NCBI RefSeq assembly: GCF_036588685.1
Contig: NW_026963298.1
Location: 434,001-498,000, forward strand
DNA: 64,000 nt
From: Mytilus trossulus
Taxonomy: Eukaryota
Direction of reading: 5' to 3'
Under the pieces are notes generated by a model that had not been told where the DNA came from, made no database searches, and saw nothing but the letters and a program-made list of their open reading frames with translations. The translations under genes and the position numbers were made by a program. Positions 1 through 64,000 of the stretch are shown one piece after another (position 1 is the first letter of the stretch; the number at the start of each line of letters is the position of its first letter).

Positions 1-759
1 TGATAATAATAGGAGTAACTTGAACAAAAATCTGCTCTGTAACATATACTATAAATAGGGACATAAGATGTTACGAAATATGATAACTTCATTTTTTAAA
101 AGTGTCTCATAAAAATTAACATGACAGGAAACACTAATTTAACCGAATTGACTTGGTGCAATAAAGAAATGAAACAGAGACAACATAAACTGAGTTCATC
201 TTTTTTGGTAGAAGAGTTCAACAAATACAATTAATCAGATGAAATATAGATACGATTATGTTGTCAGGTCATTAAATATTGCATATTTTGGATAACATAT
301 TGATTCACTTGATATTTCTATTGTAAATAGACCAGTAGTGGGCATGATAATAAGGGTTATGTCCTTCTTATAAAATGTATAATAATATGATTCTTAACGC
401 TTAACGGTAAAATGTGTGATTGACTTAGATATAACGAAGACATACTTTTCAATCAGTTTAAATCTGACCACTGCTAGAAGTCCTTTGTATTGTTCAAGTT
501 GATCATTTTTAATTTGCTAAGTTTCTGCTGTAACCTATTCTTATATCAGACGAAAACATTTTAAACTAAGTTTTACTGGGAGGAGTTATGGCCCTTGAAC
601 CAAGGTGATTAGTGTTTCATAGCTCCGCAAAAAAGTGAATTTCTGAAAGATTGCAGCTAATAGTACGGTATGAATTGTTGAAAACTGTATGCAATACATG
701 TTTACATTCCTTTTGAGACTAAAACATTCAAAAACGGACAAATAGTTTAGTATTTATCG

Positions 760-2043
760 ATGTGTAAAGACAAAAAAAATCCAAACGAAGAAAACAAAAT
801 GGCCACCTCTTATGCCGAAGCAGCTAGAGATGAAAACAGATACAAAAACAAAAATGATGACTGCAAGATTGGCAATGTCAAACCAATATTTCTTCTCGAA
901 ACAGATGTATTTGGTGAACATGATATGAATCATTTAGGTCAACGCCCATTCCTTCTAAATATAGAGGTATATCGAGCAATAGAAGAGCAGGTACCAGTTA
1001 GAGCTTTAATTGGGTTACAGAGAGTTCGAGGCATCTGGCGAATATATTTCGACAATGAACAAGACAAAAAAGAACTACTGTCATTGGGGTTAACCATCAG
1101 AAGAAAATCAATAACCCTGTACTTGAGAAACCCAAAAGTAACCCTCAATGAAGAACCAAATGCTATAAAGGTACGAGTCAAAAATGTTCCTCTATCAGCA
1201 GATGACGACCAAATTCTAAGAACTCTTGAAACCTCAGTTAGCAAGTGTGAGATAATCACTCACTCTAGGGAAAGATTGAGAATTGACAATCTTGTAACAA
1301 ACTGCAGAACAGGTGATAGGATAGTCATATGCAAACCTTTTGATCCGCCGCTGCCGAGGTCGATGAAAATAGGCAATTATTGGGCTACTATAAGCCATTT
1401 TGGCCAAGCATCTACAAGCAGACCAAATATGAAATGTAGTAAGTGTCTAGATGAAGGGCACACAGCAAACAATTGTCCAAATGGATGGAAGTGTAAAAAA
1501 TGTGGTCAGCTAGGACATAGACAATATGAGTGTGAAGAGCATTCTGATGTTGAAGTTGAGGAAGAAGGCAATACATATATGACCAACGTGGAGAGTGTCT
1601 GCAATCCAGACATTTTCCATGAAAGTGAAAATGATGTACAGACCAATCAAGAAACTGAAGATAATGATGAGTCATTCCAGGATAGTGATGTCGATTCCAA
1701 ATGCACGACAAAACCTCTCCTGAATACCAAGGGTAGAAGTAGGTCAGAGATTGACACGGAACATTCGCATTTGAACCTTGGTACTCAGGAAAGTAAGTCC
1801 GCTGGAAAAGACAATTCCCAACAGCATAAGGAAAAACATAAAATCAATAAAAGTGTTGACAGAAGACCAGGTATCTCGAGGTATTTGACAGCAAGACCGA
1901 GTCATGATCAGAGTGACACTACAAATAGCACACCTAAACAGTCAAAAACAAAGAACATTGAAAAATCGCCAGTAACCCCAACAGAGAATCTGCATGACGC
2001 AACACGAGATGAGGCTGCTAAGAAGCCAAAAAAGAGACGCTAA
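760..2043 (+). CDS. Tx1-type ORF1 nucleic-acid-binding protein
   Basis: 427 aa; CSKCLDEGHTANNC and CKKCGQLGHRQYEC knuckles, acidic/low-complexity tail, terminal basic NLS-like KKPKKRR. Confidence 0.88.
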   Translation: MCKDKKNPNEENKMATSYAEAARDENRYKNKNDDCKIGNVKPIFLLETDVFGEHDMNHLGQRPFLLNIEVYRAIEEQVPVRALIGLQRVRGIWRIYFDNEQDKKELLSLGLTIRRKSITLYLRNPKVTLNEEPNAIKVRVKNVPLSADDDQILRTLETSVSKCEIITHSRERLRIDNLVTNCRTGDRIVICKPFDPPLPRSMKIGNYWATISHFGQASTSRPNMKCSKCLDEGHTANNCPNGWKCKKCGQLGHRQYECEEHSDVEVEEEGNTYMTNVESVCNPDIFHESENDVQTNQETEDNDESFQDSDVDSKCTTKPLLNTKGRSRSEIDTEHSHLNLGTQESKSAGKDNSQQHKEKHKINKSVDRRPGISRYLTARPSHDQSDTTNSTPKQSKTKNIEKSPVTPTENLHDATRDEAAKKPKKRR

Positions 2044-2126
2044 TTTAATATCTGTTATTAAATCAAAATACAAAATATAAGACTATAGAAATCTTTTATT
2101 TTAAATTATAAAAAAAACTAAAAAAA

Positions 2127-3174
2127 ATGCATTTTGTCAATCATATTTTTCACAAAACAGTATGTATAGCACTGATTTCATTTATTTTTAACTGTATATA
2201 TTATTCGAGATATGTCTCAAAATGTTTGTTGTTATGTGACACAGCTGATGAAGGTTGTCCACTTAAAATATTCAGACTGACAGATAGTCTAATCAATTCC
2301 AATAATGAAGATTATAAATGGTCTGTTCTTCATGAAAGCTTTATCCTGAAAAAGAAAAAGACAAATAAAAATAAAAAGTTCATTAATGTATGTGTATTTA
2401 ATAAAGTGGCAATTTTTTTTTTATTGTGTACTAGAGAATCTAGATATGTGCATGATAATATTTATGCCATGTTACTATAATATTAAATTAAAGTATTTAC
2501 CATCTGCTACTAAATATCCTGATTTAGAAAACATATTAATCCATCTTGAAACGTCTCCATCAAAAACGGATGAAATAACCTTGACCAGAAATTCTATAAA
2601 TACTTTAACGTTGAGGTCAAAATATAGAACGTACACAACTAAAAGTAGAGAGCACCTGGACAGCGAAAGTCTAAAACTATTGCAAAACAAACATCATATG
2701 CTTGACGAATATAAGCATCATGAGAATAGGTTATCAATGCTAATTATGGAAAAGATCGATAACATAATACATTTTACGGTACGGGAAAATAAACTGCTAA
2801 AAATATTGATCAGGAATACACCGACTATAAACATAGAGATAGTAAACAAAGCGGTATTATTTGAGAAAAAAACAAACACAGACCGAAATTCATCGTTTAA
2901 ATACCCACGATCTGAAAAACCAATCGCAATCAGTGAGGCGTATAACGGTATTTCTCAGGTAAAACAAATGTTATATCAGTATGTAAACTGTCCTATAAAT
3001 AATTCTTCTTGGAAAGAAACAAGACTAAAAGAATTTAGCTTTAAGTCAGTCAAAAGAAATAACAAAATAATAATAAATAAAATCAATACCAAATGCCTCA
3101 TTATTAATGGTAAGAAAGATAACTCACCATGCTATTGTATGAAATTTAAAATATCCAACTATAAACCACCATGA
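2127..3174 (+). CDS. Putative extra ORF of the Tx1 element, unknown function
   Basis: 262-aa ORF 2386-3174, joinable to ORF 2127-2480 by removing one T from the T10 run at 2413-2422; its TGA overlaps the ORF2 ATG (ATGA, 3171-3174). Confidence 0.45.
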
Positions 3175-6100
3175 AAAACTATTTGCACATCTGTACGGTC
3201 AATGCTAATGGCCTACAGCAACCTGAAAAAATAAATAAAATAGTAAGATGGGCAAATCAACAAAAATGTGATATCACTTTTATACAGGAAACTCATTTTA
3301 CTAAACAAATGCAAGATACTTTGTTTAAAGAACTTGGTAAAAACATTTTCAGAAGTGATGGTACCAGTAATTCATGTGGAGTAGCAATATGGATAAAAGA
3401 TAGAATTAATTTTAAAATTATTGATGAGCATAAAGATTCTGATGGCAGATTTATTTTGATTAATATTGAAATAAATGAAAACATTTACACGCTAGTAAAT
3501 ATCTATGCTCCAAATAGATCAAGAGAAAGAAATAGTTTTTTTCAAAACAGTTAAATCAAATATAAATAAATATGGATTAGGTCAAACAATTCTTGGGGGA
3601 GATTTTAACGACATCTGGTCATTAATTGATACAAAAAATAAAACTAAATCCTCTAAAAAATTTGATAAACCAGTAACAGGTTTAAAAGGGCTTATAAAAT
3701 CATGTAAATTGATAGACATTTGGAGAAGTAGAAATAAAAATTTAAGGCAATTCACGTGGTGTAGAAAAGATAGATCAGAAGCAACCAGAATTGATTACTT
3801 TCTGATTTCAAAAGAAGTACAAAAAAATTGTAAAAGCTGCGATATTAGACCTTTAGTACAGAAAATAACTGACCATAATGCAGTATCTTTGAAAATTAAT
3901 ACTGCAAGAGGAAATAAGGGGCGTGGCTACTGGAAATTAAACTCCAGTGTTTTAAATAATGATGACTATGTAAATGAAATAAACAAATTAATAAACAGAC
4001 ATGAAAACGAATCAATTAACTGTGATGATTTAGGGATACTATGGGACAATTTGAAAATAGAAGTAAGAGATGCAAGTTTAGACTATTGTAAAAGAAAAGC
4101 CAAATTTAAAAAAGATAAAATAAATATCCTAGAAAAACAACTAAATGATCTCAATAATAAAGCAAATAATGGTACAGACGTAAATCATATAATATTACAA
4201 AAAGAAATTGAGAATTTGGAAAATGATCTAGATTGTTTATATAAAGACAAAATTAAAGGACAAAAAATAAGATCAAGGGTAAAGTGGTTCGAAGAAGGGG
4301 AAAAAAATAGTGCATACTTTTTGGGACTAGAAAAAAGTCGTCAAACAAAAAAGATTATAACTGAACTATATGATGAAAATGGGATCCCAACAACTGATCA
4401 AGATAAAATTCTAAATCTACAAGTAAAATATTATAAAAAACTTTATGAGTCCACTAATCCTTGTGAAAATGAAGTTAAAACATATATCAATGAAACAAAA
4501 TTAACAAAAACGCTTAAAGATTCCGATAGTAATCAATGTGAAGGGAAAGTAACAGAAATTGAATGCACTGATGCAATTTTTAAAATGAAGCTTAATAAAT
4601 CCCCTGGTCTTGATGGATTGACAGTGGAATTTTATAGGCAATTTTGGACAAGCCTTAAACATATTGTTGTCAAAGTATTTAATTATAATTATGAAAAAAA
4701 AGAACTTACAAACTCACAAAAGAAAGGTGCAATTTCACTAATTTTAAAAAAAAATGATCCTCTTTCATTAGATAATTATCGTCCCATAACTTTATTAAAC
4801 ATTGATACTAAACTATTAGCTTATGTATTAGCTCAGAGACTTAAAAAAGTACTACCATCTATTATTAGTCTAGATCAAACAGGATATGTTAAAAATAGAT
4901 ATATTGGTTTTAACATCAGACAAATTCAAGATATAATAGATTATTCTGAGAAATTTAATATAGAAGGAGCAATCCTTTTCTTAGATTTCAGTAAAGCTTT
5001 TGACTCACTAGAATGGACTTTTATGACGGAAACACTAAAACGGTTTGGATTTAAAAGTAGCTTTATCAGATGGGTGGAAATTATGTATAACGACATTAAG
5101 GGATGTATCTTAAATAATGGGTGGGTCTCAGGTCCATTTAAAATATTTCGAGGGATACGACAAGGGTGTCCGATTTCAGCGTTACTTTTTGTTATAACAG
5201 TAGAATTAATGGCAATAAGACTTAGAAGTAATAAAGATTTTAAAGGTATAAAAATTACATTAGATGGAAAATCTTGTAATTTAAAAATTTGTCAATTAGC
5301 TGATGATACAACACTTTTTCTTCAGTCAAGGAAAGAAATAAGTTTAGCTCTCAGTATAATTGAAACATTTGGAAGTTTTTCAGGGCTTAAGCTAAATAGA
5401 AATAAAACTGAAGGGGTATGGTTAGGACGACTAAAAAGTTCAAAAGATAAATATGAAAATATAAATTGGACCGACAAACCAATCAAAAGCCTTGGAATAT
5501 ATTTTTTGAGTATGACAAAAAAGAGTGTCAAACATTAAATATTGAAAAAGTGTTGGACAAATTAACGAAACTTGTAGAAAGATGGGCAAAAAGAAAGTTA
5601 ACAATACTTGGAAAAATATTAGTGGTAAAAGCTCTTCTTCTACCAAATATAACCTACATTGCGACTAACAGTATCATTAATAAAGAAAATCTACAAAATA
5701 TAAATAAAATCTTATATAAATTCATTTGGAACGGAGGAAAAGATAAAATAAAAAGGTCAATAATAACAAAAAACTTCGCAGAAGGGGGGTTAAAAATGAT
5801 TGATATAGAATCCTATATAAAATCTATACATTTAAAATGGATTATAAAAATATTAGAATCAGAAAGTGCAAATTGGTCTGTATTATCAAAACTATACCTT
5901 AATAAATTTGGAAAAAACCTTCTTATTTTTAAGATGAATGTGAATAACACAAAATTGCTAGATAAAAACATATGGAACAGTACACCAACCTTCTATCAAG
6001 AGATGATAAAAACATGGATAAATGTAAATAATTGTGAAAACAATCAACATGATCAAATCAATAATTATTTAGAAATCAGGAAACAAGTTATATGGGGAAA

Positions 6101-7016
6101 CAAATTCATAAAATTTCAAGGAAAATGTCTGTTCTTTGATAATTGGATTGATAGTAACATACTATATATAAATGACATAATAGATAAAAGAGGAAATATA
6201 TCAGAAGAAATTATTATTTCAAAATTAAGAAATAAAAGGAATTGGATTTCTGAATTCTCAAAACTAAAAAGATCCATACCAAAGCAATGGACCAACAAAT
6301 TAAAATCAGAAGAATCAATCAAAACAAAAGTCCATTTCAACCGAACAAAAACTAAACTTAGAGATTGTAATGATGTTCTAACTATTAATGCTAAAAACAT
6401 ATACAACTTAGTATTAAGTGTGTCAAAAACAGAAATACCAGTAGGATTTTTGAAATGGGAAAGAGTCTTAAGCAAAGGGAGACTAATAAATGAATTTAAA
6501 GACTCTATTAAATTTAATTTTGAATATCTTAAAGATAATAAAATAAAAATGTTTAGGTGGAAACTAATGCACTTTATTTTGCCAAATGAGGTGTTGCTTT
6601 TTCAGTGGAAAATTTCACAAAACAATTTGTGTTCATATTGCAATGAAATAGATAATTATAATCATTTTTTCATTACATGTTCATATCATAAAACATTCTG
6701 GAAATCAATGAAAGTTTTACTTAAAAAAGTCTTCATAGGCGAACATGTGATAAGTCTTCATTCGTTGGTTATAGGATACAAAATTCATGACAATGTATAC
6801 TATGCGCTAAATCATTTGCTTAGCTTAATGTTCTTTTCAGTCTATAAATCACATTATGTTTCCAATAAAAAAACCAAAGCAGTAGACACCTTTAAAATTT
6901 TTGAATATGAGGTAGAAAATACTGTAGAATTATATAGTATGACCAATACAGAGATCAGTAGTTTATTTACAAATGTGTTGAATATTTTGAAGTATAAAAA
7001 TGAAGTCATTCTATAG
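3171..7016 (+). CDS. Tx1 ORF2: APE endonuclease + reverse transcriptase + CCHC (two frameshifts)
   Basis: Motifs NANG, IQETH, NIYAPN, GGDFN, RIDY, TDH (APE); SPGLDG, YRPITLLN, DFSKAFD, RQGCPIS, LADDT (RT); CSYC..H....C. Frameshifts in T runs at ~3536-3542 and ~5502-5507. Confidence 0.92.
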
Positions 7017-8287
7017 TTAACTTAAGCTACATGTACATGTATAGAAAAAAAACAGATGTTATAGATCTAGATTATGTGTGATTGCATGTGTGTTTTTTTC
7101 TTTTTTTTCTTCCTTTATTATAAATGTACTATGCAAGTAATTATCTGTAAGTGCTATGCCTAAGGTGTGAGTAAGTGTGAAAGGTTTGTTTGTATGTTAA
7201 ATTTATCATGTGGCAATGAACAAGAATGACTGTAAGCGCAGAAGTTTGTGTGTACAGTAATTATTACTATTATGTATGAATGATAATGTGGGTAAATCAG
7301 ATATATAAGTGTGTAGATGTGTGTGTGTGTCTTTGTCAATATATAGGTACTTCGACACGTGTACACTAAATATGTGTATTGTTTACAAACTTAGACAGGT
7401 AAACTAAAGGTCACGACACGATACTTATCTAGGTCAAATCAATAACAAATTTAATAAAGATTGAAAGTGCAACTGTGAAAAATATATTTACACTCCAACT
7501 TACCTTTACGCAATATTATTCCAAACTCTTAAAACCACATCGAAATTAATAATCCAAATTCACGAAACACTTAAAAAAATATTGTCCAAACACGAGGATA
7601 AGACAAGGCGTGTGAGGTCACTTGACCGCAATATTTTTGATTAAATAATAAAAGAACCTAAAAAGTCATTCCGGATGAATGATCAAATTCCGTAAAACAA
7701 TTAGTGTGTAGATATTTTTTATATGAATATATCTGAAAATACTTTAAGTGATGTAGAAAAGACTATTTGTAACACATATAATAATAGTTTAATGTGTGAA
7801 TTAAAACAATGTAATTTATTAGTTAATTTTACTGAATATTATCCCTGGGTATTCAGTTGTAATCTAACAGGGAAACTTGATGAAATGCTGTACACCAAGT
7901 TTAATTGTTAAACAGCAATATGTGCAATAAAGAATCAATTACAGTGTTAAAAAAAAAAAAAGTTTTACTGTGTGTATAGCTGTGTGATTGTTTATTGACA
8001 ATGAATCTTAATCTCCTTTCAATATTGTACTGCGAAATAACAACATCAATTGCATCAAAGCGTCTCCAGAATAGCGAAAAAAATCGCACCTTAGTCTTTA
8101 GCTGGCCTCAAGACAATAATTTATGTATTTATCTTCATTAAGTTAAAATGGATCTATGCACCAAGTAATATTCACTTATGTCAAATTATTATTATTATCT
8201 GATATCAAGTTTGACTTTAGACTAAGTGGGAGTCTATGCTGTTTGTCTTTGTTTAATGTATTGGACTGCTTTCTGTTTCATTTCATA

Positions 8288-8699
8288 TTAAGTCTGCCAA
8301 TTGATATTTTAACGTGCGTTTTTCTATGTTGTGATGTTATGCTATTGTTTCAGAAAGAGGGAGAAGGTTTGGATCCATTAAAACGTTTAATCCCGCTGCA
8401 AATGTTTGCACCTGTCCTAAGTCAGGAATCTGATGTACAGTAGTTGTCGTTTTTTTATGTAATAAATACGTGTTTCTCGTTTCTCGCTTTTTTTATAAAT
8501 ATAGATTAGACCGTTGGTTTTCCCGTTTGAATGGTTTTACACTATTAATTTTGGGGCCCTTTATAGCTTGTTGTTCGATTTGAGGCAAGGCTCCGTGTTG
8601 AAGGCCGTACATTGATCTATAATGGTTTACCTTATTATAAATTGTAATTGGGAGGGAGAGTTGTCTCATTGGCACTCACACCACATCTTCCTATATCTA
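8288..8699 (+). mobile_element. 5'-truncated interspersed repeat (probable Penelope-like element 3' tail, family A)
   Basis: Highly similar to 23367-23771 with the same 3' end (cacatcttcctatatcta); homologous blocks to the PLE tail at 23772-24057. Confidence 0.75.
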
Positions 8700-8761
8700 G
8701 ACACATAGAAAACGTCATGTTGCTTATTGACGCCGGTATTGATCTCAATATACAGGATCAG
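8700..8761 (+). pseudogene. Disrupted ankyrin exon A (3' two-thirds remain)
   Basis: HIENVMLLIDAGIDLNIQDQ then GTCAGT donor; directly preceded by a repeat insertion (8288-8699); no intact acceptor. Confidence 0.75.
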
Positions 8762-11700
8762 GTCAGTGGTTTATAAGTCAAACTTACAATCATATTGGAT
8801 TACATGCAATAACAAAAATTGAATTAAGAAGTAGAAGAAAGCCTATCAAACTATAAACAAAAGTTGTTTTCTTAATGTCTGGTAAACAAAGTCAAGGACA
8901 ATAACAAAAGGATTTGACGTTAACGTCTCTGTAACATATACTGTGGATTCATTTATCTTAGTGGATACAAATTTGCGTGGATTGAAGAAAAATGACGTTT
9001 TCGTGTAAACATACTATCGTGGTTTTGCAAAAGTCTTCACACAAACCATATGTAAATTTCCAATTTTTTGAAACTTTAAATTCGTGGCTAGCCTGTATCC
9101 ACAAAATCAATGATAATTGGTATCCAAAGAATATGTATGAGTCCACAGTACCAAAATAAGAAAATACAAAATATGACAAAGCAATTCGCGGATTAACATC
9201 ACTTTTAAACTATCAAATAAAAAGATATATGACAGAAACATTTTTTCAACCGGATTTACTTAATGTAATAAAAAAAAAGGAGACAACACAAACTGAGTTC
9301 ATCCTTGTTGGTAATAGAGTTTAATAGACAGACTTATTCAAATGGAATATAATCACGATATTATTATCAGGTCATTCACAGTTGCATATTTTGAAATTGT
9401 AAATAGACACTAACAAACTAATAATGTTTACTTATTAAAGAGGGACGAAAGCTACCAAAGGAACAGTCAAACTCATAAATCTAAAACAAACTGACAACAC
9501 CATGGTTAAAAATGAAAAAGACAACCAAACAAACACAAGTACACATGACACAACATACAAAACTAAAGAATAAACAACACGAACCCCACAAAAAAACTAG
9601 GGGTAATATTTCCTATGACTCTAAATAACATTCGCTATTCAAATGACGATAAATTGTAAAACAAACTAATTAATAATCATGATAAAAACAACAAATAGTA
9701 AGTTTGGATTTTGACAATTTATTGTTATGGATTTATTAGGACAGTTCAACTATATATCAACTGGTCATTTGCATTAATCGACAATGTCTCAGTAATGTGA
9801 AAGATAAAACATTGAAGGCTACCATACGTAATCTGTAAATAATTCAGCTATTCAGTAAAACAATATATTCAGTACATATTCCGTCCTATCCATGACACTT
9901 TAACAATATATGCAAATATACAACAGAGAGTAGAAAATATTCTCAATGGTGGGATAAGGTGGGTCTTTGTGTTCTTTCAGTTTAAATCACGCAATGAACA
10001 AATCAAGAAAAACATGCAATTTTATACCAAATAAAAGCGGTAAAACCGCTTATGAATTATATAGGTAAATGGAAAACGCTAAGTCCTTCAAAATTAAAGA
10101 AAAGATAACTCTAGCTAAGCAGACGATATTCTCAATTTATCAAATTAATGTACATGTAATGCTTAATGATTAAATCTTAATAATATTAGATAAAACAGAA
10201 ATAAATTATTGTCATGAAAAGACAGCATAGACCGGGTTTCAGTGTTTTTTTGAAAGAGGTAGATCTGATTTTAGTTTCCCAATTATGAATTTTAAATTTA
10301 TATGTATCAACATTGCTGCAAAGTCCTTCGCACTACATTGCACAGCTAATACTCATCTTCTGATTTACCATGATATGGTTTTGGAAGAACGATACTAGAT
10401 GTTGTAAGATTCTGGTTCGGTATTGGTTTATGTCTTATCGTCTGTGATTTGTTTTATCTATTTTCTCTATGGTTGTAAACGTAAGGATGTTAATTCACAT
10501 AGCTGTTCTGTCGTCAATTAATTTTTTGAGTTTGTTGTTATACTGAAGCTTACACGTTCAATTGTACTGCCATATTATTAGTTTGTGTATACCTCTGACC
10601 TGCATGTTATTGCATTTATTTTTACAGTATTCCTTTTAGATAATTTTGTCATTTTAGCGATACTTGTTACAATAATAAAACTATAAAACAAGGTTCAACC
10701 AAGAATTTCCCCTTATAATGTATTGTACCAAGTTGGGAATACTGCACATAAAATTGAAAATGGAAAATGGGGAATGTGTCAAATAGACAACAACCCGACC
10801 AAATAAAAACACAACAGCAAAAGGTCACCAACAGGTCTTCAATGTAGCGAGAAATTCCCGCACCTGGAGGCGTACTTCAGAGGCCCCTAAACAAATATAT
10901 ACTAGTTCAGTGATAATGAACGCCATACTAATTTCCAAATTGTACACAAGAAACTAAAATTAAAATAATACAAGACTAACAAAGGCCAGAAGCTCCTGAC
11001 TTGGGACAGGCGCAAAAATGCGGCGAGGTTAAACATGTTTGTGAGATCTCAACTTATTCCAAGACCAGTATATGGCAGGATACGAGTTATGACCTTCTGA
11101 TATATTTAACGATGACTGGAAGATTTGTTTTTTATTCTAATATGATGAAGACATGTTTTGTTAATCTGTTGAGAGTTGTCTCATTGTCACTCATACCACA
11201 GCATCTAATGTTTTTTTAGAAATCAACCAACTGAAAATAATAGGTTATGTGTTTCGTGTACAAATAGTGTTCTCAAAGAACAACTTCTTTCAAATTGTTC
11301 AGTTTTCGAAAATAAGAGGGATGTCTTTCCCAACCTTCTTAAAGTTCATCAACAAATAAATGAGGGAGATTCAGCTCTGGAACAGCACCCATATTTATCT
11401 TTAGTAAGGCACTGTTAATCATGTTTATAGAACAGATCATTATTTATGGACTACATGTATATTGTACATTTTAGCCCTATGGTACCTATCCAAGCTTTTA
11501 TTGATCCAATTTACAGTTTGGGCTGTCTTAAACATACCCTTACAAGTTGTTGATGGACAATTTCTGCTAGGTTCCTATATCTATAAATATGTTCTTTATT
11601 CTTTATTTTTACGTTTCATTGTTAAGTTCAGCAGACTTTGTTATACCTCACGTACCGAATGTTTAAAGTGTTCTTGACATTGTATTTATCTTATCAGTAT

Positions 11701-14700
11701 TTACAATTATAACATATGGTGTAGCATTCTCCTGTTTTCATTTGCTATTACGATCACGTGTTTCAAAGTTTATTTTGTGTATCCGAAGCCTTGGTTATAT
11801 TTTTAGCTTTATTGCCGCAATGATTATATGTATGATTCTTTAGTGGTGATTAAAAAAATAAAGTAGTAAATTAAGATTTATGACGTCATGGTGTCGCACA
11901 AACCAACCACGGAGGAAGCGCCACACCAGACGAAGTTAATCAGAAGGAGATATCACGAATGTTTCGTCAAAATACAGACACTGTAAAAGCAAGGAATCTA
12001 ACGCAATAAGATGTGATCCAAAGCTATTCAAAGAATATCGATATTAAAAAAAACGTGTAAAAAATGCTGCAAAATACAATTTGAAAATAAACAGAAGGAT
12101 ATTTAATGTCATTTACCTAATATATATATTTTTTTGTATTATATAAGTTAATGACTTTCACTCAGTCAATACGTTATATATGGACCTGTTAAATTATATT
12201 GCCACTTGAACTTCTTTCTCGGTAAATATAATCTGAAAAGGTTCATATAACGTATTGACCTCGTCATCAGTCTACTATAAGTGATTAAACAAATTATTTT
12301 AAGTTCAAGCCTATATTCTTTTTAAAGTGAATTTGTGATGCTTCGAATCATATAAAAACAAACATGCAGATTGAAAAAGTATTGATATCAAATTGAAAAC
12401 TGATAATGTTTGTTATACACTTAGTGAAAACCTGAGTTGTTACAATATCATTTTAGTTGCCTAATTTATCATTCAATGTGATGCTTATATTTTTTTGTTC
12501 TATTCAGAAGGGAAGAACTGCATTTAACCTTGCTGCATCATACGGTACAACAGAAACTATAAAGACGCTGATCGATGCTGGAATTGATGTCAACTTACTT
12601 GAAAAGGTCAGTGCTTCATTAATCAATTATAACACTTATCAGTCATGTATCCATGTCTGTTATATCAATGTTCTTAAAATGATATAAACATTTTGCTAGA
12701 CATCACTTGAAGGTGTAACCCATCATAGAAATGGAATATTTACATTTGGGAACGCATGTCTTATGTCGTAAACTTTGGTTTTCAAAATGTTTCATGGTTT
12801 ATTCTTAAAAGTAAGTCATCATATGAGACAGACTTGAACATATATGAGTTATACATAAAAATATGTACAGCAAATGTTTGTTATACATCATGCCTGAACT
12901 ATTTTATTGACAAGATATTTTACCAGATAGTCCACCAACAGAGGTATCGAGTCAGTAATATCAGCATGCTCTGAATGGCATGCCTCACAAGTGTTCTTCT
13001 CTCTTTCATCTTTACTGAATGAACTACAATATAGTTCATATGTTTTACAAATACGAATACCACTACAAGCGGATTTTAGTTGCAATTGAAACACGTTGCT
13101 GTCTTAGTCTTTTTTTGAAGAGTTTATAAAAATCTCATTAGGGGAAGCAAAGTAAATAGACAATATAATTATCAGCCGAAAACAGTAACATCATAGTACA
13201 CTACCATAACACTTCTAATAAGATGTGTGACTTTGCGATACAGATATATAATTCCCATAGGGTGATTTGTATGTCTTCAATTAATAAATATGTACTGCGT
13301 TTATATCAAGGATGGCTCGAGTGCACTACACAATGCTGCAAGTAAAGGAAGTGCAGGAATTGTTGATTTGCTTATTAACAATGGAATTGAGATCAATCTT
13401 CAGAAAAAGGTAAGTTGTACAATAGAAATAAAACAGGCGAACTCCTGATCTAACACCACAATGTGACTATGTCAATGGCAAACATTAAAGAGTGCAGGTC
13501 AATGCAAACCAATCGTTTACTTTATTTACATATGTTCTGATAAATAGAAGCATTACAAATTGTTGTATAATTCATAGAAGCATAACTTGTTGTTGTCTGA
13601 AACATAGAAGTATTACAAATTGGTGAATAATACATGGAAGCATTACTAGTTGTTGTCTGATGCATAGAAACATTACAAATTGTTTTTCTGGTACATATCC
13701 ACAGCGGATTTTAGTTGCAATTGAAACACGTTGCTGTCTTAGTCTTTTTTTGAAGAGTTTATAAAAATCTCATTAGGGGAAGGAAAGTAAATAGACAATA
13801 TAATTATCAGCCGAAAACAGTAACATCATAGTACACTACCATAACACTTCTAATTAGATATGTGACTTTGCGATACAGCTATATAATTCCCTTAGGGTGA
13901 TTTGTGTGTCTTCAATTGATAAATATGTACTGCGTTTATATCAAGGATGGCTCGAGTGCACTACACAATGCTGCAAGTAAAGGAAGTGCAGGAATTGTTA
14001 ACTTGCTTATTAACAATGGGATTGAGATCAATCTTCAGAAGAAGGTAAGTTGTACAATAGAAATAAAACAGGCGAACTCCTGATCTAACACCACAATGTG
14101 ACTATGTCAATGGCAAACATTAAAGAGTGCAGGTCAATGCAAACCAATCGTTTACTTTATTTACATATGTTATGATAAATAGACGCATTACAAATTGTTG
14201 TTTAATTCATAGAAGCATAACTTGTTGTTGTCTGAAACATAGAAGTATTACAAATTGGTGCATAATACATGGAAGCATTACTAGTTGTTGTCTGATGCAT
14301 AGAAACATTACAAATTATTTTTCTGGTACATATAAGCATAAAAATTTGTCGTCGGATACATTAAATCATTAAAAATTGTTGTCTGATACATAGAAGCATT
14401 ACAAAGTGTTGTCTGTTACATAGAAGCATTACAAAGTGTTGTCTGATACATAAAATCATTAAAAATTGTTGTCTGATACATAGAAGCATTACAAAGTGTT
14501 GTCTGATACAAAGAAGCATTACAAAGTGTTGTCTGATACATAAAATCATTAAAAATTGTTGTTTGATACATAGAAGCATAACAAAGTGTTGTCTGATACA
14601 TAGAAGCATTACAAAGTGTTGTCTGATACATAGAAGCATTGCAAAGTGTTGTCTGATACATAGAATCATAACAAAGTGTTGTATGATACATAGAAGCATA

Positions 14701-17700
14701 ACAAAGTGTTGTCTGATACATAGAAGCATTGCAAAGTGTTATATGATACATAGAGGCATTACAAAGTGTTGCCTGATACATAGAAGCATAACAAAGTGTT
14801 GTCTGATACATAGAAGCATTACAAAGTGTTGTCTGATACATAGAAGCATAACAAAGTGTTGTCTGATACATAGAAGCATTACAAAGTGTTGTCTGATACA
14901 TAGAAGCATTACAAAGTGTTGTCTGATACATAGAAGCATAACAAAGTGTTGTCTGATACATAGAAGCATTACAAAGTGTTGTCTGATACAGAGAAGCATT
15001 TCAAAGTGTTGTCTGATACATAGAAGCATTACAAAGTGTTGTCTGATACATATAAGCATTACAAAGTGTTGTCTGATACATAGAAGCATTACAAAGTGTT
15101 GTCTGATACATAGAAGCATTACAAAGTGTTGTCTGATACATAGAGGAATAACAAATTGATGTTTGATACATAGAAGCACTACACATTGGTGGCTCATACA
15201 TAGAAGCATTACAAATTGTTTTCTGATATGTCATGGTTTCTCTTCTTTTTGTAATTTTGTACATTTCAATTTATTTCGAGATCCATGTCTTAATATCAGT
15301 GAATATGTGAGTTAGGCAAAGTAAGTTTACCTTATGCTTCTCTTGCGTTGGGCTACACAATTTGTCAAATATGTCGGCAATGAAGAAGAATTACAAAATA
15401 TATTAAATTGTAACTTAACGATCTACATTACCAAAAAAGTATTCAATAAGATATTTTAACATCCAATTCGATTTTACTACAAGGCTGTCGTACACAATTA
15501 TAAAGGACAAAGCACAGAAAGAAAATATAACGCAAGGGACAACAAAAAAGTAAATGGACAATATAAGTATCAGTCAAAAGCAGTAACATCATAGTACACT
15601 ACCCTAACACTTCTAATGAGATGTGTGACTTTGCAATACAGCTATATACTTCCCATAGGCTGATTTGTATGTCTTCAATTAATAAATATGTACTGCGTTT
15701 ATATCAAGGATGGCTCGAGTGCACTACACACTGCTGCAAGTACAGGAAGTGCAGGAATTGTACATTTGCTTATTAACAATGGAATTGAGATCAATGTTCA
15801 GACGAAGGTAAGTTGCATATTAGAAATAGAACAGGCAAATTACTAATCTAACACCAGAATGTGACTATTTCAATGGCAAACATTAAAGAGTGTAGGTCAA
15901 TGCAAACCAATCGTTTGCTTTATTTCCATATATCAATACACATTGTTGTCTGATACATAGAAGCGTTACAAATTGTTGTTTGATACTAAGAAGCATTACA
16001 AACTTTTATATGATATATAGAAGCATTACCAATTGTTTTCTGATTCATATAATCATTACAAACTGTAGTCTGATATATACCAACATTACAAATTGATGCC
16101 TGATAAATAGAAGCATCACAAGTTGATGTCTCATACATAGAGGCATTACAAACTGTTGTCTGATACATAGAAGCATTACACATTGTTTTCTTGTACATAT
16201 AAACATTACGAATTGTTGTCTGATACATAGAAGAAATACAAATTGTTTTATTATACATATAATCATTACAAACTGTTGTCTGATACATAGCAACATTACA
16301 AATTGATGCCTGATACATAGAAGCAATACAGACCGTTGTCTGATACATAGAAGTATCACAAATTATTATCTGATCCATAGAAGGAAAACTATTTTTTTTC
16401 TGGTACATAGAAGCATTAAAAATTGATGTATTATACATAGAAGCACTGCACATTGGTGGCTCATACATAGAAGCATTACAAATTGTTTTCTGATATGTCA
16501 TGGTTTCTCTTCATTTTTGTCATTTTGTACATTTCAATTTATTTCGAGACCCATGTCTTAATATCAGTTAATATGTGTGTTAATCAAAATGAGTTTTCCT
16601 TATGATTCTCTTGCGTTTGGCTACACAATTTTTCAAATATGTCGGTAATAAGAAGCAGTACAAAATATATTAAATTGTATCCTTACGATCTACATTAACA
16701 AAAAAGTATTCTATATAATATTTTAACATCCAATTCGATTTTACTACAAGGCTGTCGTACACAATTATAAAGGACAAAGCAAAGAAAGAAAATATAATGC
16801 TAGGGACAACAAAAAAGTAAATGGACAATATAAGTATCAGTCAAAAGCAGTAACATCATAATACACTACCCTAACACTTCTAATGAGATGTGTGACTTTG
16901 CAATACAGCTATATACTTCCCATAGGCTGATTTGTATGTCTTCAATTAATAAATATGTACTGCGTTTATATCAAGGATGGCTCGAGTGCACTACACACTG
17001 CTGCAAGTGAAGGAAGTGCAGAAATAGTTAATTTGCTTATTAACAATGGAATTGAGATCAATGTTCAGAAGAAGGTAAGTTGCACATTAGAAATAGAACA
17101 GACAAATTACTGATCTAACACAAGAATGTGACTATTTCAATGGCAAACATTAAAGAGTGTAGGTCAATGCAAACCAATCGTTTGCTTTTTTTCCATATAT
17201 CAATACAAATTGTTGTCTGCTACATAGAAGCGTTACTAATTGTTGTTTGATACTAAGAATCATTACAAACTCTTGTAATGCGGCGTAAAGCAACCAACAA
17301 TCAATCAATCAATCAAACTCTTGTATGATATATAGAAGCATTACCAATTGTTTTCTGATACAAAGAAGCATTACAAATTATTGTCTGATACATAGAAGAA
17401 ATACAAATTGTTTTCTGATACATAGAATCATTACAAACTGTTGTCTGATACATAACAAGATTACAGATTGATGTCTGATACATAGAAGCATCACAAGTTG
17501 ATGTCTCATACATAGAGGCATTACAAACTGTTTCCTGATGCATAGAAGCATTACAAATTGTCGTCTGATACTTAGAAGCATTACAAATTGGTGTCTGATA
17601 CATAGAAGCATTACAAACAGATGTCTGATACATAGAAGCGTTACAAATTGTTTTCTTGTACATATAAACATTACGAATTGTTGTCTGGTACATGGAAGCA

Positions 17701-20700
17701 TTACAAATTGATGTCTTGTACATAGAAGCATAACAAATTGATGTTTGATACATAGAAGCACTACAATTTGGTGACTGATACATAGCAGCATTACAAACTG
17801 TTTCATGGTACATAGAAGCATTACAAATTGTTTTCTGATACATAGAAGCACTACAAATTGTTTTTTTGTACATATAAGCATTATAAATTGTTGTCTGATA
17901 CATAGACACATTACATCTTATTATCTGATACCTAGAAGCACTAAACATTGGTGCCATATATACATAGAAGCATTACAAGTTTATTTCTGATACATAGAAT
18001 CATTACAAACTGTTATCCAATACATAGACACTTTACAAATTGTGGTCTGATACTTAGAAGCCTCACAAATTGTTGTCTGATACATAGAGGCATTTCAAAT
18101 TGCTGTCTGATACATAGAAGCATTAGAAATTGCTGTCTGATACATAGAAGCTTCACAAATTGTTTTCTGGTACATAGAAGCTTCACAAATTGATGTAAAA
18201 TACATAGAAGCATTACAAACTGTTATCTTATACATAGAAGCATCACAAATTGTTGTCAAATGTATAGAGGCATTACAAATTGTTGTCTGATACATAGAAG
18301 CATTACAAAGTGTTGTCTGATACATAGACGCATTACAAACAGATGTCTGATACATAGAAGCATTACAAAGTGTTGTCTGATACATAAAAGCATTACAAAC
18401 AGATGTTTGATACATAGAAGCATTACAAATAGATGTCTGATACATAGAAGCATTACAAAGTGTTGTTTGATACATAGAAGCATTACAAAGTGTTATCTGA
18501 TACATAGAAGCATTACTAACAGCTGTCTGATACATAGAAGCATTACAAAGTGTTGTCTGTTACATAGAAGCATTACTAACAGATGTATGATGCATAGAAG
18601 CATTACAAAGTGTTGTCTGATACATAGAAGCATTACAAAGTGTTGTCTGATACATAGAAGCATTACACATTGATGTCTGATATGTCATGTTTTCTCTTAT
18701 TTATGGTTATAACACATATGATAGCAGCATAGTACGTTTTGACATGTAAATTAAATGTTTATGTAACAAACTAACAAACTAAAATATTATGTATGTATAA
18801 TAGTTTTTTTATTGTCATTTTGTACATTTCAATTTATTTTGAGATTCATGTTTTTATATCAGTGAAAATGTGTGTTAGTCAATCTGAGTTTCTGAATTTT
18901 AATGCGCGTATTGTTATGCGTTTACTTTTCTACATTGGCTAAAGGTAAAGGGGGAGTGTTGAGATCTCACAAACATGTTTAACCTCGCCGCGTTTTTGCG
19001 CCTGTCCCAAGTCAGGAGTCTCTGGCCTTTGTTAGTCTTGTATTATTTTAATGTTAGTTTCTTGTGTCAATTTGAAAATTAGTATGGCGTTCATTATCAC
19101 TGAACTAGTAAATATTTGTTTAGGGGCCATCTGAAGGACGCCTCAGGGTGCTTGAATTTCTCTCTACATTGAAGACCTGTTGGTGACCTTCTGCTGTTGT
19201 TTTTTTTTCTATGGTTGGGTTGTTGTCACTTTTACACATTCCAATTTCCATTCTGAATTTTATTGCTTTATACTTTTCGTGCGTTTGGCAACGCAACTTG
19301 TCAAATATACCGGCAATGAAGAGGAAGTACAAAATATATCAAATTGTAACCTAACGATCTTCGTTATTATAATTAGTGTTCTATATAATATTTTAGCATC
19401 CAATTCGATTTTACAACAGGCTGTCACACACAGTTATATAAAACAGAGCAGAGAAAGACAATAAATAAAATGCAAGGGAAAACAAACTTTACAAAATTAT
19501 TTACTTTATAAACCACAATTTGGTGTATATGTCTTACAACAACGAAGTCAACACTATAAACTGTTTTGAGCCTAAATGGAAACACACGGCAGTGTTATTC
19601 AAATTACCATGAATAATCATTCTTCCGTACGATCTCATAAAATATATATTTAATGGACAATATACACGAAACAATCATCAGTAGAAAAACATTATATTGA
19701 ACACATTAGTACACTACCATAACACAGGATGTGTTACTTTGCTGATCATCTATATACATCCCAACGTCTGAATTTTTTTTATATGTGTTACACTGTTATA
19801 TCGTAACTCTGTTTCTTCCAAGGATGGTTCCACTGCACTACACAATGCTGCAAGTACAGGAAATACAGAAATTGTCCAATTGCTTATTGATAATGAAATC
19901 GAGATCAATTTTCAAAACAAGGTAAGTTATACATAAAAACACAAGTGAGAAACTAAATAAAATGATAATGTGGATATTGTACATGGCAAACAGTGCACAA
20001 AATGTAGACTGCACGGGAATATAAACTGAGCGTTTGCTTAATTCATGAACGTTATGAAAAATAGTAGCATGAACTATTGTATTCCTATATTGATGTCACT
20101 TTTTTCATTTGATTTGCCTTAAACTAACCACTAATTCGTTTCTTGTTGCTTACATTTAATAGCCAACATAGGATATTTGATGTTTTCAAAATATTTCAAG
20201 CAATTGAGAGAGGTTAACTGAGCCTTTTCGGTAATAACAGTATTTTAAGTCCGATGTAGCAAAATAAGTTGATTATTTTATTGAAAATACACATTTCAAG
20301 CCTTTGTCACTCAAAAATGTAGCACACATGTCGGCTATAGTAGAGGGAATACATGACCAAACAGTGTGTTAACTACAAAAAGCATGAAACAATATATTAT
20401 CCTATAATATTTCTACATTCACTATAATATGTCAAATCTGTTTAGGTCTGTCCCGAAAAAAACTATCTTCTAGGTTTTAAAACAAAGATAAAAGATAATA
20501 TAGCAATTGAGCGTTTCAATTAAAACAGAACAGAAAATGCACACACAAAACCGTTGAAAGGACAAAGTTTGTCAACATAACACACGATGTAAAATTAATA
20601 TCATAACAAACAAAAAATTAAAAAAAAAATCAACAAGAACATTACATGATCTGTAATGATAAAAAGGTACTGCGTCAAATGTGACTTCCTTTAGGATGTT

Positions 20701-23700
20701 GATGCAAATGAAAAGCCGTTCAACTTTGAACAGTTGGAGACTGATTTTTCCTTATGATCCGTGAAACTTCCCGTAGTCATTTAAGCCACAGATATGACAT
20801 ACGGTTCACTAAGGATGGAGTCCGTTACACGTTTGAAAATATTTCTTTTGCTTACTTAGTAATCCTTAATATATATTCATGTAATATATATTAATGTAAA
20901 TGCTTCCTTGTAAGCAGTAACATAATATAAACGAGATAGATAAAGTACACAAAAGCACAGGACTACAGTATTACCTGGATTACCTTAGATGTATATATCT
21001 GTGCTGCTGGACTGTTACTATTTATAGCGTTTACAGTTGTGAAGCTTAAATTACGCTTTTTGTCGTAGTATTTTCTCACGAAATCGTCAGTGTCAATGAT
21101 TCCACGTTGTTATAACATTTTGATTCAAATAACAATCTCTATGAATATCTTGCTAGTCGAAGGCCGCCCCTTTTGTTTTTGCGTCCTATATTTGGTTCAA
21201 ATTTAGCTTTCACATTAATTTTCATTTATGGCCTGCATTGGTGAATAATATCTACGCCAATAATAACATATTTGACGGAAAAAAGTTACAACTAACTTCC
21301 GTCGACTTAAAAGTTTGTATCTGGACTTAATTTTAGAGAAAAAGTATAAAATTTTCCGAACTTATTTATATAATGCATGATATATTTAATTAATGATAAA
21401 TTAGATAGGTAATAAGTAAAAACAGCAACATGGTTAGATAGACTTGATGATGAAAATACCACTAAAATTAACGATATCTACATCAGAACTGTATACTTTA
21501 AAATAATGAAAGCACATACTTAAATGTTAAGGATAGTCAGATAAATCATACAAACATTATTGTGATGTAAGTTTTAACAATGAATACTCGTGGAGACCAT
21601 TACAATGTTTGTATGTTGATGACAATTGAACAGTGTCATTACGAAAATGAACATACACTTGATGGAAAAAAAATATGATAACTTTGTGTAAACAAAAAAG
21701 AGGACTACAATACCAAGTTATTTCAATCTTCTTGATATTCCTTATTCATACATCTAACATCAATATTTAATAACTGCAATGTATTTCAGGATGGTTCGAC
21801 TATACTATTTGACGCTATATTAAAAGGAAAGACAGACATTGTGCACTGGCTTATTGACAAGGGAATTGATATTAATGTACAGGACAAGGTGAGCTATAAA
21901 TTCGATATAAACTAATAAACACGACAGTAGTGATTGGTCTAATATGGAGCTTGTGTGTATCAAATATTGTAAACTAGACAATCAATTACAAACATTCAAA
22001 TACGATTTCATATTTAGATTGCTTGTTTGGTGATTTTTTCATATGGCAATGTTGATAAGTTAGATTACGTCAATTATGCTTTAGTAGCAATAAACCAAAA
22101 AACTATGTTAATTGGACATGTTTTGATACTATATATGCCCTTGAATTTTTACTAGATAACATTTTTGTTTCTGTTTGGGGATTCCGTATATCGTCAGATT
22201 ATCGGAATTCCAATGGGGACGAACTGTGCACCACTTATTGCGGACCTCTTTTTGTATTGTTATGAGTTACAATTTATGACAAAAATAAGCAAAGACCCAT
22301 CAAAACAACATCTGATAAACAAATTTAATAATACTTTTAGATATTTGGATGATATTTTGGCTCTCAATAATGACGACTTCAGTGTGTATATTAATGAAAT
22401 GAATCCTGGTAAACTTACTTTAAATAAAGCTAATACTAACAATGACCACTGCCCTTTCCTCGATCTTGATATCTATATCACTAACGGAAAGCTGAATACT
22501 AAAATTTATGATAAAAGGGATGATTTTTCATTTCCTATCGTTAATTATCCGTTTTTAGATGGTGACGTTCCCTTGTCACCATCTTACGGTGTTTACATAT
22601 CTCAACTTGTACGATTCGCTCGTGTATGTAACAATGTTTTAGATTTTAACGAGAGAAATTTATGTATTACTGAAAAATTATTACACCAGGGTTTTCGATA
22701 TCACAAACTAGTCAAAACATTTACTAAATTTTATCATCGGTATAAAGACATCATTCGTAAATATAGCTCAACATGCAGACTTCTTATACGTTCAGGTATT
22801 TCACGTCTATTTTTTTATGGAAATATTCTTTATAAAGCACAAAGGTGTCAGTATTCACCTCAAAAACTTACAAAACCGTTGAATAGACTTATTAAGAAGG
22901 GATATAATTACGATACTGTTGTCAAGTCATTAAAGATTGCATATTTTGGCGTAAATATTGAGTCACTGATAAGGTATTTGCGTCGGAACTAAACACATTT
23001 ATTTAAAAAACAGTTGTTGGCATGACACGGGTTATGTTCTTCTCATATATGTTATGATACTAAACCCCTTACGGGAAGGATTGTGCCTGATGTTCATCTT
23101 TCAGTCAGTTTAATTGAAGTCTGGAGCTGGCATGTCAGTTAACTGCTAGTAGTCTGTTGTTATTTATGTATTATTGTCATTTTGTTTATTTTCTTTGGTT
23201 ACATCTTCTGACATCAGACTCGGACTTCTCTTGAACTGAATTTTAATGTGCGTATTGTTATGCTTTTACTTTTCTACATTTGTTAGAGGTATAGGGGGAG
23301 GGTTGAGATCTCACAAACATGTCAAATTTATTCGTTCATTGTGTAATCATACGTTTTTTGATTGAGTTAAGTCTGCCAATTGATATTTTATCGTATGTTT
23401 TTATATGTTGTGATGTTATGCTATTGTTTCAGAAAAAGGGAGAAGGTTTGGGCCCATTAAAACGTTTAATCCCGCTGCAAATGTTTGCACCTGTCCTAAG
23501 TCAGGAATCTGATGTACAGTAGTTGTCGTTTGTTTATGTAATATATTCGTGTTTCTCGTTTCTCGTTTTGTTTATATAGATTAGACCGTTGGTTTTCCCG
23601 TTTGAATGGTTTTACACTAGTAATTTTGGGGCCCTTTATAGCTTGTTGTTCGGTGTGAGCCAAGGCTCCGTGTTGAAGGCCGTACTTTAACCTATAATGG

Positions 23701-26700
23701 TTTAATTTTTTAATTGTTATTTTGATGGAGAGTTGTCTCATTGGCACTCACACCACATCTTCCTATATCTATTAACCCCGCCGCATTTTTTGCGCCTGAC
23801 CCAAGTCAGGAGCCTCTGGCCTTTGTTAGTCTTGTATTATTTAAATTTAGTTTCTTGTGTACAATTTGGAAATTAGTATGGCGTTCATTATCACTGAACT
23901 AGTATATATTTGTTTAGGGGCCAGCTGAAGGACGACTCCGGGTGCGGGAATTTCTCGCTACATTAAAGACCTGTTGGTGACCTTCCGCTGTTGTTTTTTT
24001 TATTTGGTCGGGTTATTGTCTCTTTGACACATTCCCCATTTCCATTCTCAATTTTATTTAATTTCTTTTTACATTTTCTTGTTTTCCAAATATGGGACAT
24101 TTGATTTCTACATTGTAATTCTTTATTCATCATTATTTAAAAGGGGTGACATAATTGGATCGAATAAGGAATGAATAAGGAAAAAACATACAAAAACGGA
24201 TAGTTCACAAATATGCATAAAGGAAGAAGTTGCAAACATAAGCGTCTCCGGTGATTCTCATGTAGATGAAACGCGCGTCTGGCGTACTAAATTATAATCT
24301 TGGTACCTTTGATATATTTGAAACAAATAAGGAAAAAAAATGAATAAGCAATAAGGAACAATTTGTAACGAATAAGGAAAAAGTGACAATTATGTAACGA
24401 ATAAGGAATAAATTACAATTATGTAACGAATAAGGAATAAGGAATAAGTAACAACTTGTAACAAATAAGCAATAAGGAACAATTATGTAACGAATAAGGA
24501 ATAAATGATAATTATGTAACGAATAAGGAATAAATGACGATTATCTAACGAATAAAGTATAGGAAACAATGATGTAACGACTAAAGAATGAGTAACATTT
24601 TTTTAACGAATAAGGAATGAGTGAACATAATTTAACGAAAAAGGAATACGTAACAATTATGTAAGGAATAAGAATATATAACAATTATGTAACGAATAAG
24701 GAATACGTAACAATCATGTAACAAATACGGAATAAGTTACAATTATTTAACGGATAAGGGATAAGTAACAAGTATGTAACGAATAAGGAATAAGTTACAA
24801 TAATGTAACGAATAAGAAATAAGTAACAATTATTTAACGAATAAGGAATAAGTAACAATTATGTAACGAATAAGGAATATGTAACAATTATGTAACGAAT
24901 AAGCAATACGTAACAATTATTTAGAGAATAAGAAATAAATAACAATTATTTAAAGAATAAGAAATAAGTAACAATTATTTCAACGAATAAGAAATAAGTC
25001 ACAATTATGTAACGAATACGAAATATGTAACAATTATGTAACGAATTAGAAATAAGTAACAATTATATAAAGAATAAGGAATAAGTAACAAGTATGTAAC
25101 GAATAAGGAATAAGTAACAATTATTTAACGAATAAGGAATAAGTAACAATTATGTATAAAATATCGAATAAGTAATAACAAATTGAATGTTTACATTTAG
25201 GAACTCATGTCTTGTGTCGTAAACTTTGGTTTTTAACATGTTTCATGGTTTATTCTGAAATATAAGTCATAATATGAGACAGACTTGCACATATATGAGT
25301 TATACATGAAAATATGTACAGCAAATGTGTGTTATAAATCATGCATGAACTATCTTATTGACAAGATATTATACCAGCTAGTCCACAAACAGAGGTATCG
25401 AGTCAGTGACATCAGCTTGCTCTAAATGGCATGCCTCACAAGTGTTCTTCGCTCTTTCATCTTTACTAAATGAACTACAATATAGTCTAACAATTCCTAA
25501 TACCACTACAAGCGGATTTTAGTTGGAATTGAAACACGTTGCTGTCTTTGTCTCGTTTTGTAGAATTTAAAAAAAAAATATAGACGAAAGAGAAGGAAAT
25601 GGACAATATATATAAGTATCAGTCAAAAACAATAACATCATAGTACACTACCATAACACTTCTAATGTGATGTGTAACTTTGTGGTACAGCTACATGTAT
25701 ATACTTCCTTTAGGCTGATTGTTATGACTTCAATTGATATATAATGTACTGCGTTTATATCAAGGATGGTTCGAGTGCACTACAGATTGCTGCAAGTAAA
25801 GGGAGTGCAGAAATTGTTAGTTTACTTATTGACAATGGAATTGAGATCAATTTTCAGAAGAAGGTAACTTAAACATTAGAAATATAACAGACGAACTACT
25901 AATCTAACACCAGAATGTGACCATTTAAATGGCCTTCAATGAGAGCCGTGGTGTAGTGGTTAGTGCATCGGACTACTAACACAAAGGTTCCTGGTTCGAT
26001 TCCCGTTTGGGATGAAAATTTCAGGAACTCAATTTTCGGCTCTCCCTTGACACCATTTGCGAGTATGGTCTTGAGGAAACGATGATAGTCCGTCGAAAGG
26101 GGACGATAAATGGCTGACCCGTGTTATGAGAGAGCCATATCTCTTGCATGTTAAAGACCCCCTTGTAGATATCGAAAAAGAGTAGGCTAATGCCGCTACA
26201 AGGCAGCACTCGCACCCGCAAAGTGGAAAGGGATTAATATAAGTTGCAAAACTTGTTTCCCAATCCACTCTAAATAGATATGTTTAAACTAAATGGCAAA
26301 CATTAAAGAGTGCAGGTCAATCAAACCACGCGTTTTTTTTTTATTTACATATCTGATGATAAAAAGAAGCATTACAAATTGGTGTATTTTACATAAAAAC
26401 ATTACAAACTGACGCCTGATACATAGAAGCATTACGAATTGTTGTCTATCAAACTGAAAACTTATTTCACATATACTAAAAACCTCTTTTTCATCAGTAG
26501 TGAGAAAAGGTTTGCAATATTTTTTATTTGTAATATTTAATGAGCAATTTATTATTTTGTATACACATAATGCTGCTTTTGCTGCACACAATATGTGCCT
26601 GGATGTATTAATAAACTTGTATTTGTCTGATACATAGAAGCATAACAATTTTTTGTCTGATACATAGAAGCATTAGAAATTGCTTTCTGATACATACAAG

Positions 26701-29700
26701 CTTCATAAATTGTTCTTCAATTGTTAGAAGCATAACAAATTGGTGTCTGACACATAGAAGCATAAGACATTGTTGTCTGATACATAAAAGCATAACAAAT
26801 TGTTGTCCGATACAAAGATGCTTATCATATTCTTGCCTGATACATAAAAGCATTATTAATTGTTATTTAATATACTGAGAAGCATTAAAAGTTGTTTTCT
26901 GGTACATAGAGGCATTACACGTTCTTGTCTGATACATAGAAACAGTCAAGTGATGTCTGATACAGAAAAGCAGTATAAAGTATTTGTTGATACAAAGAAG
27001 CATTACAAATTGGTGTCTGATATATATAAGCATTATCCATTGTTGTCTGATACATAGAGGAGTTACAAATTGTCGTCTGATACATAGAAGCATTACAAGT
27101 TGTTTTCTGGTATATAGAAGCATGACCAATTGATGATTGATAAATAGAAGCATTACAAAGTGTTGTCTGATACATAAACGCTAAAAAAAATGTTGTCTGG
27201 TACATATATGCATTACAAATTGTTGTCTGATACATAAAAGCATAACAAAAAAAATTATGGTACATATAAACATTAGAAATTGTTGTCTGATATTTAAACA
27301 CATTACCTTTTTTGGTTGATAAATTGATGTCTGGAACATAGAAGCATTATACATTGATTTCTGACACATAAAAGCATTAAAAATAATTAGCTGATACAAT
27401 AAAGCATTACAAATTAATGTCTGATGCATAGAAGCATTACACATTGTTCTCTGGTTCAATAAAGCATTACACATGGTTATCTGGTTCATAAAAGCATTAC
27501 AAATGGTTGTCTGATACGTAAAAGCATTACAACTGATGTCTGATACACAGAGGCATTCTAAATTGTTGTCTGATACATATAAGCATTACAAATTATTGTC
27601 ATAGAGGCATTACAAATTGCTGTCTGATGCATAGAAGCTATAAAAATTGTTGTCTAATACATAGAAGCATTACAATTTTGTTATGGTACATAGCAGCATG
27701 ACAGTTTGTTGTCTGATACACAGACTAATTACAAATTGTTGTCTTATATATACATAGAAGCATTATAATTTTTTTCTGGTACATATAAGGATTATAAATT
27801 GTAGTCTTATATATCATGTTTTCTCTTCTTTAGGGTAAGACAAAATATAATAGCTGCATAATATAATTTGATATGTAAATTAGATATTTATGTGACAAAC
27901 TAAGAAAATAAAATATTGTGTATGTATAATATTTTTTTTTTGTTATTTTGTACATTTCAATTTATTTTGAGATCCATGTCTTAATATCAGTAGAAATGTG
28001 TGTTAGTCAATGTGAGTTTGCTTTATGCTTATCGTGCGTTTGGCAACACAATTTGTCAAATACGTCGGCAATGCAGAGGATGTACAAAATATATCAAAGT
28101 TTAACCTAACAATCTACGTTAACAAACATAGTATCGTACATTTTATTTTAACATCCAATTCGATTTTTCTACAAGGCTGTCACACACAGTTATATAGAAC
28201 AAAGCAGAGAAAGAAAATAAAATTCAAGGGACAACAAACTTTACAAAATGATTTACTTTATGAACCACAATTACGTGTATATGTCTTACAACAACGAATA
28301 CAACACTATAAACTGTTTTAGGCCTAAATGGAAACACATGGCAGTGTAAGTCAAATTAGCATGAATAATCAATCTTTCCAGACGATCTCATAAAATATAT
28401 ATTTAATGGACAATATACACGAAACAATCATCAGCAGAAAAACATATATTGAACACATTAGTACACTACCATAACACTTCTAACAGGATGTGTGACTTTG
28501 CTGGACATCTAAATACATCACGGAGTCTGATTTGTTTTTATGTGTTACACTGTTATATCGTCACAATGTTTCTATCAAGGATGGTTCCACTGCACTTCAC
28601 AGTGCTGCAAGTACAGGAAATACAGAAATTGTTCAATTGCTTATTGATAATGAAATCGAAATCAACTTTCAGAACAAGGTAAGTTATACATAAAAAAAAA
28701 ACAAGTGAAAAACTATAAAAAATGATTATGTGAATATTTTCCGTGGCAAACAGTGCACAAAATGTAGACTGCACATTAATATAAACCGAGCGCTTGCTTA
28801 ATTCATTAATGTTATGAACTATTGTAGTCATGTATGAATGTCACTTTATTTTTAGTTTGATTTGCCTTAATCTAACCACTAATTCGTTTCTTTTTCGAAA
28901 AAAAATAAATATAAAAAGGGTTATGCAATATGGTTGTTAACACTCAACAGCCAACATAGGATAGTTGATGTTTTCAAAATAGTACAAGCAATTGAGAGAG
29001 GTTAACTAAGCCTTTTTGGTAGAAACAGTATTTTAAAATCCATGTTGCAAAAAAGTTGATTATTTTTTTGTCAGTACACATTTCAAGACATTGTCACTTA
29101 AAAATAAAGTACAAATGTCAGCCATAGTAGAGGGAAAACATGACAAAACATTTTGTTAACTACAAAAAGTATGAAACAATATATCATCCTATAATATTTC
29201 TACTTTGACTATAATATGTCAAATCTGTTTAGGTCTGTCCCGAAAAAAAATATCTTCTAGGTTTTAAAACAAAGATAAAAGATAATATAGCAATTGAGCG
29301 TTTCAATTAAAACAGAACAGAAAATGCACACACAAAACCGTTGAAAGGACAAAGTTTGTCAACATAACACACGATGTAAAATTAATATCATAACAAACAA
29401 AAAATTAAGACACGCTACCATTCCTATTAAAACAGAAAATACACACAAAATGGCTGTAGAAAGGACAAAGTGTTTCAACATATCAAACGATAGATAGAGT
29501 ACACAAAATCACAAGACTAGAGTATTACCTGGATTACCTGGGAGGTATATATCTGTGCTGCTGGACTGTTGCTATTTATAACTCTACGTTTACAGTTGTG
29601 AAGCTTAAATCACGCTTTTTGTCGTAGTATTTTCTCAAGAAATAGTCAGTGTCAATGATTGCACGTAGTTAACATTTTGATTCAAATAACAATCTCTATC

Positions 29701-32700
29701 AATATCTTGTTAGTCGAAGCCCGCCCATTTTATTTTTGCGTCCTATATTTGGTTCAAATTTAGCTTTCACATTAATTTTCATTTATGGCCTGCATTGGTG
29801 AATAATATCTACGCCAATAATAACATATTTGACGGAAAAAAGTTACAACTAACTTCCGTCGACTTAAAAGTTTGTATCTGGACTCAATTTTAGAGGCAAA
29901 GTATAAAATTTACCGAATTTATTTATATAATGCATGATATATGTAATTAGACTAGAGTATTACCTGGATTACATGGGAGGTATAGATCTGTGCTGCTGGA
30001 CTGTTGCTATTTATAACTCTACGTTTACAGTTGTGAAGCTTAAATCACGCTTTTTGTCGTAGTATTTTCTCAAGAAATAGTCAGTGTCAATGATTGCACG
30101 TAGTTAACATTTTGATTCAAATAACAATCTCTATCAATATCTTGTTAGTCGAAGCCCGCCCATTTTATTTTTGCGTCCTATATTTGGTTCAAATTTAGCT
30201 TTCACATTAATTTTCATTTATGGCCTGCATTGGTGAATAATATCTACGCCAATAATAACATATTTGACGGAAAAAAGTTACAACTAACTTCCGTCGACTT
30301 AAAAGTTTGTATCTGGACTCAATTTTAGAGGCAAAGTATAAAATTTACCGAATTTATTTATATAATGCATGATATATGTAATTAGACTAGAGTATTACCT
30401 GGATTACCTGGGAGGTATAGATCTGTGCTGCTGGACTGTTGCTATTTATAACTCTACGTTTACAGTTGTGAAGCTTAAATCACGCTTTTTGTCGTAGTAT
30501 TTTCTCAAGAAATAGTCAGTGTCAATGATTGCACGTAGTTAACATTTTGATTCAAATAACAATCTCTATCAATATATTGTTAGTCGAAGCCCGCCCATTT
30601 TATTTTTGCGTCCTATATTTGGTTCAAATTTAGCTTTCACATTAATTTTCATTTATGGCCTGCATTGGTGAATAATATCTACGCCAATAATAACATATTT
30701 GACGGAAAAAAGTTACAACTAACTTCCGTCGACTTAAAAGTTTGTATCTGGACTCAATTTTAGAGGCAAAGTATAAAATTTACCGAATTTATTTATATAA
30801 TGCATGATATATGTAATTAATGATAAATTAGATAGGTAATACGTAAACACAGCAACATGGTTAGATATACTTGATGATGAAAATACCACTAAAATTAACG
30901 ATATCTACATCAGAACTGTATACTTTAAAATAATGAAAGCACATACTTAAATGTTAAGGATAGTCAGATAAATCATACGAACATTATCGTTAAGTAAGTT
31001 TTAACAATGAATAATCGTGAAGACCATTAAAATGTTTGTATGTTGATGACAAATGAACAGTGCCATTACGAACATGAACATACACTTGATGGAAAAAGAA
31101 ACTTTATGATAACTTTGTGTAAACAAAAAAGAGGACTACAATACCAAGTTATTTCAATCTTCTTGATATTCCTTATTGATAAATCTAACATCAATATTTA
31201 ATAACTGCAATGTCTTTCAGGATGGTTCAACAATACTGTTTGACGCTATAGTAAAAGGAAACACAGACATTGTCCACTGGGTTATTGACAAGGGAATTGA
31301 TATTAATGTACAAGACGAGGTAAGCTATAAATTGGATATAAACTGATAAACATGACAGTGGTGATTGGTCTAATATGAAGCTTGTGTGTGTCAAATATTG
31401 TAAACTGCACAATCAATTACAAACATTCAAATACGCTTTCATATTTAGATTGCTCTTTTGGGGATTTTTTCATATGGCAATTTTAATAAGTTAGATAACG
31501 TCAATTATGTTTTAAATCTTTTTACATTTTCTTGTTTTCAAAATATGAGACGTTTGATTTTTACATTGTAATTCTTTATTCATCATTATTTAAAAGGGGT
31601 AACAAATTAAGATCGAATAAGGAAAAACATACAAAAACGGATAGGTCACAAATATGCATAAAGGAAGAAGTTGCGAACATGAGCGTTTCTGATGATTCTT
31701 ATGTAGACGAAACATCGAAACGCGCGTCTGGTGTACTCAAAATTAATCCTGGTACCTTTAATAAATATGCAACAAATAAGGACAAAAACTGAGAATTGAA
31801 ATGGGGAATGTGTCAAAAAGACAACAACCCGACCATAGAAAAGACAACAGCAGAAGGTCACCTACAGGTGTTCAATGTACCGAGATTAATTTCCGCACAC
31901 GATAGCGTCCTTCGGCTGGCCTCTAAAGAAATATATACTAGTTCATTGATAATGAACGCCATACTTAACTCTTAATTGCACAAAAGAAACTAAAAGAAAC
32001 AAGGAATAAATAACGAGTATGTAACAAATAACGAATAAGCAATAAGGAATAATTATGTAACGAATAAGGAATAAATGACGATTATCTAACAAATAAGGTA
32101 TAAGTAACAAGTATATAACGAATGAGGTATAAATAACAATTATATAACGAATAAGAAATAAGTAACAATTATGTTACGAATATGAAATCAGTAATAATTA
32201 TATTACACATAAGGAATAAGATATTTTTTTTATAACGAATACGGAAAAAGTAACAATTATGTAACGAATAAGGAATAAGTAACAATTATGTTACGAATAA
32301 GGAATAAGTAACAATTATTTAACGAATGAGGAATAAGTAACAATTATATAACGAATAAGGAATAAGTAACAAGTATGGAACGATAAAGTATTAAGTAACA
32401 ATTTTATAACGAACAATGAATAAGTAACAAATATGTAACGAATAAGGAATAAGTAAAAATTATGTTACGAATAAGGAATAAGCAACAATCATATAACGAA
32501 TAAGGAATAAGTTACAATTATGTAACGAACAATGAATAAGTAACAAATATGTAACGAATAAGGAATAAGTAAAAATTATGTTACGAATAAGGAATAAGCA
32601 ACAATCATATAAAGAATAAGGAATAAGTTACAATTATGTAACGAATAAGGAATATGTAACAATTATGTAACAAATAAGGAATAAGTTATAAGAAACAATT

Positions 32701-35700
32701 ATATAACGAAAAACGAATAAGTAACAATTATGTAACGAATAAGGATTAAGTAACAATTATGTAACGAATGAGGAATAAGTAACAATTATGAAACAATAAT
32801 ATATATTTTTGATAATTCAAACGCAGAATTTGTATAGTCATATAAAAATGATGTAAAAATAATGACTCAGTAAAACAGGTATTGGTATTTGTATCCAACA
32901 GTCATTAAAGCGTTGAATTCGATCATCTCAAAACTATAATTAATATACCACTACCAGAACAAAATAAAAATATTCCACGAAACACATCAGTTTCCACTTC
33001 TCCATTTGAAGGATATTGATGAATATCTTTGACGCTTCATCAACCATATATTATATAGTTCTAACGTCAGGATACAGAGTACAAAGAAGTTCACAATTTA
33101 GAAGATGAAATCATGACTTTGTCAACTTTAAGTTTCTGATCTTACCATCGGTGTCATTTGATATTATTATTCTGTACGTTAAAATGCCATACTTAGAGCT
33201 GCTGATACAAGGGTGTTGTTTAAATGTAGCACATAGCAGAGCGGGTGACAATTTTGATGGTTGTTTCACTCTCGTCAAGGCAAATCACAAACGGACATTT
33301 CAAAGGAAAATGAATTGAATTTACAAAATCAAGGCTTATTTGAGTTCTATGTTTTCGATCAGATTGTCAAATAAAAAAAAATAAACCTTCTTGTTTCACC
33401 TTTTTTTCTAATAGTATTACTTGTAATATTGTTATGTGCGTGACATCATAGAAAATACTTTTAATATAAAATTGATCTGTAAAGGACAAGACTGATTGAA
33501 CATTCAATATAATAAATTAATAATACATAGCAGATTGGTACTCCCCGAAAAAAAACATTTTCAACAGCTATGTGTCATTTATATATGAAACGAACTTTTT
33601 CAGAGATATCAAAGGACACTCGTATATTATACCAAAAGGACAATAAAACCATCAGTTGAAAAATTCATATGATTTTCAATTCGAAATTACACAAGAATAA
33701 ATTTAAGAGATACTCTTCTTATGATGATCTGTGAAATTCAACGTTACGTCAGTTCTGTTATTATCCACTATTATTTACAATATCAGGAAATAACAATTAA
33801 ATATGAAGCATGGCTTCTGAATATGATAGTCTTCAATCATGGCATAATCCAATACAGTTGTGAAGACCTCTCAGATACGTCTAAAAATTAAATCATAGCG
33901 ATAAACAACAACATCATCAGTAATGGGTGAAAATACGACAATTATTCAACTACATGGAGAATATAACTGTTTAAAAATTACGTATGCATATGATTTTACT
34001 AAAACCTAAATATTCACTTTAATATCGTGTGTTCTTTTTATTAAGGATGGAAATACTGCGTTACATTTAGCTGTTGTAATCAACAACGATGTGCTAGCAA
34101 CTCTGTTATTAAACAGGGGTTGTAATTCAAACATACAAAATAAATATGTAAGTACCAGTACAAGAGTATTTGTGTTATTGTAAATCTAGTAAATGCTGTA
34201 ACTTATTATATAACAGTTCATTTTGTACTCAGGCATGCCATTTTTGTAATATAGAATTTGTTTTGTTTATTGACAAAAGAAACCATGACACAACATAGAA
34301 AACTAAGAATAAGCAACATGAATCTCACCAAACTGTTATCTTAGGTGCCCCGTACCGTAAGGTTAATCAGATCATACTCCCCAGTTGGCACCCATCGTGT
34401 TGCTCATGTCATATCAAATTAGGTAAATAGTCTGATTCGGTAGGTCACATTCATGAAAGGAAAGGGAATAGTAGTTACAATGTAAGGAACATATCCGATA
34501 TCATTTGTAAAACGATTATTCCATAACGGTCAACCAACTCGTTATGGCGTCCATTAACTTAACGAAGTGATGATTTCAACTTCACTATGTGGAACTCTTG
34601 GTTTAATAGCTTCTTTGTGAGCAGCAACCTCTATCATTGTCTATCAAGAAAATCATGATAGGAAATGCACGCACGGAAATATCTTATCAATTGTGAGATA
34701 TATACCCCGTATGCAGGTGCTGCTGGAATGTTGCTACTTAAAAAACGGAAAGTACACAATTGGAAAGATGAAATCATCTCTTTAGTCGTAAAATTTTGTT
34801 TTCAACCGGCCCACATTGTCAATTTCTAGATGTAAGTCAAGATATGAGGCAGGCTTGACTGTATCGGTCAATGTGATTAAGTAGCTTAAGTTAGCTGTAA
34901 CATGAATTTTAAAAATTATGTTCATCTCTTGGGTCTGATTTTGTCCACTCCAACAATGTTTGTATAATGTATTCCTTCATTTCACTGCCCTTTTGAATAA
35001 CTATTCCAGAAAAAAAAACATTTATAGAAGTTCCAGTTAATTCCAAGGAATTTCTTTTAATTGAAATGCTCTTCTTTCCAACTGGATTCTTGAACTATAT
35101 TATATAAAGACTACTACATAATTTTTCTCTTCATTCCTAGAATAAATAAAGAAACGTTACATACATTTATGTATAAAGAAAAACTATTTATATATTCAAA
35201 ATAATTTTTGGCATTTATGTACATACATTGAGACATTTAAGACACACTATTAAATATAAATGTTACTTTGAAGTAATAATACGTATGGCTAAAGCCAAAC
35301 TTGTCTAGACTAAGTGTCCTAATGAGTCACAGCTATGTGTTTAACAGGGGGCCAGGGGCGTAGCAACTTTTACTGCAGGCACATTCGCAGGCACATTCGC
35401 CTAACCAATTGTTTTTTAACACCTCATTGCCATACCAATTATTCTGATTATATGGCACAAACCCTTCTAAAAAGGACATTTCGCCGTATAGATATTTAAT
35501 ACTTTCCTTGCTACGCCTCTGATTAATCCCTTTTGAACTATGTGTCCAAGTAAGAAAGTTTTTAAAGAGTGAACTCCATTTCAGAGATACCTATTGCTTT
35601 TAAAAAAAATATCCAATTATCTATGTCTATGCTTACATTGTGTACTGTACATAACATACATTTTTTAATGTGCACCGTGTGGGGAAAAAGGACCCCCCTT

Positions 35701-38700
35701 TTTTTACCAAATACATCAACAAAACAAAACCGTAATCGTATTTAAAGGATCTGGTAAGTCTTACAAAAAATTAACTGAAATGATTAAAGGAATCAAGTGC
35801 AAAATTCAACAGACTCAAATATATCACATGCATGTTTGCGAGGTTTCTGCAAATATAGTGAAAATCATTTCAATGGAAATACTCACAAACGTAATCAACA
35901 TGTTGGTGATATAATGCATAAGAGAATATAATATTAATAACTTAATTTACCTCAAACTTGCTGTCACTCGCCTTGCATCTATGATGTAAATATTAATTGA
36001 CCTTCGATTTGGCGTCTTTCAAACAACCTTGCGGAAATGTTACAATTACTCTAAAAGAAGTACGAGTCCGGATACGATCTTATATTCCGGGAAGTTCCCG
36101 TTTTTACATGTTTCGGTTCCAATTATAATTTATAATGTTTACATTGATAATGATAATGTACAGAAGAGAAGCAAAATACTTTTCTTTAAATACAAAATAT
36201 GTATTGGCACAAAGTCATTAATTACAACAATGAATGGTCCATTGAACCATTTAAAGTCAGTAATGTACAGCATTATTGCATATAATGATATTTAAAAAGA
36301 CATATATTTATTATGAAAAGTTTATAGGAAACTTAGAAAAATATGAGTGGAAATAATAATCATATGGGATGTTTTAAATCTGAAATAGGATAAGAAAAAA
36401 ATGACATGAAATAATATCATACCAGTGAAAAGGCCGTGATATTTTTTATTAAGCATGGAAGGACAAATTATCACAGCCTTTTCACGGGATATCGAAATTT
36501 CACGGTCTTTTTCTGACATCAAATACTTTTCATGGCCTTTAGAAATATGTTTTTTACAAAAGTTACGGGGTTTTACGGACCTGTGATGTTTCACAGACAT
36601 GTTACGGCCTTGTTATGGGCTGTTGATACAGAAGTGTGTTCGGTGCAAATGAGAGATCATTTATTTCTAATCGGCGCGAATGTCTAATGTTTGACTAAAA
36701 CATATTCTTATGATTCAGGAGCAGACGCCGATGGATCAACCAACCAATGATAAAATAAGACAGGTATTTAAGGTAATAAATGGATTGTTTTTCTTTTGTT
36801 AAGATTCTTATGCTTAGCCATATTAGTGTGCATTTTACACTTAAAATCCTATCTACATATCTGCTTGATAATACGTGTGACTGATTAAAAATTTGAAGAA
36901 AAAAAACAACATTTATTTGTTGAGAATGTAAACATTTGATTATGCTTTTCTTGACATATTCATAACCGACATATATAATTATTTCATGTTGTATTGCAGG
37001 ATTATAAATCGCGTTTGCCTGGTGAGTATTCTATTTTTTTATACGACTGCATCATTATTTGCTAAGTCATATCGAATTAATAAATATCCATTTTTTTCAA
37101 ATATTTGTCTCTAGAGTTAAATAGTATCTATTTGCTATACCAATGAGTGTTACTAGTTTTGAAGTTCGTAACTAAAGGCAACAGTATAATGATGAAATAC
37201 TTCCTGAAAATATACCAACACTTCTAAGCCAATATGTAGATCGTTTTATATATCATGTGACCTTAGAGTTATTATTCGAAATTCTAGGTCTTCCAATTGA
37301 AATTCAAAAATTAGACAAACAATCTGCGCAAATGTTCACCAGAATGTTGGGAGAAGAAAGTTATCCACACTTTGAGTCAAGAGTAATGTTAGCTGGAGAA
37401 CAGGGCACAGGAAAGACAACTATAGCGAGGTATCTTGTTGGTAAACGGCCAACGCGACTCAGGATGTCAACAGATGGGATAGAATTATACAATGGTCTTT
37501 CATATATGGACATTGAAAGGAAGGAATGGCTTGGTGGAGATCAAGGTAATGCTTTAAAACAAAATGAAATGATTTGAGCAGAAATGAGATTTATATTTAA
37601 CGTACATGTCATCTTCTAATATGAAACACGTTCCATCAAGATGATCACGAACTATTGCCATTGGAAAGTGCTGAAAAGATACAAAAAATGCAATATGTAA
37701 GGTGTCTTGTTCAGAGAAGATCATTACTCTTACTTTTCAAACATATGTTCCTTTCCCTATGTTCATATATTGTTCGGCGATGTATTATCCTTATCAAACA
37801 AAAACACAGACATGACTTGGCAGAGTATAAATACATCCCTTTTCAATAAAAACGTGAAAGACACTAAGTACAAATATCAGAGTACTCGTAGTTGCTGACA
37901 GCTAGTTCAAAGCCAATAACACCTAATAGAAAACAATGTCACTAGGACTAAACTTTACATAAGTTTCTTTAGTATATTTAGAGGATTATTCATCTTTTTA
38001 ACGAAAATGTGTCATCAGGACAACGATAAGTGTTATACAATTGGAAGTTCTTTTAATGAGTTTGGCCATACAATGTGATTCATAACAGTATAGGGGCAAG
38101 TTTGTCGATAAGCTTTAATGCATAAAGTACATAAATAATGTCAAGGAGATAATATATTTCGATGTCGTGTTGGAAATATGAATTTGAAGCTATGTTTACT
38201 GCTAGCTTCTTTTTCATTGTCTTTGGGGAGTTCATGTTTCCTGTCTGCCTCATTAGAATAAATGAGAATGTCCGAATACATAGGGATACAATCTATTTCT
38301 ATGAAAATGCCGAATGTCTTTTAAAAAGACTCTTACTCAAGATGATACAAATATGTTAATGCAACATTCAAGATCGTGTTTATTTCACTTTTAATAAACG
38401 TTTTGTTTTAATCAGAGGGACTTTGATCAAAACTAATGGTGACGTGCATATTCCTCAAAGAATGTGTTTGTTATTTTGCTTTGAAATAATGCTCTCAGTC
38501 TTTAAGTTTATTATGAGACATGCGAGTTTAAAATAAGAAAAGTCAAATGTTGTATGATGTTGAACAAAGATGGGGACTACGGTAGGAAGGTATTTGACAT
38601 ACCTTTTTTAAATAAAACGGTATTAGCAGATGATTCGCATTGAAAGTTGATAGTGATAAAGACACTTTTTAGTTACGATGTCGGCGCACCTTGTTTCATT

Positions 38701-41700
38701 CATTTAAGCATCCATCCAATTCTCTCAGTTTTTATGTGTTACCTTCATTTCACTTCTTATAATATTTGAAACATTTTAACATCGGTGCAACTGTTGTAAT
38801 AATTTGTTCGGCTTTTTTCAACTTTATAATTTACTGTTACTTCCGTTATGTAACTCTGATCGTTCACTTAAAACAATCATTTTTTTCTTGTTTAAATGCT
38901 TATGCATTCGACCTTTATTTATTTTAATTTTTTGTCACATGTATTAATTTTTATGAATTATTTCTTTTTTGTCTTATTTTTTTATTGTTTTTTTTTTATT
39001 TTTTATTTTGTTTTTTGAATGGTTCCTTTGTATTATAAATCATGTTTATCATTGTATATATGAACCTCATGTTACACATACATGGGTCTGATCGTTACTT
39101 TACAATAAAATCTTGAAAATCTTGAAATCTTGAATCTTGTATAAGTTTCCAAATTTCACATGTGTTTACCAACACCACAGTCCTGTATAATACAGTTTAT
39201 GCCAAGCAATGTTCAAATACAAGTGTTAGAGACTTTGTATCCAGTGACGACACCACATAAGTGTAATGATTTGCATCAACAATTTTACAGTCATCCTCGA
39301 GAGTATATTCGTCTTCCCGTTCGCATTTATTACATGGCCATGCCTATTCTGCAAATATGGAGAAGGCCTCCGGGTGCGGGAATTTCTCGCTACATTGAAG
39401 ACCTATTGGTGACCTTCTGCGGTTGTTTTTTTATTTGGTCGGGTTGTTGTCTCTTTGACACATTCCCCATTTCCATTCTCAATTTTACACATTTCACAAG
39501 TAAGTATAGTCTCATAACATTAGTTATGTGAGTTATACGATATCAACATAGTTTGTAATTGCATTTTTTTATGTAACCTTATATGTTAATATTTGCCGTA
39601 AAACCATAAATTGTAGTAAAATTGAGTGCATACGTATACAATTCATATTTCAATAATCTCTCAATTAGATTTTTCCCTGGAAGAAATCACGGTTAGCAGA
39701 TCACTTTTACGAGAAGACAAACGAAAACAGAATATTAAGTTACCAGATACCTCGTCAGCCAGCCAAGATTTATCAGATGTAATGGAGGAAACGTCGATAT
39801 GTGACATGGAGGGAGATATCAACTATAAATCAAAAAGATCAGAACCGTCAATGGTATCGTCTTTATCTCAAAGCTCCGTGAACAAATATGAAATTGTCAA
39901 AACCCTGTCAGATGATCACTTTCAAACCTTACCGGATTATGCTGGAAGTTCGGTAATACATAGGAACAATAAATCACCAGGTCATGTATCAGGACAGACA
40001 TTAGAAATACAAGACAAATATGATGCTAGTATTACGGTGATACATACGAACAAGAAATCACCAGGTCATGTATCAGGACAGATATCAGAAATACCAGACA
40101 CAGATGATGCTAGTAGTACGGTGATACATATGGACAAGATATCACCAGGTCATGTATCAGAACAGATATCAGAAATACAAGACACAAACGATGCTAGTAG
40201 TACGGTGATACATATGAACACGAAATCACCAGGTCATGTATCAGGACAGACATCGGAAATACAAGACAAAGATGATGCTAGTAGTACGGTGATACATATG
40301 GACAAGAAATCACCAGGTCATGTATCAGGACAGACACCAGAAATACAAGACAAAGATTATGCTAGTAGTACGGTAATACATATGGACAAGAAATCACCAG
40401 GCCCTGTATCAGGACAGACATCAGAAATACAGGACAAAGATGATGCATTGGAGACAGCTGTTATAGCCAAACGCTCTAGTTCAAAAAGGCAATCAGATAT
40501 ATCAGTGTTTGGTGGAAACAGTGTAGTTGACTCTGTCAATATGAATAAACGAGTCGCACAAATGTATACAACTAGAAAAGCAAATATTGATGCTGCAAAT
40601 GATACACAAATATGTGAGGCTTCGATTGATAAATTCACCACACGGAATGATTACCATGATGTTTCTATAAAGTCAAGTTTCACTGGTGATTTGCATATAG
40701 AAACTGTTACTGAACGTGGAGTTATCAGAAAGCTAAAACGATTCTTTGGCATTACCAAACAAGTCAAAGAAGTTAAAGTGTCGATTACTAAGGAAAAATT
40801 CTTAGAAAAGTCTTCCAAAGTTGGGAAAAAGGAGTTGCACAACAAAAATATAGCGCCTATAATAATCTGGGATTTTGGAGGACAGGATGTTTTCTATTCA
40901 ACTCATCAGACATTTCTGACATACAGAGCTATTTACATAATTGTATTGGACGGAAGTAGACAACTTGATGATCCCTGTCCGTATGAACAATACCTCCCAG
41001 GAAAGAGTGGACATAAAACTTCAAGAGGTATGTAAAAACATACATATGTTTGAAATACACTCTGTTGTGAAACAGAAGTAACTACAAGTAAACAACGTTT
41101 TCATGTATGTTAAAATAAATACGCCTGATAACTTAAACACCCTCAAAAGAGAGTTTATTATTGCAAGAATTATTACTCAATTAATTTCTTTTTTTTAGAC
41201 AGTAGATTTCGTAGAGAACATATACATTTAACTGACTTTAGTACCTTTCTTCTTATGTATTGAACTTTTTTATTTTGTTTATACACGTTATAATTACAGA
41301 TTATCTGCTATTTTGGGTCAACACCATTGTAACATACTGCAAAGGAAGTATTCGGGGATTTCCTAAAATTCTGGTTGTTTTAACTCACAAAGATCAGGTA
41401 TCAGCTGTAAGTAGGTTGTATACCATGTTCTACATTTGAACTAATGGACTGTTTTGATTTTGAATAATATGCAGTGAAAAAATGTCTTATAATTGAATTA
41501 ATGGTGAATTATAATCGTCATTGTGCGAATGTGATATTTAATTGGTTTAGCGTCTTAAACGCAGTTTATATAAACAGGCGCTTCAGTTTAAAATGAATCT
41601 CCTAGTTGATCTTTGAATCTGTATGCATGTCTAACATTTTCTATATCTACATGGCATGAACACTACGACATAATCAATTAAAAAGGTCCATATCTATGTT

Positions 41701-44700
41701 GTATTTTTTATATATTTTTATTATATGTTTCGTGTCATAAGAAACACACAATAGCCTTACAGATACCCTTGTAATTCAAAAACCCAATACATGTGTTTCG
41801 TGTATATAAGGCAGGTGTCTCGAGAACAGATACAAACATACCAGGTCTTTACTTTGGAAAGACTTTTATACAAGATACACACCAAAATTACGTATGTATT
41901 TTCATAACATTTTCAGAGTGGGGTTGAACAAAGACGACATGACATATTTGGAGAAATCTTCAAGATGTTTCACAAAACGCCATTCATGCAACAATTAGTT
42001 ATTGATGATGAAATATTTGTAAACGCTAAAGACAAACATGACCCAGAAATGGCAAAGATAAAGGCCGCTATCATCAGGGAATCAGAGAGGCAACCAACAT
42101 GGGGCGAATCCCTCCCAAAATGCTTTATCCCTTTAGAGTTAGAATTTGCATCACTTATCAGACGAAATATTTCTCTGATTACACTAGATCATCTACAGAA
42201 AATAAACTCAATGCAGCCAATCAGATCGTTGTCAGAAACTGAGTTGAAGGTTTTTTCTGAAATTTCAACATTCAATTGGCAAGTTATTATTCTTTGATGA
42301 ACGTAAATTGGCAGACCGTATCATTTTGGCTCCCACCCTCCTCATTGATGCATTTAAATCAATTGTTACAGACAGGCGCTTTTGTGAGGGAAACAAGAAA
42401 CGAGAAGACATGTGGGATGCAATGGGCAAGAAAGGGGTGGTATCAAAACAAGCAATAGAGAGCGTTTGGAAGGCAAAGAAATATGTAACATTTTACAAAG
42501 ACAAAGATTATTTATTAAATGTCATGACCCATCTGGATATATTGGTCGAACCAAAGAGATATGGTTCTGATCACAAACGTATCACTGCTGATTTCTACTA
42601 CGTTGCAAGTATGGTTAGAGCTATAGATGATTCTGGATATCTCCAATCTTATGACATCACCAAACGAAATATTGCAATAGCCTTTCTTTCGTCTACAATG
42701 ATGATACCCCCAGCATTATCATTTAGATTTATCAGTTATTGTCTGTATGTCTGGGCGGTGAAGACATACGGAGAGACCAATAGGGACATGCTGTTCCATA
42801 GGTCAGGGGTTTTCACTGTGGATCCTTCAGTAGATATGTATGTTCTTTGTGAAGATCAGAGGATTGTTGTCCGTCTCGTCCATGCTGACACAAACACACT
42901 TATAATGAGGGATATGGCGTCCAGTATTAACGAATGTTTGGTATCGGCCTTGGAGAAAATCAGTCAGTTGTATATCAAAACAAGTAGCGATGAGAGTCAA
43001 CACATTGATGCATCCTTTACCACAAGCATATGTTGTAACTCACCAGATAATCCATGTATCCTACCATTAACAAGACTTGCGAACATTGACAGCATCTGGA
43101 CTTGTCCGTTTCATGGCATCGAACACAACATACATACAATCACATCGTGGTTTGCAAGAAAGGTATTTACAAATTATTTAAAAAGTGTTTCTGGTTAAAT
43201 TTAGAAATTTGATTTGACAAAATTGATTTTAAACGAAAATTCAGATTGGGACACAACTCTTAAATATTGCATCAGATGACTATGTGTATTGTGTCAGCCC
43301 TGCGCTCTCAAATTATTATTCTTTATACAGTGACAAATAAATATCTTATAACGGCGTGATGGATTAAAAGAAAGATATAAATATTCGTCCGATGTGTTTA
43401 TAAAGGATCTCTTGCCGATAACTCAATTAATTAACTATATTTCATTGTCCCGTTTATGTGAAAGGGAAAAAAACGCACAAGTTTTCATCGATTTTTTGTT
43501 TACTTTATACTTTTGTGAATTCAAAATATGAACATAACAGTATATAAAAATATTAACAACCTGTGTTTATAATTATTACACTAGATAAAAGCAAGGAACA
43601 TGAGCAAAACAAGCGTCTTTGTGCAATATGTTCATCGTGCTTCTATTGTGGTTGTTTCAAATCTGATTCTAAATTAGAAAAGAAAAAAAAGTATGTTACA
43701 TTATTTGTTCCAAATCAAAATGAGAGACATATATATAAATAAAAACGAACAAGTATTTGCAAAAAAGCCAGTTGAGGAACACACAAATGTAATAAGTGTA
43801 AGTAAAAATTCTGATAGCATTTCAAGTTTTAAATCGTTATGTGAGTTACTTGATGTGATGTAAAACACTTATTATCCTCGTGTTTCTTTTCTTGAAGGAT
43901 GAAGAAGAATGTGAACCAGGGTGTCCAGGTAATGTATGCTTAGTAGATAACAAAGAATATTGTAGTCTTTATTTGCGTCCTACCTTTGTTGTACGCATAC
44001 TAATATAAAACGAAGTATTTCTATCTAATATAACGTAGAATTGGGAGATTTTACTGAAATTTAAAAAAATATGAAAATGAAAATCCAGAACTCTCTAATC
44101 ATTATAAGTTTAATGCTGGTTATAAAATACCCCGCTATTATATCATACCAACGCAAAGTGCAATGAATATATTATGAAAGAAAGTTGACCCATAAAATAC
44201 AGTGCAAATATTGTATGATGTCATTTATTTATAATACAGTTTATTTGTATTGCACTGGCTCAGTTTTTACCAAAAATTCAAACATTAAAAAAACAATCTC
44301 AAAATACACACCGTTATGTATAAATGACTTTCTTTGCTAATAATGTTTTGTTTAAAGCATACACAATTTTTCCAATCCAGTTACAAATGACGACTTTTTG
44401 AAAGTGACGCCGTCAGATCTACACCTACGTCGTTTGTCCTTATTGTTCAGTAAAAATGAAGCCAGGGAAATAGCAATTAATCTAGGATTGTCCACCAAAG
44501 ACTTGGGTAACATTTTGGAAACTGATGATCCAAGAAAATGGAATTTTGAAGTTTTGAGGCGATGCAGAGACAGTATTGCAGTGACTTTTAATCACATTGA
44601 AGAAGCAGTGGAGTCAAGTGGCCAAGATGATGTCCACATACTTTGCAAGGTAAACACAAGGTGATGAACCACTAAACAAAGCTATATCTTTTTGCACAGT

Positions 44701-46874
44701 CCATTTTGCTTGATTGTTTACTGAATTCTTCCTTTGTTCCACAATTGTCCTATTTAATAACCAAACATATATACTGGTATTATATTATACTATACTATTT
44801 ATATGTTTTGGAGTTTAGTAAGACGTTCATTTGCAGGTGCACTGAACTATTACACATTTTTGTTTAAGGGCCAACTGAGGCACGCAGCCGAGTGCACAAC
44901 TATATCGCTGTGTTGAAGACCCATTGTAGCCTTGGCTATATGCTGTTCTATGCACTTCTGTCCGATTGTTTTATCTTTGACATATTCACTATTGGCATTC
45001 CTAATTTTAAAAGATATAGCTAAATATAATATCAACTAAATATCAACATGAATGATTCGTATGATATGATGACGGGCCATGTTATCTAATAGTAACTATG
45101 TTTTCCTTGTATTACAGCTTGTTAAAGCAGATTCTATTGATTTTGGTAAGTTATATGTTTGAATATTTTTCTAAGACTGTTTACTATCATTTGTCTGAAT
45201 GTCTTTTTCATTTTTTTTTTCATGTCAGTTATTTTCTAATCAATGAGTTTGACTGTTCCTCTGGTATTTTTCGCCTCTCTTTTTTAGCATGATGAAGTAT
45301 ATCATTATTGTAATCTATGGGTTTTCTCTGCGTTAAGTGTCCCTATCAGGCCTCAAGCTGAGTCACTAAATTAAAGCAACTTAAAGCTCGACTGAAAGAA
45401 CTGGTCAGTCTGTGTTTTTTAACAAAAAGGGCACAAGACGTTTTATATATTAAGTTTTGGGCTGGGATTCAGCGTACTTTGTGAAAATTCATACAGAGTC
45501 AAGGAAAAAATATACCGACGAGGATATCACTGCCATGCTGGACTTTTTAATTGACAACATACCTGTTGAATTTGGAGTTTTGGTCTTCAAACAGAATATT
45601 TGAATCCCAATGGATACCAATTGCGCTCCTCTACTCGCAGATTTTTTTTTAATTTTCATATGAAGCAGAATGTATCCAAGGGATTGTACAGAAAGTAGAA
45701 AAGAAATAAGCCCAGTCTTTTAATTTCACCTTTCGGTATATTGAGGATGTACTGTCTCTTAATAATAATAGATTCAGTGATCACTTACATTTGATATTTC
45801 CAAGTGAACTTGAAATTAAAGATACTACCGACACAGATAAATCTGCTTCATATTTAGACCTTTTTCTTGAAATGACTAATAGTAGGTTGAATACAAAAAT
45901 GTATAACAAACGCGATGATTTTAATTTCCCTATAACTTTCCATTTCTGTGTAGCAACATCCCAGCTGCACCAGCATATGGAGTACATGTGTCTAAATTGA
46001 TACGTTACTCTAGAGCTAGCTCAAAGTACGTTGACTTTGTTGAACGAGGAATACTGCTTTCTCAAAAGTTGTTAAGACAGGGCTATGAATCAATCAAATT
46101 AAGGTCATCATTCAGGAAATTTTACGGTCGCCATCATGAGCTGATTGGCCATTGTGACAAAAGTTTTTCAGAAATCATATCTGATATTGTTCGTCAGTCA
46201 TATAAACCTTCCATCATTAACGGACTGAACAAAGAAATAACACGACGGGTGTCGTATACGGTGCAGGCAATGTTTACCCTTCCGGAGCACCTGATTTCAC
46301 TCCCGGTTTTTAGTGGAGTTCGTGTTGTTTCTTAATCAATGTTTATAGCTGTTGATGTAAATGTCCTTTGGTTTTGTGAGTCTTTGTCAACTCCTTGGTT
46401 TAGATTGTTATTGTCTTCAAGTTTATCCTAAAAGTTGAACTTAAACATGTGTTATATGTACACTTTTGTACTGGTTTTCATTTGTTTTGCAAATCGTTGA
46501 AAAAATATGCACAATTTAATTTTGACTTCTAATCAAATACTACTTTATCTTTAAACATGACAGAGAAGGAAGCAGATAAATGGGACATGGTAGCCACAGA
46601 GGAGCACATTGACAGATTGGCTCCATTGGTTGGAAATAACTCACTTCCGTTCCTGATAGAACTTGGAATGGAGTTTCAGACCTGGGAGCAGATTACCCAC
46701 AGGCAAAACGAACGAGACTTGGTAAGACTGAACAAGGATATCTTAGAAGAATGGAGATTCCAGTTTTGCAAGATGCACAGTTTGAAACCAACTTTGAGGA
46801 ATGTCGCAAATGCATTCATTAACATTGGTAAAAATGTACAAATCGTTGAGAAAACGTTATCAGATTTGTTTTGA
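8700..46874 (+). CDS. Multi-exon ankyrin-repeat / Roc-COR / tandem death-like domain ROCO gene (DAPK-like architecture without kinase in window; 5' end upstream of window)
   Basis: Phase-compatible AG/GT exons: 11 ankyrin exons 12508-34147, then 36719-36772, 37000-37021, 37288-37545, 39669-41027, 41300-41406, 41917-43162, 43898-43928, 44381-44649, 45118-45145, 46564-46874 (TGA). Confidence 0.88.
8941..9148. mobile_element. Tc1/mariner-type MITE
   Basis: TIRs ctgtggattcat / atgagtccacag flanked by TA on both sides; empty site in the paralogous intron at ~40-55. Confidence 0.8.
10750..11055 (-). mobile_element. Penelope-like element 3' tail fragment (family B)
   Basis: Reverse complement of 23772-24057; other copies at 18892-19262 (+), 31790-31995 (-), 39366-39486 (+), ~44805-45010 (+). 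Confidence 0.8.
12165..12259. repeat. Inverted repeat / small MITE-like hairpin
   Basis: gtcaatacgttatatatggacct ... aggttcatataacgtattgac. Confidence 0.6.
12508..12606 (+). CDS. Ankyrin exon B
   Basis: ttcag|99 nt|gtcagt; KGRTAFNLAASYGTTETIKTLIDAGIDVNLLEK. Confidence 0.9.
13311..13409 (+). CDS. Ankyrin exon C
   Basis: tcaag|99 nt|gtaagt; DGSSALHNAASKGSAGIVDLLINNGIEINLQKK. Confidence 0.9.
13946..14044 (+). CDS. Ankyrin exon D
   Basis: tcaag|99 nt|gtaagt; DGSSALHNAASKGSAGIVNLLINNGIEINLQKK. Confidence 0.9.
14175..15228. repeat. 30-bp minisatellite (gatacatagaagcattacaaagtgttgtct)n
   Basis: Very homogeneous core at 14380-15140; short array also at 13535-13697. Confidence 0.97.
15709..15807 (+). 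CDS. Ankyrin exon E
   Basis: tcaag|99 nt|gtaagt; DGSSALHTAASTGSAGIVHLLINNGIEINVQTK. Confidence 0.9.
16976..17074 (+). CDS. Ankyrin exon F
   Basis: tcaag|99 nt|gtaagt; DGSSALHTAASEGSAEIVNLLINNGIEINVQKK. Confidence 0.9.
17278..17313 (+). mobile_element. 36-bp SINE/LINE 3' tail with 12-bp TSD
   Basis: caaactcttgta [atgcggcgtaaagcaaccaa(caat)4] caaactcttgta; absent from the paralog at ~15997. Confidence 0.75.
19823..19921 (+). CDS. Ankyrin exon G
   Basis: ccaag|99 nt|gtaagt; DGSTALHNAASTGNTEIVQLLIDNEIEINFQNK. Confidence 0.9.
21790..21888 (+). CDS. Ankyrin exon H
   Basis: ttcag|99 nt|gtgagc; DGSTILFDAILKGKTDIVHWLIDKGIDINVQDK. Confidence 0.9.
22083..24057 (+). mobile_element. 5'-truncated Penelope-like retroelement (RT ORF 22165-22992) with nested family A insertion at 23323-23771
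   Basis: QIIGIPMGTNCAPLIADLFL, FRYLDD, FLDL, YDKRDDF, YGVYISQL; empty site at ~31510 in the paralogous intron. Confidence 0.85.
24330..25172. repeat. ~29-bp minisatellite (gtaacgaataaggaataagtaacaattat)n
   Basis: Direct tandem repeats downstream of exon H. Confidence 0.95.
25765..25863 (+). CDS. Ankyrin exon I (paralog of C-F)
   Basis: tcaag|99 nt|gtaact; DGSSALQIAASKGSAEIVSLLIDNGIEINFQKK. Confidence 0.9.
25934..26289 (+). mobile_element. tRNA-derived SINE, full length
   Basis: A box tggtgtagtgg, B box ggttcgattcc; TSD taaatggc (25926-25933 / 26290-26297); central part resembles a Deu/Nin-type SINE domain (from memory); absent from C-F paralog introns. Confidence 0.85.
26620..27810. repeat. 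Diverged 30-bp minisatellite array
   Basis: Same unit as 14175-15228, after exon I. Confidence 0.93.
28580..28678 (+). CDS. Ankyrin exon J (paralog of G)
   Basis: tcaag|99 nt|gtaagt; DGSTALHSAASTGNTEIVQLLIDNEIEINFQNK. Confidence 0.9.
29514..30819. repeat. 435-bp tandem triplication
   Basis: Units start at 29514, 29949, 30384 and are nearly identical; single copy at ~20958-21390. Confidence 0.95.
31221..31319 (+). CDS. Ankyrin exon K (paralog of H)
   Basis: ttcag|99 nt|gtaagc; DGSTILFDAIVKGNTDIVHWVIDKGIDINVQDE. Confidence 0.9.
32000..32795. repeat. ~29-bp minisatellite, second array
   Basis: Same unit as 24330-25172, downstream of exon K. Confidence 0.95.
34046..34147 (+). CDS. Ankyrin exon L (last full repeat)
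   Basis: ttaag|102 nt|gtaagt; DGNTALHLAVVINNDVLATLLLNRGCNSNIQNKY. Confidence 0.88.
34270..34862 (-). mobile_element. Degenerate Penelope-like RT C-terminal fragment and tail
   Basis: Reverse strand reads like YD.RDDF.FPIV.FPFLSSNIPAAPAYGVYISQLIRY. Confidence 0.7.
36719..37021 (+). CDS. Ankyrin C-cap exon (36719-36772) and 22-nt linker exon (37000-37021)
   Basis: EQTPMDQPTNDKIRQVFK (TPxD cap motif; alternative in-frame donor after 36763) and DYKSRLP(G) with gtgagt donor; phases fit the next exon. Confidence 0.7.
37288..37545 (+). CDS. Roc domain exon 1 (P-loop G1, G2)
   Basis: RVMLAGEQGTGKTT ... MSTDGI; ctag acceptor, gtaatg donor. Confidence 0.92.
39669..41027 (+). CDS. Roc domain exon 2: ~390-aa insert with 28-aa repeats, then G3
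   Basis: Open frame ending IIIWDFGGQDVFYSTHQTFLTYRAIYIIVLD, a typical Roc G3 region. Confidence 0.92.
39934..40448 (+). repeat. Coding 84-bp tandem repeat (~6 x 28 aa)
   Basis: KSPGHVSGQTSEIQDKDDASSTVIHMDK units with 84-nt period (39971, 40055, ... 40391). Confidence 0.95.
41300..41406 (+). CDS. Roc domain exon 3 (G4)
   Basis: DYLLFWVNTI...PKILVVLTHKDQVSA; tacag acceptor, gtaagt donor. Confidence 0.88.
41917..43162 (+). CDS. End of Roc + COR domain exon (one +1 frameshift)
   Basis: IFVNAK, QPTWGESLPKCFIPLE; LKFQHSIGKLLFFD..LADRIILAP restored by deleting one T at 42251-42256. Confidence 0.88.
43898..45145 (+). CDS. Linker exon 43898-43928, death-like domain 1 exon 44381-44649, linker exon 45118-45145
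   Basis: DEEECEPGCP; PSDLHLRRLS...EIAINLGLS...FEVLRRC helical death-fold pattern; LVKADSIDF; compatible phases. Confidence 0.72.
45345..46417 (+). mobile_element. Degenerate Penelope-like RT element in the last ROCO intron
   Basis: IPMDTNCAPLLAD, FRYIEDVL, SASYLDL, YNKRDDFNF, LIRYSRAS, with stops and frameshifts. Confidence 0.82.
46564..46874 (+). CDS. Terminal exon, death-like domain 2
   Basis: HIDRLAPLVG...LIELGME...ILEEW...PTLRNVANAFINIG, then TGA; death-domain-like spacing. Confidence 0.78.
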
Positions 46875-49800
46875 CTGTTATAAATGATAATTTTCTCCGG
46901 TTGAAAAACGATGTTAGAAATTCTCAGAGAATATTTAACTTCATGACAAATAAAGAATAATTTAATTTCAACTGTTAATTCAAATAGATAATTCAAAGAC
47001 AAATGACTATATCAATTTACATATTCTTTTACTTATTTACTTTGAGAAAAACACCAATTTAGGTTGAACGTATTGACACAGTTATAGTAAACTGATCAAT
47101 CAAATCTTGTTTTCCGTATCACTCTTATAGTTTTTAGAAATTTTCACAAATTTGATGGATTTTAGTGTTTAAGCATGTTTTCAATTCTAATTGTATCTGC
47201 TTGTTTACTTATTGTGTTGCAATAACTCTTTAAATAACAAGGCCGTAAAATGATTATACAGTTGATTGTCATAAATGAATGCGTTGTTCTGACAAGCATA
47301 TTTTAAGTACATATGCATGTATAATATTGAAATAAAATATATATCAGCTTTAATAAACTTTGCTTGTATAGTTAACATATAACTAGGAAAGAAACTGTCA
47401 AACAAAATCGAATACAAAGCTTTAGCTTCTCTGTTACATATACAACATGTGTTGCGTGATGGAATTCTTGGCTGCAAGTTTAAAAAATAATCTTCTTTAA
47501 TTTTCAGTATCAGTATTCAGATTTTTACATTCCACACTTGTCTTTGTTTCGAATAAACAATGTTTAGCCAATTATCGGTTATGTAAGATATGCTATTTTT
47601 AAAACAAATTACTACACATTTTGTTAAAAAATTCTCAAAACTTGTTTAATTAAGAAAACCAATGAGTCCAATTAGTGTGTAGTCTTGTTTTCTTCAAACA
47701 CAAATGCATTCACTGAAAAGGAAGAGTAAAATAACTTAACCTGATGATTTAATGCGCCTGTCCAAATATAATATATACTGTTAATGATTTGTAACAGTTC
47801 AGTCAGTTCATGATTGATTTGGAGGGAAGAACTATATTTATGACAATAATTCTCAGAAATAATATCTTTCAATGCAAAACTCATTTCGAAGAATGAAGAA
47901 ATGACAAAAAACATTTCATGATTTTCCATTAAAAAAATGAAAGAAAGTGAACACACGTGTTGATATACATAATGTAGCTATCTAAATTGTTGATATAACA
48001 CCTATGAATTTGTTTTCGGACCAATTATGTTTATACTAAGTATGCCCTATCAACACAATATGATGTGGCTTTTGTAGGTAACTGTTATCTTTTTTTGCAT
48101 TGTTTATGCTTATTTTTATTACTGTGTATAGTAAAATTGTATGGTATTATCTTGCTTTTGATCTGTTAAAAAGTACTAAACAAAATGTAAATGGATGCTT
48201 AAGTATTCAACGTGATTTGTTATATTTTATATTTTCAAGAATGATAAATGTTCTCTAGTTTGTGACTATTTGTTTTACAGCTTTGTCATATATACATAAT
48301 TTTGTTTTTAAATTTCACAATAGCAATGGAAGAAAACTGTCGTGGATCTATTCTAGCATAACTAATTTCAAACACCCTCCATAAATTATAATGCATTATT
48401 TTTTAAATCATGTATGAACTCATATGGCAGGAAAGTTTGACTGTCTTTTTTTCGTCAGTTGAACCCGAATCCCTTTAAAATTTTCCCTTCAAAAACAAAT
48501 GTAGTTTAACTATGGTTAAACTAATCAATATGCTGAGTAGGTATTAAGGAGTGCATATTATTCTTCAGCAATACAGTAATTTGTACAGTACACGGTAATT
48601 TGATTTGAATTATATATTAAATGAAATGGGGAAATTTCACAAGATGTAATTTTGCAACAAATTGAAAAGAAATCCAAGTGGATAGCCGAGATGACATCCC
48701 TGCAAACCGCATATTACTTTGGCTTTAACTATCTTATTACTATTATTGGGTTTTCAATTTATAAATCCTACTATGTAATACTATCTGATCAGAAAATGAA
48801 AAGACTTAATGTGTGTTGTCTATTCATTTAAGATTTTACAAAACGAATGTTTTATTCAAAGAAGTGAAAAGAAGATAAATGTTTAGTTAATGTTAAGAAA
48901 CATTTATAAGATTGATGTTTATTTATTAATATAATATAATTGAAACTTATATATATTCTTCACAATGAGCTTGGACAAGCAACTGATGGAAATAAAGGAA
49001 TATAAAAAATAAAAAAGCAATACAGTAATTACTCTATCAGTCTTCGTGTTTCATTTACAAACAGAACATGTATAATACCACATATGTTATCTCACTCTGT
49101 AATACTTATTGTTTTGTCATATTGCTTTTATTTTATGTAGACTTGTAGTCTTTCGATGCTTTAAATAATGATTGTACTTGATATATATAAAAAAAGCTTA
49201 TACAATAAAGTAAGGTATTTTAAAGTTTATTTTGTTGTTCGTTATAAATATTCATTAACCAAAACTGAAAAGACATCAGGACACACCAGTCTGTACAGAG
49301 CAAAATATGTTCAATGCAAACTGAGGATGTTATGTTGGTATCTGATTGTATCATTTTATTTGTTTGAAATGTGGTCTTATTGATTGATATCCATTCAAAC
49401 AATGACAAATTCTTGTGAATAACTCTGGCACAATTTGGTTTAGTTTTGTATTGATAATCCCGTTCGTTCTTTAAAAAGGGTTTGATTAACTTTGTTTTCT
49501 TCTAATAACAAGCTAGATGACATATGATTAGTGAACATTGAGTAGATATTCTTGTTTAAGATATTGTATCCAGTCTGAATTTATGTTCCAGAATTTTGCG
49601 TTGGAATTTTACCTTCACTAAAATTGCAAAACAATTCTTGCGTATATCTTTGGCACATTTTTTTTGTTTTTGTATTTCTAATCCTGTTTCGATGTTATAA
49701 AATAATTTCTCTTATTGTTACTCGATTGATACTTTTCCTGACCTGTAAATTGTTGTTACCTAATAAACGCATAATTCATTTTAACTCAGTTTGCCACTGG

Positions 49801-50009
49801 TTTGATTTTGATCATGACGTCTAATTGTCTTGCATTCCTCTGAAATTCCTATTGTGAAGTCATGAAAAAGTCAACCATGCCTGATGACAAGACACAGAAA
49901 GAACACATCTGTTTTTGACCATTCGAAAAAAGGATTATGATTGTCTTAATATCGTAAACAAAGAACTAGAGAAACAGATTCCACAACCAAATATTGTGCA
50001 ATTCGATTT

Positions 50010-50210
50010 TCACCCACTGTAATATTGCATTACCCTACATTAACTGTACTTGAGATACACTATAATAATGCATAACCCTATATTTACGGTACTTGAAGTA
50101 AGAATTACACTGTATTTACCATACAAGAGGTAAGCATTATCGTTTATTTACCGTACTTGAGATAAACTGTAATATTGCATTACCCTATATTTACCGTTCT
50201 TGAGGTAAAT
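50010..50210. repeat. Short degenerate ~43-bp tandem repeat
   Basis: actgtaatattgcattaccctatatttaccgtacttgagat about 4-5 times. Confidence 0.6.
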
Positions 50211-50665
50211 TGTCATTTCTCAATCATAAAGATATTTGATTTACTTAATGCTGAGAATACGTCACTTATGTAGTTATAAATTGAGACAAACCCCTTTTAT
50301 TACTTTTTAAAATACAATTTCTCAAAACTAAACCACATGTATGTACTGAGTACTTTATCAGAAACCCAAATTCAAGAAAAGTCTCAAACCAACTTCCATA
50401 GCTGTTTTTTGCATTTTTGATAGTTTTCTGAAAGACATTAATTAAAAGTCAAGTCATGTCGTAAAATGTATTGTTAAACATACAAGTTAGACGATGTGGT
50501 ATAACTGCCAAAAAGACAACTCTCAACAGACTTGTTTGCAATTGAGAATGAACATGAGAAATGGAGTATTTGCAAAGATAACAGTAGAGAAAAGGGCATA
50601 TCCGTGTACTGTTTCTGGTGTTTATCTATAATAATAAACAGATAAAATTAAAATATATATTGCAG

Positions 50666-53600
50666 CTCAATGTGAAGATATTCAACAGATTCCTAACGGA
50701 ACAGTTACCAAAACTGGCATAGCTGTTGGTTCTACTGCAACTTTTTCATGCGACGCTAATTTTGAGTTACGTGGGAACCGGTCAATAACATGTACTGTAA
50801 ATGGATGGAGTGACTTAATTCCACTTTGTTATGGTACGGACAAAAATAACTGAAATGTATATGCATGTACGTAGTGTTGCATTATTAATAAATTCTAATA
50901 TGTTAATGATATGGACATCGTTAGCTGATATGTATATACGTAGGATTTTATTATTACTACACTCCAATATAGTTTCGTACGAACAAGGTTTAAAGACTGA
51001 TCTGACTGGTCTGATAACCAAAATCATGATTACCTAAAGGCAGACTTGGTCTGAGGACTGTTTATTTGATTGTTTTAAAATTAACGTAAAGACTAGACCG
51101 CTAAGAAAGTTAACTTTGTTATTTAAAAAGCATTATCGTAAATGTGTTTTTGATGCGTTTTGTTATTTGATTTTGCCATGCGATTATGGACTTTCCAAAT
51201 TGATTTTCCCCTAAGTTCAGTATTTTTGTGATTTTACTTTTTATTGTTGTCAAAACAGCAATTTAAACCTTGTCATGATTACAAACAAAAAATTGACCAG
51301 TGTCATCAACACTAATTAGTTTGTATTGCAAACGAGACAACACTCCTTCCAAGTCACAATTTGTAAAAGTGAACCATCATAGGTCAAATTACTGTCTTCA
51401 ACACAGAGCCTTGATTAATCAAGCTATAAAGGGCCCCACAATGCCTAGTGTAAAACCATTCAAACAGAAAAAAAACCAACTTGAAGCGGTCTTTGGCTTT
51501 CGATTCTGTTTTGTACTTGTTAAATGTCACCATGATTTTCAGTACGGAAAACAAGTACATTTGTACACATCTATTTAAGGTTAGCTAGCATCTGCATTTG
51601 GTCATAAATTTCAGTGATCAATGCATTTTATATGCATGCAAGTTTAATTTGTTTTCGCGTGTACCTACCTCGAAATCGGTGAAAACAGATACACCTAGAA
51701 AAAAGTCCATTTACAGTTTTCTTCTGTTAAGGACAGAACTTTACTAAACGACCAAATTGAATCAAATTTACTGTAAAATCTCAACCATTTTTTCTAAATA
51801 CATGACACAAATACAACTGTTACAATTGTACTATCCTTAAAATAAAACATAGAGTAAAAAACGAATTAAGGAGTTTAAAAAAAAATCTTAATGCGTTGTT
51901 TACTCTATGTTTCATTATAAGAAACAGGATTTCCAATGTATGCCTGTTTTCCAGTGGCATTGTGACACAGCATACATGTATATCGAAATTCAAAATATAC
52001 AAAACGAAGTTCTAAAAGTATGTTGATCTTTTCATGTTTCTTGGAATAAATCAAACCGTATAAATAGAAACTGCTAACACATTGATTGTAAATAAAGACG
52101 ATATCAAGTATTTGCCAAAAACTAATTATACTTGATATGTTTGTTTTTTTTTGTAGGTTGTCCAGACAGTATTGGTCACTTTAGAGGATCAACCTACCTG
52201 ATCACCTGTACATTTTTTAGCGACTGGATTAACGCAATCAAACCGTATAAATAGTAAGCTGCTAACACATTCATTGTAAAGCATTGCAATATGTTATATT
52301 TCTATTTACAACAGAGACTGCATAGATATGAATAAAAATAAAAATAGTAAGGTGCGATATGAGCTAGCACGGGGACGACAGTTACAATTAACAAAACCGA
52401 TGCGTCAATAAACATTCCAAATAAACAGCACTGACCGATCTAAGTTTGATAATATTTCAGAGTAGTTATAACATAAGCTGATTATTCAAACATCCCAAAT
52501 ATATAGCAGTTAAAGTATAATAATGATTGTTGAATGAGGTTAAACAGTTGAACCTGATGAATAGTTATATATATATATGCATGTTTTTACTACGAGATTA
52601 TGACATTGTGTTCAAACTTCTGTTTGCTGAAGTAAAACGTTTCTATTGTAGACTGACTGTGAAAGTCGAGGTGGTAATCTGACAAGCATTGAAACTGAGG
52701 ACGAAAACAATTATCTGAAATATTTAGTGAATTTGTATGGTGTTGGTAATGATTTTTGTTTCATTTGAAGCCATCAATTGAAAATATAGTGTGTTATATT
52801 ACATACTTAGTATTTAGTTTTTTTATTTGGTTTGTTATCCGTTTTGTAAATCCAGACGGGAAAACCACCTCATATTGATTCCCCGGTACACCTTTTGACT
52901 GAAACTTTTGTTACACCAGGGAATACCCAGTACTCCTATTGACTTATATTGTTGGTATATCAGGGTTTACTCAGTAATCTGTTGACTAAAACAGATGCTA
53001 CATCAGGCGGAACAACATGGTTTCCCCGGTACACCTAATGACTGAGAGTGTTGTTACGCAATGAATTTCCCCGTACACTTATTGACATATATTGATGTTA
53101 CAACAGGCATCCCCTGCTACACCTGTTGACTTATATTGTTGTTATATCAGAGGTTTCTCGGTACATACACCTATTGCCTTTGATTGTGGTTACACCAGTC
53201 GAAACAACCTTCTTATATGGATTATCTTTGAGTTACATTTTTGTTTAACAAGGCGGGACAACCTCTCATATGAATTATCTTCTGCATCTATTGACTTAGA
53301 ATATTATCACACAAGGGATTTCACGGTACACCTGTTGACTTATAGCGATGTGACATCAGGCGGGACAACCTCATTTTATGGATTCCCTGGTGCACTCATT
53401 GTTCTTACGAACTTTATGGACAACCCTCGTACACCTTTTGATTTAGTTGTTGTTACATCAGATATTCCATAGTATATGTATTATATCCTTGTTACACCAG
53501 GGGTTCGCCAGTAAACATATATGGTTAATACATCAGGATGTTTCATGTGCACCTATTTAAGTATATTATTGTAACACCAGGAATCTACCGGTACACCGAT

Positions 53601-55511
53601 ATACTTAGATTGTCGTTGCACTAAGGAGTCCCTAGTACGTCTTTGACTAAGATTGTTGCTACACCTGTGATCCCCTCCCGTATACCTATTGACTTAGATT
53701 GTTGTTAAAACAGGGGCAACCTCCTCATATTGACTCCTCGAGACACCTATTGATTTAAATCGTTGTGCAGCTATTGAATTATATTGTTGTTACATCAGGA
53801 ATTCCCTGGTAAACCTATTGACTTACATTGTTGTTAAACAAGACGGGACAACCTCCTCATATGGATTATCTGCTAAACCGATTGTTTAAGATTGTTGTTA
53901 CACCAGGGATTCCCCGGTACGCCTGTTGACTTATATTGATGTTACGCCAGGCGGGACAACCTACTCATATGGACTCCTATGGTACACCTACTGATTTAAA
54001 TCGTTGTACACCTCTTGATTTAGATTATTGTTACATCAAGGATTCCTCGGTACACCTATCGACTGAGATTTGTATTTCACTAGATAATCCCTTGTACACC
54101 TATTGACTTACATCGTTGTCACACAAGGGATTCAAGGTACACCTAGTGACTAATGTTGTTGTTACACTATGGAATCCCCTCTACATATATTGACATAGAT
54201 TGTTTTTACATCAGGGATTCCCCGGTACACGTATTTACTTGTATTTTTGGTACATCATGGTTTTATTTGGTTCACCTAATGACTGAGATTGTTGTTACGC
54301 AATGGATTTCCCGTACACTTATTGACTTAGAGGGTAGTTACATCAGGGATTTACCGATACACCTATTGACTTAGATTGGCATTGCACCAGGGATTTACCG
54401 GTACACTTATTGACTGAGATTGTTGTTACACAAGGGAGTGTACGGTACACCTATTGACTAAGATTGTTGTTAAGTCATGATTTCTCCGGTACATTTATTG
54501 TTGTTACAACAGGGATTCCCTGCTGCACCTATTGATTTAGATTGTTGTTACATCAAGGATTCCCCGGTACACCTATTGATTAAATTGATGTTACATTAGG
54601 GAATCCCCTGTACACCTTAAATAATCAATATGAATTTATCAAATATATATATATACATTGTTCGATAATGAATGAAAAGTATTTATGATAATTTACAATT
54701 GTCTTTTGACATTGTCTTGTTCATATTAATACATTATGCCGTTCGTGGTGTTAATGTTCTATCATATTTGCGTATTTTCAAACATTTGAATATGTATCAA
54801 CTTATGTTTTTACTTATTATTAGGTTCTTATTGGATAGGCCTATCGGATACAAAGACTGAGGGATCATTTCAGTGGCTTTCGAGTCAACAACTAACGTTT
54901 ACTGACTGGTATCAAGGTCCACCAATTCAACCAGATGACACAAATGATTTGTTATTACCTAATGCAGACTGTGTTGTATTAAATGGTCTTTATTCATTTC
55001 AATGGACTGATGAAGTATGCACGAGTCTTACTAGCTATCGCCTATCAATTTTTGAAATTTGGTCAGTATTCATTATCTTTTTGATATAAGATATCACCTT
55101 TTAAGTTTTAGCTTTCTATAAAGGACTTGGATTGATTTTACTCTGAAACAACACCTTTGCCCCACATAGTTAATAATGACATTGAATCTTCTTATTTGTC
55201 ACATTTACGTCATGCTGACTAGCAATATGAATCTCTTAATTTTAGTAGTACATATTTCACGATTGTATAATTAATCATACATCGTTAATAGAAATACAAC
55301 AATGAAAGGGTATGAGGTAAATTTACATGAAATATTTTTTTTTTCTTCTTCTCCTATATCCCGTCGTTTTTCCATTGATAAAAACAAATAAATAGTTTGT
55401 ATAACATATAATAGTGAACTTGTCAATTTATGATGATATTAATTTTTACTTTTTACTTTTATCATTCAAAAAGTGATCTGATGTAAGTTTATATTTTGTC
55501 TTTTGTAGATA
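50666..55511 (+). CDS. Sushi/CCP + C-type lectin domain gene (possibly decaying)
   Basis: Exons 50666-50833 (QCEDIQQIPNG...FSCDANFELRG...ITC..GWSD..PLC), 52157-~52240 (GCPD..GHFRGSTY...DWINA), 52652-52745 (DCESRGGNLTSIETEDEN), 54824-55061 (YWIGLSD..EGSFQW...QPD...DCV...WTD..C); last exon from 55509; AATAAA ~55586. First (signal peptide) exon not located. Confidence 0.82.
52850..54618. repeat. Degenerate ~43-bp tandem repeat in lectin intron
   Basis: ggattccccggtacacctattgacttagattgttgttacaccag variants. Confidence 0.9.
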
Positions 55512-56153
55512 ATAGTAGAAGTCATTGATTAGGAACAAAACACTCAGCATTTTAAAACATGTACTTTTTCGATATGATGAGATTTAATAAAATTAAGTTC
55601 GCAATTTTTTTTTCGTATTACTGTTTATTTAATACCTACCGACATGTTGCTACAGTCATATATCTTTAACTGCTAGATGAACTATGTCTGTTATTGTACC
55701 CTGTCTGCTTCTATTTGGAGTCCATGCGATTTCCTGATGGTATTGTTTTACGTTCAAGTCTTTGATATCCCATTGCTGTTATTGACATATAGTTATCACA
55801 GTTTCTAGGATTGTAAATTGATACGCCAGACGTGCGTTACGTCTACAAAAGACTTATCGATGACGTTCAGATCATAATAGATATAAAGCCAAACATTTAC
55901 AAGGTTGAAGAGCATGGATGACCAAACATAACGCTAGGACAATCCTTAGTTTTCGAAAAACTCATAGTTTTGAAACAGGAAATAAAAAAAAAATCGTTCC
56001 ATTGATACTCCTGTCAACACCGAAGTGCTGACTACTGGGCTTGTGATACCCTTGCAGAGTAAGCTTCCACCAGCAGTGGTATCGAACCAGTGGTATAAAT
56101 AGTTATCAAAGGTACCATGATTATAATGTCATACACCAGACGCGGTTTTCGTC

Positions 56154-56598
56154 TACATAAGACTCATCAGTGAATCTGAGATTACAATCGTATAAGGATA
56201 AACTCGTACATAAGACTCATCAGTGAACCTGAGATTACAATCGTATAAGGATAAACTCGTACATAAGACTCATCAGTGAACCCGAGATTACAATCGTATA
56301 AGGATAAACTCGTACATAAGACTCATCAGTGAACCTGAGATTACAATCGTATAAGGATAAACTCGTACATAAGACTCATCAGTGAATCTGAGATTACAAT
56401 CGTATAAGGATAAACTCTACATAAGACTCATCAGTGAACCTGAGATTACAATCGTATAAGGATAAACTCGTACATAAGACTCATCCGTGAACCTAAGATT
56501 ACAATCGTATAAGGATAAACTCGTACATAAGACTCATCAGTGAACCTGAGATTACAATCTTATAAGGATTAACTCGTACATAAGACTCATCAGTGAAT
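56154..56598. repeat. 53-bp tandem array (8 full copies plus a partial)
   Basis: tacataagactcatcagtgaacctgagattacaatcgtataaggataaactcg starting at 56154, 56207, 56260, ... Confidence 0.95.
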
Positions 56599-57268
56599 CA
56601 AAGGTACCATGATTAGAATTTCATACGCCAGACGCGGTTTTCGTCTACATAAGACTCATCAGTGAACCTGAGATTACAATCGTATAAGGATAAACTCGTA
56701 CATTGATGAAGAGCATCGAGAACCTCAATTCGAGAACGTTGTGCCACAAATGGCGTAGGTAGTTTACGTCTGGGATAAGAAAGTCCTTAGTATTCGATAA
56801 AAATCATAGTTTTGAAACAGAAAATTAATAAAATAAATGACCATACAATTGATATTCATGTAATCGACCCATGGTTATCAATAGTTATCAAAAGTACCAG
56901 GTTTATCTTTTTGATACGCCAGTTATATAAGATAAATACGATAGATATGAATCTGACCAGTATAAGATGCCGAGTAAAAACCAATAACGGAAATACACAG
57001 CAAAGATACAGCACTAATTATATTAATGGCATCAAATGATGCTTCATAATATGTCAAGTATCGACACAACATTGGTAATTTTTGTTTTTCTCTTTGGCAA
57101 CATATCTACTGATTGAAATAAAAAAAAGCAGATACTACGCAAGGTCGAAAAATACTTAATTCTTAAAGTTTATCATTAGACCAATGAAACTGAAATTTCG
57201 GACGAGGTTGCAAACCTGGCACCGCCTTTGTCTTAGTAGTTATCAAAGGTACCAGGGTTAAAATTAAG

Positions 57269-57315
57269 TACGCCATACGAGCGTTTCGTCTACATAAGAC
57301 TCATCAGTAACGCTC
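57269..57315 (-). ncRNA. Hammerhead ribozyme, minimal type I (best-preserved copy)
   Basis: Minus strand: gcgtta CTGATGA gtct-tatgt-agac GAAA cg-ct-cg TA tggcgt; stem I can pair with G-U wobbles; GUA cleavage triplet. Confidence 0.72.
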
Positions 57316-57789
57316 ATATCAAAATATTTATTAAGTCAAACAATTACAAAATTGAAGAGCATCGATGATCCAAAATTCCAAAAGGTTTTGCCAAATACGG
57401 CTAAGGTAATTTATGCCTGGGATAAGAAAATTCTTTGTTTTTCAAAAAAATATTTTGTAAACAGGAAATTTATAAAAAAATGACTTAGAAAACAAACCAA
57501 AGGTACAATATCATATCGCATTTTACTTTCCTCGATGGCATAAAACCGCATAACATGGCTTCTCTAGATACGAATATCTATGTAAATTGTCTTCTAGACG
57601 TTGCAAGCACACATAACTACAATAGTCATTTAAGAAAAGTACCATACCAAACAATGGCAAAATTCAGCATTCAAGGCTTTCTAATATTCGGGTAACATGA
57701 ATCCTGATATAAGTAAATTGCAAAAAAGTACTAAGTCTTTATGATAGGATTGAAAGTTGAACAGGCAGTAGCATTGTGGAAATGCTTTT

Positions 57790-58525
57790 CAAATTTGTAT
57801 TTGTTTTTGGCTTTATAACTATTATGATATAAGTTTCACTGATGAGTCTCGTGCAGACCAAAAGCGCGTCTGGCGTATTAAATTATAAGCCTGGTACCTT
57901 TTATAGCTATTAAGAATGACGACTATGTTACCGGCTTTGTAGATGACTGATAATATGTCAAACGCATTTTAAATAGCATGAACATTTTATCGAGTCTAAG
58001 TTATCGAAATTAAAAGGATAATTAACACGAGTCCCAATTTGATATAACCAATGAAATTCATAAATATCACCAAACAACAAGTAGACTCACAAGGCCAAAT
58101 AATAGAATTCGGCAAATAACCAAAAGAAACGGAGGCAAAAGATACTTAAAAACTATATCACTTTGAATAGGATATGGCTGTTCCCTAGAGCATGGGATAG
58201 CTATGTTCTGATTGTTTTGGCAATAGCGATCATATGTTTCAATAGTTTTGTAGTATATGTGTTCTTATAAAAACAAAAAAATATCTCCAGTTACCGTGTT
58301 CTTGACGTGCAATTGTTTATAATCGTGCTCAGAACGAAAAATTTTCAAACGTCCCAGACACAAGTGTTTAGTCAAAGGCTGGTTTTAAACAGACTGTCGG
58401 AATTGACAAGTCTGTCTAAATTGACGAGATGTTACATAATTATACACTGATGAGTCGTTTGTAGACAAAACGTGCGGCTGGCGTAAATATACAATTTCAA
58501 TCCTGGTATCTATGATAAGTTTATT
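57790..58525 (+). mobile_element. Two decayed plus-strand hammerhead/retrozyme fragments
   Basis: ctgatgagtctcgtgcagaccaaaagcgcgtctggcgt (57839) and ctgatgagtcgtttgtagacaaaacgtgcggctggcgt (58447); GAAA mutated in both. Confidence 0.7.
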
Positions 58526-59544
58526 TAAGCCAAAAAGGTGAATAACGATATAAAATCAATGTTTCAAATATACAGATTTACATTTAGGAAGAGACTGTTC
58601 AAAATAGGGAAGGAAGAAGTGCAAACCCTGATGTTTATATCCCATTATATTAAAATAGTTGTCGATGCAAAGGATAACTTTTCTATCATCCTTCTAATTA
58701 AAGAAAACATTTCCTTTCTTTTATAATGATTCATGTATATCTGTGAACTAACGAACATGTACACGCGGCCGTAACATGCTTTTAGTTTTGTCTTTAGAAT
58801 TTCGATATTGACACGAATGTCAATTATATAAAGCAATTATACAACACACATATTGTTTAAAAAGTAAAATAAAAAAACTCCGTGGAAAATTCAAAACGAA
58901 AAGTCCCCAATCAAATGTCAAAATCATACGATAAAACATATCAAACGAATGGATAACAACTGTCACATGCCTGACTTGGGACAGGCATTTTCAAAAGTAG
59001 AAAAGGGTGGATTGAACTTGGTTTAACAAAGCTAAACCTCTCACTTGTATTACGGTCACATCACATTCCATAATATTTACAACGATCTTGAACTAAACAG
59101 ACATACTAGGTAAATTAGTCAAAATGTGGGTACAGCAGTGATCACAATCTCAAAACAAACAAATATGTAACTAAAACACAAGAAGTATCTATCAAATTTA
59201 AAAAAAACCACATACATAGCTTCGCGTGTATGACGTCATAAAATTTAAACGTCACATACAAGGCGTTATTTACATCCAAATGTAGTCATTTGTTAAACTA
59301 AAATAGTGAATTTGATACGATACCCCTAAAATTCAAAATTAAAAGTCCCTTATAAAATGGCTTATATGTTGAAAATGGTTGATTAAATATTGGATAAAAA
59401 TACTAAAGGTACGTTCAAACTCATCAGTCGAAAATAACCTGACAACGCCATAACTAAACAAAAAGACAGACAAACAGATTAAAATCAAAACAATAAACTA
59501 AACTAATAAAAAACAGTAAACAAAATAACACATAGAAAATCAGA

Positions 59545-62500
59545 GACTGAAGCCAAACATACATGAACCACATCAAGGCATACGTAGTTTACCGTTGTAC
59601 AAAAGTCTGAAGACAGACATACAAGAACCACAACAAGACAAAAGTAGTATACCATTTTACAAAAGACTTAAGACAGACATACAAGAACCACAAACAAGGC
59701 AAAAGTAGTATACCATTTTACAAAAGACTTAAGACAGACATACAAGAACCACAACAAGGCAAAAGTAGTATACCATTTTACAAAAGACTTAAGACAGACA
59801 TACAAGAACCACAACAAGGCAAAAGTAGTATACCATTTTACAAAAGACTGAAGACAGACATACAAGAACCACAAACAAGGCAAAAGTAGTATACCGTTAA
59901 ACAAAAGACTTAAGACAGACATACAAGAACCACAAACAAGGCAAAAGTAGTATACCATTTTACAAAAGACTTAAGACAGACATACAAGAACCACAAACAA
60001 GGCAAAAGTGGTATACCATTTTACAAAAGACTTAAGACAGACATACAAGAACCACAACAAGGCAAAAGTAGTATACCATTTTACAAAAGACTTAAGACAG
60101 ACATACAAGAACCACAACAAGGCAAAAGTAGTATACCATTTTACAAAAGACTGAAGACAGACATACAAGAACCACAAACAAGGCAAAAGTAGTATACCAT
60201 TTTACAAAAGACTTAAGACAGACATACAAGAACCACAACAAGGCAAAAGTAGTATACCATTTTACAAAAGACTGAAGACAGACATACAAGAACCACAAAC
60301 AAGGCAAAAGTAGTATACCATTTTACAAAAGACTGAAGACAGACATACAAGAACCACAACAAGGCAAAAGTAGTATACAATTTTACAAAAGACTGAAGAC
60401 AGACATACAAGAACCACAACAAGGCAAAAGTAGTATACCATTTTACAAAAGACTGAAGACAGACATACAAGAACCACAAACAAGGCAAAAGTAGTATACC
60501 ATTTTACAAAAGACTTAAGACAGACATACAAGAACCACAAACAAGGCAAAAGTAGTATACCATTTTACAAAAGACTGAAGACAGACATACAAGAACCACA
60601 AACAAGGCAAAAGTAGTATACCGTTAAACAAAACACTTAAGACAGACATACAAGAACCACAACAAGGCAAAAGTAGTATACCATTTTACAAAAGACTGAA
60701 GACAGACATACATGAACCACAACAAGGCAAAAGTAGTATACCATTTTACAAAAGACTTAAGAAAGACATACAAGAACCACAAACAAGGCAAAAGTAGTAT
60801 ACCATTTTACAAAACACTCAAGACAGACATACAAGAACCACAAAAAAGGTAAAAGTAGTTTACCATTGTACAAAAGTCTGAAGACAGACATACAATAACC
60901 ACAACAAGGCAAAAGTAGTTTACCGTTGTACAAAACACTCAAGACAGACATACAAGAACCACAAACAAGGTAAAAGTAGTTTACCGTTGATCAAAAGTCT
61001 GAAGACAGACATACAAGAACCACAACAAGGCAAAAGTAGTGTATCGTTGTACAAAAGTCTGATGACAGACATACAAGAACCACAAACAAGGCAAAAGTAG
61101 TATACCGTTAAACATAACACTTAAGACAGACATACAAGAACCACAAACAAGGTAAAAGTAGTTTACCGTTGATCAAAAGTCTGAAGACAGACATACAAGA
61201 ACCACAACAAGGCAAAAGTAGTGTATCGTTGTACAAAAGTCTGATGACTGACATACAATAACCACAACAAGGCAAAAGTAGTTTACCGTTGTACAAAACA
61301 CTCAAGACAGACATACAAGAACCACAAACAAGGTAAAAGTAGTTTACCGTTGATCAAAAGTCTGAAGACAGACATACAAGAACCACAACAAGGCAAAAGT
61401 AGTGTATCGTTGTACAAAAGTCTGATGACAGACATACAAGAACCACAAACAAGGCAAAAGTAGTATACCATTTTACAAAACACTCAAGACAGACATACAA
61501 GAACCACAAACAAGGTAAAAGTAGTTTACCATTGTACAAAAGTCTGAAGACAGACATACAATAACCACAACAAGGCAAAAGTGGTTTACCGTTGTACAAA
61601 ACACTCAAGACAGACATACAAGAACCACAAACAAGGTAAAAGTAGTTTACCATTGTACAAAAGTCTAATGACAGACATGCATGAACCACAACAAGGCAAA
61701 AGTAGTATACAGTTTTACAAAAGACTCAAGACAGACATACAAGAACCACAACAAGGCAAAAGTAGTTTACCGTTGTACAAAACACTGAAGACAGATATGC
61801 ATGAACCACAACAAGGCAAAAGCAGTTTACCGTTGTACAAAAGTCTGAAGACAGACATGCATGAACCACAACAAGGCAAAAGTAGTATACAGTTTTACAA
61901 AAGACTTAAGACAGACATACAAGAACCACAACAAGGCAAAAGTAGTTTACCATTGTACAAAACACTGAAGACAGACATGCATGAACCACAACAAGGCAAA
62001 AGTAGTATAAAGTTTTACAAAAGACTCAAAACAGACATACAAAAACCACAACAAGGCAAAAGTAGTTTACCGTTGTACAAAACACTGAAGACAGATATGC
62101 ATGAACCACAACAAGGCAAAAGTAGTTTACCGTTGTACAAAAGTCTGAAGACAGACATGCATGAACCACAACAAGGCAAAAGTGGTTTACCGTTAAACAA
62201 AACACTTAAGACAGACATGCATGAACCACAACAAGGGAAAAGTAGTATACAGTTTTACAAAAGACTCAAGACAGACATACAAGAACCACAACAAGGCAAA
62301 AATAGTGTATCGTTGTACAAAAGTCTGATGACAGACATACAAGAACCACAATAAGACAAAAGTAGTTTACCGTTGTACAAAAGTCTGATGACAGACATAC
62401 AAGAACCACAATAAGGCAAAAGTAGTTTACCGTTGTACAAAAGTCTGATGACAGACATACAAGAACCACAAACAAGGCAAAAGTAGTTTACCGTTGATCA

Positions 62501-63995
62501 AAAGTCTGAAGACAGACATACAAGAACCACAACAAGGTAAAAGTAGTTTACTGTTATACAAAACACTGAAGACAGACATGCATAAACCACAACAAGGCAA
62601 AAGTAGTTTACCGTTTTACAAAACACTCAAGACAGACATACAAGAACCACAACAAGGCAAAAGTAGTTTACCATTGTACAAAACACTCTCGACAGACATG
62701 CATGAACCACAACAAGGCAAAAGTAGTTTACTGTTGTAAAAACACTGAAGACGGACATGCATGAACCGCAATAAGCCAAAAGTAGTTTACCGTTTTACAA
62801 AAGGCTGAAGACAGACATGCATGAACCACAACAAGGCAAAAGTAGTTTACCGTTGTACAAAACACTGAAGACGGACATACATGAACCACAACAAGCCAAA
62901 AGTAGTTTACAGTTTTACAAAAGACTGAAGACAGACATACAAGAACCACAACAAGCCAAAAGTAGTTAACCGTTGTACAAAACACTGAAGACCGACATAC
63001 ATGAACCACAACAAGCCAAACGTAGTTTACCGTTGTACAAAAGTCTGAAGAAAGACATACAAGAACCACAATAAGGCAAAAGTAGTTTACCGTTGTACAA
63101 AAGTCTGATGACAGACATACAAGAACCACAATAAGGCAAAAGTAGTTTACCGTTGTACAAAAGTCTGATGACAGACATACAAGAACCACAAACAAGGCAA
63201 AAGTAGTTTACCGTTGATCAAAAGTCTGAAGACAGACATACAAGAACCACAACAAGGTAAAAGTAGTTTACTGTTATACAAAACACTGAAGACAGACATG
63301 CATGAACCACAACAAGGCAAAAGTAGTTTACCGTTTTACAAAACACTCAAGACAGACATACAAGAACCACAACAAGGCAAAAGTAGTTTACCATTGTACA
63401 AAACACTCTCGACAGACATGCATGAACCACAACAAGGCAAAAGTAGTTTACTGTTGTAAAAACACTGAAGACGGACATGCATGAACCGCAATAAGCCAAA
63501 AGTAGTTTACCGTTTTACAAAAGGCTGAAGACAGACATGCATGAACCACAACAAGGCAAAAGTAGTTTACCGTTGTACAAAACACTGAAGACGGACATAC
63601 ATGAACCACAACAAGCCAACAGTAGTTTACAGTTTTACAAAAGACTGAAGACAGACATACAAGAACCACAACAAGCCAAAAGTAGTTAACCGTTGTACAA
63701 AACACTGAAGACCGACATACATGAACCACAACAAGCCAAACGTAGTTTACCGTTGTACAAAAGTCTGAAGAAAGACATACAAGAACCACAATAAGGCAAA
63801 AGTAGTTTACCGTTGTACAAAAGTCTAATGACAGACATACAAGAACCACAACAAGGCAAAAGTAGTTTACCGTTGTACAAAAGACTCAAGACAGACATAC
63901 AAGAACCACAACAAGGCAAAAGTAGTTTACCGTTGTACAAAAGTCTGATGACAGACATACAAGAACCACAACAAGGCAAAAGTAGTTTATCGTTC
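59545..63995. repeat. 60/61-bp satellite array with 720-bp higher-order repeat
   Basis: agacagacatacaagaaccacaacaaggcaaaagtagtttaccgttgtacaaaagtctga; 62461 onward is repeated at 63181 onward. Confidence 0.97.
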
Positions 63996-64000
63996 TAAAA

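What the first reader, a model, noticed from the sequence alone, without database searches (positions are those of the whole stretch)
8700..46874. Exon-modular ankyrin-Roc-COR-death-death gene: candidate diversifying innate-immune receptor
Seen: every ankyrin repeat is a separate symmetrical phase-0 exon (ten of 99 nt, one of 102 nt, one disrupted). They are spliced to a Roc GTPase (G1 GEQGTGKT, G3 WDFGGQ, G4 THKD), COR and two death-like domains. Known: this repeat-sensor / NTPase-switch / death-effector layout parallels NLRs, and brown-algal (Ectocarpus) ROCO genes have one-repeat-per-exon LRR arrays proposed to diversify by exon shuffling. One-repeat-per-exon structure also occurs in ordinary ankyrin genes, so the notable part here is the recent, repeated exon birth and death. 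Inference: this may be an animal, ankyrin-based counterpart whose binding surface is remodelled by exon gain, loss and skipping without frameshift.
Basis: partly seen in the sequence, partly recalled or inferred. Interest (0 to 1): 0.88.

Follow-up and report, generated by a model that had tools for sequence, protein, structure and literature searches.

The report
Mussel ankyrin-Roc-COR-double-death-domain gene
This is a real, transcribed mussel (Mytilus) gene for a kinase-less ROCO GTPase with an ankyrin array and two death domains; it belongs to a family of hundreds of copies whose one-repeat ankyrin exons have been duplicated repeatedly and recently, but an immune or splicing-diversified role is not shown.

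Summary
The + strand carries ten 99-nt ankyrin exons, one of 102 nt and one truncated half exon. All are phase 0 with AG/GT borders, and each intact exon tested passes Pfam Ank on its own. They lead into Roc, COR and two domains that fold as death domains (top structural match RAIDD DD).

- The gene starts about 4.8 kb upstream of the window, with ATG, an ankyrin cap and one more ankyrin exon.
- There are two linker exons and a 31-nt mini exon.
- The Roc domain holds a 400-residue insert with 28-residue tandem repeats, whose copy number differs between paralogs.
- The assembly has a +1 T frameshift in the COR exon. All read contigs contradict it, so it is probably an assembly error.

The gene is not a DAPK1 ortholog. 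No kinase was found, and the Mytilus trossulus genome holds at least 150 COR exons above Pfam's cut-off.

Recent exon birth is well supported. Intragenic exon-bearing duplicates are 85-97.5% identical, five exons are specific to this gene, and paralogs show their own independent duplications.

Three things are not supported so far: ankyrin exon skipping, diversifying selection and immune expression.

The scan noted sister genes on other DNA of this genome. The verdict is a new variant of a known kind, of moderate interest.

The parts
751..7013 (+). LINE retrotransposon (gag-like CCHC ORF, APE-RT ORF in three frames) inside the long intron between the upstream ankyrin exon and the first ankyrin exon of the window
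   Evidence: zf-CCHC, RVT_1 6.8e-34, Exo_endo_phos
8707..8764 (+). Truncated ankyrin half exon (ENVMLLIDAGIDLNIQDQ|gt) without acceptor. It is a relic of a duplicated copy of the exon that lies 628-726 nt upstream of the window, and it abuts repeat DNA at 8288-8699
   Evidence: 8707-8818 is 88% identical to -682..-571
12508..12606 (+). Ankyrin exon, 99 nt, phase 0-0 (KGRTAF type)
   Evidence: Pfam Ank 22.8 bits, cut-off 21.1
13311..13409 (+). Ankyrin exon, 99 nt (DGSS type); the 635-bp unit is duplicated in tandem at 97.5% identity
13946..14044 (+). Ankyrin exon, 99 nt (DGSS type), twin of 13311
15709..15807 (+). Ankyrin exon, 99 nt (DGSS type)
16976..17074 (+). Ankyrin exon, 99 nt (DGSS type)
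19823..19921 (+). Ankyrin exon, 99 nt (DGSTALH..TGNTEIV type), first exon of a two-exon unit duplicated about 9 kb downstream
21790..21888 (+). Ankyrin exon, 99 nt (DGSTILFDA type), second exon of the two-exon unit
25765..25863 (+). Ankyrin exon, 99 nt (DGSS type)
28580..28678 (+). Ankyrin exon, 99 nt, duplicate of 19823 (94%)
31221..31319 (+). Ankyrin exon, 99 nt, duplicate of 21790 (91%; flanks 90-96%)
34046..34147 (+). Terminal ankyrin exon, 102 nt, single copy and conserved in all paralogs examined
14173..15228 (.). Intronic 30-bp minisatellite (35 copies). Related arrays lie at 15937-16495, 17314-18682 and 26623-27811, each downstream of a DGSS-type exon and part of the duplicating unit
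36719..36772 (+). Linker exon (EQTPMDQPTNDKIRQVFK), phase 0-0
   Evidence: matches the RefSeq model P0179 of paralog PB
37000..37021 (+). Linker exon (DYKSRLP+G), phase 0-1
37288..37545 (+). Roc exon with G1 P-loop GEQGTGKT and switch I Thr; the donor is confirmed by an RNA contig
   Evidence: (joint 37543>39667, cut +2)
39669..41027 (+). 1359-nt phase 1-1 exon: a 400-residue Ser/Asp/Lys-rich insert followed by Roc beta3/G3 WDFGGQ and switch II
   Evidence: Pfam Roc 5.3e-9; best solved matches are a Roco-type LRR protein, 4wnr, and LRRK2 Roc
39935..40446 (+). Coding 84-bp tandem repeat, 6.1 copies (28-residue units) inside the Roc insert; copy number differs between paralogs (9, 1, 1)
41300..41406 (+). 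Roc exon with G4 THKD
   Evidence: (joints 37543>41298 and 41406>41917)
41917..43162 (+). Last part of Roc plus the COR exon. The frame is broken in the assembly by an extra T in the run at 42251-42256
   Evidence: table 4: all contigs of X1, X2 and X20 covering the run lack one T
43898..43928 (+). 31-nt mini exon (DEEECEPGCP+G), conserved in paralogs PA, PB and PC; needed to keep COR and DD1 in frame
44381..44649 (+). Death domain 1 exon
   Evidence: pLDDT 85.8; RAIDD DD TM 0.84, rmsd 1.7
46566..46874 (+). Death domain 2 exon with stop codon (the acceptor is 46566 or 46569)
   Evidence: pLDDT 94.3; RAIDD DD TM 0.78/0.87

Best explanation
The locus is one member of a very large, bivalve-wide, Mytilus-expanded family of kinase-less ROCO proteins.

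Domain order, shown here: an N-terminal ankyrin cap, then an array of about 12 ankyrin repeats with one repeat per phase-0 exon, a short linker, and a Roc GTPase. The Roc domain is interrupted, apparently between beta2 and beta3, by a long low-complexity loop carrying a variable 28-residue tandem repeat. Then come COR and two C-terminal death domains.

Mechanism, inferred from the established behaviour of ROCO proteins and death domains: the ankyrin solenoid binds a partner or ligand, Roc-COR acts as a nucleotide-dependent dimeric switch, and the tandem death domains nucleate homotypic DD assemblies that pass the signal to cell-death or NF-kB-type pathways. This makes it an analogue, not a homologue, of NLR/STAND receptors.

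Evolution, shown here: the ankyrin array grows by tandem duplication of units of one or two exons together with their minisatellite-rich introns, most simply by unequal crossing-over. It occasionally loses exons by truncation. Because all these exons are symmetrical, each gain or loss keeps the reading frame. The copy in the window is transcribed and correctly spliced. Its single frameshift in the assembly is most likely a homopolymer error.
For: Architecture:
- Exon catalogue and splice sites.
- Pfam Ank above cut-off for each tested exon.
- Pfam Roc and COR-A.
- The best solved relatives of the G3 segment are Roco-type/LRRK2 Roc domains.
- AlphaFold models of both C-terminal exons (pLDDT 85.8 and 94.3) have death domains as nearly all their top Foldseek matches.
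- Iterated HMMs from either exon reach the Pfam-positive Death domains of family members.

No kinase: the ATG and ankyrin cap lie 4.8 kb upstream, no other coding ORF was seen in 30 kb upstream, and full-length homologs P0003 and P0223 start with the cap.

Family size:
- 126 scored paralog matches among 550 candidates with the COR exon.
- 150 scored hits, all above the Pfam COR-A cut-off, among 343 candidates.
- 115 annotated Mytilus proteins at E<=1e-50.
- Relatives in scallops and a freshwater mussel.

Exon birth:
- Intragenic duplicates at 97.5%, 93% and 85% identity.
- The five DGSS-type exons are closest to each other (90-96%) and at most 86% identical to any exon of three paralogs.
- Independent duplications in paralog PB (100% identical pairs), PA and PC.
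- Minisatellites are part of the duplicated units.

Exon death: the half exon at 8707.

Expression: RNA-run contigs lie on exons only, apart from a repeat-rich intron stretch at 39170-39569 where all four runs pile up. They show GT..AG joints at the predicted sites, and some have 0-1 mismatches.

Frameshift: every contig of X1, X2 and X20 covering the run lacks one T (table 4).
Against: - No functional, tissue or challenge data exist, so the receptor and cell-death role rests on domain logic alone.
- No sign of positive selection. Young exon pairs differ at 20/297 sites against 51/1195 in their flanks, which is not significant. Nonsynonymous:synonymous changes are 11:9, and few variable sites fall on the canonical ankyrin binding face.
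- No ankyrin exon-skipping isoform was found.
- No RefSeq protein for this locus appeared among 115 hits, consistent with annotation as a pseudogene.
- A sense-strand LINE sits in the first long intron.
- COR-A on the window's own ORF is below Pfam's cut-off (28.8 against 35.3 bits), because the frame is split.
Confidence: 0.72

Rival explanations
1. This particular copy is a decaying pseudogene of the family, broken in COR, with a LINE in its first intron and a truncated exon. Its exon duplications are neutral by-products of minisatellite-rich introns.
For: - T6 frameshift in the assembly.
- No RefSeq protein for the locus.
- LINE at 751-7013 on the same strand.
- Truncated half exon.
- Exon divergence is not lower than intron divergence in young duplicates.
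- The closest paralog PA has its G1 region interrupted and an N-terminally truncated model.
Against: - All read contigs covering the run show T5, including a DNA run that holds this locus at 99-100% identity in its introns.
- All other exons are open with canonical splice sites.
- RNA contigs with 0-1 mismatches lie on the exons and are spliced.
Confidence: 0.15
2. It is a conventional DAPK1 ortholog whose kinase exons lie further upstream.
For: The ANK-Roc-COR-DD order is that of DAPK1 without the kinase (established knowledge; PMC4917528 was retrieved but not read).
Against: - The start codon and ankyrin cap lie at about -4786, and no kinase-like ORF occurs in 30 kb upstream.
- Homologs P0003 and P0223 begin with the cap.
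- There are two death domains rather than one.
- The genome holds at least 126-150 paralogs.
Confidence: 0.02
3. It is a functional ROCO-DD scaffold with a housekeeping or stress and cell-death role unrelated to pathogen recognition. The ankyrin number varies because repeat arrays tolerate it, not because variation is selected.
For: - No excess of nonsynonymous change.
- The terminal repeat and cap are conserved while internal repeats vary.
- Brown-algal ROCOs respond to several stresses (PMC11378527 abstract).
- Many bivalve families are expanded (titles).
Against: - Hundreds of paralogs carry swapped N-terminal sensor-like modules: ANK, nSTAND3, EH-Macro-SH2-EF.
- Death-domain tails are typical of expanded invertebrate immune repertoires (PMC8195603).
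Confidence: 0.3

Closest known systems
DAPK1 (vertebrate ROCO protein: kinase-CaM site-ANK-Roc-COR-death domain)
   Same: Same order of ankyrin repeats, Roc, COR and a C-terminal death domain. The Roc G3 segment matches Roco-type and LRRK2 Roc domains.
   Different: No kinase or calmodulin segment. Two death domains. A 400-residue repeat-bearing insert in Roc. Hundreds of paralogs instead of one gene.
Brown-algal LRR-Roc-COR genes (Ectocarpus and relatives; PMC11378527)
   Same: An expanded ROCO family with one repeat per exon and exon duplication or shuffling of the repeat array, proposed as candidate immune receptors.
   Different: Ankyrin instead of LRR exons. An animal host. Death-domain effector tail. 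The family is larger (at least 150 COR exons above cut-off, against 35-37 genes in Ectocarpus). Alternative splicing and diversifying selection, reported for the algae, are not shown here.
NLR / STAND receptors (repeat sensor, NTPase switch, death-fold effector)
   Same: The same three-part logic and lineage-specific expansion.
   Different: The switch is a Ras-like Roc GTPase with COR, not a NACHT/NB-ARC STAND ATPase. This is analogy, not membership.
Annotated Mytilus 'COR domain-containing' and 'uncharacterized' proteins (XP_063417516.1 = P0194 and XP_071150151.1 = P0003; also P0179 and P0223)
   Same: Same family and architecture. P0179 is the RefSeq model of paralog PB on the same contig. 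P0223 has about 12 ankyrin repeats.
   Different: The window's own locus has no protein among the hits. Its set of five DGSS-type ankyrin exons and six 28-residue Roc-loop repeats is its own.

Membership tests
ROCO proteins | Roc (Ras of complex) GTPase domain with G1, G3 and G4 motifs | tested here: met
   GEQGTGKT, WDFGGQ and THKD. Pfam PF08477 scores 36.8 bits (cut-off 27) on the G3 exon. The best solved matches are a Roco-type LRR protein (4wnr), LRRK2 Roc and the C. tepidum Roco entries.
ROCO proteins | COR domain directly C-terminal of Roc | tested here: met
   COR-A scores 28.8 bits on the frame-split window ORF, below the 35.3 cut-off. Three of the four close homologs tested, at 57-89% identity, pass clearly (P0001 36.2, P0002 46.1, P0003 43.3 bits). 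The exon is 95% identical to an intact paralog.
DAPK1 orthologs | N-terminal Ser/Thr kinase domain with calmodulin-regulated segment | tested here: not met
   ATG plus ankyrin cap at about -4786, and no kinase-like ORF in 30 kb upstream. Homologs start with the cap.
DAPK1 orthologs | Single-copy orthologous gene with one death domain | tested here: not met
   At least 126-150 paralogous COR exons. Two death domains.
Death domain (DD subfamily of the death fold) | Six-helix bundle superposable on solved death domains | tested here: met
   DD1 has pLDDT 85.8 and matches RAIDD DD with TM 0.84 and rmsd 1.7 A. DD2 has pLDDT 94.3 and matches RAIDD DD with TM 0.78/0.87. The next matches are RIPK1, FADD, TNFR1, DR3 and ankyrin DDs, and CARDs rank far lower. 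Foldseek E-values are weak (0.006-0.03), as expected for a 90-residue domain.
Death domain (DD subfamily of the death fold) | Sequence match to Pfam PF00531 | tested here: not met
   No hit at E<=1. The link exists only through iterated HMMs to Pfam-positive domains of P0016, P0034 and P0063.
NLR / STAND receptors | NACHT or NB-ARC STAND NTPase | tested here: not met
   The NTPase is Roc. nSTAND3 and AAA matches to the P-loop exon are weak P-loop-only hits.
Exon-modular, diversifying repeat receptors (brown-algal ROCO type) | One repeat per symmetrical exon with recent exon duplication | tested here: met
Exon-modular, diversifying repeat receptors (brown-algal ROCO type) | Alternative splicing of repeat exons | not tested
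RefSeq clusters gave no ankyrin-skipping isoforms, which is a weak test.
Exon-modular, diversifying repeat receptors (brown-algal ROCO type) | Diversifying selection on repeat exons | tested here: inconclusive
   Exon differences 20/297 against 51/1195 in flanks. Nonsynonymous:synonymous 11:9. Too few sites.

The most novel reading that the evidence does not exclude
Mussels run an NLR-like intracellular surveillance system built on ROCO GTPases. It would comprise hundreds of Roc-COR-death-domain genes whose sensor ends (ankyrin exon cassettes, and in other members nSTAND3, Macro-SH2-EF and similar modules) and a hypervariable Roc loop are diversified in the germline by unequal crossing-over. 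They may be diversified further by presence-absence variation and cassette-exon splicing, giving individual-specific receptor repertoires.
Probability: 0.25. Interest if true: 0.8.

Novelty: new variant of a known kind. Interest (0 to 1): 0.55.

Why it matters
ROCO proteins are known in animals as a handful of conserved genes (LRRK1/2, DAPK1, MFHAS1). The largest repertoires reported in the paper I read are 35-37 genes in a brown alga (PMC11378527).

Here a mussel genome shows at least 150 COR exons above Pfam's cut-off. One subfamily joins an exon-modular ankyrin array and tandem death domains to the GTPase switch.

If these proteins are sensors, they would be an independent animal counterpart of NLRs, with a different NTPase. 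They would also be a tractable case of receptor diversification by exon duplication. My paper searches found no study of this expansion in bivalves; the proteins are public but unnamed.

Tried and rejected
- Decayed thirteenth repeat at 35477-35527: tblastn E=0.8 with a stop inside, so it was dropped.
- Whole ORF 37176-37574 as the Roc exon: rejected. The RefSeq model of paralog PB and the conserved splice sites show two linker exons and an acceptor at 37287.
- Direct COR-to-DD1 splicing: the phases do not fit, and the conserved 31-nt mini exon resolves this.
- RefSeq isoforms as a test of ankyrin exon skipping: the clusters held different loci and species, and the few isoforms differed by 0-4 residues.
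- Literature searches for a description of bivalve ROCO-death expansions: nothing specific. The Aplysia immunome paper notes Roc-COR in some TLR- and MyD88-like proteins.
- Joined spliced model: I did not build or search it.


Full report
**What the window is**

The window is AT-rich (about 32% GC) animal DNA with no N. It is G000:C23:434001-498000. Protein P0002 (XP_063412073.1, Mytilus trossulus) lies on a contig of 63,222,996 bases, exactly the length of G000:C13. Several M. trossulus RefSeq proteins lie on a contig of 2,989,614 bases, the length of C23. The genome is therefore Mytilus trossulus.

**Check of the observation**

A scan for AG|exon|GT segments with an open frame and an ankyrin-like translation finds ten 99-nt exons and one 102-nt exon (34046-34147). 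The 99-nt exons start at 12508, 13311, 13946, 15709, 16976, 19823, 21790, 25765, 28580 and 31221. All are phase 0 on both sides.

- I gave eight of them to Pfam one by one. Each passes PF00023 above its gathering score and aligns to profile positions 1 to 30-33. The exon borders therefore coincide with the repeat register.
- The 'disrupted' repeat is 8707-8764. It encodes only the second half of a repeat followed by a GT donor.
- Segment 8707-8818 is 88% identical to the 3' half and adjoining intron of an intact ankyrin exon 628-726 nt upstream of the window.
- Its 5' side abuts a repeat (8288-8699) that recurs at 23367-23771. It is a dead duplicate.
- A further candidate at 35477 was not significant.

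**The full gene model**

This was worked out exon by exon.

- Upstream of the window there is an ATG at about -4786, then a 54-nt GT..AG intron, then an ankyrin cap exon (DFLYVARYGNPKKLQNCLKRGSNISNVNYQNL). This resembles the N-termini of the full-length homologs P0003 and P0223. One more 99-nt ankyrin exon follows.
- The next intron holds a sense-strand LINE at 751-7013.
- After the terminal ankyrin exon come two small linker exons (36719-36772 and 37000-37021). The Roc G1 exon is 37288-37545, as in the RefSeq model P0179 of a paralog.
- Then come a 1359-nt phase 1-1 exon (39669-41027), the G4 exon (41300-41406) and the COR exon (41917-43162).
- A 31-nt mini exon (43898-43928, DEEECEPGCP) is conserved in three paralogs and is needed for the frame.
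- Last are DD1 (44381-44649) and DD2 (46566-46871, stop at 46872-46874).

**Domains**

- Pfam gives Roc on the G3 segment (36.8 bits). It gives COR-A on the larger of the two COR ORFs, at 28.8 bits, below its cut-off. Three of the four close homologs tested pass COR-A clearly, at 36-46 bits.
- The G3 segment's best solved relatives are a Roco-type LRR protein (4wnr), LRRK2 Roc and the C. tepidum Roco entries.
- The two C-terminal exons have no Pfam Death hit.
- AlphaFold models built on alignments with paralogs are confident (pLDDT 85.8 and 94.3). Nearly all top Foldseek matches are death domains: RAIDD DD (TM 0.84 and 0.78, rmsd 1.7 A), then RIPK1, FADD, DR3, TNFR1, TRADD and ankyrin DDs. CARDs rank far below.
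- Iterated HMMs seeded with either exon also reach the Pfam-positive Death domains of more distant family members.

ANK-Roc-COR-DD-DD is therefore confirmed.

Between the switch I exon and WDFGGQ lie 400 residues rich in Ser, Asp and Lys. They include 6.1 copies of an 84-bp (28-residue) tandem repeat at 39935-40446.

- An RNA contig joins 37545 to 39669 with GT..AG, so the insert is in the mRNA.
- The stretch before WDFGGQ is 540 residues in paralog PA, 263 in PB and 262 in PC. The repeat counts are 9, 1 and 1.
- A M. galloprovincialis homolog carries a different 12-residue repeat at this place.
- By alignment of WDFGGQ to LRRK2 beta3, the insert sits in the beta2-beta3 loop. That placement is an inference.

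**The frameshift**

The COR exon is read in two frames because of a T6 run at 42251-42256. Four paralogs have T5 at this place.

I laid Logan contigs of four runs on 37170-43169.

- Every contig of X1, X2 and X20 covering the run lacks one T. In X1, a DNA run of the same species, depths of 92.1 and 63.4 add up to the full 155.5. X20 (probably RNA, same species) gives 5.04 of 5.04, and X2 gives 13.1 of 13.1 (table 4).
- X1 holds the locus itself, with intron contigs showing 0-3 mismatches (table 8).
- The extra T is therefore most likely a homopolymer error of the assembly, or a rare allele.
- None of the 115 annotated Mytilus relatives found is this locus. The models on C23 that could be placed map to paralogs PA (P0183) and PB (P0179). 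That would fit annotation of this locus as a pseudogene because of that T, which is an inference.

**Expression**

The two probable RNA runs of the same species cover exons only, apart from a repeat-rich intron stretch at 39170-39569 where all four runs pile up.

- They give joints at 37543>39667 and 41406>41917. They stop at the COR donor. Some contigs have 0-1 mismatches.
- One contig, 3.5% diverged and so possibly from a paralog, joins 37545 directly to 41300. This skips the 1359-nt insert/G3 exon in frame. I report that as an observation only.

**Not DAPK1**

There is no kinase ORF in the 30 kb upstream, the start codon and cap are found, and homologs begin with the cap. The family is also huge:

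- The COR exon has 126 scored matches among 550 candidates. About 40 are at 56-95% identity and most have intact 400-470-residue frames.
- Pfam COR-A gives 150 scored hits, all above the cut-off, among 343 candidates.
- More distant members carry other N-terminal modules (nSTAND3; EH-Macro-SH2-EF hand) with the same Roc-COR-Death core. They occur in scallops and a freshwater mussel.

**Exon birth and death**

Self-comparison of the gene shows exon-bearing duplicates:

| Segment pair | Identity | Note |
|---|---|---|
| 13068-13698 / 13703-14333 | 97.5% | tandem unit holding exons 13311 and 13946 |
| 14665-16495 / 15932-17780 | 85.7% | |
| 12729-13479 / 25180-25933 | 85.3% | |
| 19263-20621 / 28018-29408 | 85% | part of a two-exon unit copied about 9 kb downstream |
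| 20961-22083 / 30385-31514 | 93% | the rest of that two-exon unit |

- The five DGSS-type exons are each other's nearest relatives (90-96%). They are at most 86% identical to any exon in the fetched parts of paralogs PA, PB and PC, so they arose within this gene.
- The other two exon types have counterparts in PA and PB (93-96%). They were duplicated independently here, and in PB, where the copies are 100% identical. PA and PC have their own private duplicates.
- The 102-nt terminal exon is single-copy in all four genes.
- A 30-bp minisatellite follows four of the five DGSS-type exons (all but 13311) and is part of the duplicated unit. A 29-bp array recurs some 1-2.5 kb downstream of the other unit's second exon. 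Unequal crossing-over is therefore the simplest mechanism, which is an inference.
- Annotated relatives carry between 1 and 12 detectable repeats.

**What is not supported**

- Selection. In the three youngest exon pairs, exons differ at 20/297 sites and their 200-nt flanks at 51/1195. Nonsynonymous:synonymous changes are 11:9. The variable residues of the DGSS group (positions 7, 8, 12, 16, 19, 23, 30, 32) mostly do not coincide with the canonical ankyrin binding positions; that mapping is from my own knowledge of designed ankyrin proteins. There is no evidence for diversifying selection, though the power is low.
- Splicing. No ankyrin-exon skipping was seen, but the one read-laying run did not cover the array, and RefSeq clusters were uninformative.
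- Tissue, pathogen response and variation between individuals remain untested.

**Comparison with known systems**

- The layout is DAPK1 without the kinase and with a second death domain.
- The exon-per-repeat, duplicating sensor array parallels brown-algal LRR-ROCO genes (PMC11378527).
- The sensor-switch-death-fold logic parallels NLRs, but the NTPase is not a STAND ATPase, so this is analogy only.
- Large lineage-specific expansions of death-fold proteins with variable architectures in sessile marine invertebrates are described (PMC8195603). Roc-COR in some Aplysia TLR- and MyD88-like proteins is noted (PMC9334734).
- I found no paper on a bivalve ROCO expansion or on ankyrin-exon modularity in it. 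The proteins are public as 'uncharacterized' or 'COR domain-containing'.

**Earlier notes of this scan**

First readers flagged sister genes on other DNA of this genome: s1-826994 (kinase-less ANK-Roc-COR-DD-DD), s1-820557 (102-nt ankyrin exons), s1-820589 and s1-829905. This agrees with the family size measured here. s1-821206 covers the young ankyrin exons of this same stretch.

**Verdict**

This is a real gene, almost certainly intact in the species, and a member of a very large mussel ROCO-death-domain family. The structural observation is correct and the recent exon turnover is well documented. The immune-receptor and splicing-diversification reading is plausible but unproven. It is a new variant of a known kind, interest 0.55.

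Noticed in passing
window 39669-41027 (and paralog loci L038, L039, L044): The Roc G domain is interrupted by a 260-540-residue low-complexity insert. Its 28-residue tandem repeat number differs between paralogs (6, 9, 1, 1). A M. galloprovincialis homolog has a 12-residue repeat at the same place.
   Followed up: partly
window 37545>41300 (RNA contig of run X23): One RNA contig joins the G1 exon directly to the G4 exon. This skips the 1359-nt insert/G3 exon in frame and would remove switch II. The contig is 3.5% diverged, so it may come from a paralog.
   Followed up: no
window 42251-42256: The assembly has T6 where paralogs and all read contigs have T5. This is a likely homopolymer error that turns an intact gene into an apparent pseudogene.
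   Followed up: yes
window 50638-50850 and 54790-55086, + strand: A downstream gene has a Sushi exon (Pfam 3.7e-11) and a C-type lectin exon (1e-7). A M. galloprovincialis gene model (P0185) fuses a C-type lectin with a ROCO gene, which suggests a conserved neighbourhood.
   Followed up: partly
window 59600-64000, + strand: Long array of about 60-nt tandem repeats with an open frame (KSSLPLYKTLKTDMHEPQQG-like 20-residue units), strongly A-rich. No meaningful Pfam match.
   Followed up: partly
window 29514-30819: 435-bp unit repeated 3.0 times at 99% identity inside an intron; a very recent tandem amplification.
   Followed up: no
window 22156-22989 and 45710-46332, + strand: Long ORFs related to each other inside introns, probably retroelement remnants. 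No Pfam hit for the two tested ORFs (22156-22989 and 45925-46332).
   Followed up: partly
L034-L038 (paralog PA, G000:C23:137001-187000): In the closest paralog the segment matching window ORF 37176-37574 (intron plus the Roc G1 exon) is interrupted by about 470 nt. Its RefSeq model (P0183) starts only at the insert exon, so this copy may lack a P-loop.
   Followed up: no

What the first reader, a model, noticed from the sequence alone, without database searches (positions are those of the whole stretch)
12735..32800. Nested duplications built the ankyrin array: a three-exon module duplicated, then its first exon quadrupled
Seen: intron sequence from ~12741 recurs at ~25192. The block [C-type exon, 30-bp satellite, G, H, 29-bp satellite] is repeated as [I, 30-bp satellite, J, K, 29-bp satellite]. 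Within the first block the C-type exon occurs four times (C-D spacing 635 bp, nearly identical; E-F spacing 1267 bp). All products keep the ORF and splice sites while the introns gathered indels and insertions. Inference: repeated rounds of expansion, with selection retaining the exons.
Basis: seen in the sequence. Interest (0 to 1): 0.7.

Follow-up and report, generated by a model that had tools for sequence, protein, structure and literature searches.

The report
Shuffled ankyrin exons in mussel Roco
A mussel gene that encodes each ankyrin repeat on its own 99-base exon carries nested duplications of those exons, likely reshaped later by gene conversion; related genes show their own expansions and an apparent array swap, which likely diversifies a family of predicted intracellular immune or cell-death sensors, though this copy likely has a broken reading frame and no function has been tested.

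Summary
The nested duplications are there at the stated coordinates. Public DNA contigs show about double depth and a break exactly at the C/D unit edge, so C/D is unlikely to be an assembly artefact. The array heads a Mytilus ankyrin–Roc–COR–death-domain gene without a kinase.

Three corrections. (1) The order is only half supported. Exons and flanks fit 'module first', but the spacer before E/F is as old as the module split (0 shared derived sites, about 6.7 expected), and a 1.35-kb tract looks converted. (2) Selection on the exons is measurable (18 synonymous, 19 non-synonymous changes, ω about 0.3), yet exon A is broken and this copy likely carries a real COR frameshift. (3) It is a family habit. 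Ten loci carry 1–15 such exons, and a neighbour joins one gene's array (97–99% alike) to this gene's Roc (99.6%). Changes cluster at ankyrin binding-face positions (weak positive-selection signal).

Closest known: LRR-exon shuffling in brown-algal ROCO genes. The scan noted this family before on other DNA (e1-9858634). Immune function is inferred only.

The parts
8701..8761 (+). Exon A: 3' remnant of a duplicated ankyrin exon; 5' half and acceptor missing, a repeat element (8288-8699) abuts it
   Evidence: 88% identical to intact exon A0 just upstream of the window (G000:C23:433274), with homologous flanks; element 92% alike to 23367-23771
12508..12606 (+). Ankyrin exon B (99 bp, phase 0), outside the duplicated blocks
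12729..25178 (+). Block 1: C, D, E, F, G, H with 30-bp and 29-bp satellites and later insertions
13068..14333 (+). C/D tandem duplication, 635-bp unit, 16 differences; junction inside the 30-bp satellite with 4 extra bases (13699-13702) that match sequence 4 bp upstream of the donor site
   Evidence: run X1 contigs at depth 44-49 over shared parts versus 25 in the single-copy flank, contig break at 13068
13311..13409 (+). Ankyrin exon C
   Evidence: Pfam Ank above cut-off
13946..14044 (+). Ankyrin exon D
14173..15228 (+). 30-bp satellite, 35 copies; sister arrays at 13536-13690, 15937-16495, 17314-18682, 26623-27811
   Evidence: one exact 48-mer occurs 6 times in G000, all in this gene
15236..15546 (+). 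Spacer in front of E (copy in front of F at 16503-16813), derived from the intron that precedes G/J but as diverged from both as they are from each other
15709..15807 (+). Ankyrin exon E
16976..17074 (+). Ankyrin exon F
19823..19921 (+). Ankyrin exon G
20440..21790 (+). Tract only 4-5% diverged from its block-2 counterpart (11-14% elsewhere); likely gene conversion
   Evidence: ratio to outgroup distance 0.24-0.29 versus 0.49-0.73
21790..21888 (+). Ankyrin exon H
24342..25175 (+). 29-bp satellite ending at the block junction; sister array at 32029-32799
   Evidence: short related stretches in paralogue P3
25180..32799 (+). Block 2: I, J, K with 30-bp and 29-bp satellites
25765..25863 (+). Ankyrin exon I (His of the TALH motif replaced by Gln)
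28580..28678 (+). Ankyrin exon J
29514..30819 (+). Exon-free 435-bp unit in three tandem copies, 3 variable sites in all; shows that the duplication process also hits intron-only DNA
   Evidence: not tested against reads
31221..31319 (+). Ankyrin exon K
34046..34147 (+). Last (capping-type) ankyrin exon L, 102 bp; from about 33900 on, paralogue P2 is 96-99% alike
37288..41406 (+). Roc GTPase exons (37288-37545, 39669-41027, 41300-41406); P-loop, G2, G3, G4-type motifs present; 84-bp coding repeat inside the insert. Two short linker exons precede (36719-36772, 37000-37021)
   Evidence: motif names recalled
41917..43162 (+). COR exon, 1,246 nt, with one base more than its paralogues in a T run at 42250-42255 (frameshift, stop about 40 bases later)
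44381..44649 (+). Exon for a presumed first death-fold domain (not folded here)
   Evidence: position and RNA-type contig cover; no Pfam hit
46564..46874 (+). Last exon: death-fold domain
   Evidence: model pLDDT 92.7, six main helices; Foldseek top hits RAIDD, RIPK1, FADD death domains, TM 0.7-0.8, E 0.005-0.08

Best explanation
This is the sensor-end array of a mussel ankyrin–Roc–COR–death-domain gene in which every repeat is one 99-base phase-0 exon, and the array was lengthened by several tandem duplications that were likely made by microhomology-type break repair or unequal crossover and likely partly overwritten by gene conversion, in a family that likely uses such changes to vary what its predicted receptors bind. 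Shown: the copies, junctions, uneven divergence, purifying selection on the exons, independent expansions in paralogues, and one paralogue whose array and Roc have different nearest relatives. Inferred: because any whole exon can be added or lost without a frameshift, the mutational process that also triplicated an exon-free 435-bp stretch changes repeat number at little cost. Most likely history: the three-exon module duplication and the first E-type unit arose at about the same time (12–16% divergence); the E exon and its flanks were later homogenised with C (8%); E/F split (5.5%); C/D split (2.4%). Inferred function: the ankyrin array binds a ligand, the Roc-COR switch and death domains pass the signal on. 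This particular copy is likely a recent null allele (COR frameshift).
For: Junctions carry 1–3-base overlaps or a 4-base templated-looking insert. Divergence ladder 0.5%, 2.4%, 5.5%, 8%, 12.5%. Spacer conflict and converted tract. 18 synonymous versus 19 non-synonymous changes, ω 0.29. Ten loci carry 1–15 ankyrin exons in the stretches fetched; P3 has 15, in multi-kb copies mostly 0.4–1.8% apart. P2's array is 97–99% identical to a locus on contig C13 whose Roc exon is 77% identical to the window's, while P2's own L and Roc exons are 96.7% and 99.6% identical to the window's. Across 57 distinct exons ω is 0.48, M7 v M8 P 0.001, M8a v M8 P 0.016; top sites 11, 12, 30, then 3 and 8. Sites 3, 8, 11 map to consensus positions 5, 10, 13, which form the binding surface in a designed ankyrin library (PMC4308713, passages). 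At least 40 close Roc paralogues in G000. COR and ankyrin domains are enriched among dispensable mussel genes (PMC7653742 Table S52). RNA-type contigs with 0–3 differences and GT..AG joints cover the 3' exons.
Against: No ligand, signalling or immune data. Positive selection is weak (M1a v M2a P 0.053) and recombination inflates such tests; the code was my own, on a fixed tree of 33-codon exons. Splicing of C–K into a transcript is not shown. The spacer tree is nearly a star (bootstrap 57; only 3 sites unite G and J), so 'about the same time' is as far as it goes; replacement of block 1's G–H part is an alternative. The P2 chimaera rests on one assembly. Only 0 of 297 exon bases versus 21 of 3,402 intron bases had indels between blocks, which is not significant alone (P 0.41). 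If the frameshift is old, the youngest duplications were unselected.
Confidence: 0.68

Rival explanations
1. One reading: one module duplication, then C copied three times in sequence, with no later exchange.
For: Exon and flank sequences of C, D, E, F group against I (10 shared derived sites); distances C/D < E/F < C/E < C/I.
Against: The spacer inside the E/F units shares 0 derived sites with block 1 (6.7 expected, Poisson P 0.001) and is twice as diverged as the C/E flanks; block divergence is heterogeneous, P 6e-6.
Confidence: 0.12
2. Mutation-driven drift: the locus is duplication-prone and repeat number is effectively neutral; selection only removes broken exons, and this copy is decaying.
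For: Exon-free 435-bp triplication and locus-specific satellites; broken exon A; LINE and other insertions; likely frameshift; P3 holds many exons with the same protein sequence, which adds length but little diversity.
Against: ω 0.29 in the window and a class with ω > 1 at binding-face sites family-wide; only one frame-breaking lesion seen in about 3.7 kb of 3' coding exons; near-identical alleles appear spliced in RNA-type runs.
Confidence: 0.25
3. The near-identical copies (C/D) are assembly artefacts or two alleles laid in tandem.
For: C/D differ by 2.5%, near mussel heterozygosity (1.73% in PMC7653742, passages); the junction-spanning contig itself was not among those listed.
Against: In run X1 the shared parts have depth 44–49 against 25 for the flank, contigs break at 13068 (unit edge) and at 13681 (next to a C/D difference), and the junction has its own 4-base insert. 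One flank contig (12986–13097) has depth 40, which does not fit neatly.
Confidence: 0.05
4. Targeted or somatic exon rearrangement, as once proposed for Ectocarpus ROCO genes.
For: Same one-repeat-per-exon design and inter-locus exchange (PMC3341825, sections 15 and 24).
Against: Junctions are unrelated to each other, carry no shared signal, and copies have aged by 0.5–16%; the E/F-type junction is also seen in a run labelled as another organism, as expected of germ-line events.
Confidence: 0.02

Closest known systems
Brown-algal ROCO LRR-GTPases with shuffled LRR exons (Ectocarpus; PMC3341825, abstract and sections 15, 24 part 1 read; PMC11378527, abstract and passages read)
   Same: Roc-COR protein; one repeat per exon in constant phase; clustered, fast-turnover family; recent paralogues alike except in the repeat domain; intra- and inter-locus recombination; broken repeat exons in introns; diversifying selection on repeats; immune role only proposed.
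   Different: Animal; ankyrin (99 bp, phase 0) not LRR (72 bp, phase 2); C-terminal death fold; multi-exon modules duplicated with their introns; inverted exons rare (1 seen in 10 loci).
Fungal NLRs with high-internal-conservation repeats (het-e/het-d type; PMC13449251, abstract and section 12; PMC5100051, passages)
   Same: Repeat sensor changes length and is homogenised by unequal crossover and conversion; repeats are exchanged between genes.
   Different: STAND ATPase rather than Roc GTPase; repeats there are C-terminal (recalled); here each repeat is an exon with kb-scale introns; fungal cases have tested functions.
Roco proteins LRRK2 / DAPK1 and Trichoplax Roco genes with death domains (PDB hits; PMC4104024, passages)
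   Same: Roc and COR domains (Pfam on paralogues; profile hits LRRK2 Roc at E 3e-11); ankyrin, Roc-COR and death domain in the order recalled for DAPK1.
   Different: No kinase in the window gene or in the 7 relatives scanned; long insert with a variable 28-residue repeat inside Roc; large lineage-specific family.
Mytilus predicted proteins annotated Roc/COR with or without ankyrin (P0001, P0003, P0057, P0061); 273 COR-domain genes in M. galloprovincialis (PMC7653742 Table S52)
   Same: Same family; 58–96% identity over most of the COR exon in most of 102 hits, all Mytilus.
   Different: Gene models miss most ankyrin exons (P0003 has 4 of the 15 found at P3; P0001 none of 11 at P2), so array dynamics are not visible in the annotation.

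Membership tests
Roco proteins | Roc GTPase domain followed directly by COR | tested here: met
   Roc above cut-off in window exon (34.1 bits); COR-A 27.8 bits on the part after the frameshift (below cut-off 35.3), 36–46 bits in whole paralogues
Roco proteins | GTP binding and hydrolysis | not testable with these tools
   P-loop and G3-type motifs present in the sequence; activity untested
DAPK / LRRK kinases | Protein kinase domain | tested here: not met
   No kinase family in 13 window segments or 7 full-length relatives
Death-domain proteins | Six-helix death fold | tested here: met
   Last exon: (top 17 listed rows are death-domain entries; none reaches E 0.001); Pfam gives no hit; first presumed domain not folded
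Ectocarpus-type exon-shuffled ROCO receptors | One repeat per exon, constant phase | tested here: met
Ectocarpus-type exon-shuffled ROCO receptors | Repeats are type I LRRs | tested here: not met
   Repeats are ankyrin; so it works like, but is not, that family
Ectocarpus-type exon-shuffled ROCO receptors | Intra- and inter-locus recombination in the repeat domain | tested here: met
   within gene; P2 joins a C13-type array to a window-type Roc; single assembly
Ectocarpus-type exon-shuffled ROCO receptors | Diversifying selection on exposed repeat residues | tested here: inconclusive
   P 0.001, 0.016 and 0.053 in three tests; recombination not modelled
Ectocarpus-type exon-shuffled ROCO receptors | Alternative splicing of repeat exons | not tested
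   No RNA contig was laid on exons B–C; a blank is no evidence
Immune receptor | Ligand recognition leading to a defence or death response | not testable with these tools
   Inferred from domain make-up and evolution only

The most novel reading that the evidence does not exclude
Mussels have an animal counterpart of the brown-algal shuffled ROCO repertoire: a large clustered family of kinase-less ankyrin–Roc–COR–death-domain receptors whose exon-per-repeat sensor arrays are expanded, converted and swapped between genes in the germ line, with selection on the binding face, giving new recognition specificities on a shared signalling base.
Probability: 0.4. Interest if true: 0.72.

Novelty: new variant of a known kind. 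Interest (0 to 1): 0.46.

Why it matters
The duplications alone are ordinary repeat-protein evolution. What lifts the case is the family. If arrays are really swapped and tuned, bivalves gain a concrete, testable source of receptor diversity without adaptive immunity, and Roco proteins gain a natural system in which to ask whether kinase-less Roc-COR acts as an immune switch. It also shows that gene models hide this: most ankyrin exons are missing from the annotated proteins.

Tried and rejected
RNA: no RNA holder was on record in the run search; two RNA-guess runs laid nothing on exons B–C. This is no evidence on expression. The second organism's run (X2, depth 3–5) has a contig that passes 13068 without a break, but is too shallow to show that C/D is absent. 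Pfam finds no death domain in window segments or 7 relatives; the fold search settled the last exon only. The protein atlas gave no result. The 358-bp insert in the I intron (8-bp target duplication) looked tRNA-derived by eye, but Rfam gave 0 matches. Indel contrast between exons and introns is not significant. Satellites as the drivers of duplication: 2 of 4 junctions lie in or at a satellite, about what 30% satellite content gives, and P3 expanded without the 30-bp satellite; rejected as necessary. My first idea that the window's own array was swapped: P3 shares its exon classes and Roc, so P2 is the likelier recombinant. Of 85 exon hits, 9 failed the AG + 99/102 nt + GT test; 5 have a clear lost splice site or lost half, 4 may only differ in length. 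The selection test dropped those 9, 10 capping-type exons and 9 identical duplicates (57 kept). Literature: searches found no paper describing ankyrin-exon shuffling in bivalve Roco genes; subscription journals are not covered, and only one paper's supplements were searched. A look-up by sequence in the scan's notes found nothing.
Full report
**Setting.** The window is G000:C23:434,001–498,000. Proteins from a record of the same length are labelled Mytilus trossulus, and all 102 COR-exon relatives found are Mytilus. The ankyrin exons belong to one + strand gene: A0 (just upstream of the window), a broken copy A, B, C–K, L, then Roc, COR and two helical C-terminal domains. The last domain folds as a death domain (pLDDT 92.7; best matches RAIDD, p84, RIPK1, FADD death domains, TM about 0.7–0.8, none at E < 0.001). 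No kinase was found.

**Observation.** Confirmed. Block 1 (12729–25178) and block 2 (25180–32799) are colinear. C/D is a 635-bp tandem unit with 16 differences. E/F are 1,267 bp apart. All nine exons keep frame and splice sites. The introns gained insertions (18892–19263, 22084–24057, 25934–26291) and a 435-bp triplication.

**Is C/D real?** Run X1 matches the window without a difference over 612, 1,428, 308 and 320 bases, so it is the same haplotype and possibly the source animal: a check of the assembly, not of the population. Its single-copy contigs have depth 22–25. Contigs over parts shared by C and D have 44, 49 and 47; the E/F flank has 48; the exon shared by four copies has 80. Contigs break at 13068, the first base of the duplicated unit, and at 13681, next to a C/D difference. 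One flank contig at depth 40 is unexplained, and the junction contig was not among the 16 of 44 pieces listed. A run labelled as another organism (X2) holds the C-type flank, the E/F-type junction and an F-like exon, so the E/F unit is likely older than that split or was introgressed.

**Order of events.** Substitution distances: 435-bp copies 0.5%, C/D 2.4%, E/F 5.5%, C/E 7.9%, C/I 12.5%. With a paralogue as outgroup, C–F share 10 derived sites against I across upstream flank, exon and downstream flank; 6 sites group I with some of them. But each E/F unit also carries a spacer taken from the intron before G. It is 16.7–17.1% from block 1's copy and 15.4–16.1% from block 2's, while those two differ by 12.7%. 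It shares 0 derived sites with block 1 where about 6.7 are expected, and 3 sites unite the two blocks against it. Block divergence is also uneven: 11–14% in most segments, 4–5% over about 20440–21790, and the drop persists after scaling to outgroups. The simplest reading is that the module duplication and the first E-type unit are of similar age and that conversion later homogenised E with C and part of G–H with J–K. Replacement of block 1's G–H part is an alternative I cannot exclude.

**Mechanism.** The junctions share no motif. C/D has a 4-base insert that matches donor sequence 4 bases upstream; E and the 435-bp unit have 1–3-base overlaps in A-rich sequence. This is what microhomology-type repair or template switching leaves (established knowledge; inference here). 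Unequal crossover between existing copies then extends arrays (PMC5100051, passages). The exon-free triplication shows the process is not aimed at exons. Phase-0 exons of 99 bases make any whole-exon gain or loss frame-neutral.

**Selection.** On the tree of nine exons there are 18 synonymous and 19 non-synonymous changes (my count), ω about 0.29, P 3e-4. Neutral simulation gives 0.006–0.04 for all nine staying intact. Synonymous change is about twice what intron distances predict (18 versus 8), which I cannot fully explain; converted flanks would do it. Against a simple picture: exon A lost its 5' half, and the COR exon has one base more than P2 and P3. In X1, contigs lacking that base sum to depth 232.5 of 255.7; the remainder, 23, equals single-copy depth, so the frameshift is likely real (inferred by subtraction). 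RNA-guess runs hold contigs with 0–3 differences and GT..AG joints over the 3' exons, so close alleles or paralogues appear to be spliced.

**Family.** The Roc exon has 150 scored matches in G000, 40 of them at E < 1e-30. In ten loci fetched (chosen by similarity, some arrays possibly incomplete) there are 1–15 ankyrin exons of the same design. P3 (C23:1.61–1.69 Mb) reads a G H a G H G G H G H G H a L, built from multi-kb copies mostly 0.4–1.8% apart: the same kind of nested module expansion, independent and younger. P2, 296 kb upstream, is 96.7–99.6% identical to the window from about 33900 (L, Roc) but 15–25% diverged over the array; about 7 kb of its array is 97–99% identical to a locus on C13 whose Roc exon is 77% identical to the window's. 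That is an array swap between genes, if the assembly is right. Over 57 distinct exons ω is 0.48; a class with ω 1.6–2 is favoured in two of three tests; top sites are 11, 12 and 30, then 3 and 8. Sites 3, 8 and 11 are consensus positions 5, 10 and 13 of the binding surface (PMC4308713); 12 and 30 are next to such positions. Recombination can fake this signal.

**Comparison.** It works like the LRR-exon shuffling of Ectocarpus ROCO genes (PMC3341825; PMC11378527), down to recent paralogues that differ mainly in the repeat domain, and like repeat exchange in fungal NLRs (PMC13449251). It is not a member of either: ankyrin exons, an animal, a death fold. The mussel COR expansion is in print as a table row (273 genes, enriched among dispensable genes; PMC7653742 Table S52). 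Six searches found no description of the exon dynamics. Papers seen: PMC3341825 abstract and sections 15 and 24 (part 1); PMC13449251 abstract and section 12; PMC11378527 abstract and passages; passages only for PMC9334734, PMC4104024, PMC8229355, PMC4308713, PMC7653742 (plus two supplement rows), PMC5100051, PMC10514466.

**Verdict.** Real, mostly as described, with a more mosaic history than the title says, in a copy that is likely a null allele. As a single locus it is ordinary. As a window on a shuffled receptor-like family it is a new variant of a known kind. Interest 0.46.

Noticed in passing
G000:C23:160129-170369 (L022-L023) versus G000:C13:60975141-60983972: Paralogue P2 appears chimaeric: array 97-99% like a C13 gene, L/Roc 97-99.6% like the window gene; breakpoint between 169,217 and 170,369.
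   Followed up: partly
window 39935-40446: 84-bp (28-residue) coding repeat inside the Roc insert: 6.1 copies here, 11.1 in P2, about 1 in P3. A second length-variable part of the protein.
   Followed up: partly
window 42250-42255: One extra base in a T run of the COR exon relative to P2 and P3; likely real by depth subtraction in run X1.
   Followed up: yes
window 751-7013: LINE-type retrotransposon in the A0-A intron: zinc-knuckle ORF1, endonuclease, reverse transcriptase, zf-RVT; ORF2 is split over three frames.
   Followed up: partly
window 22084-23322 and 45590-46333: Reverse-transcriptase-like fragments in introns (Penelope-like by recalled motifs; no Pfam hit); the first has two 95%-alike copies near P2.
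   Followed up: no
window 25934-26291: 358-bp insertion with an 8-bp target-site duplication just after exon I; SINE-like by eye, no Rfam match.
   Followed up: partly
window 43159+ versus P2: Similarity to P2 drops from 93-99% to about 80% over 43.2-45.4 kb and returns to about 91% at the last exon: further conversion boundaries in the death-domain part.
   Followed up: no
window 50660-55050: Neighbouring gene with a Sushi exon and C-type lectin exons; a 44-bp satellite lies in its intron. One M. galloprovincialis model (P0005) joins a C-type lectin to this Roco family, likely a merged annotation.
   Followed up: partly
G000:C23:128069 and 128390-150973: In P2 the C-type exon has lost its GT donor and is followed by 20.6 kb of a 550-bp repeat (37 copies).
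   Followed up: no
window 59544-64000 and 56154-56597: 60-bp satellite (74 copies, runs off the window) and 53-bp array (8 copies).
   Followed up: no
exons C-K: Synonymous changes are about twice the number expected from flanking intron divergence (18 versus 8); unexplained.
   Followed up: partly
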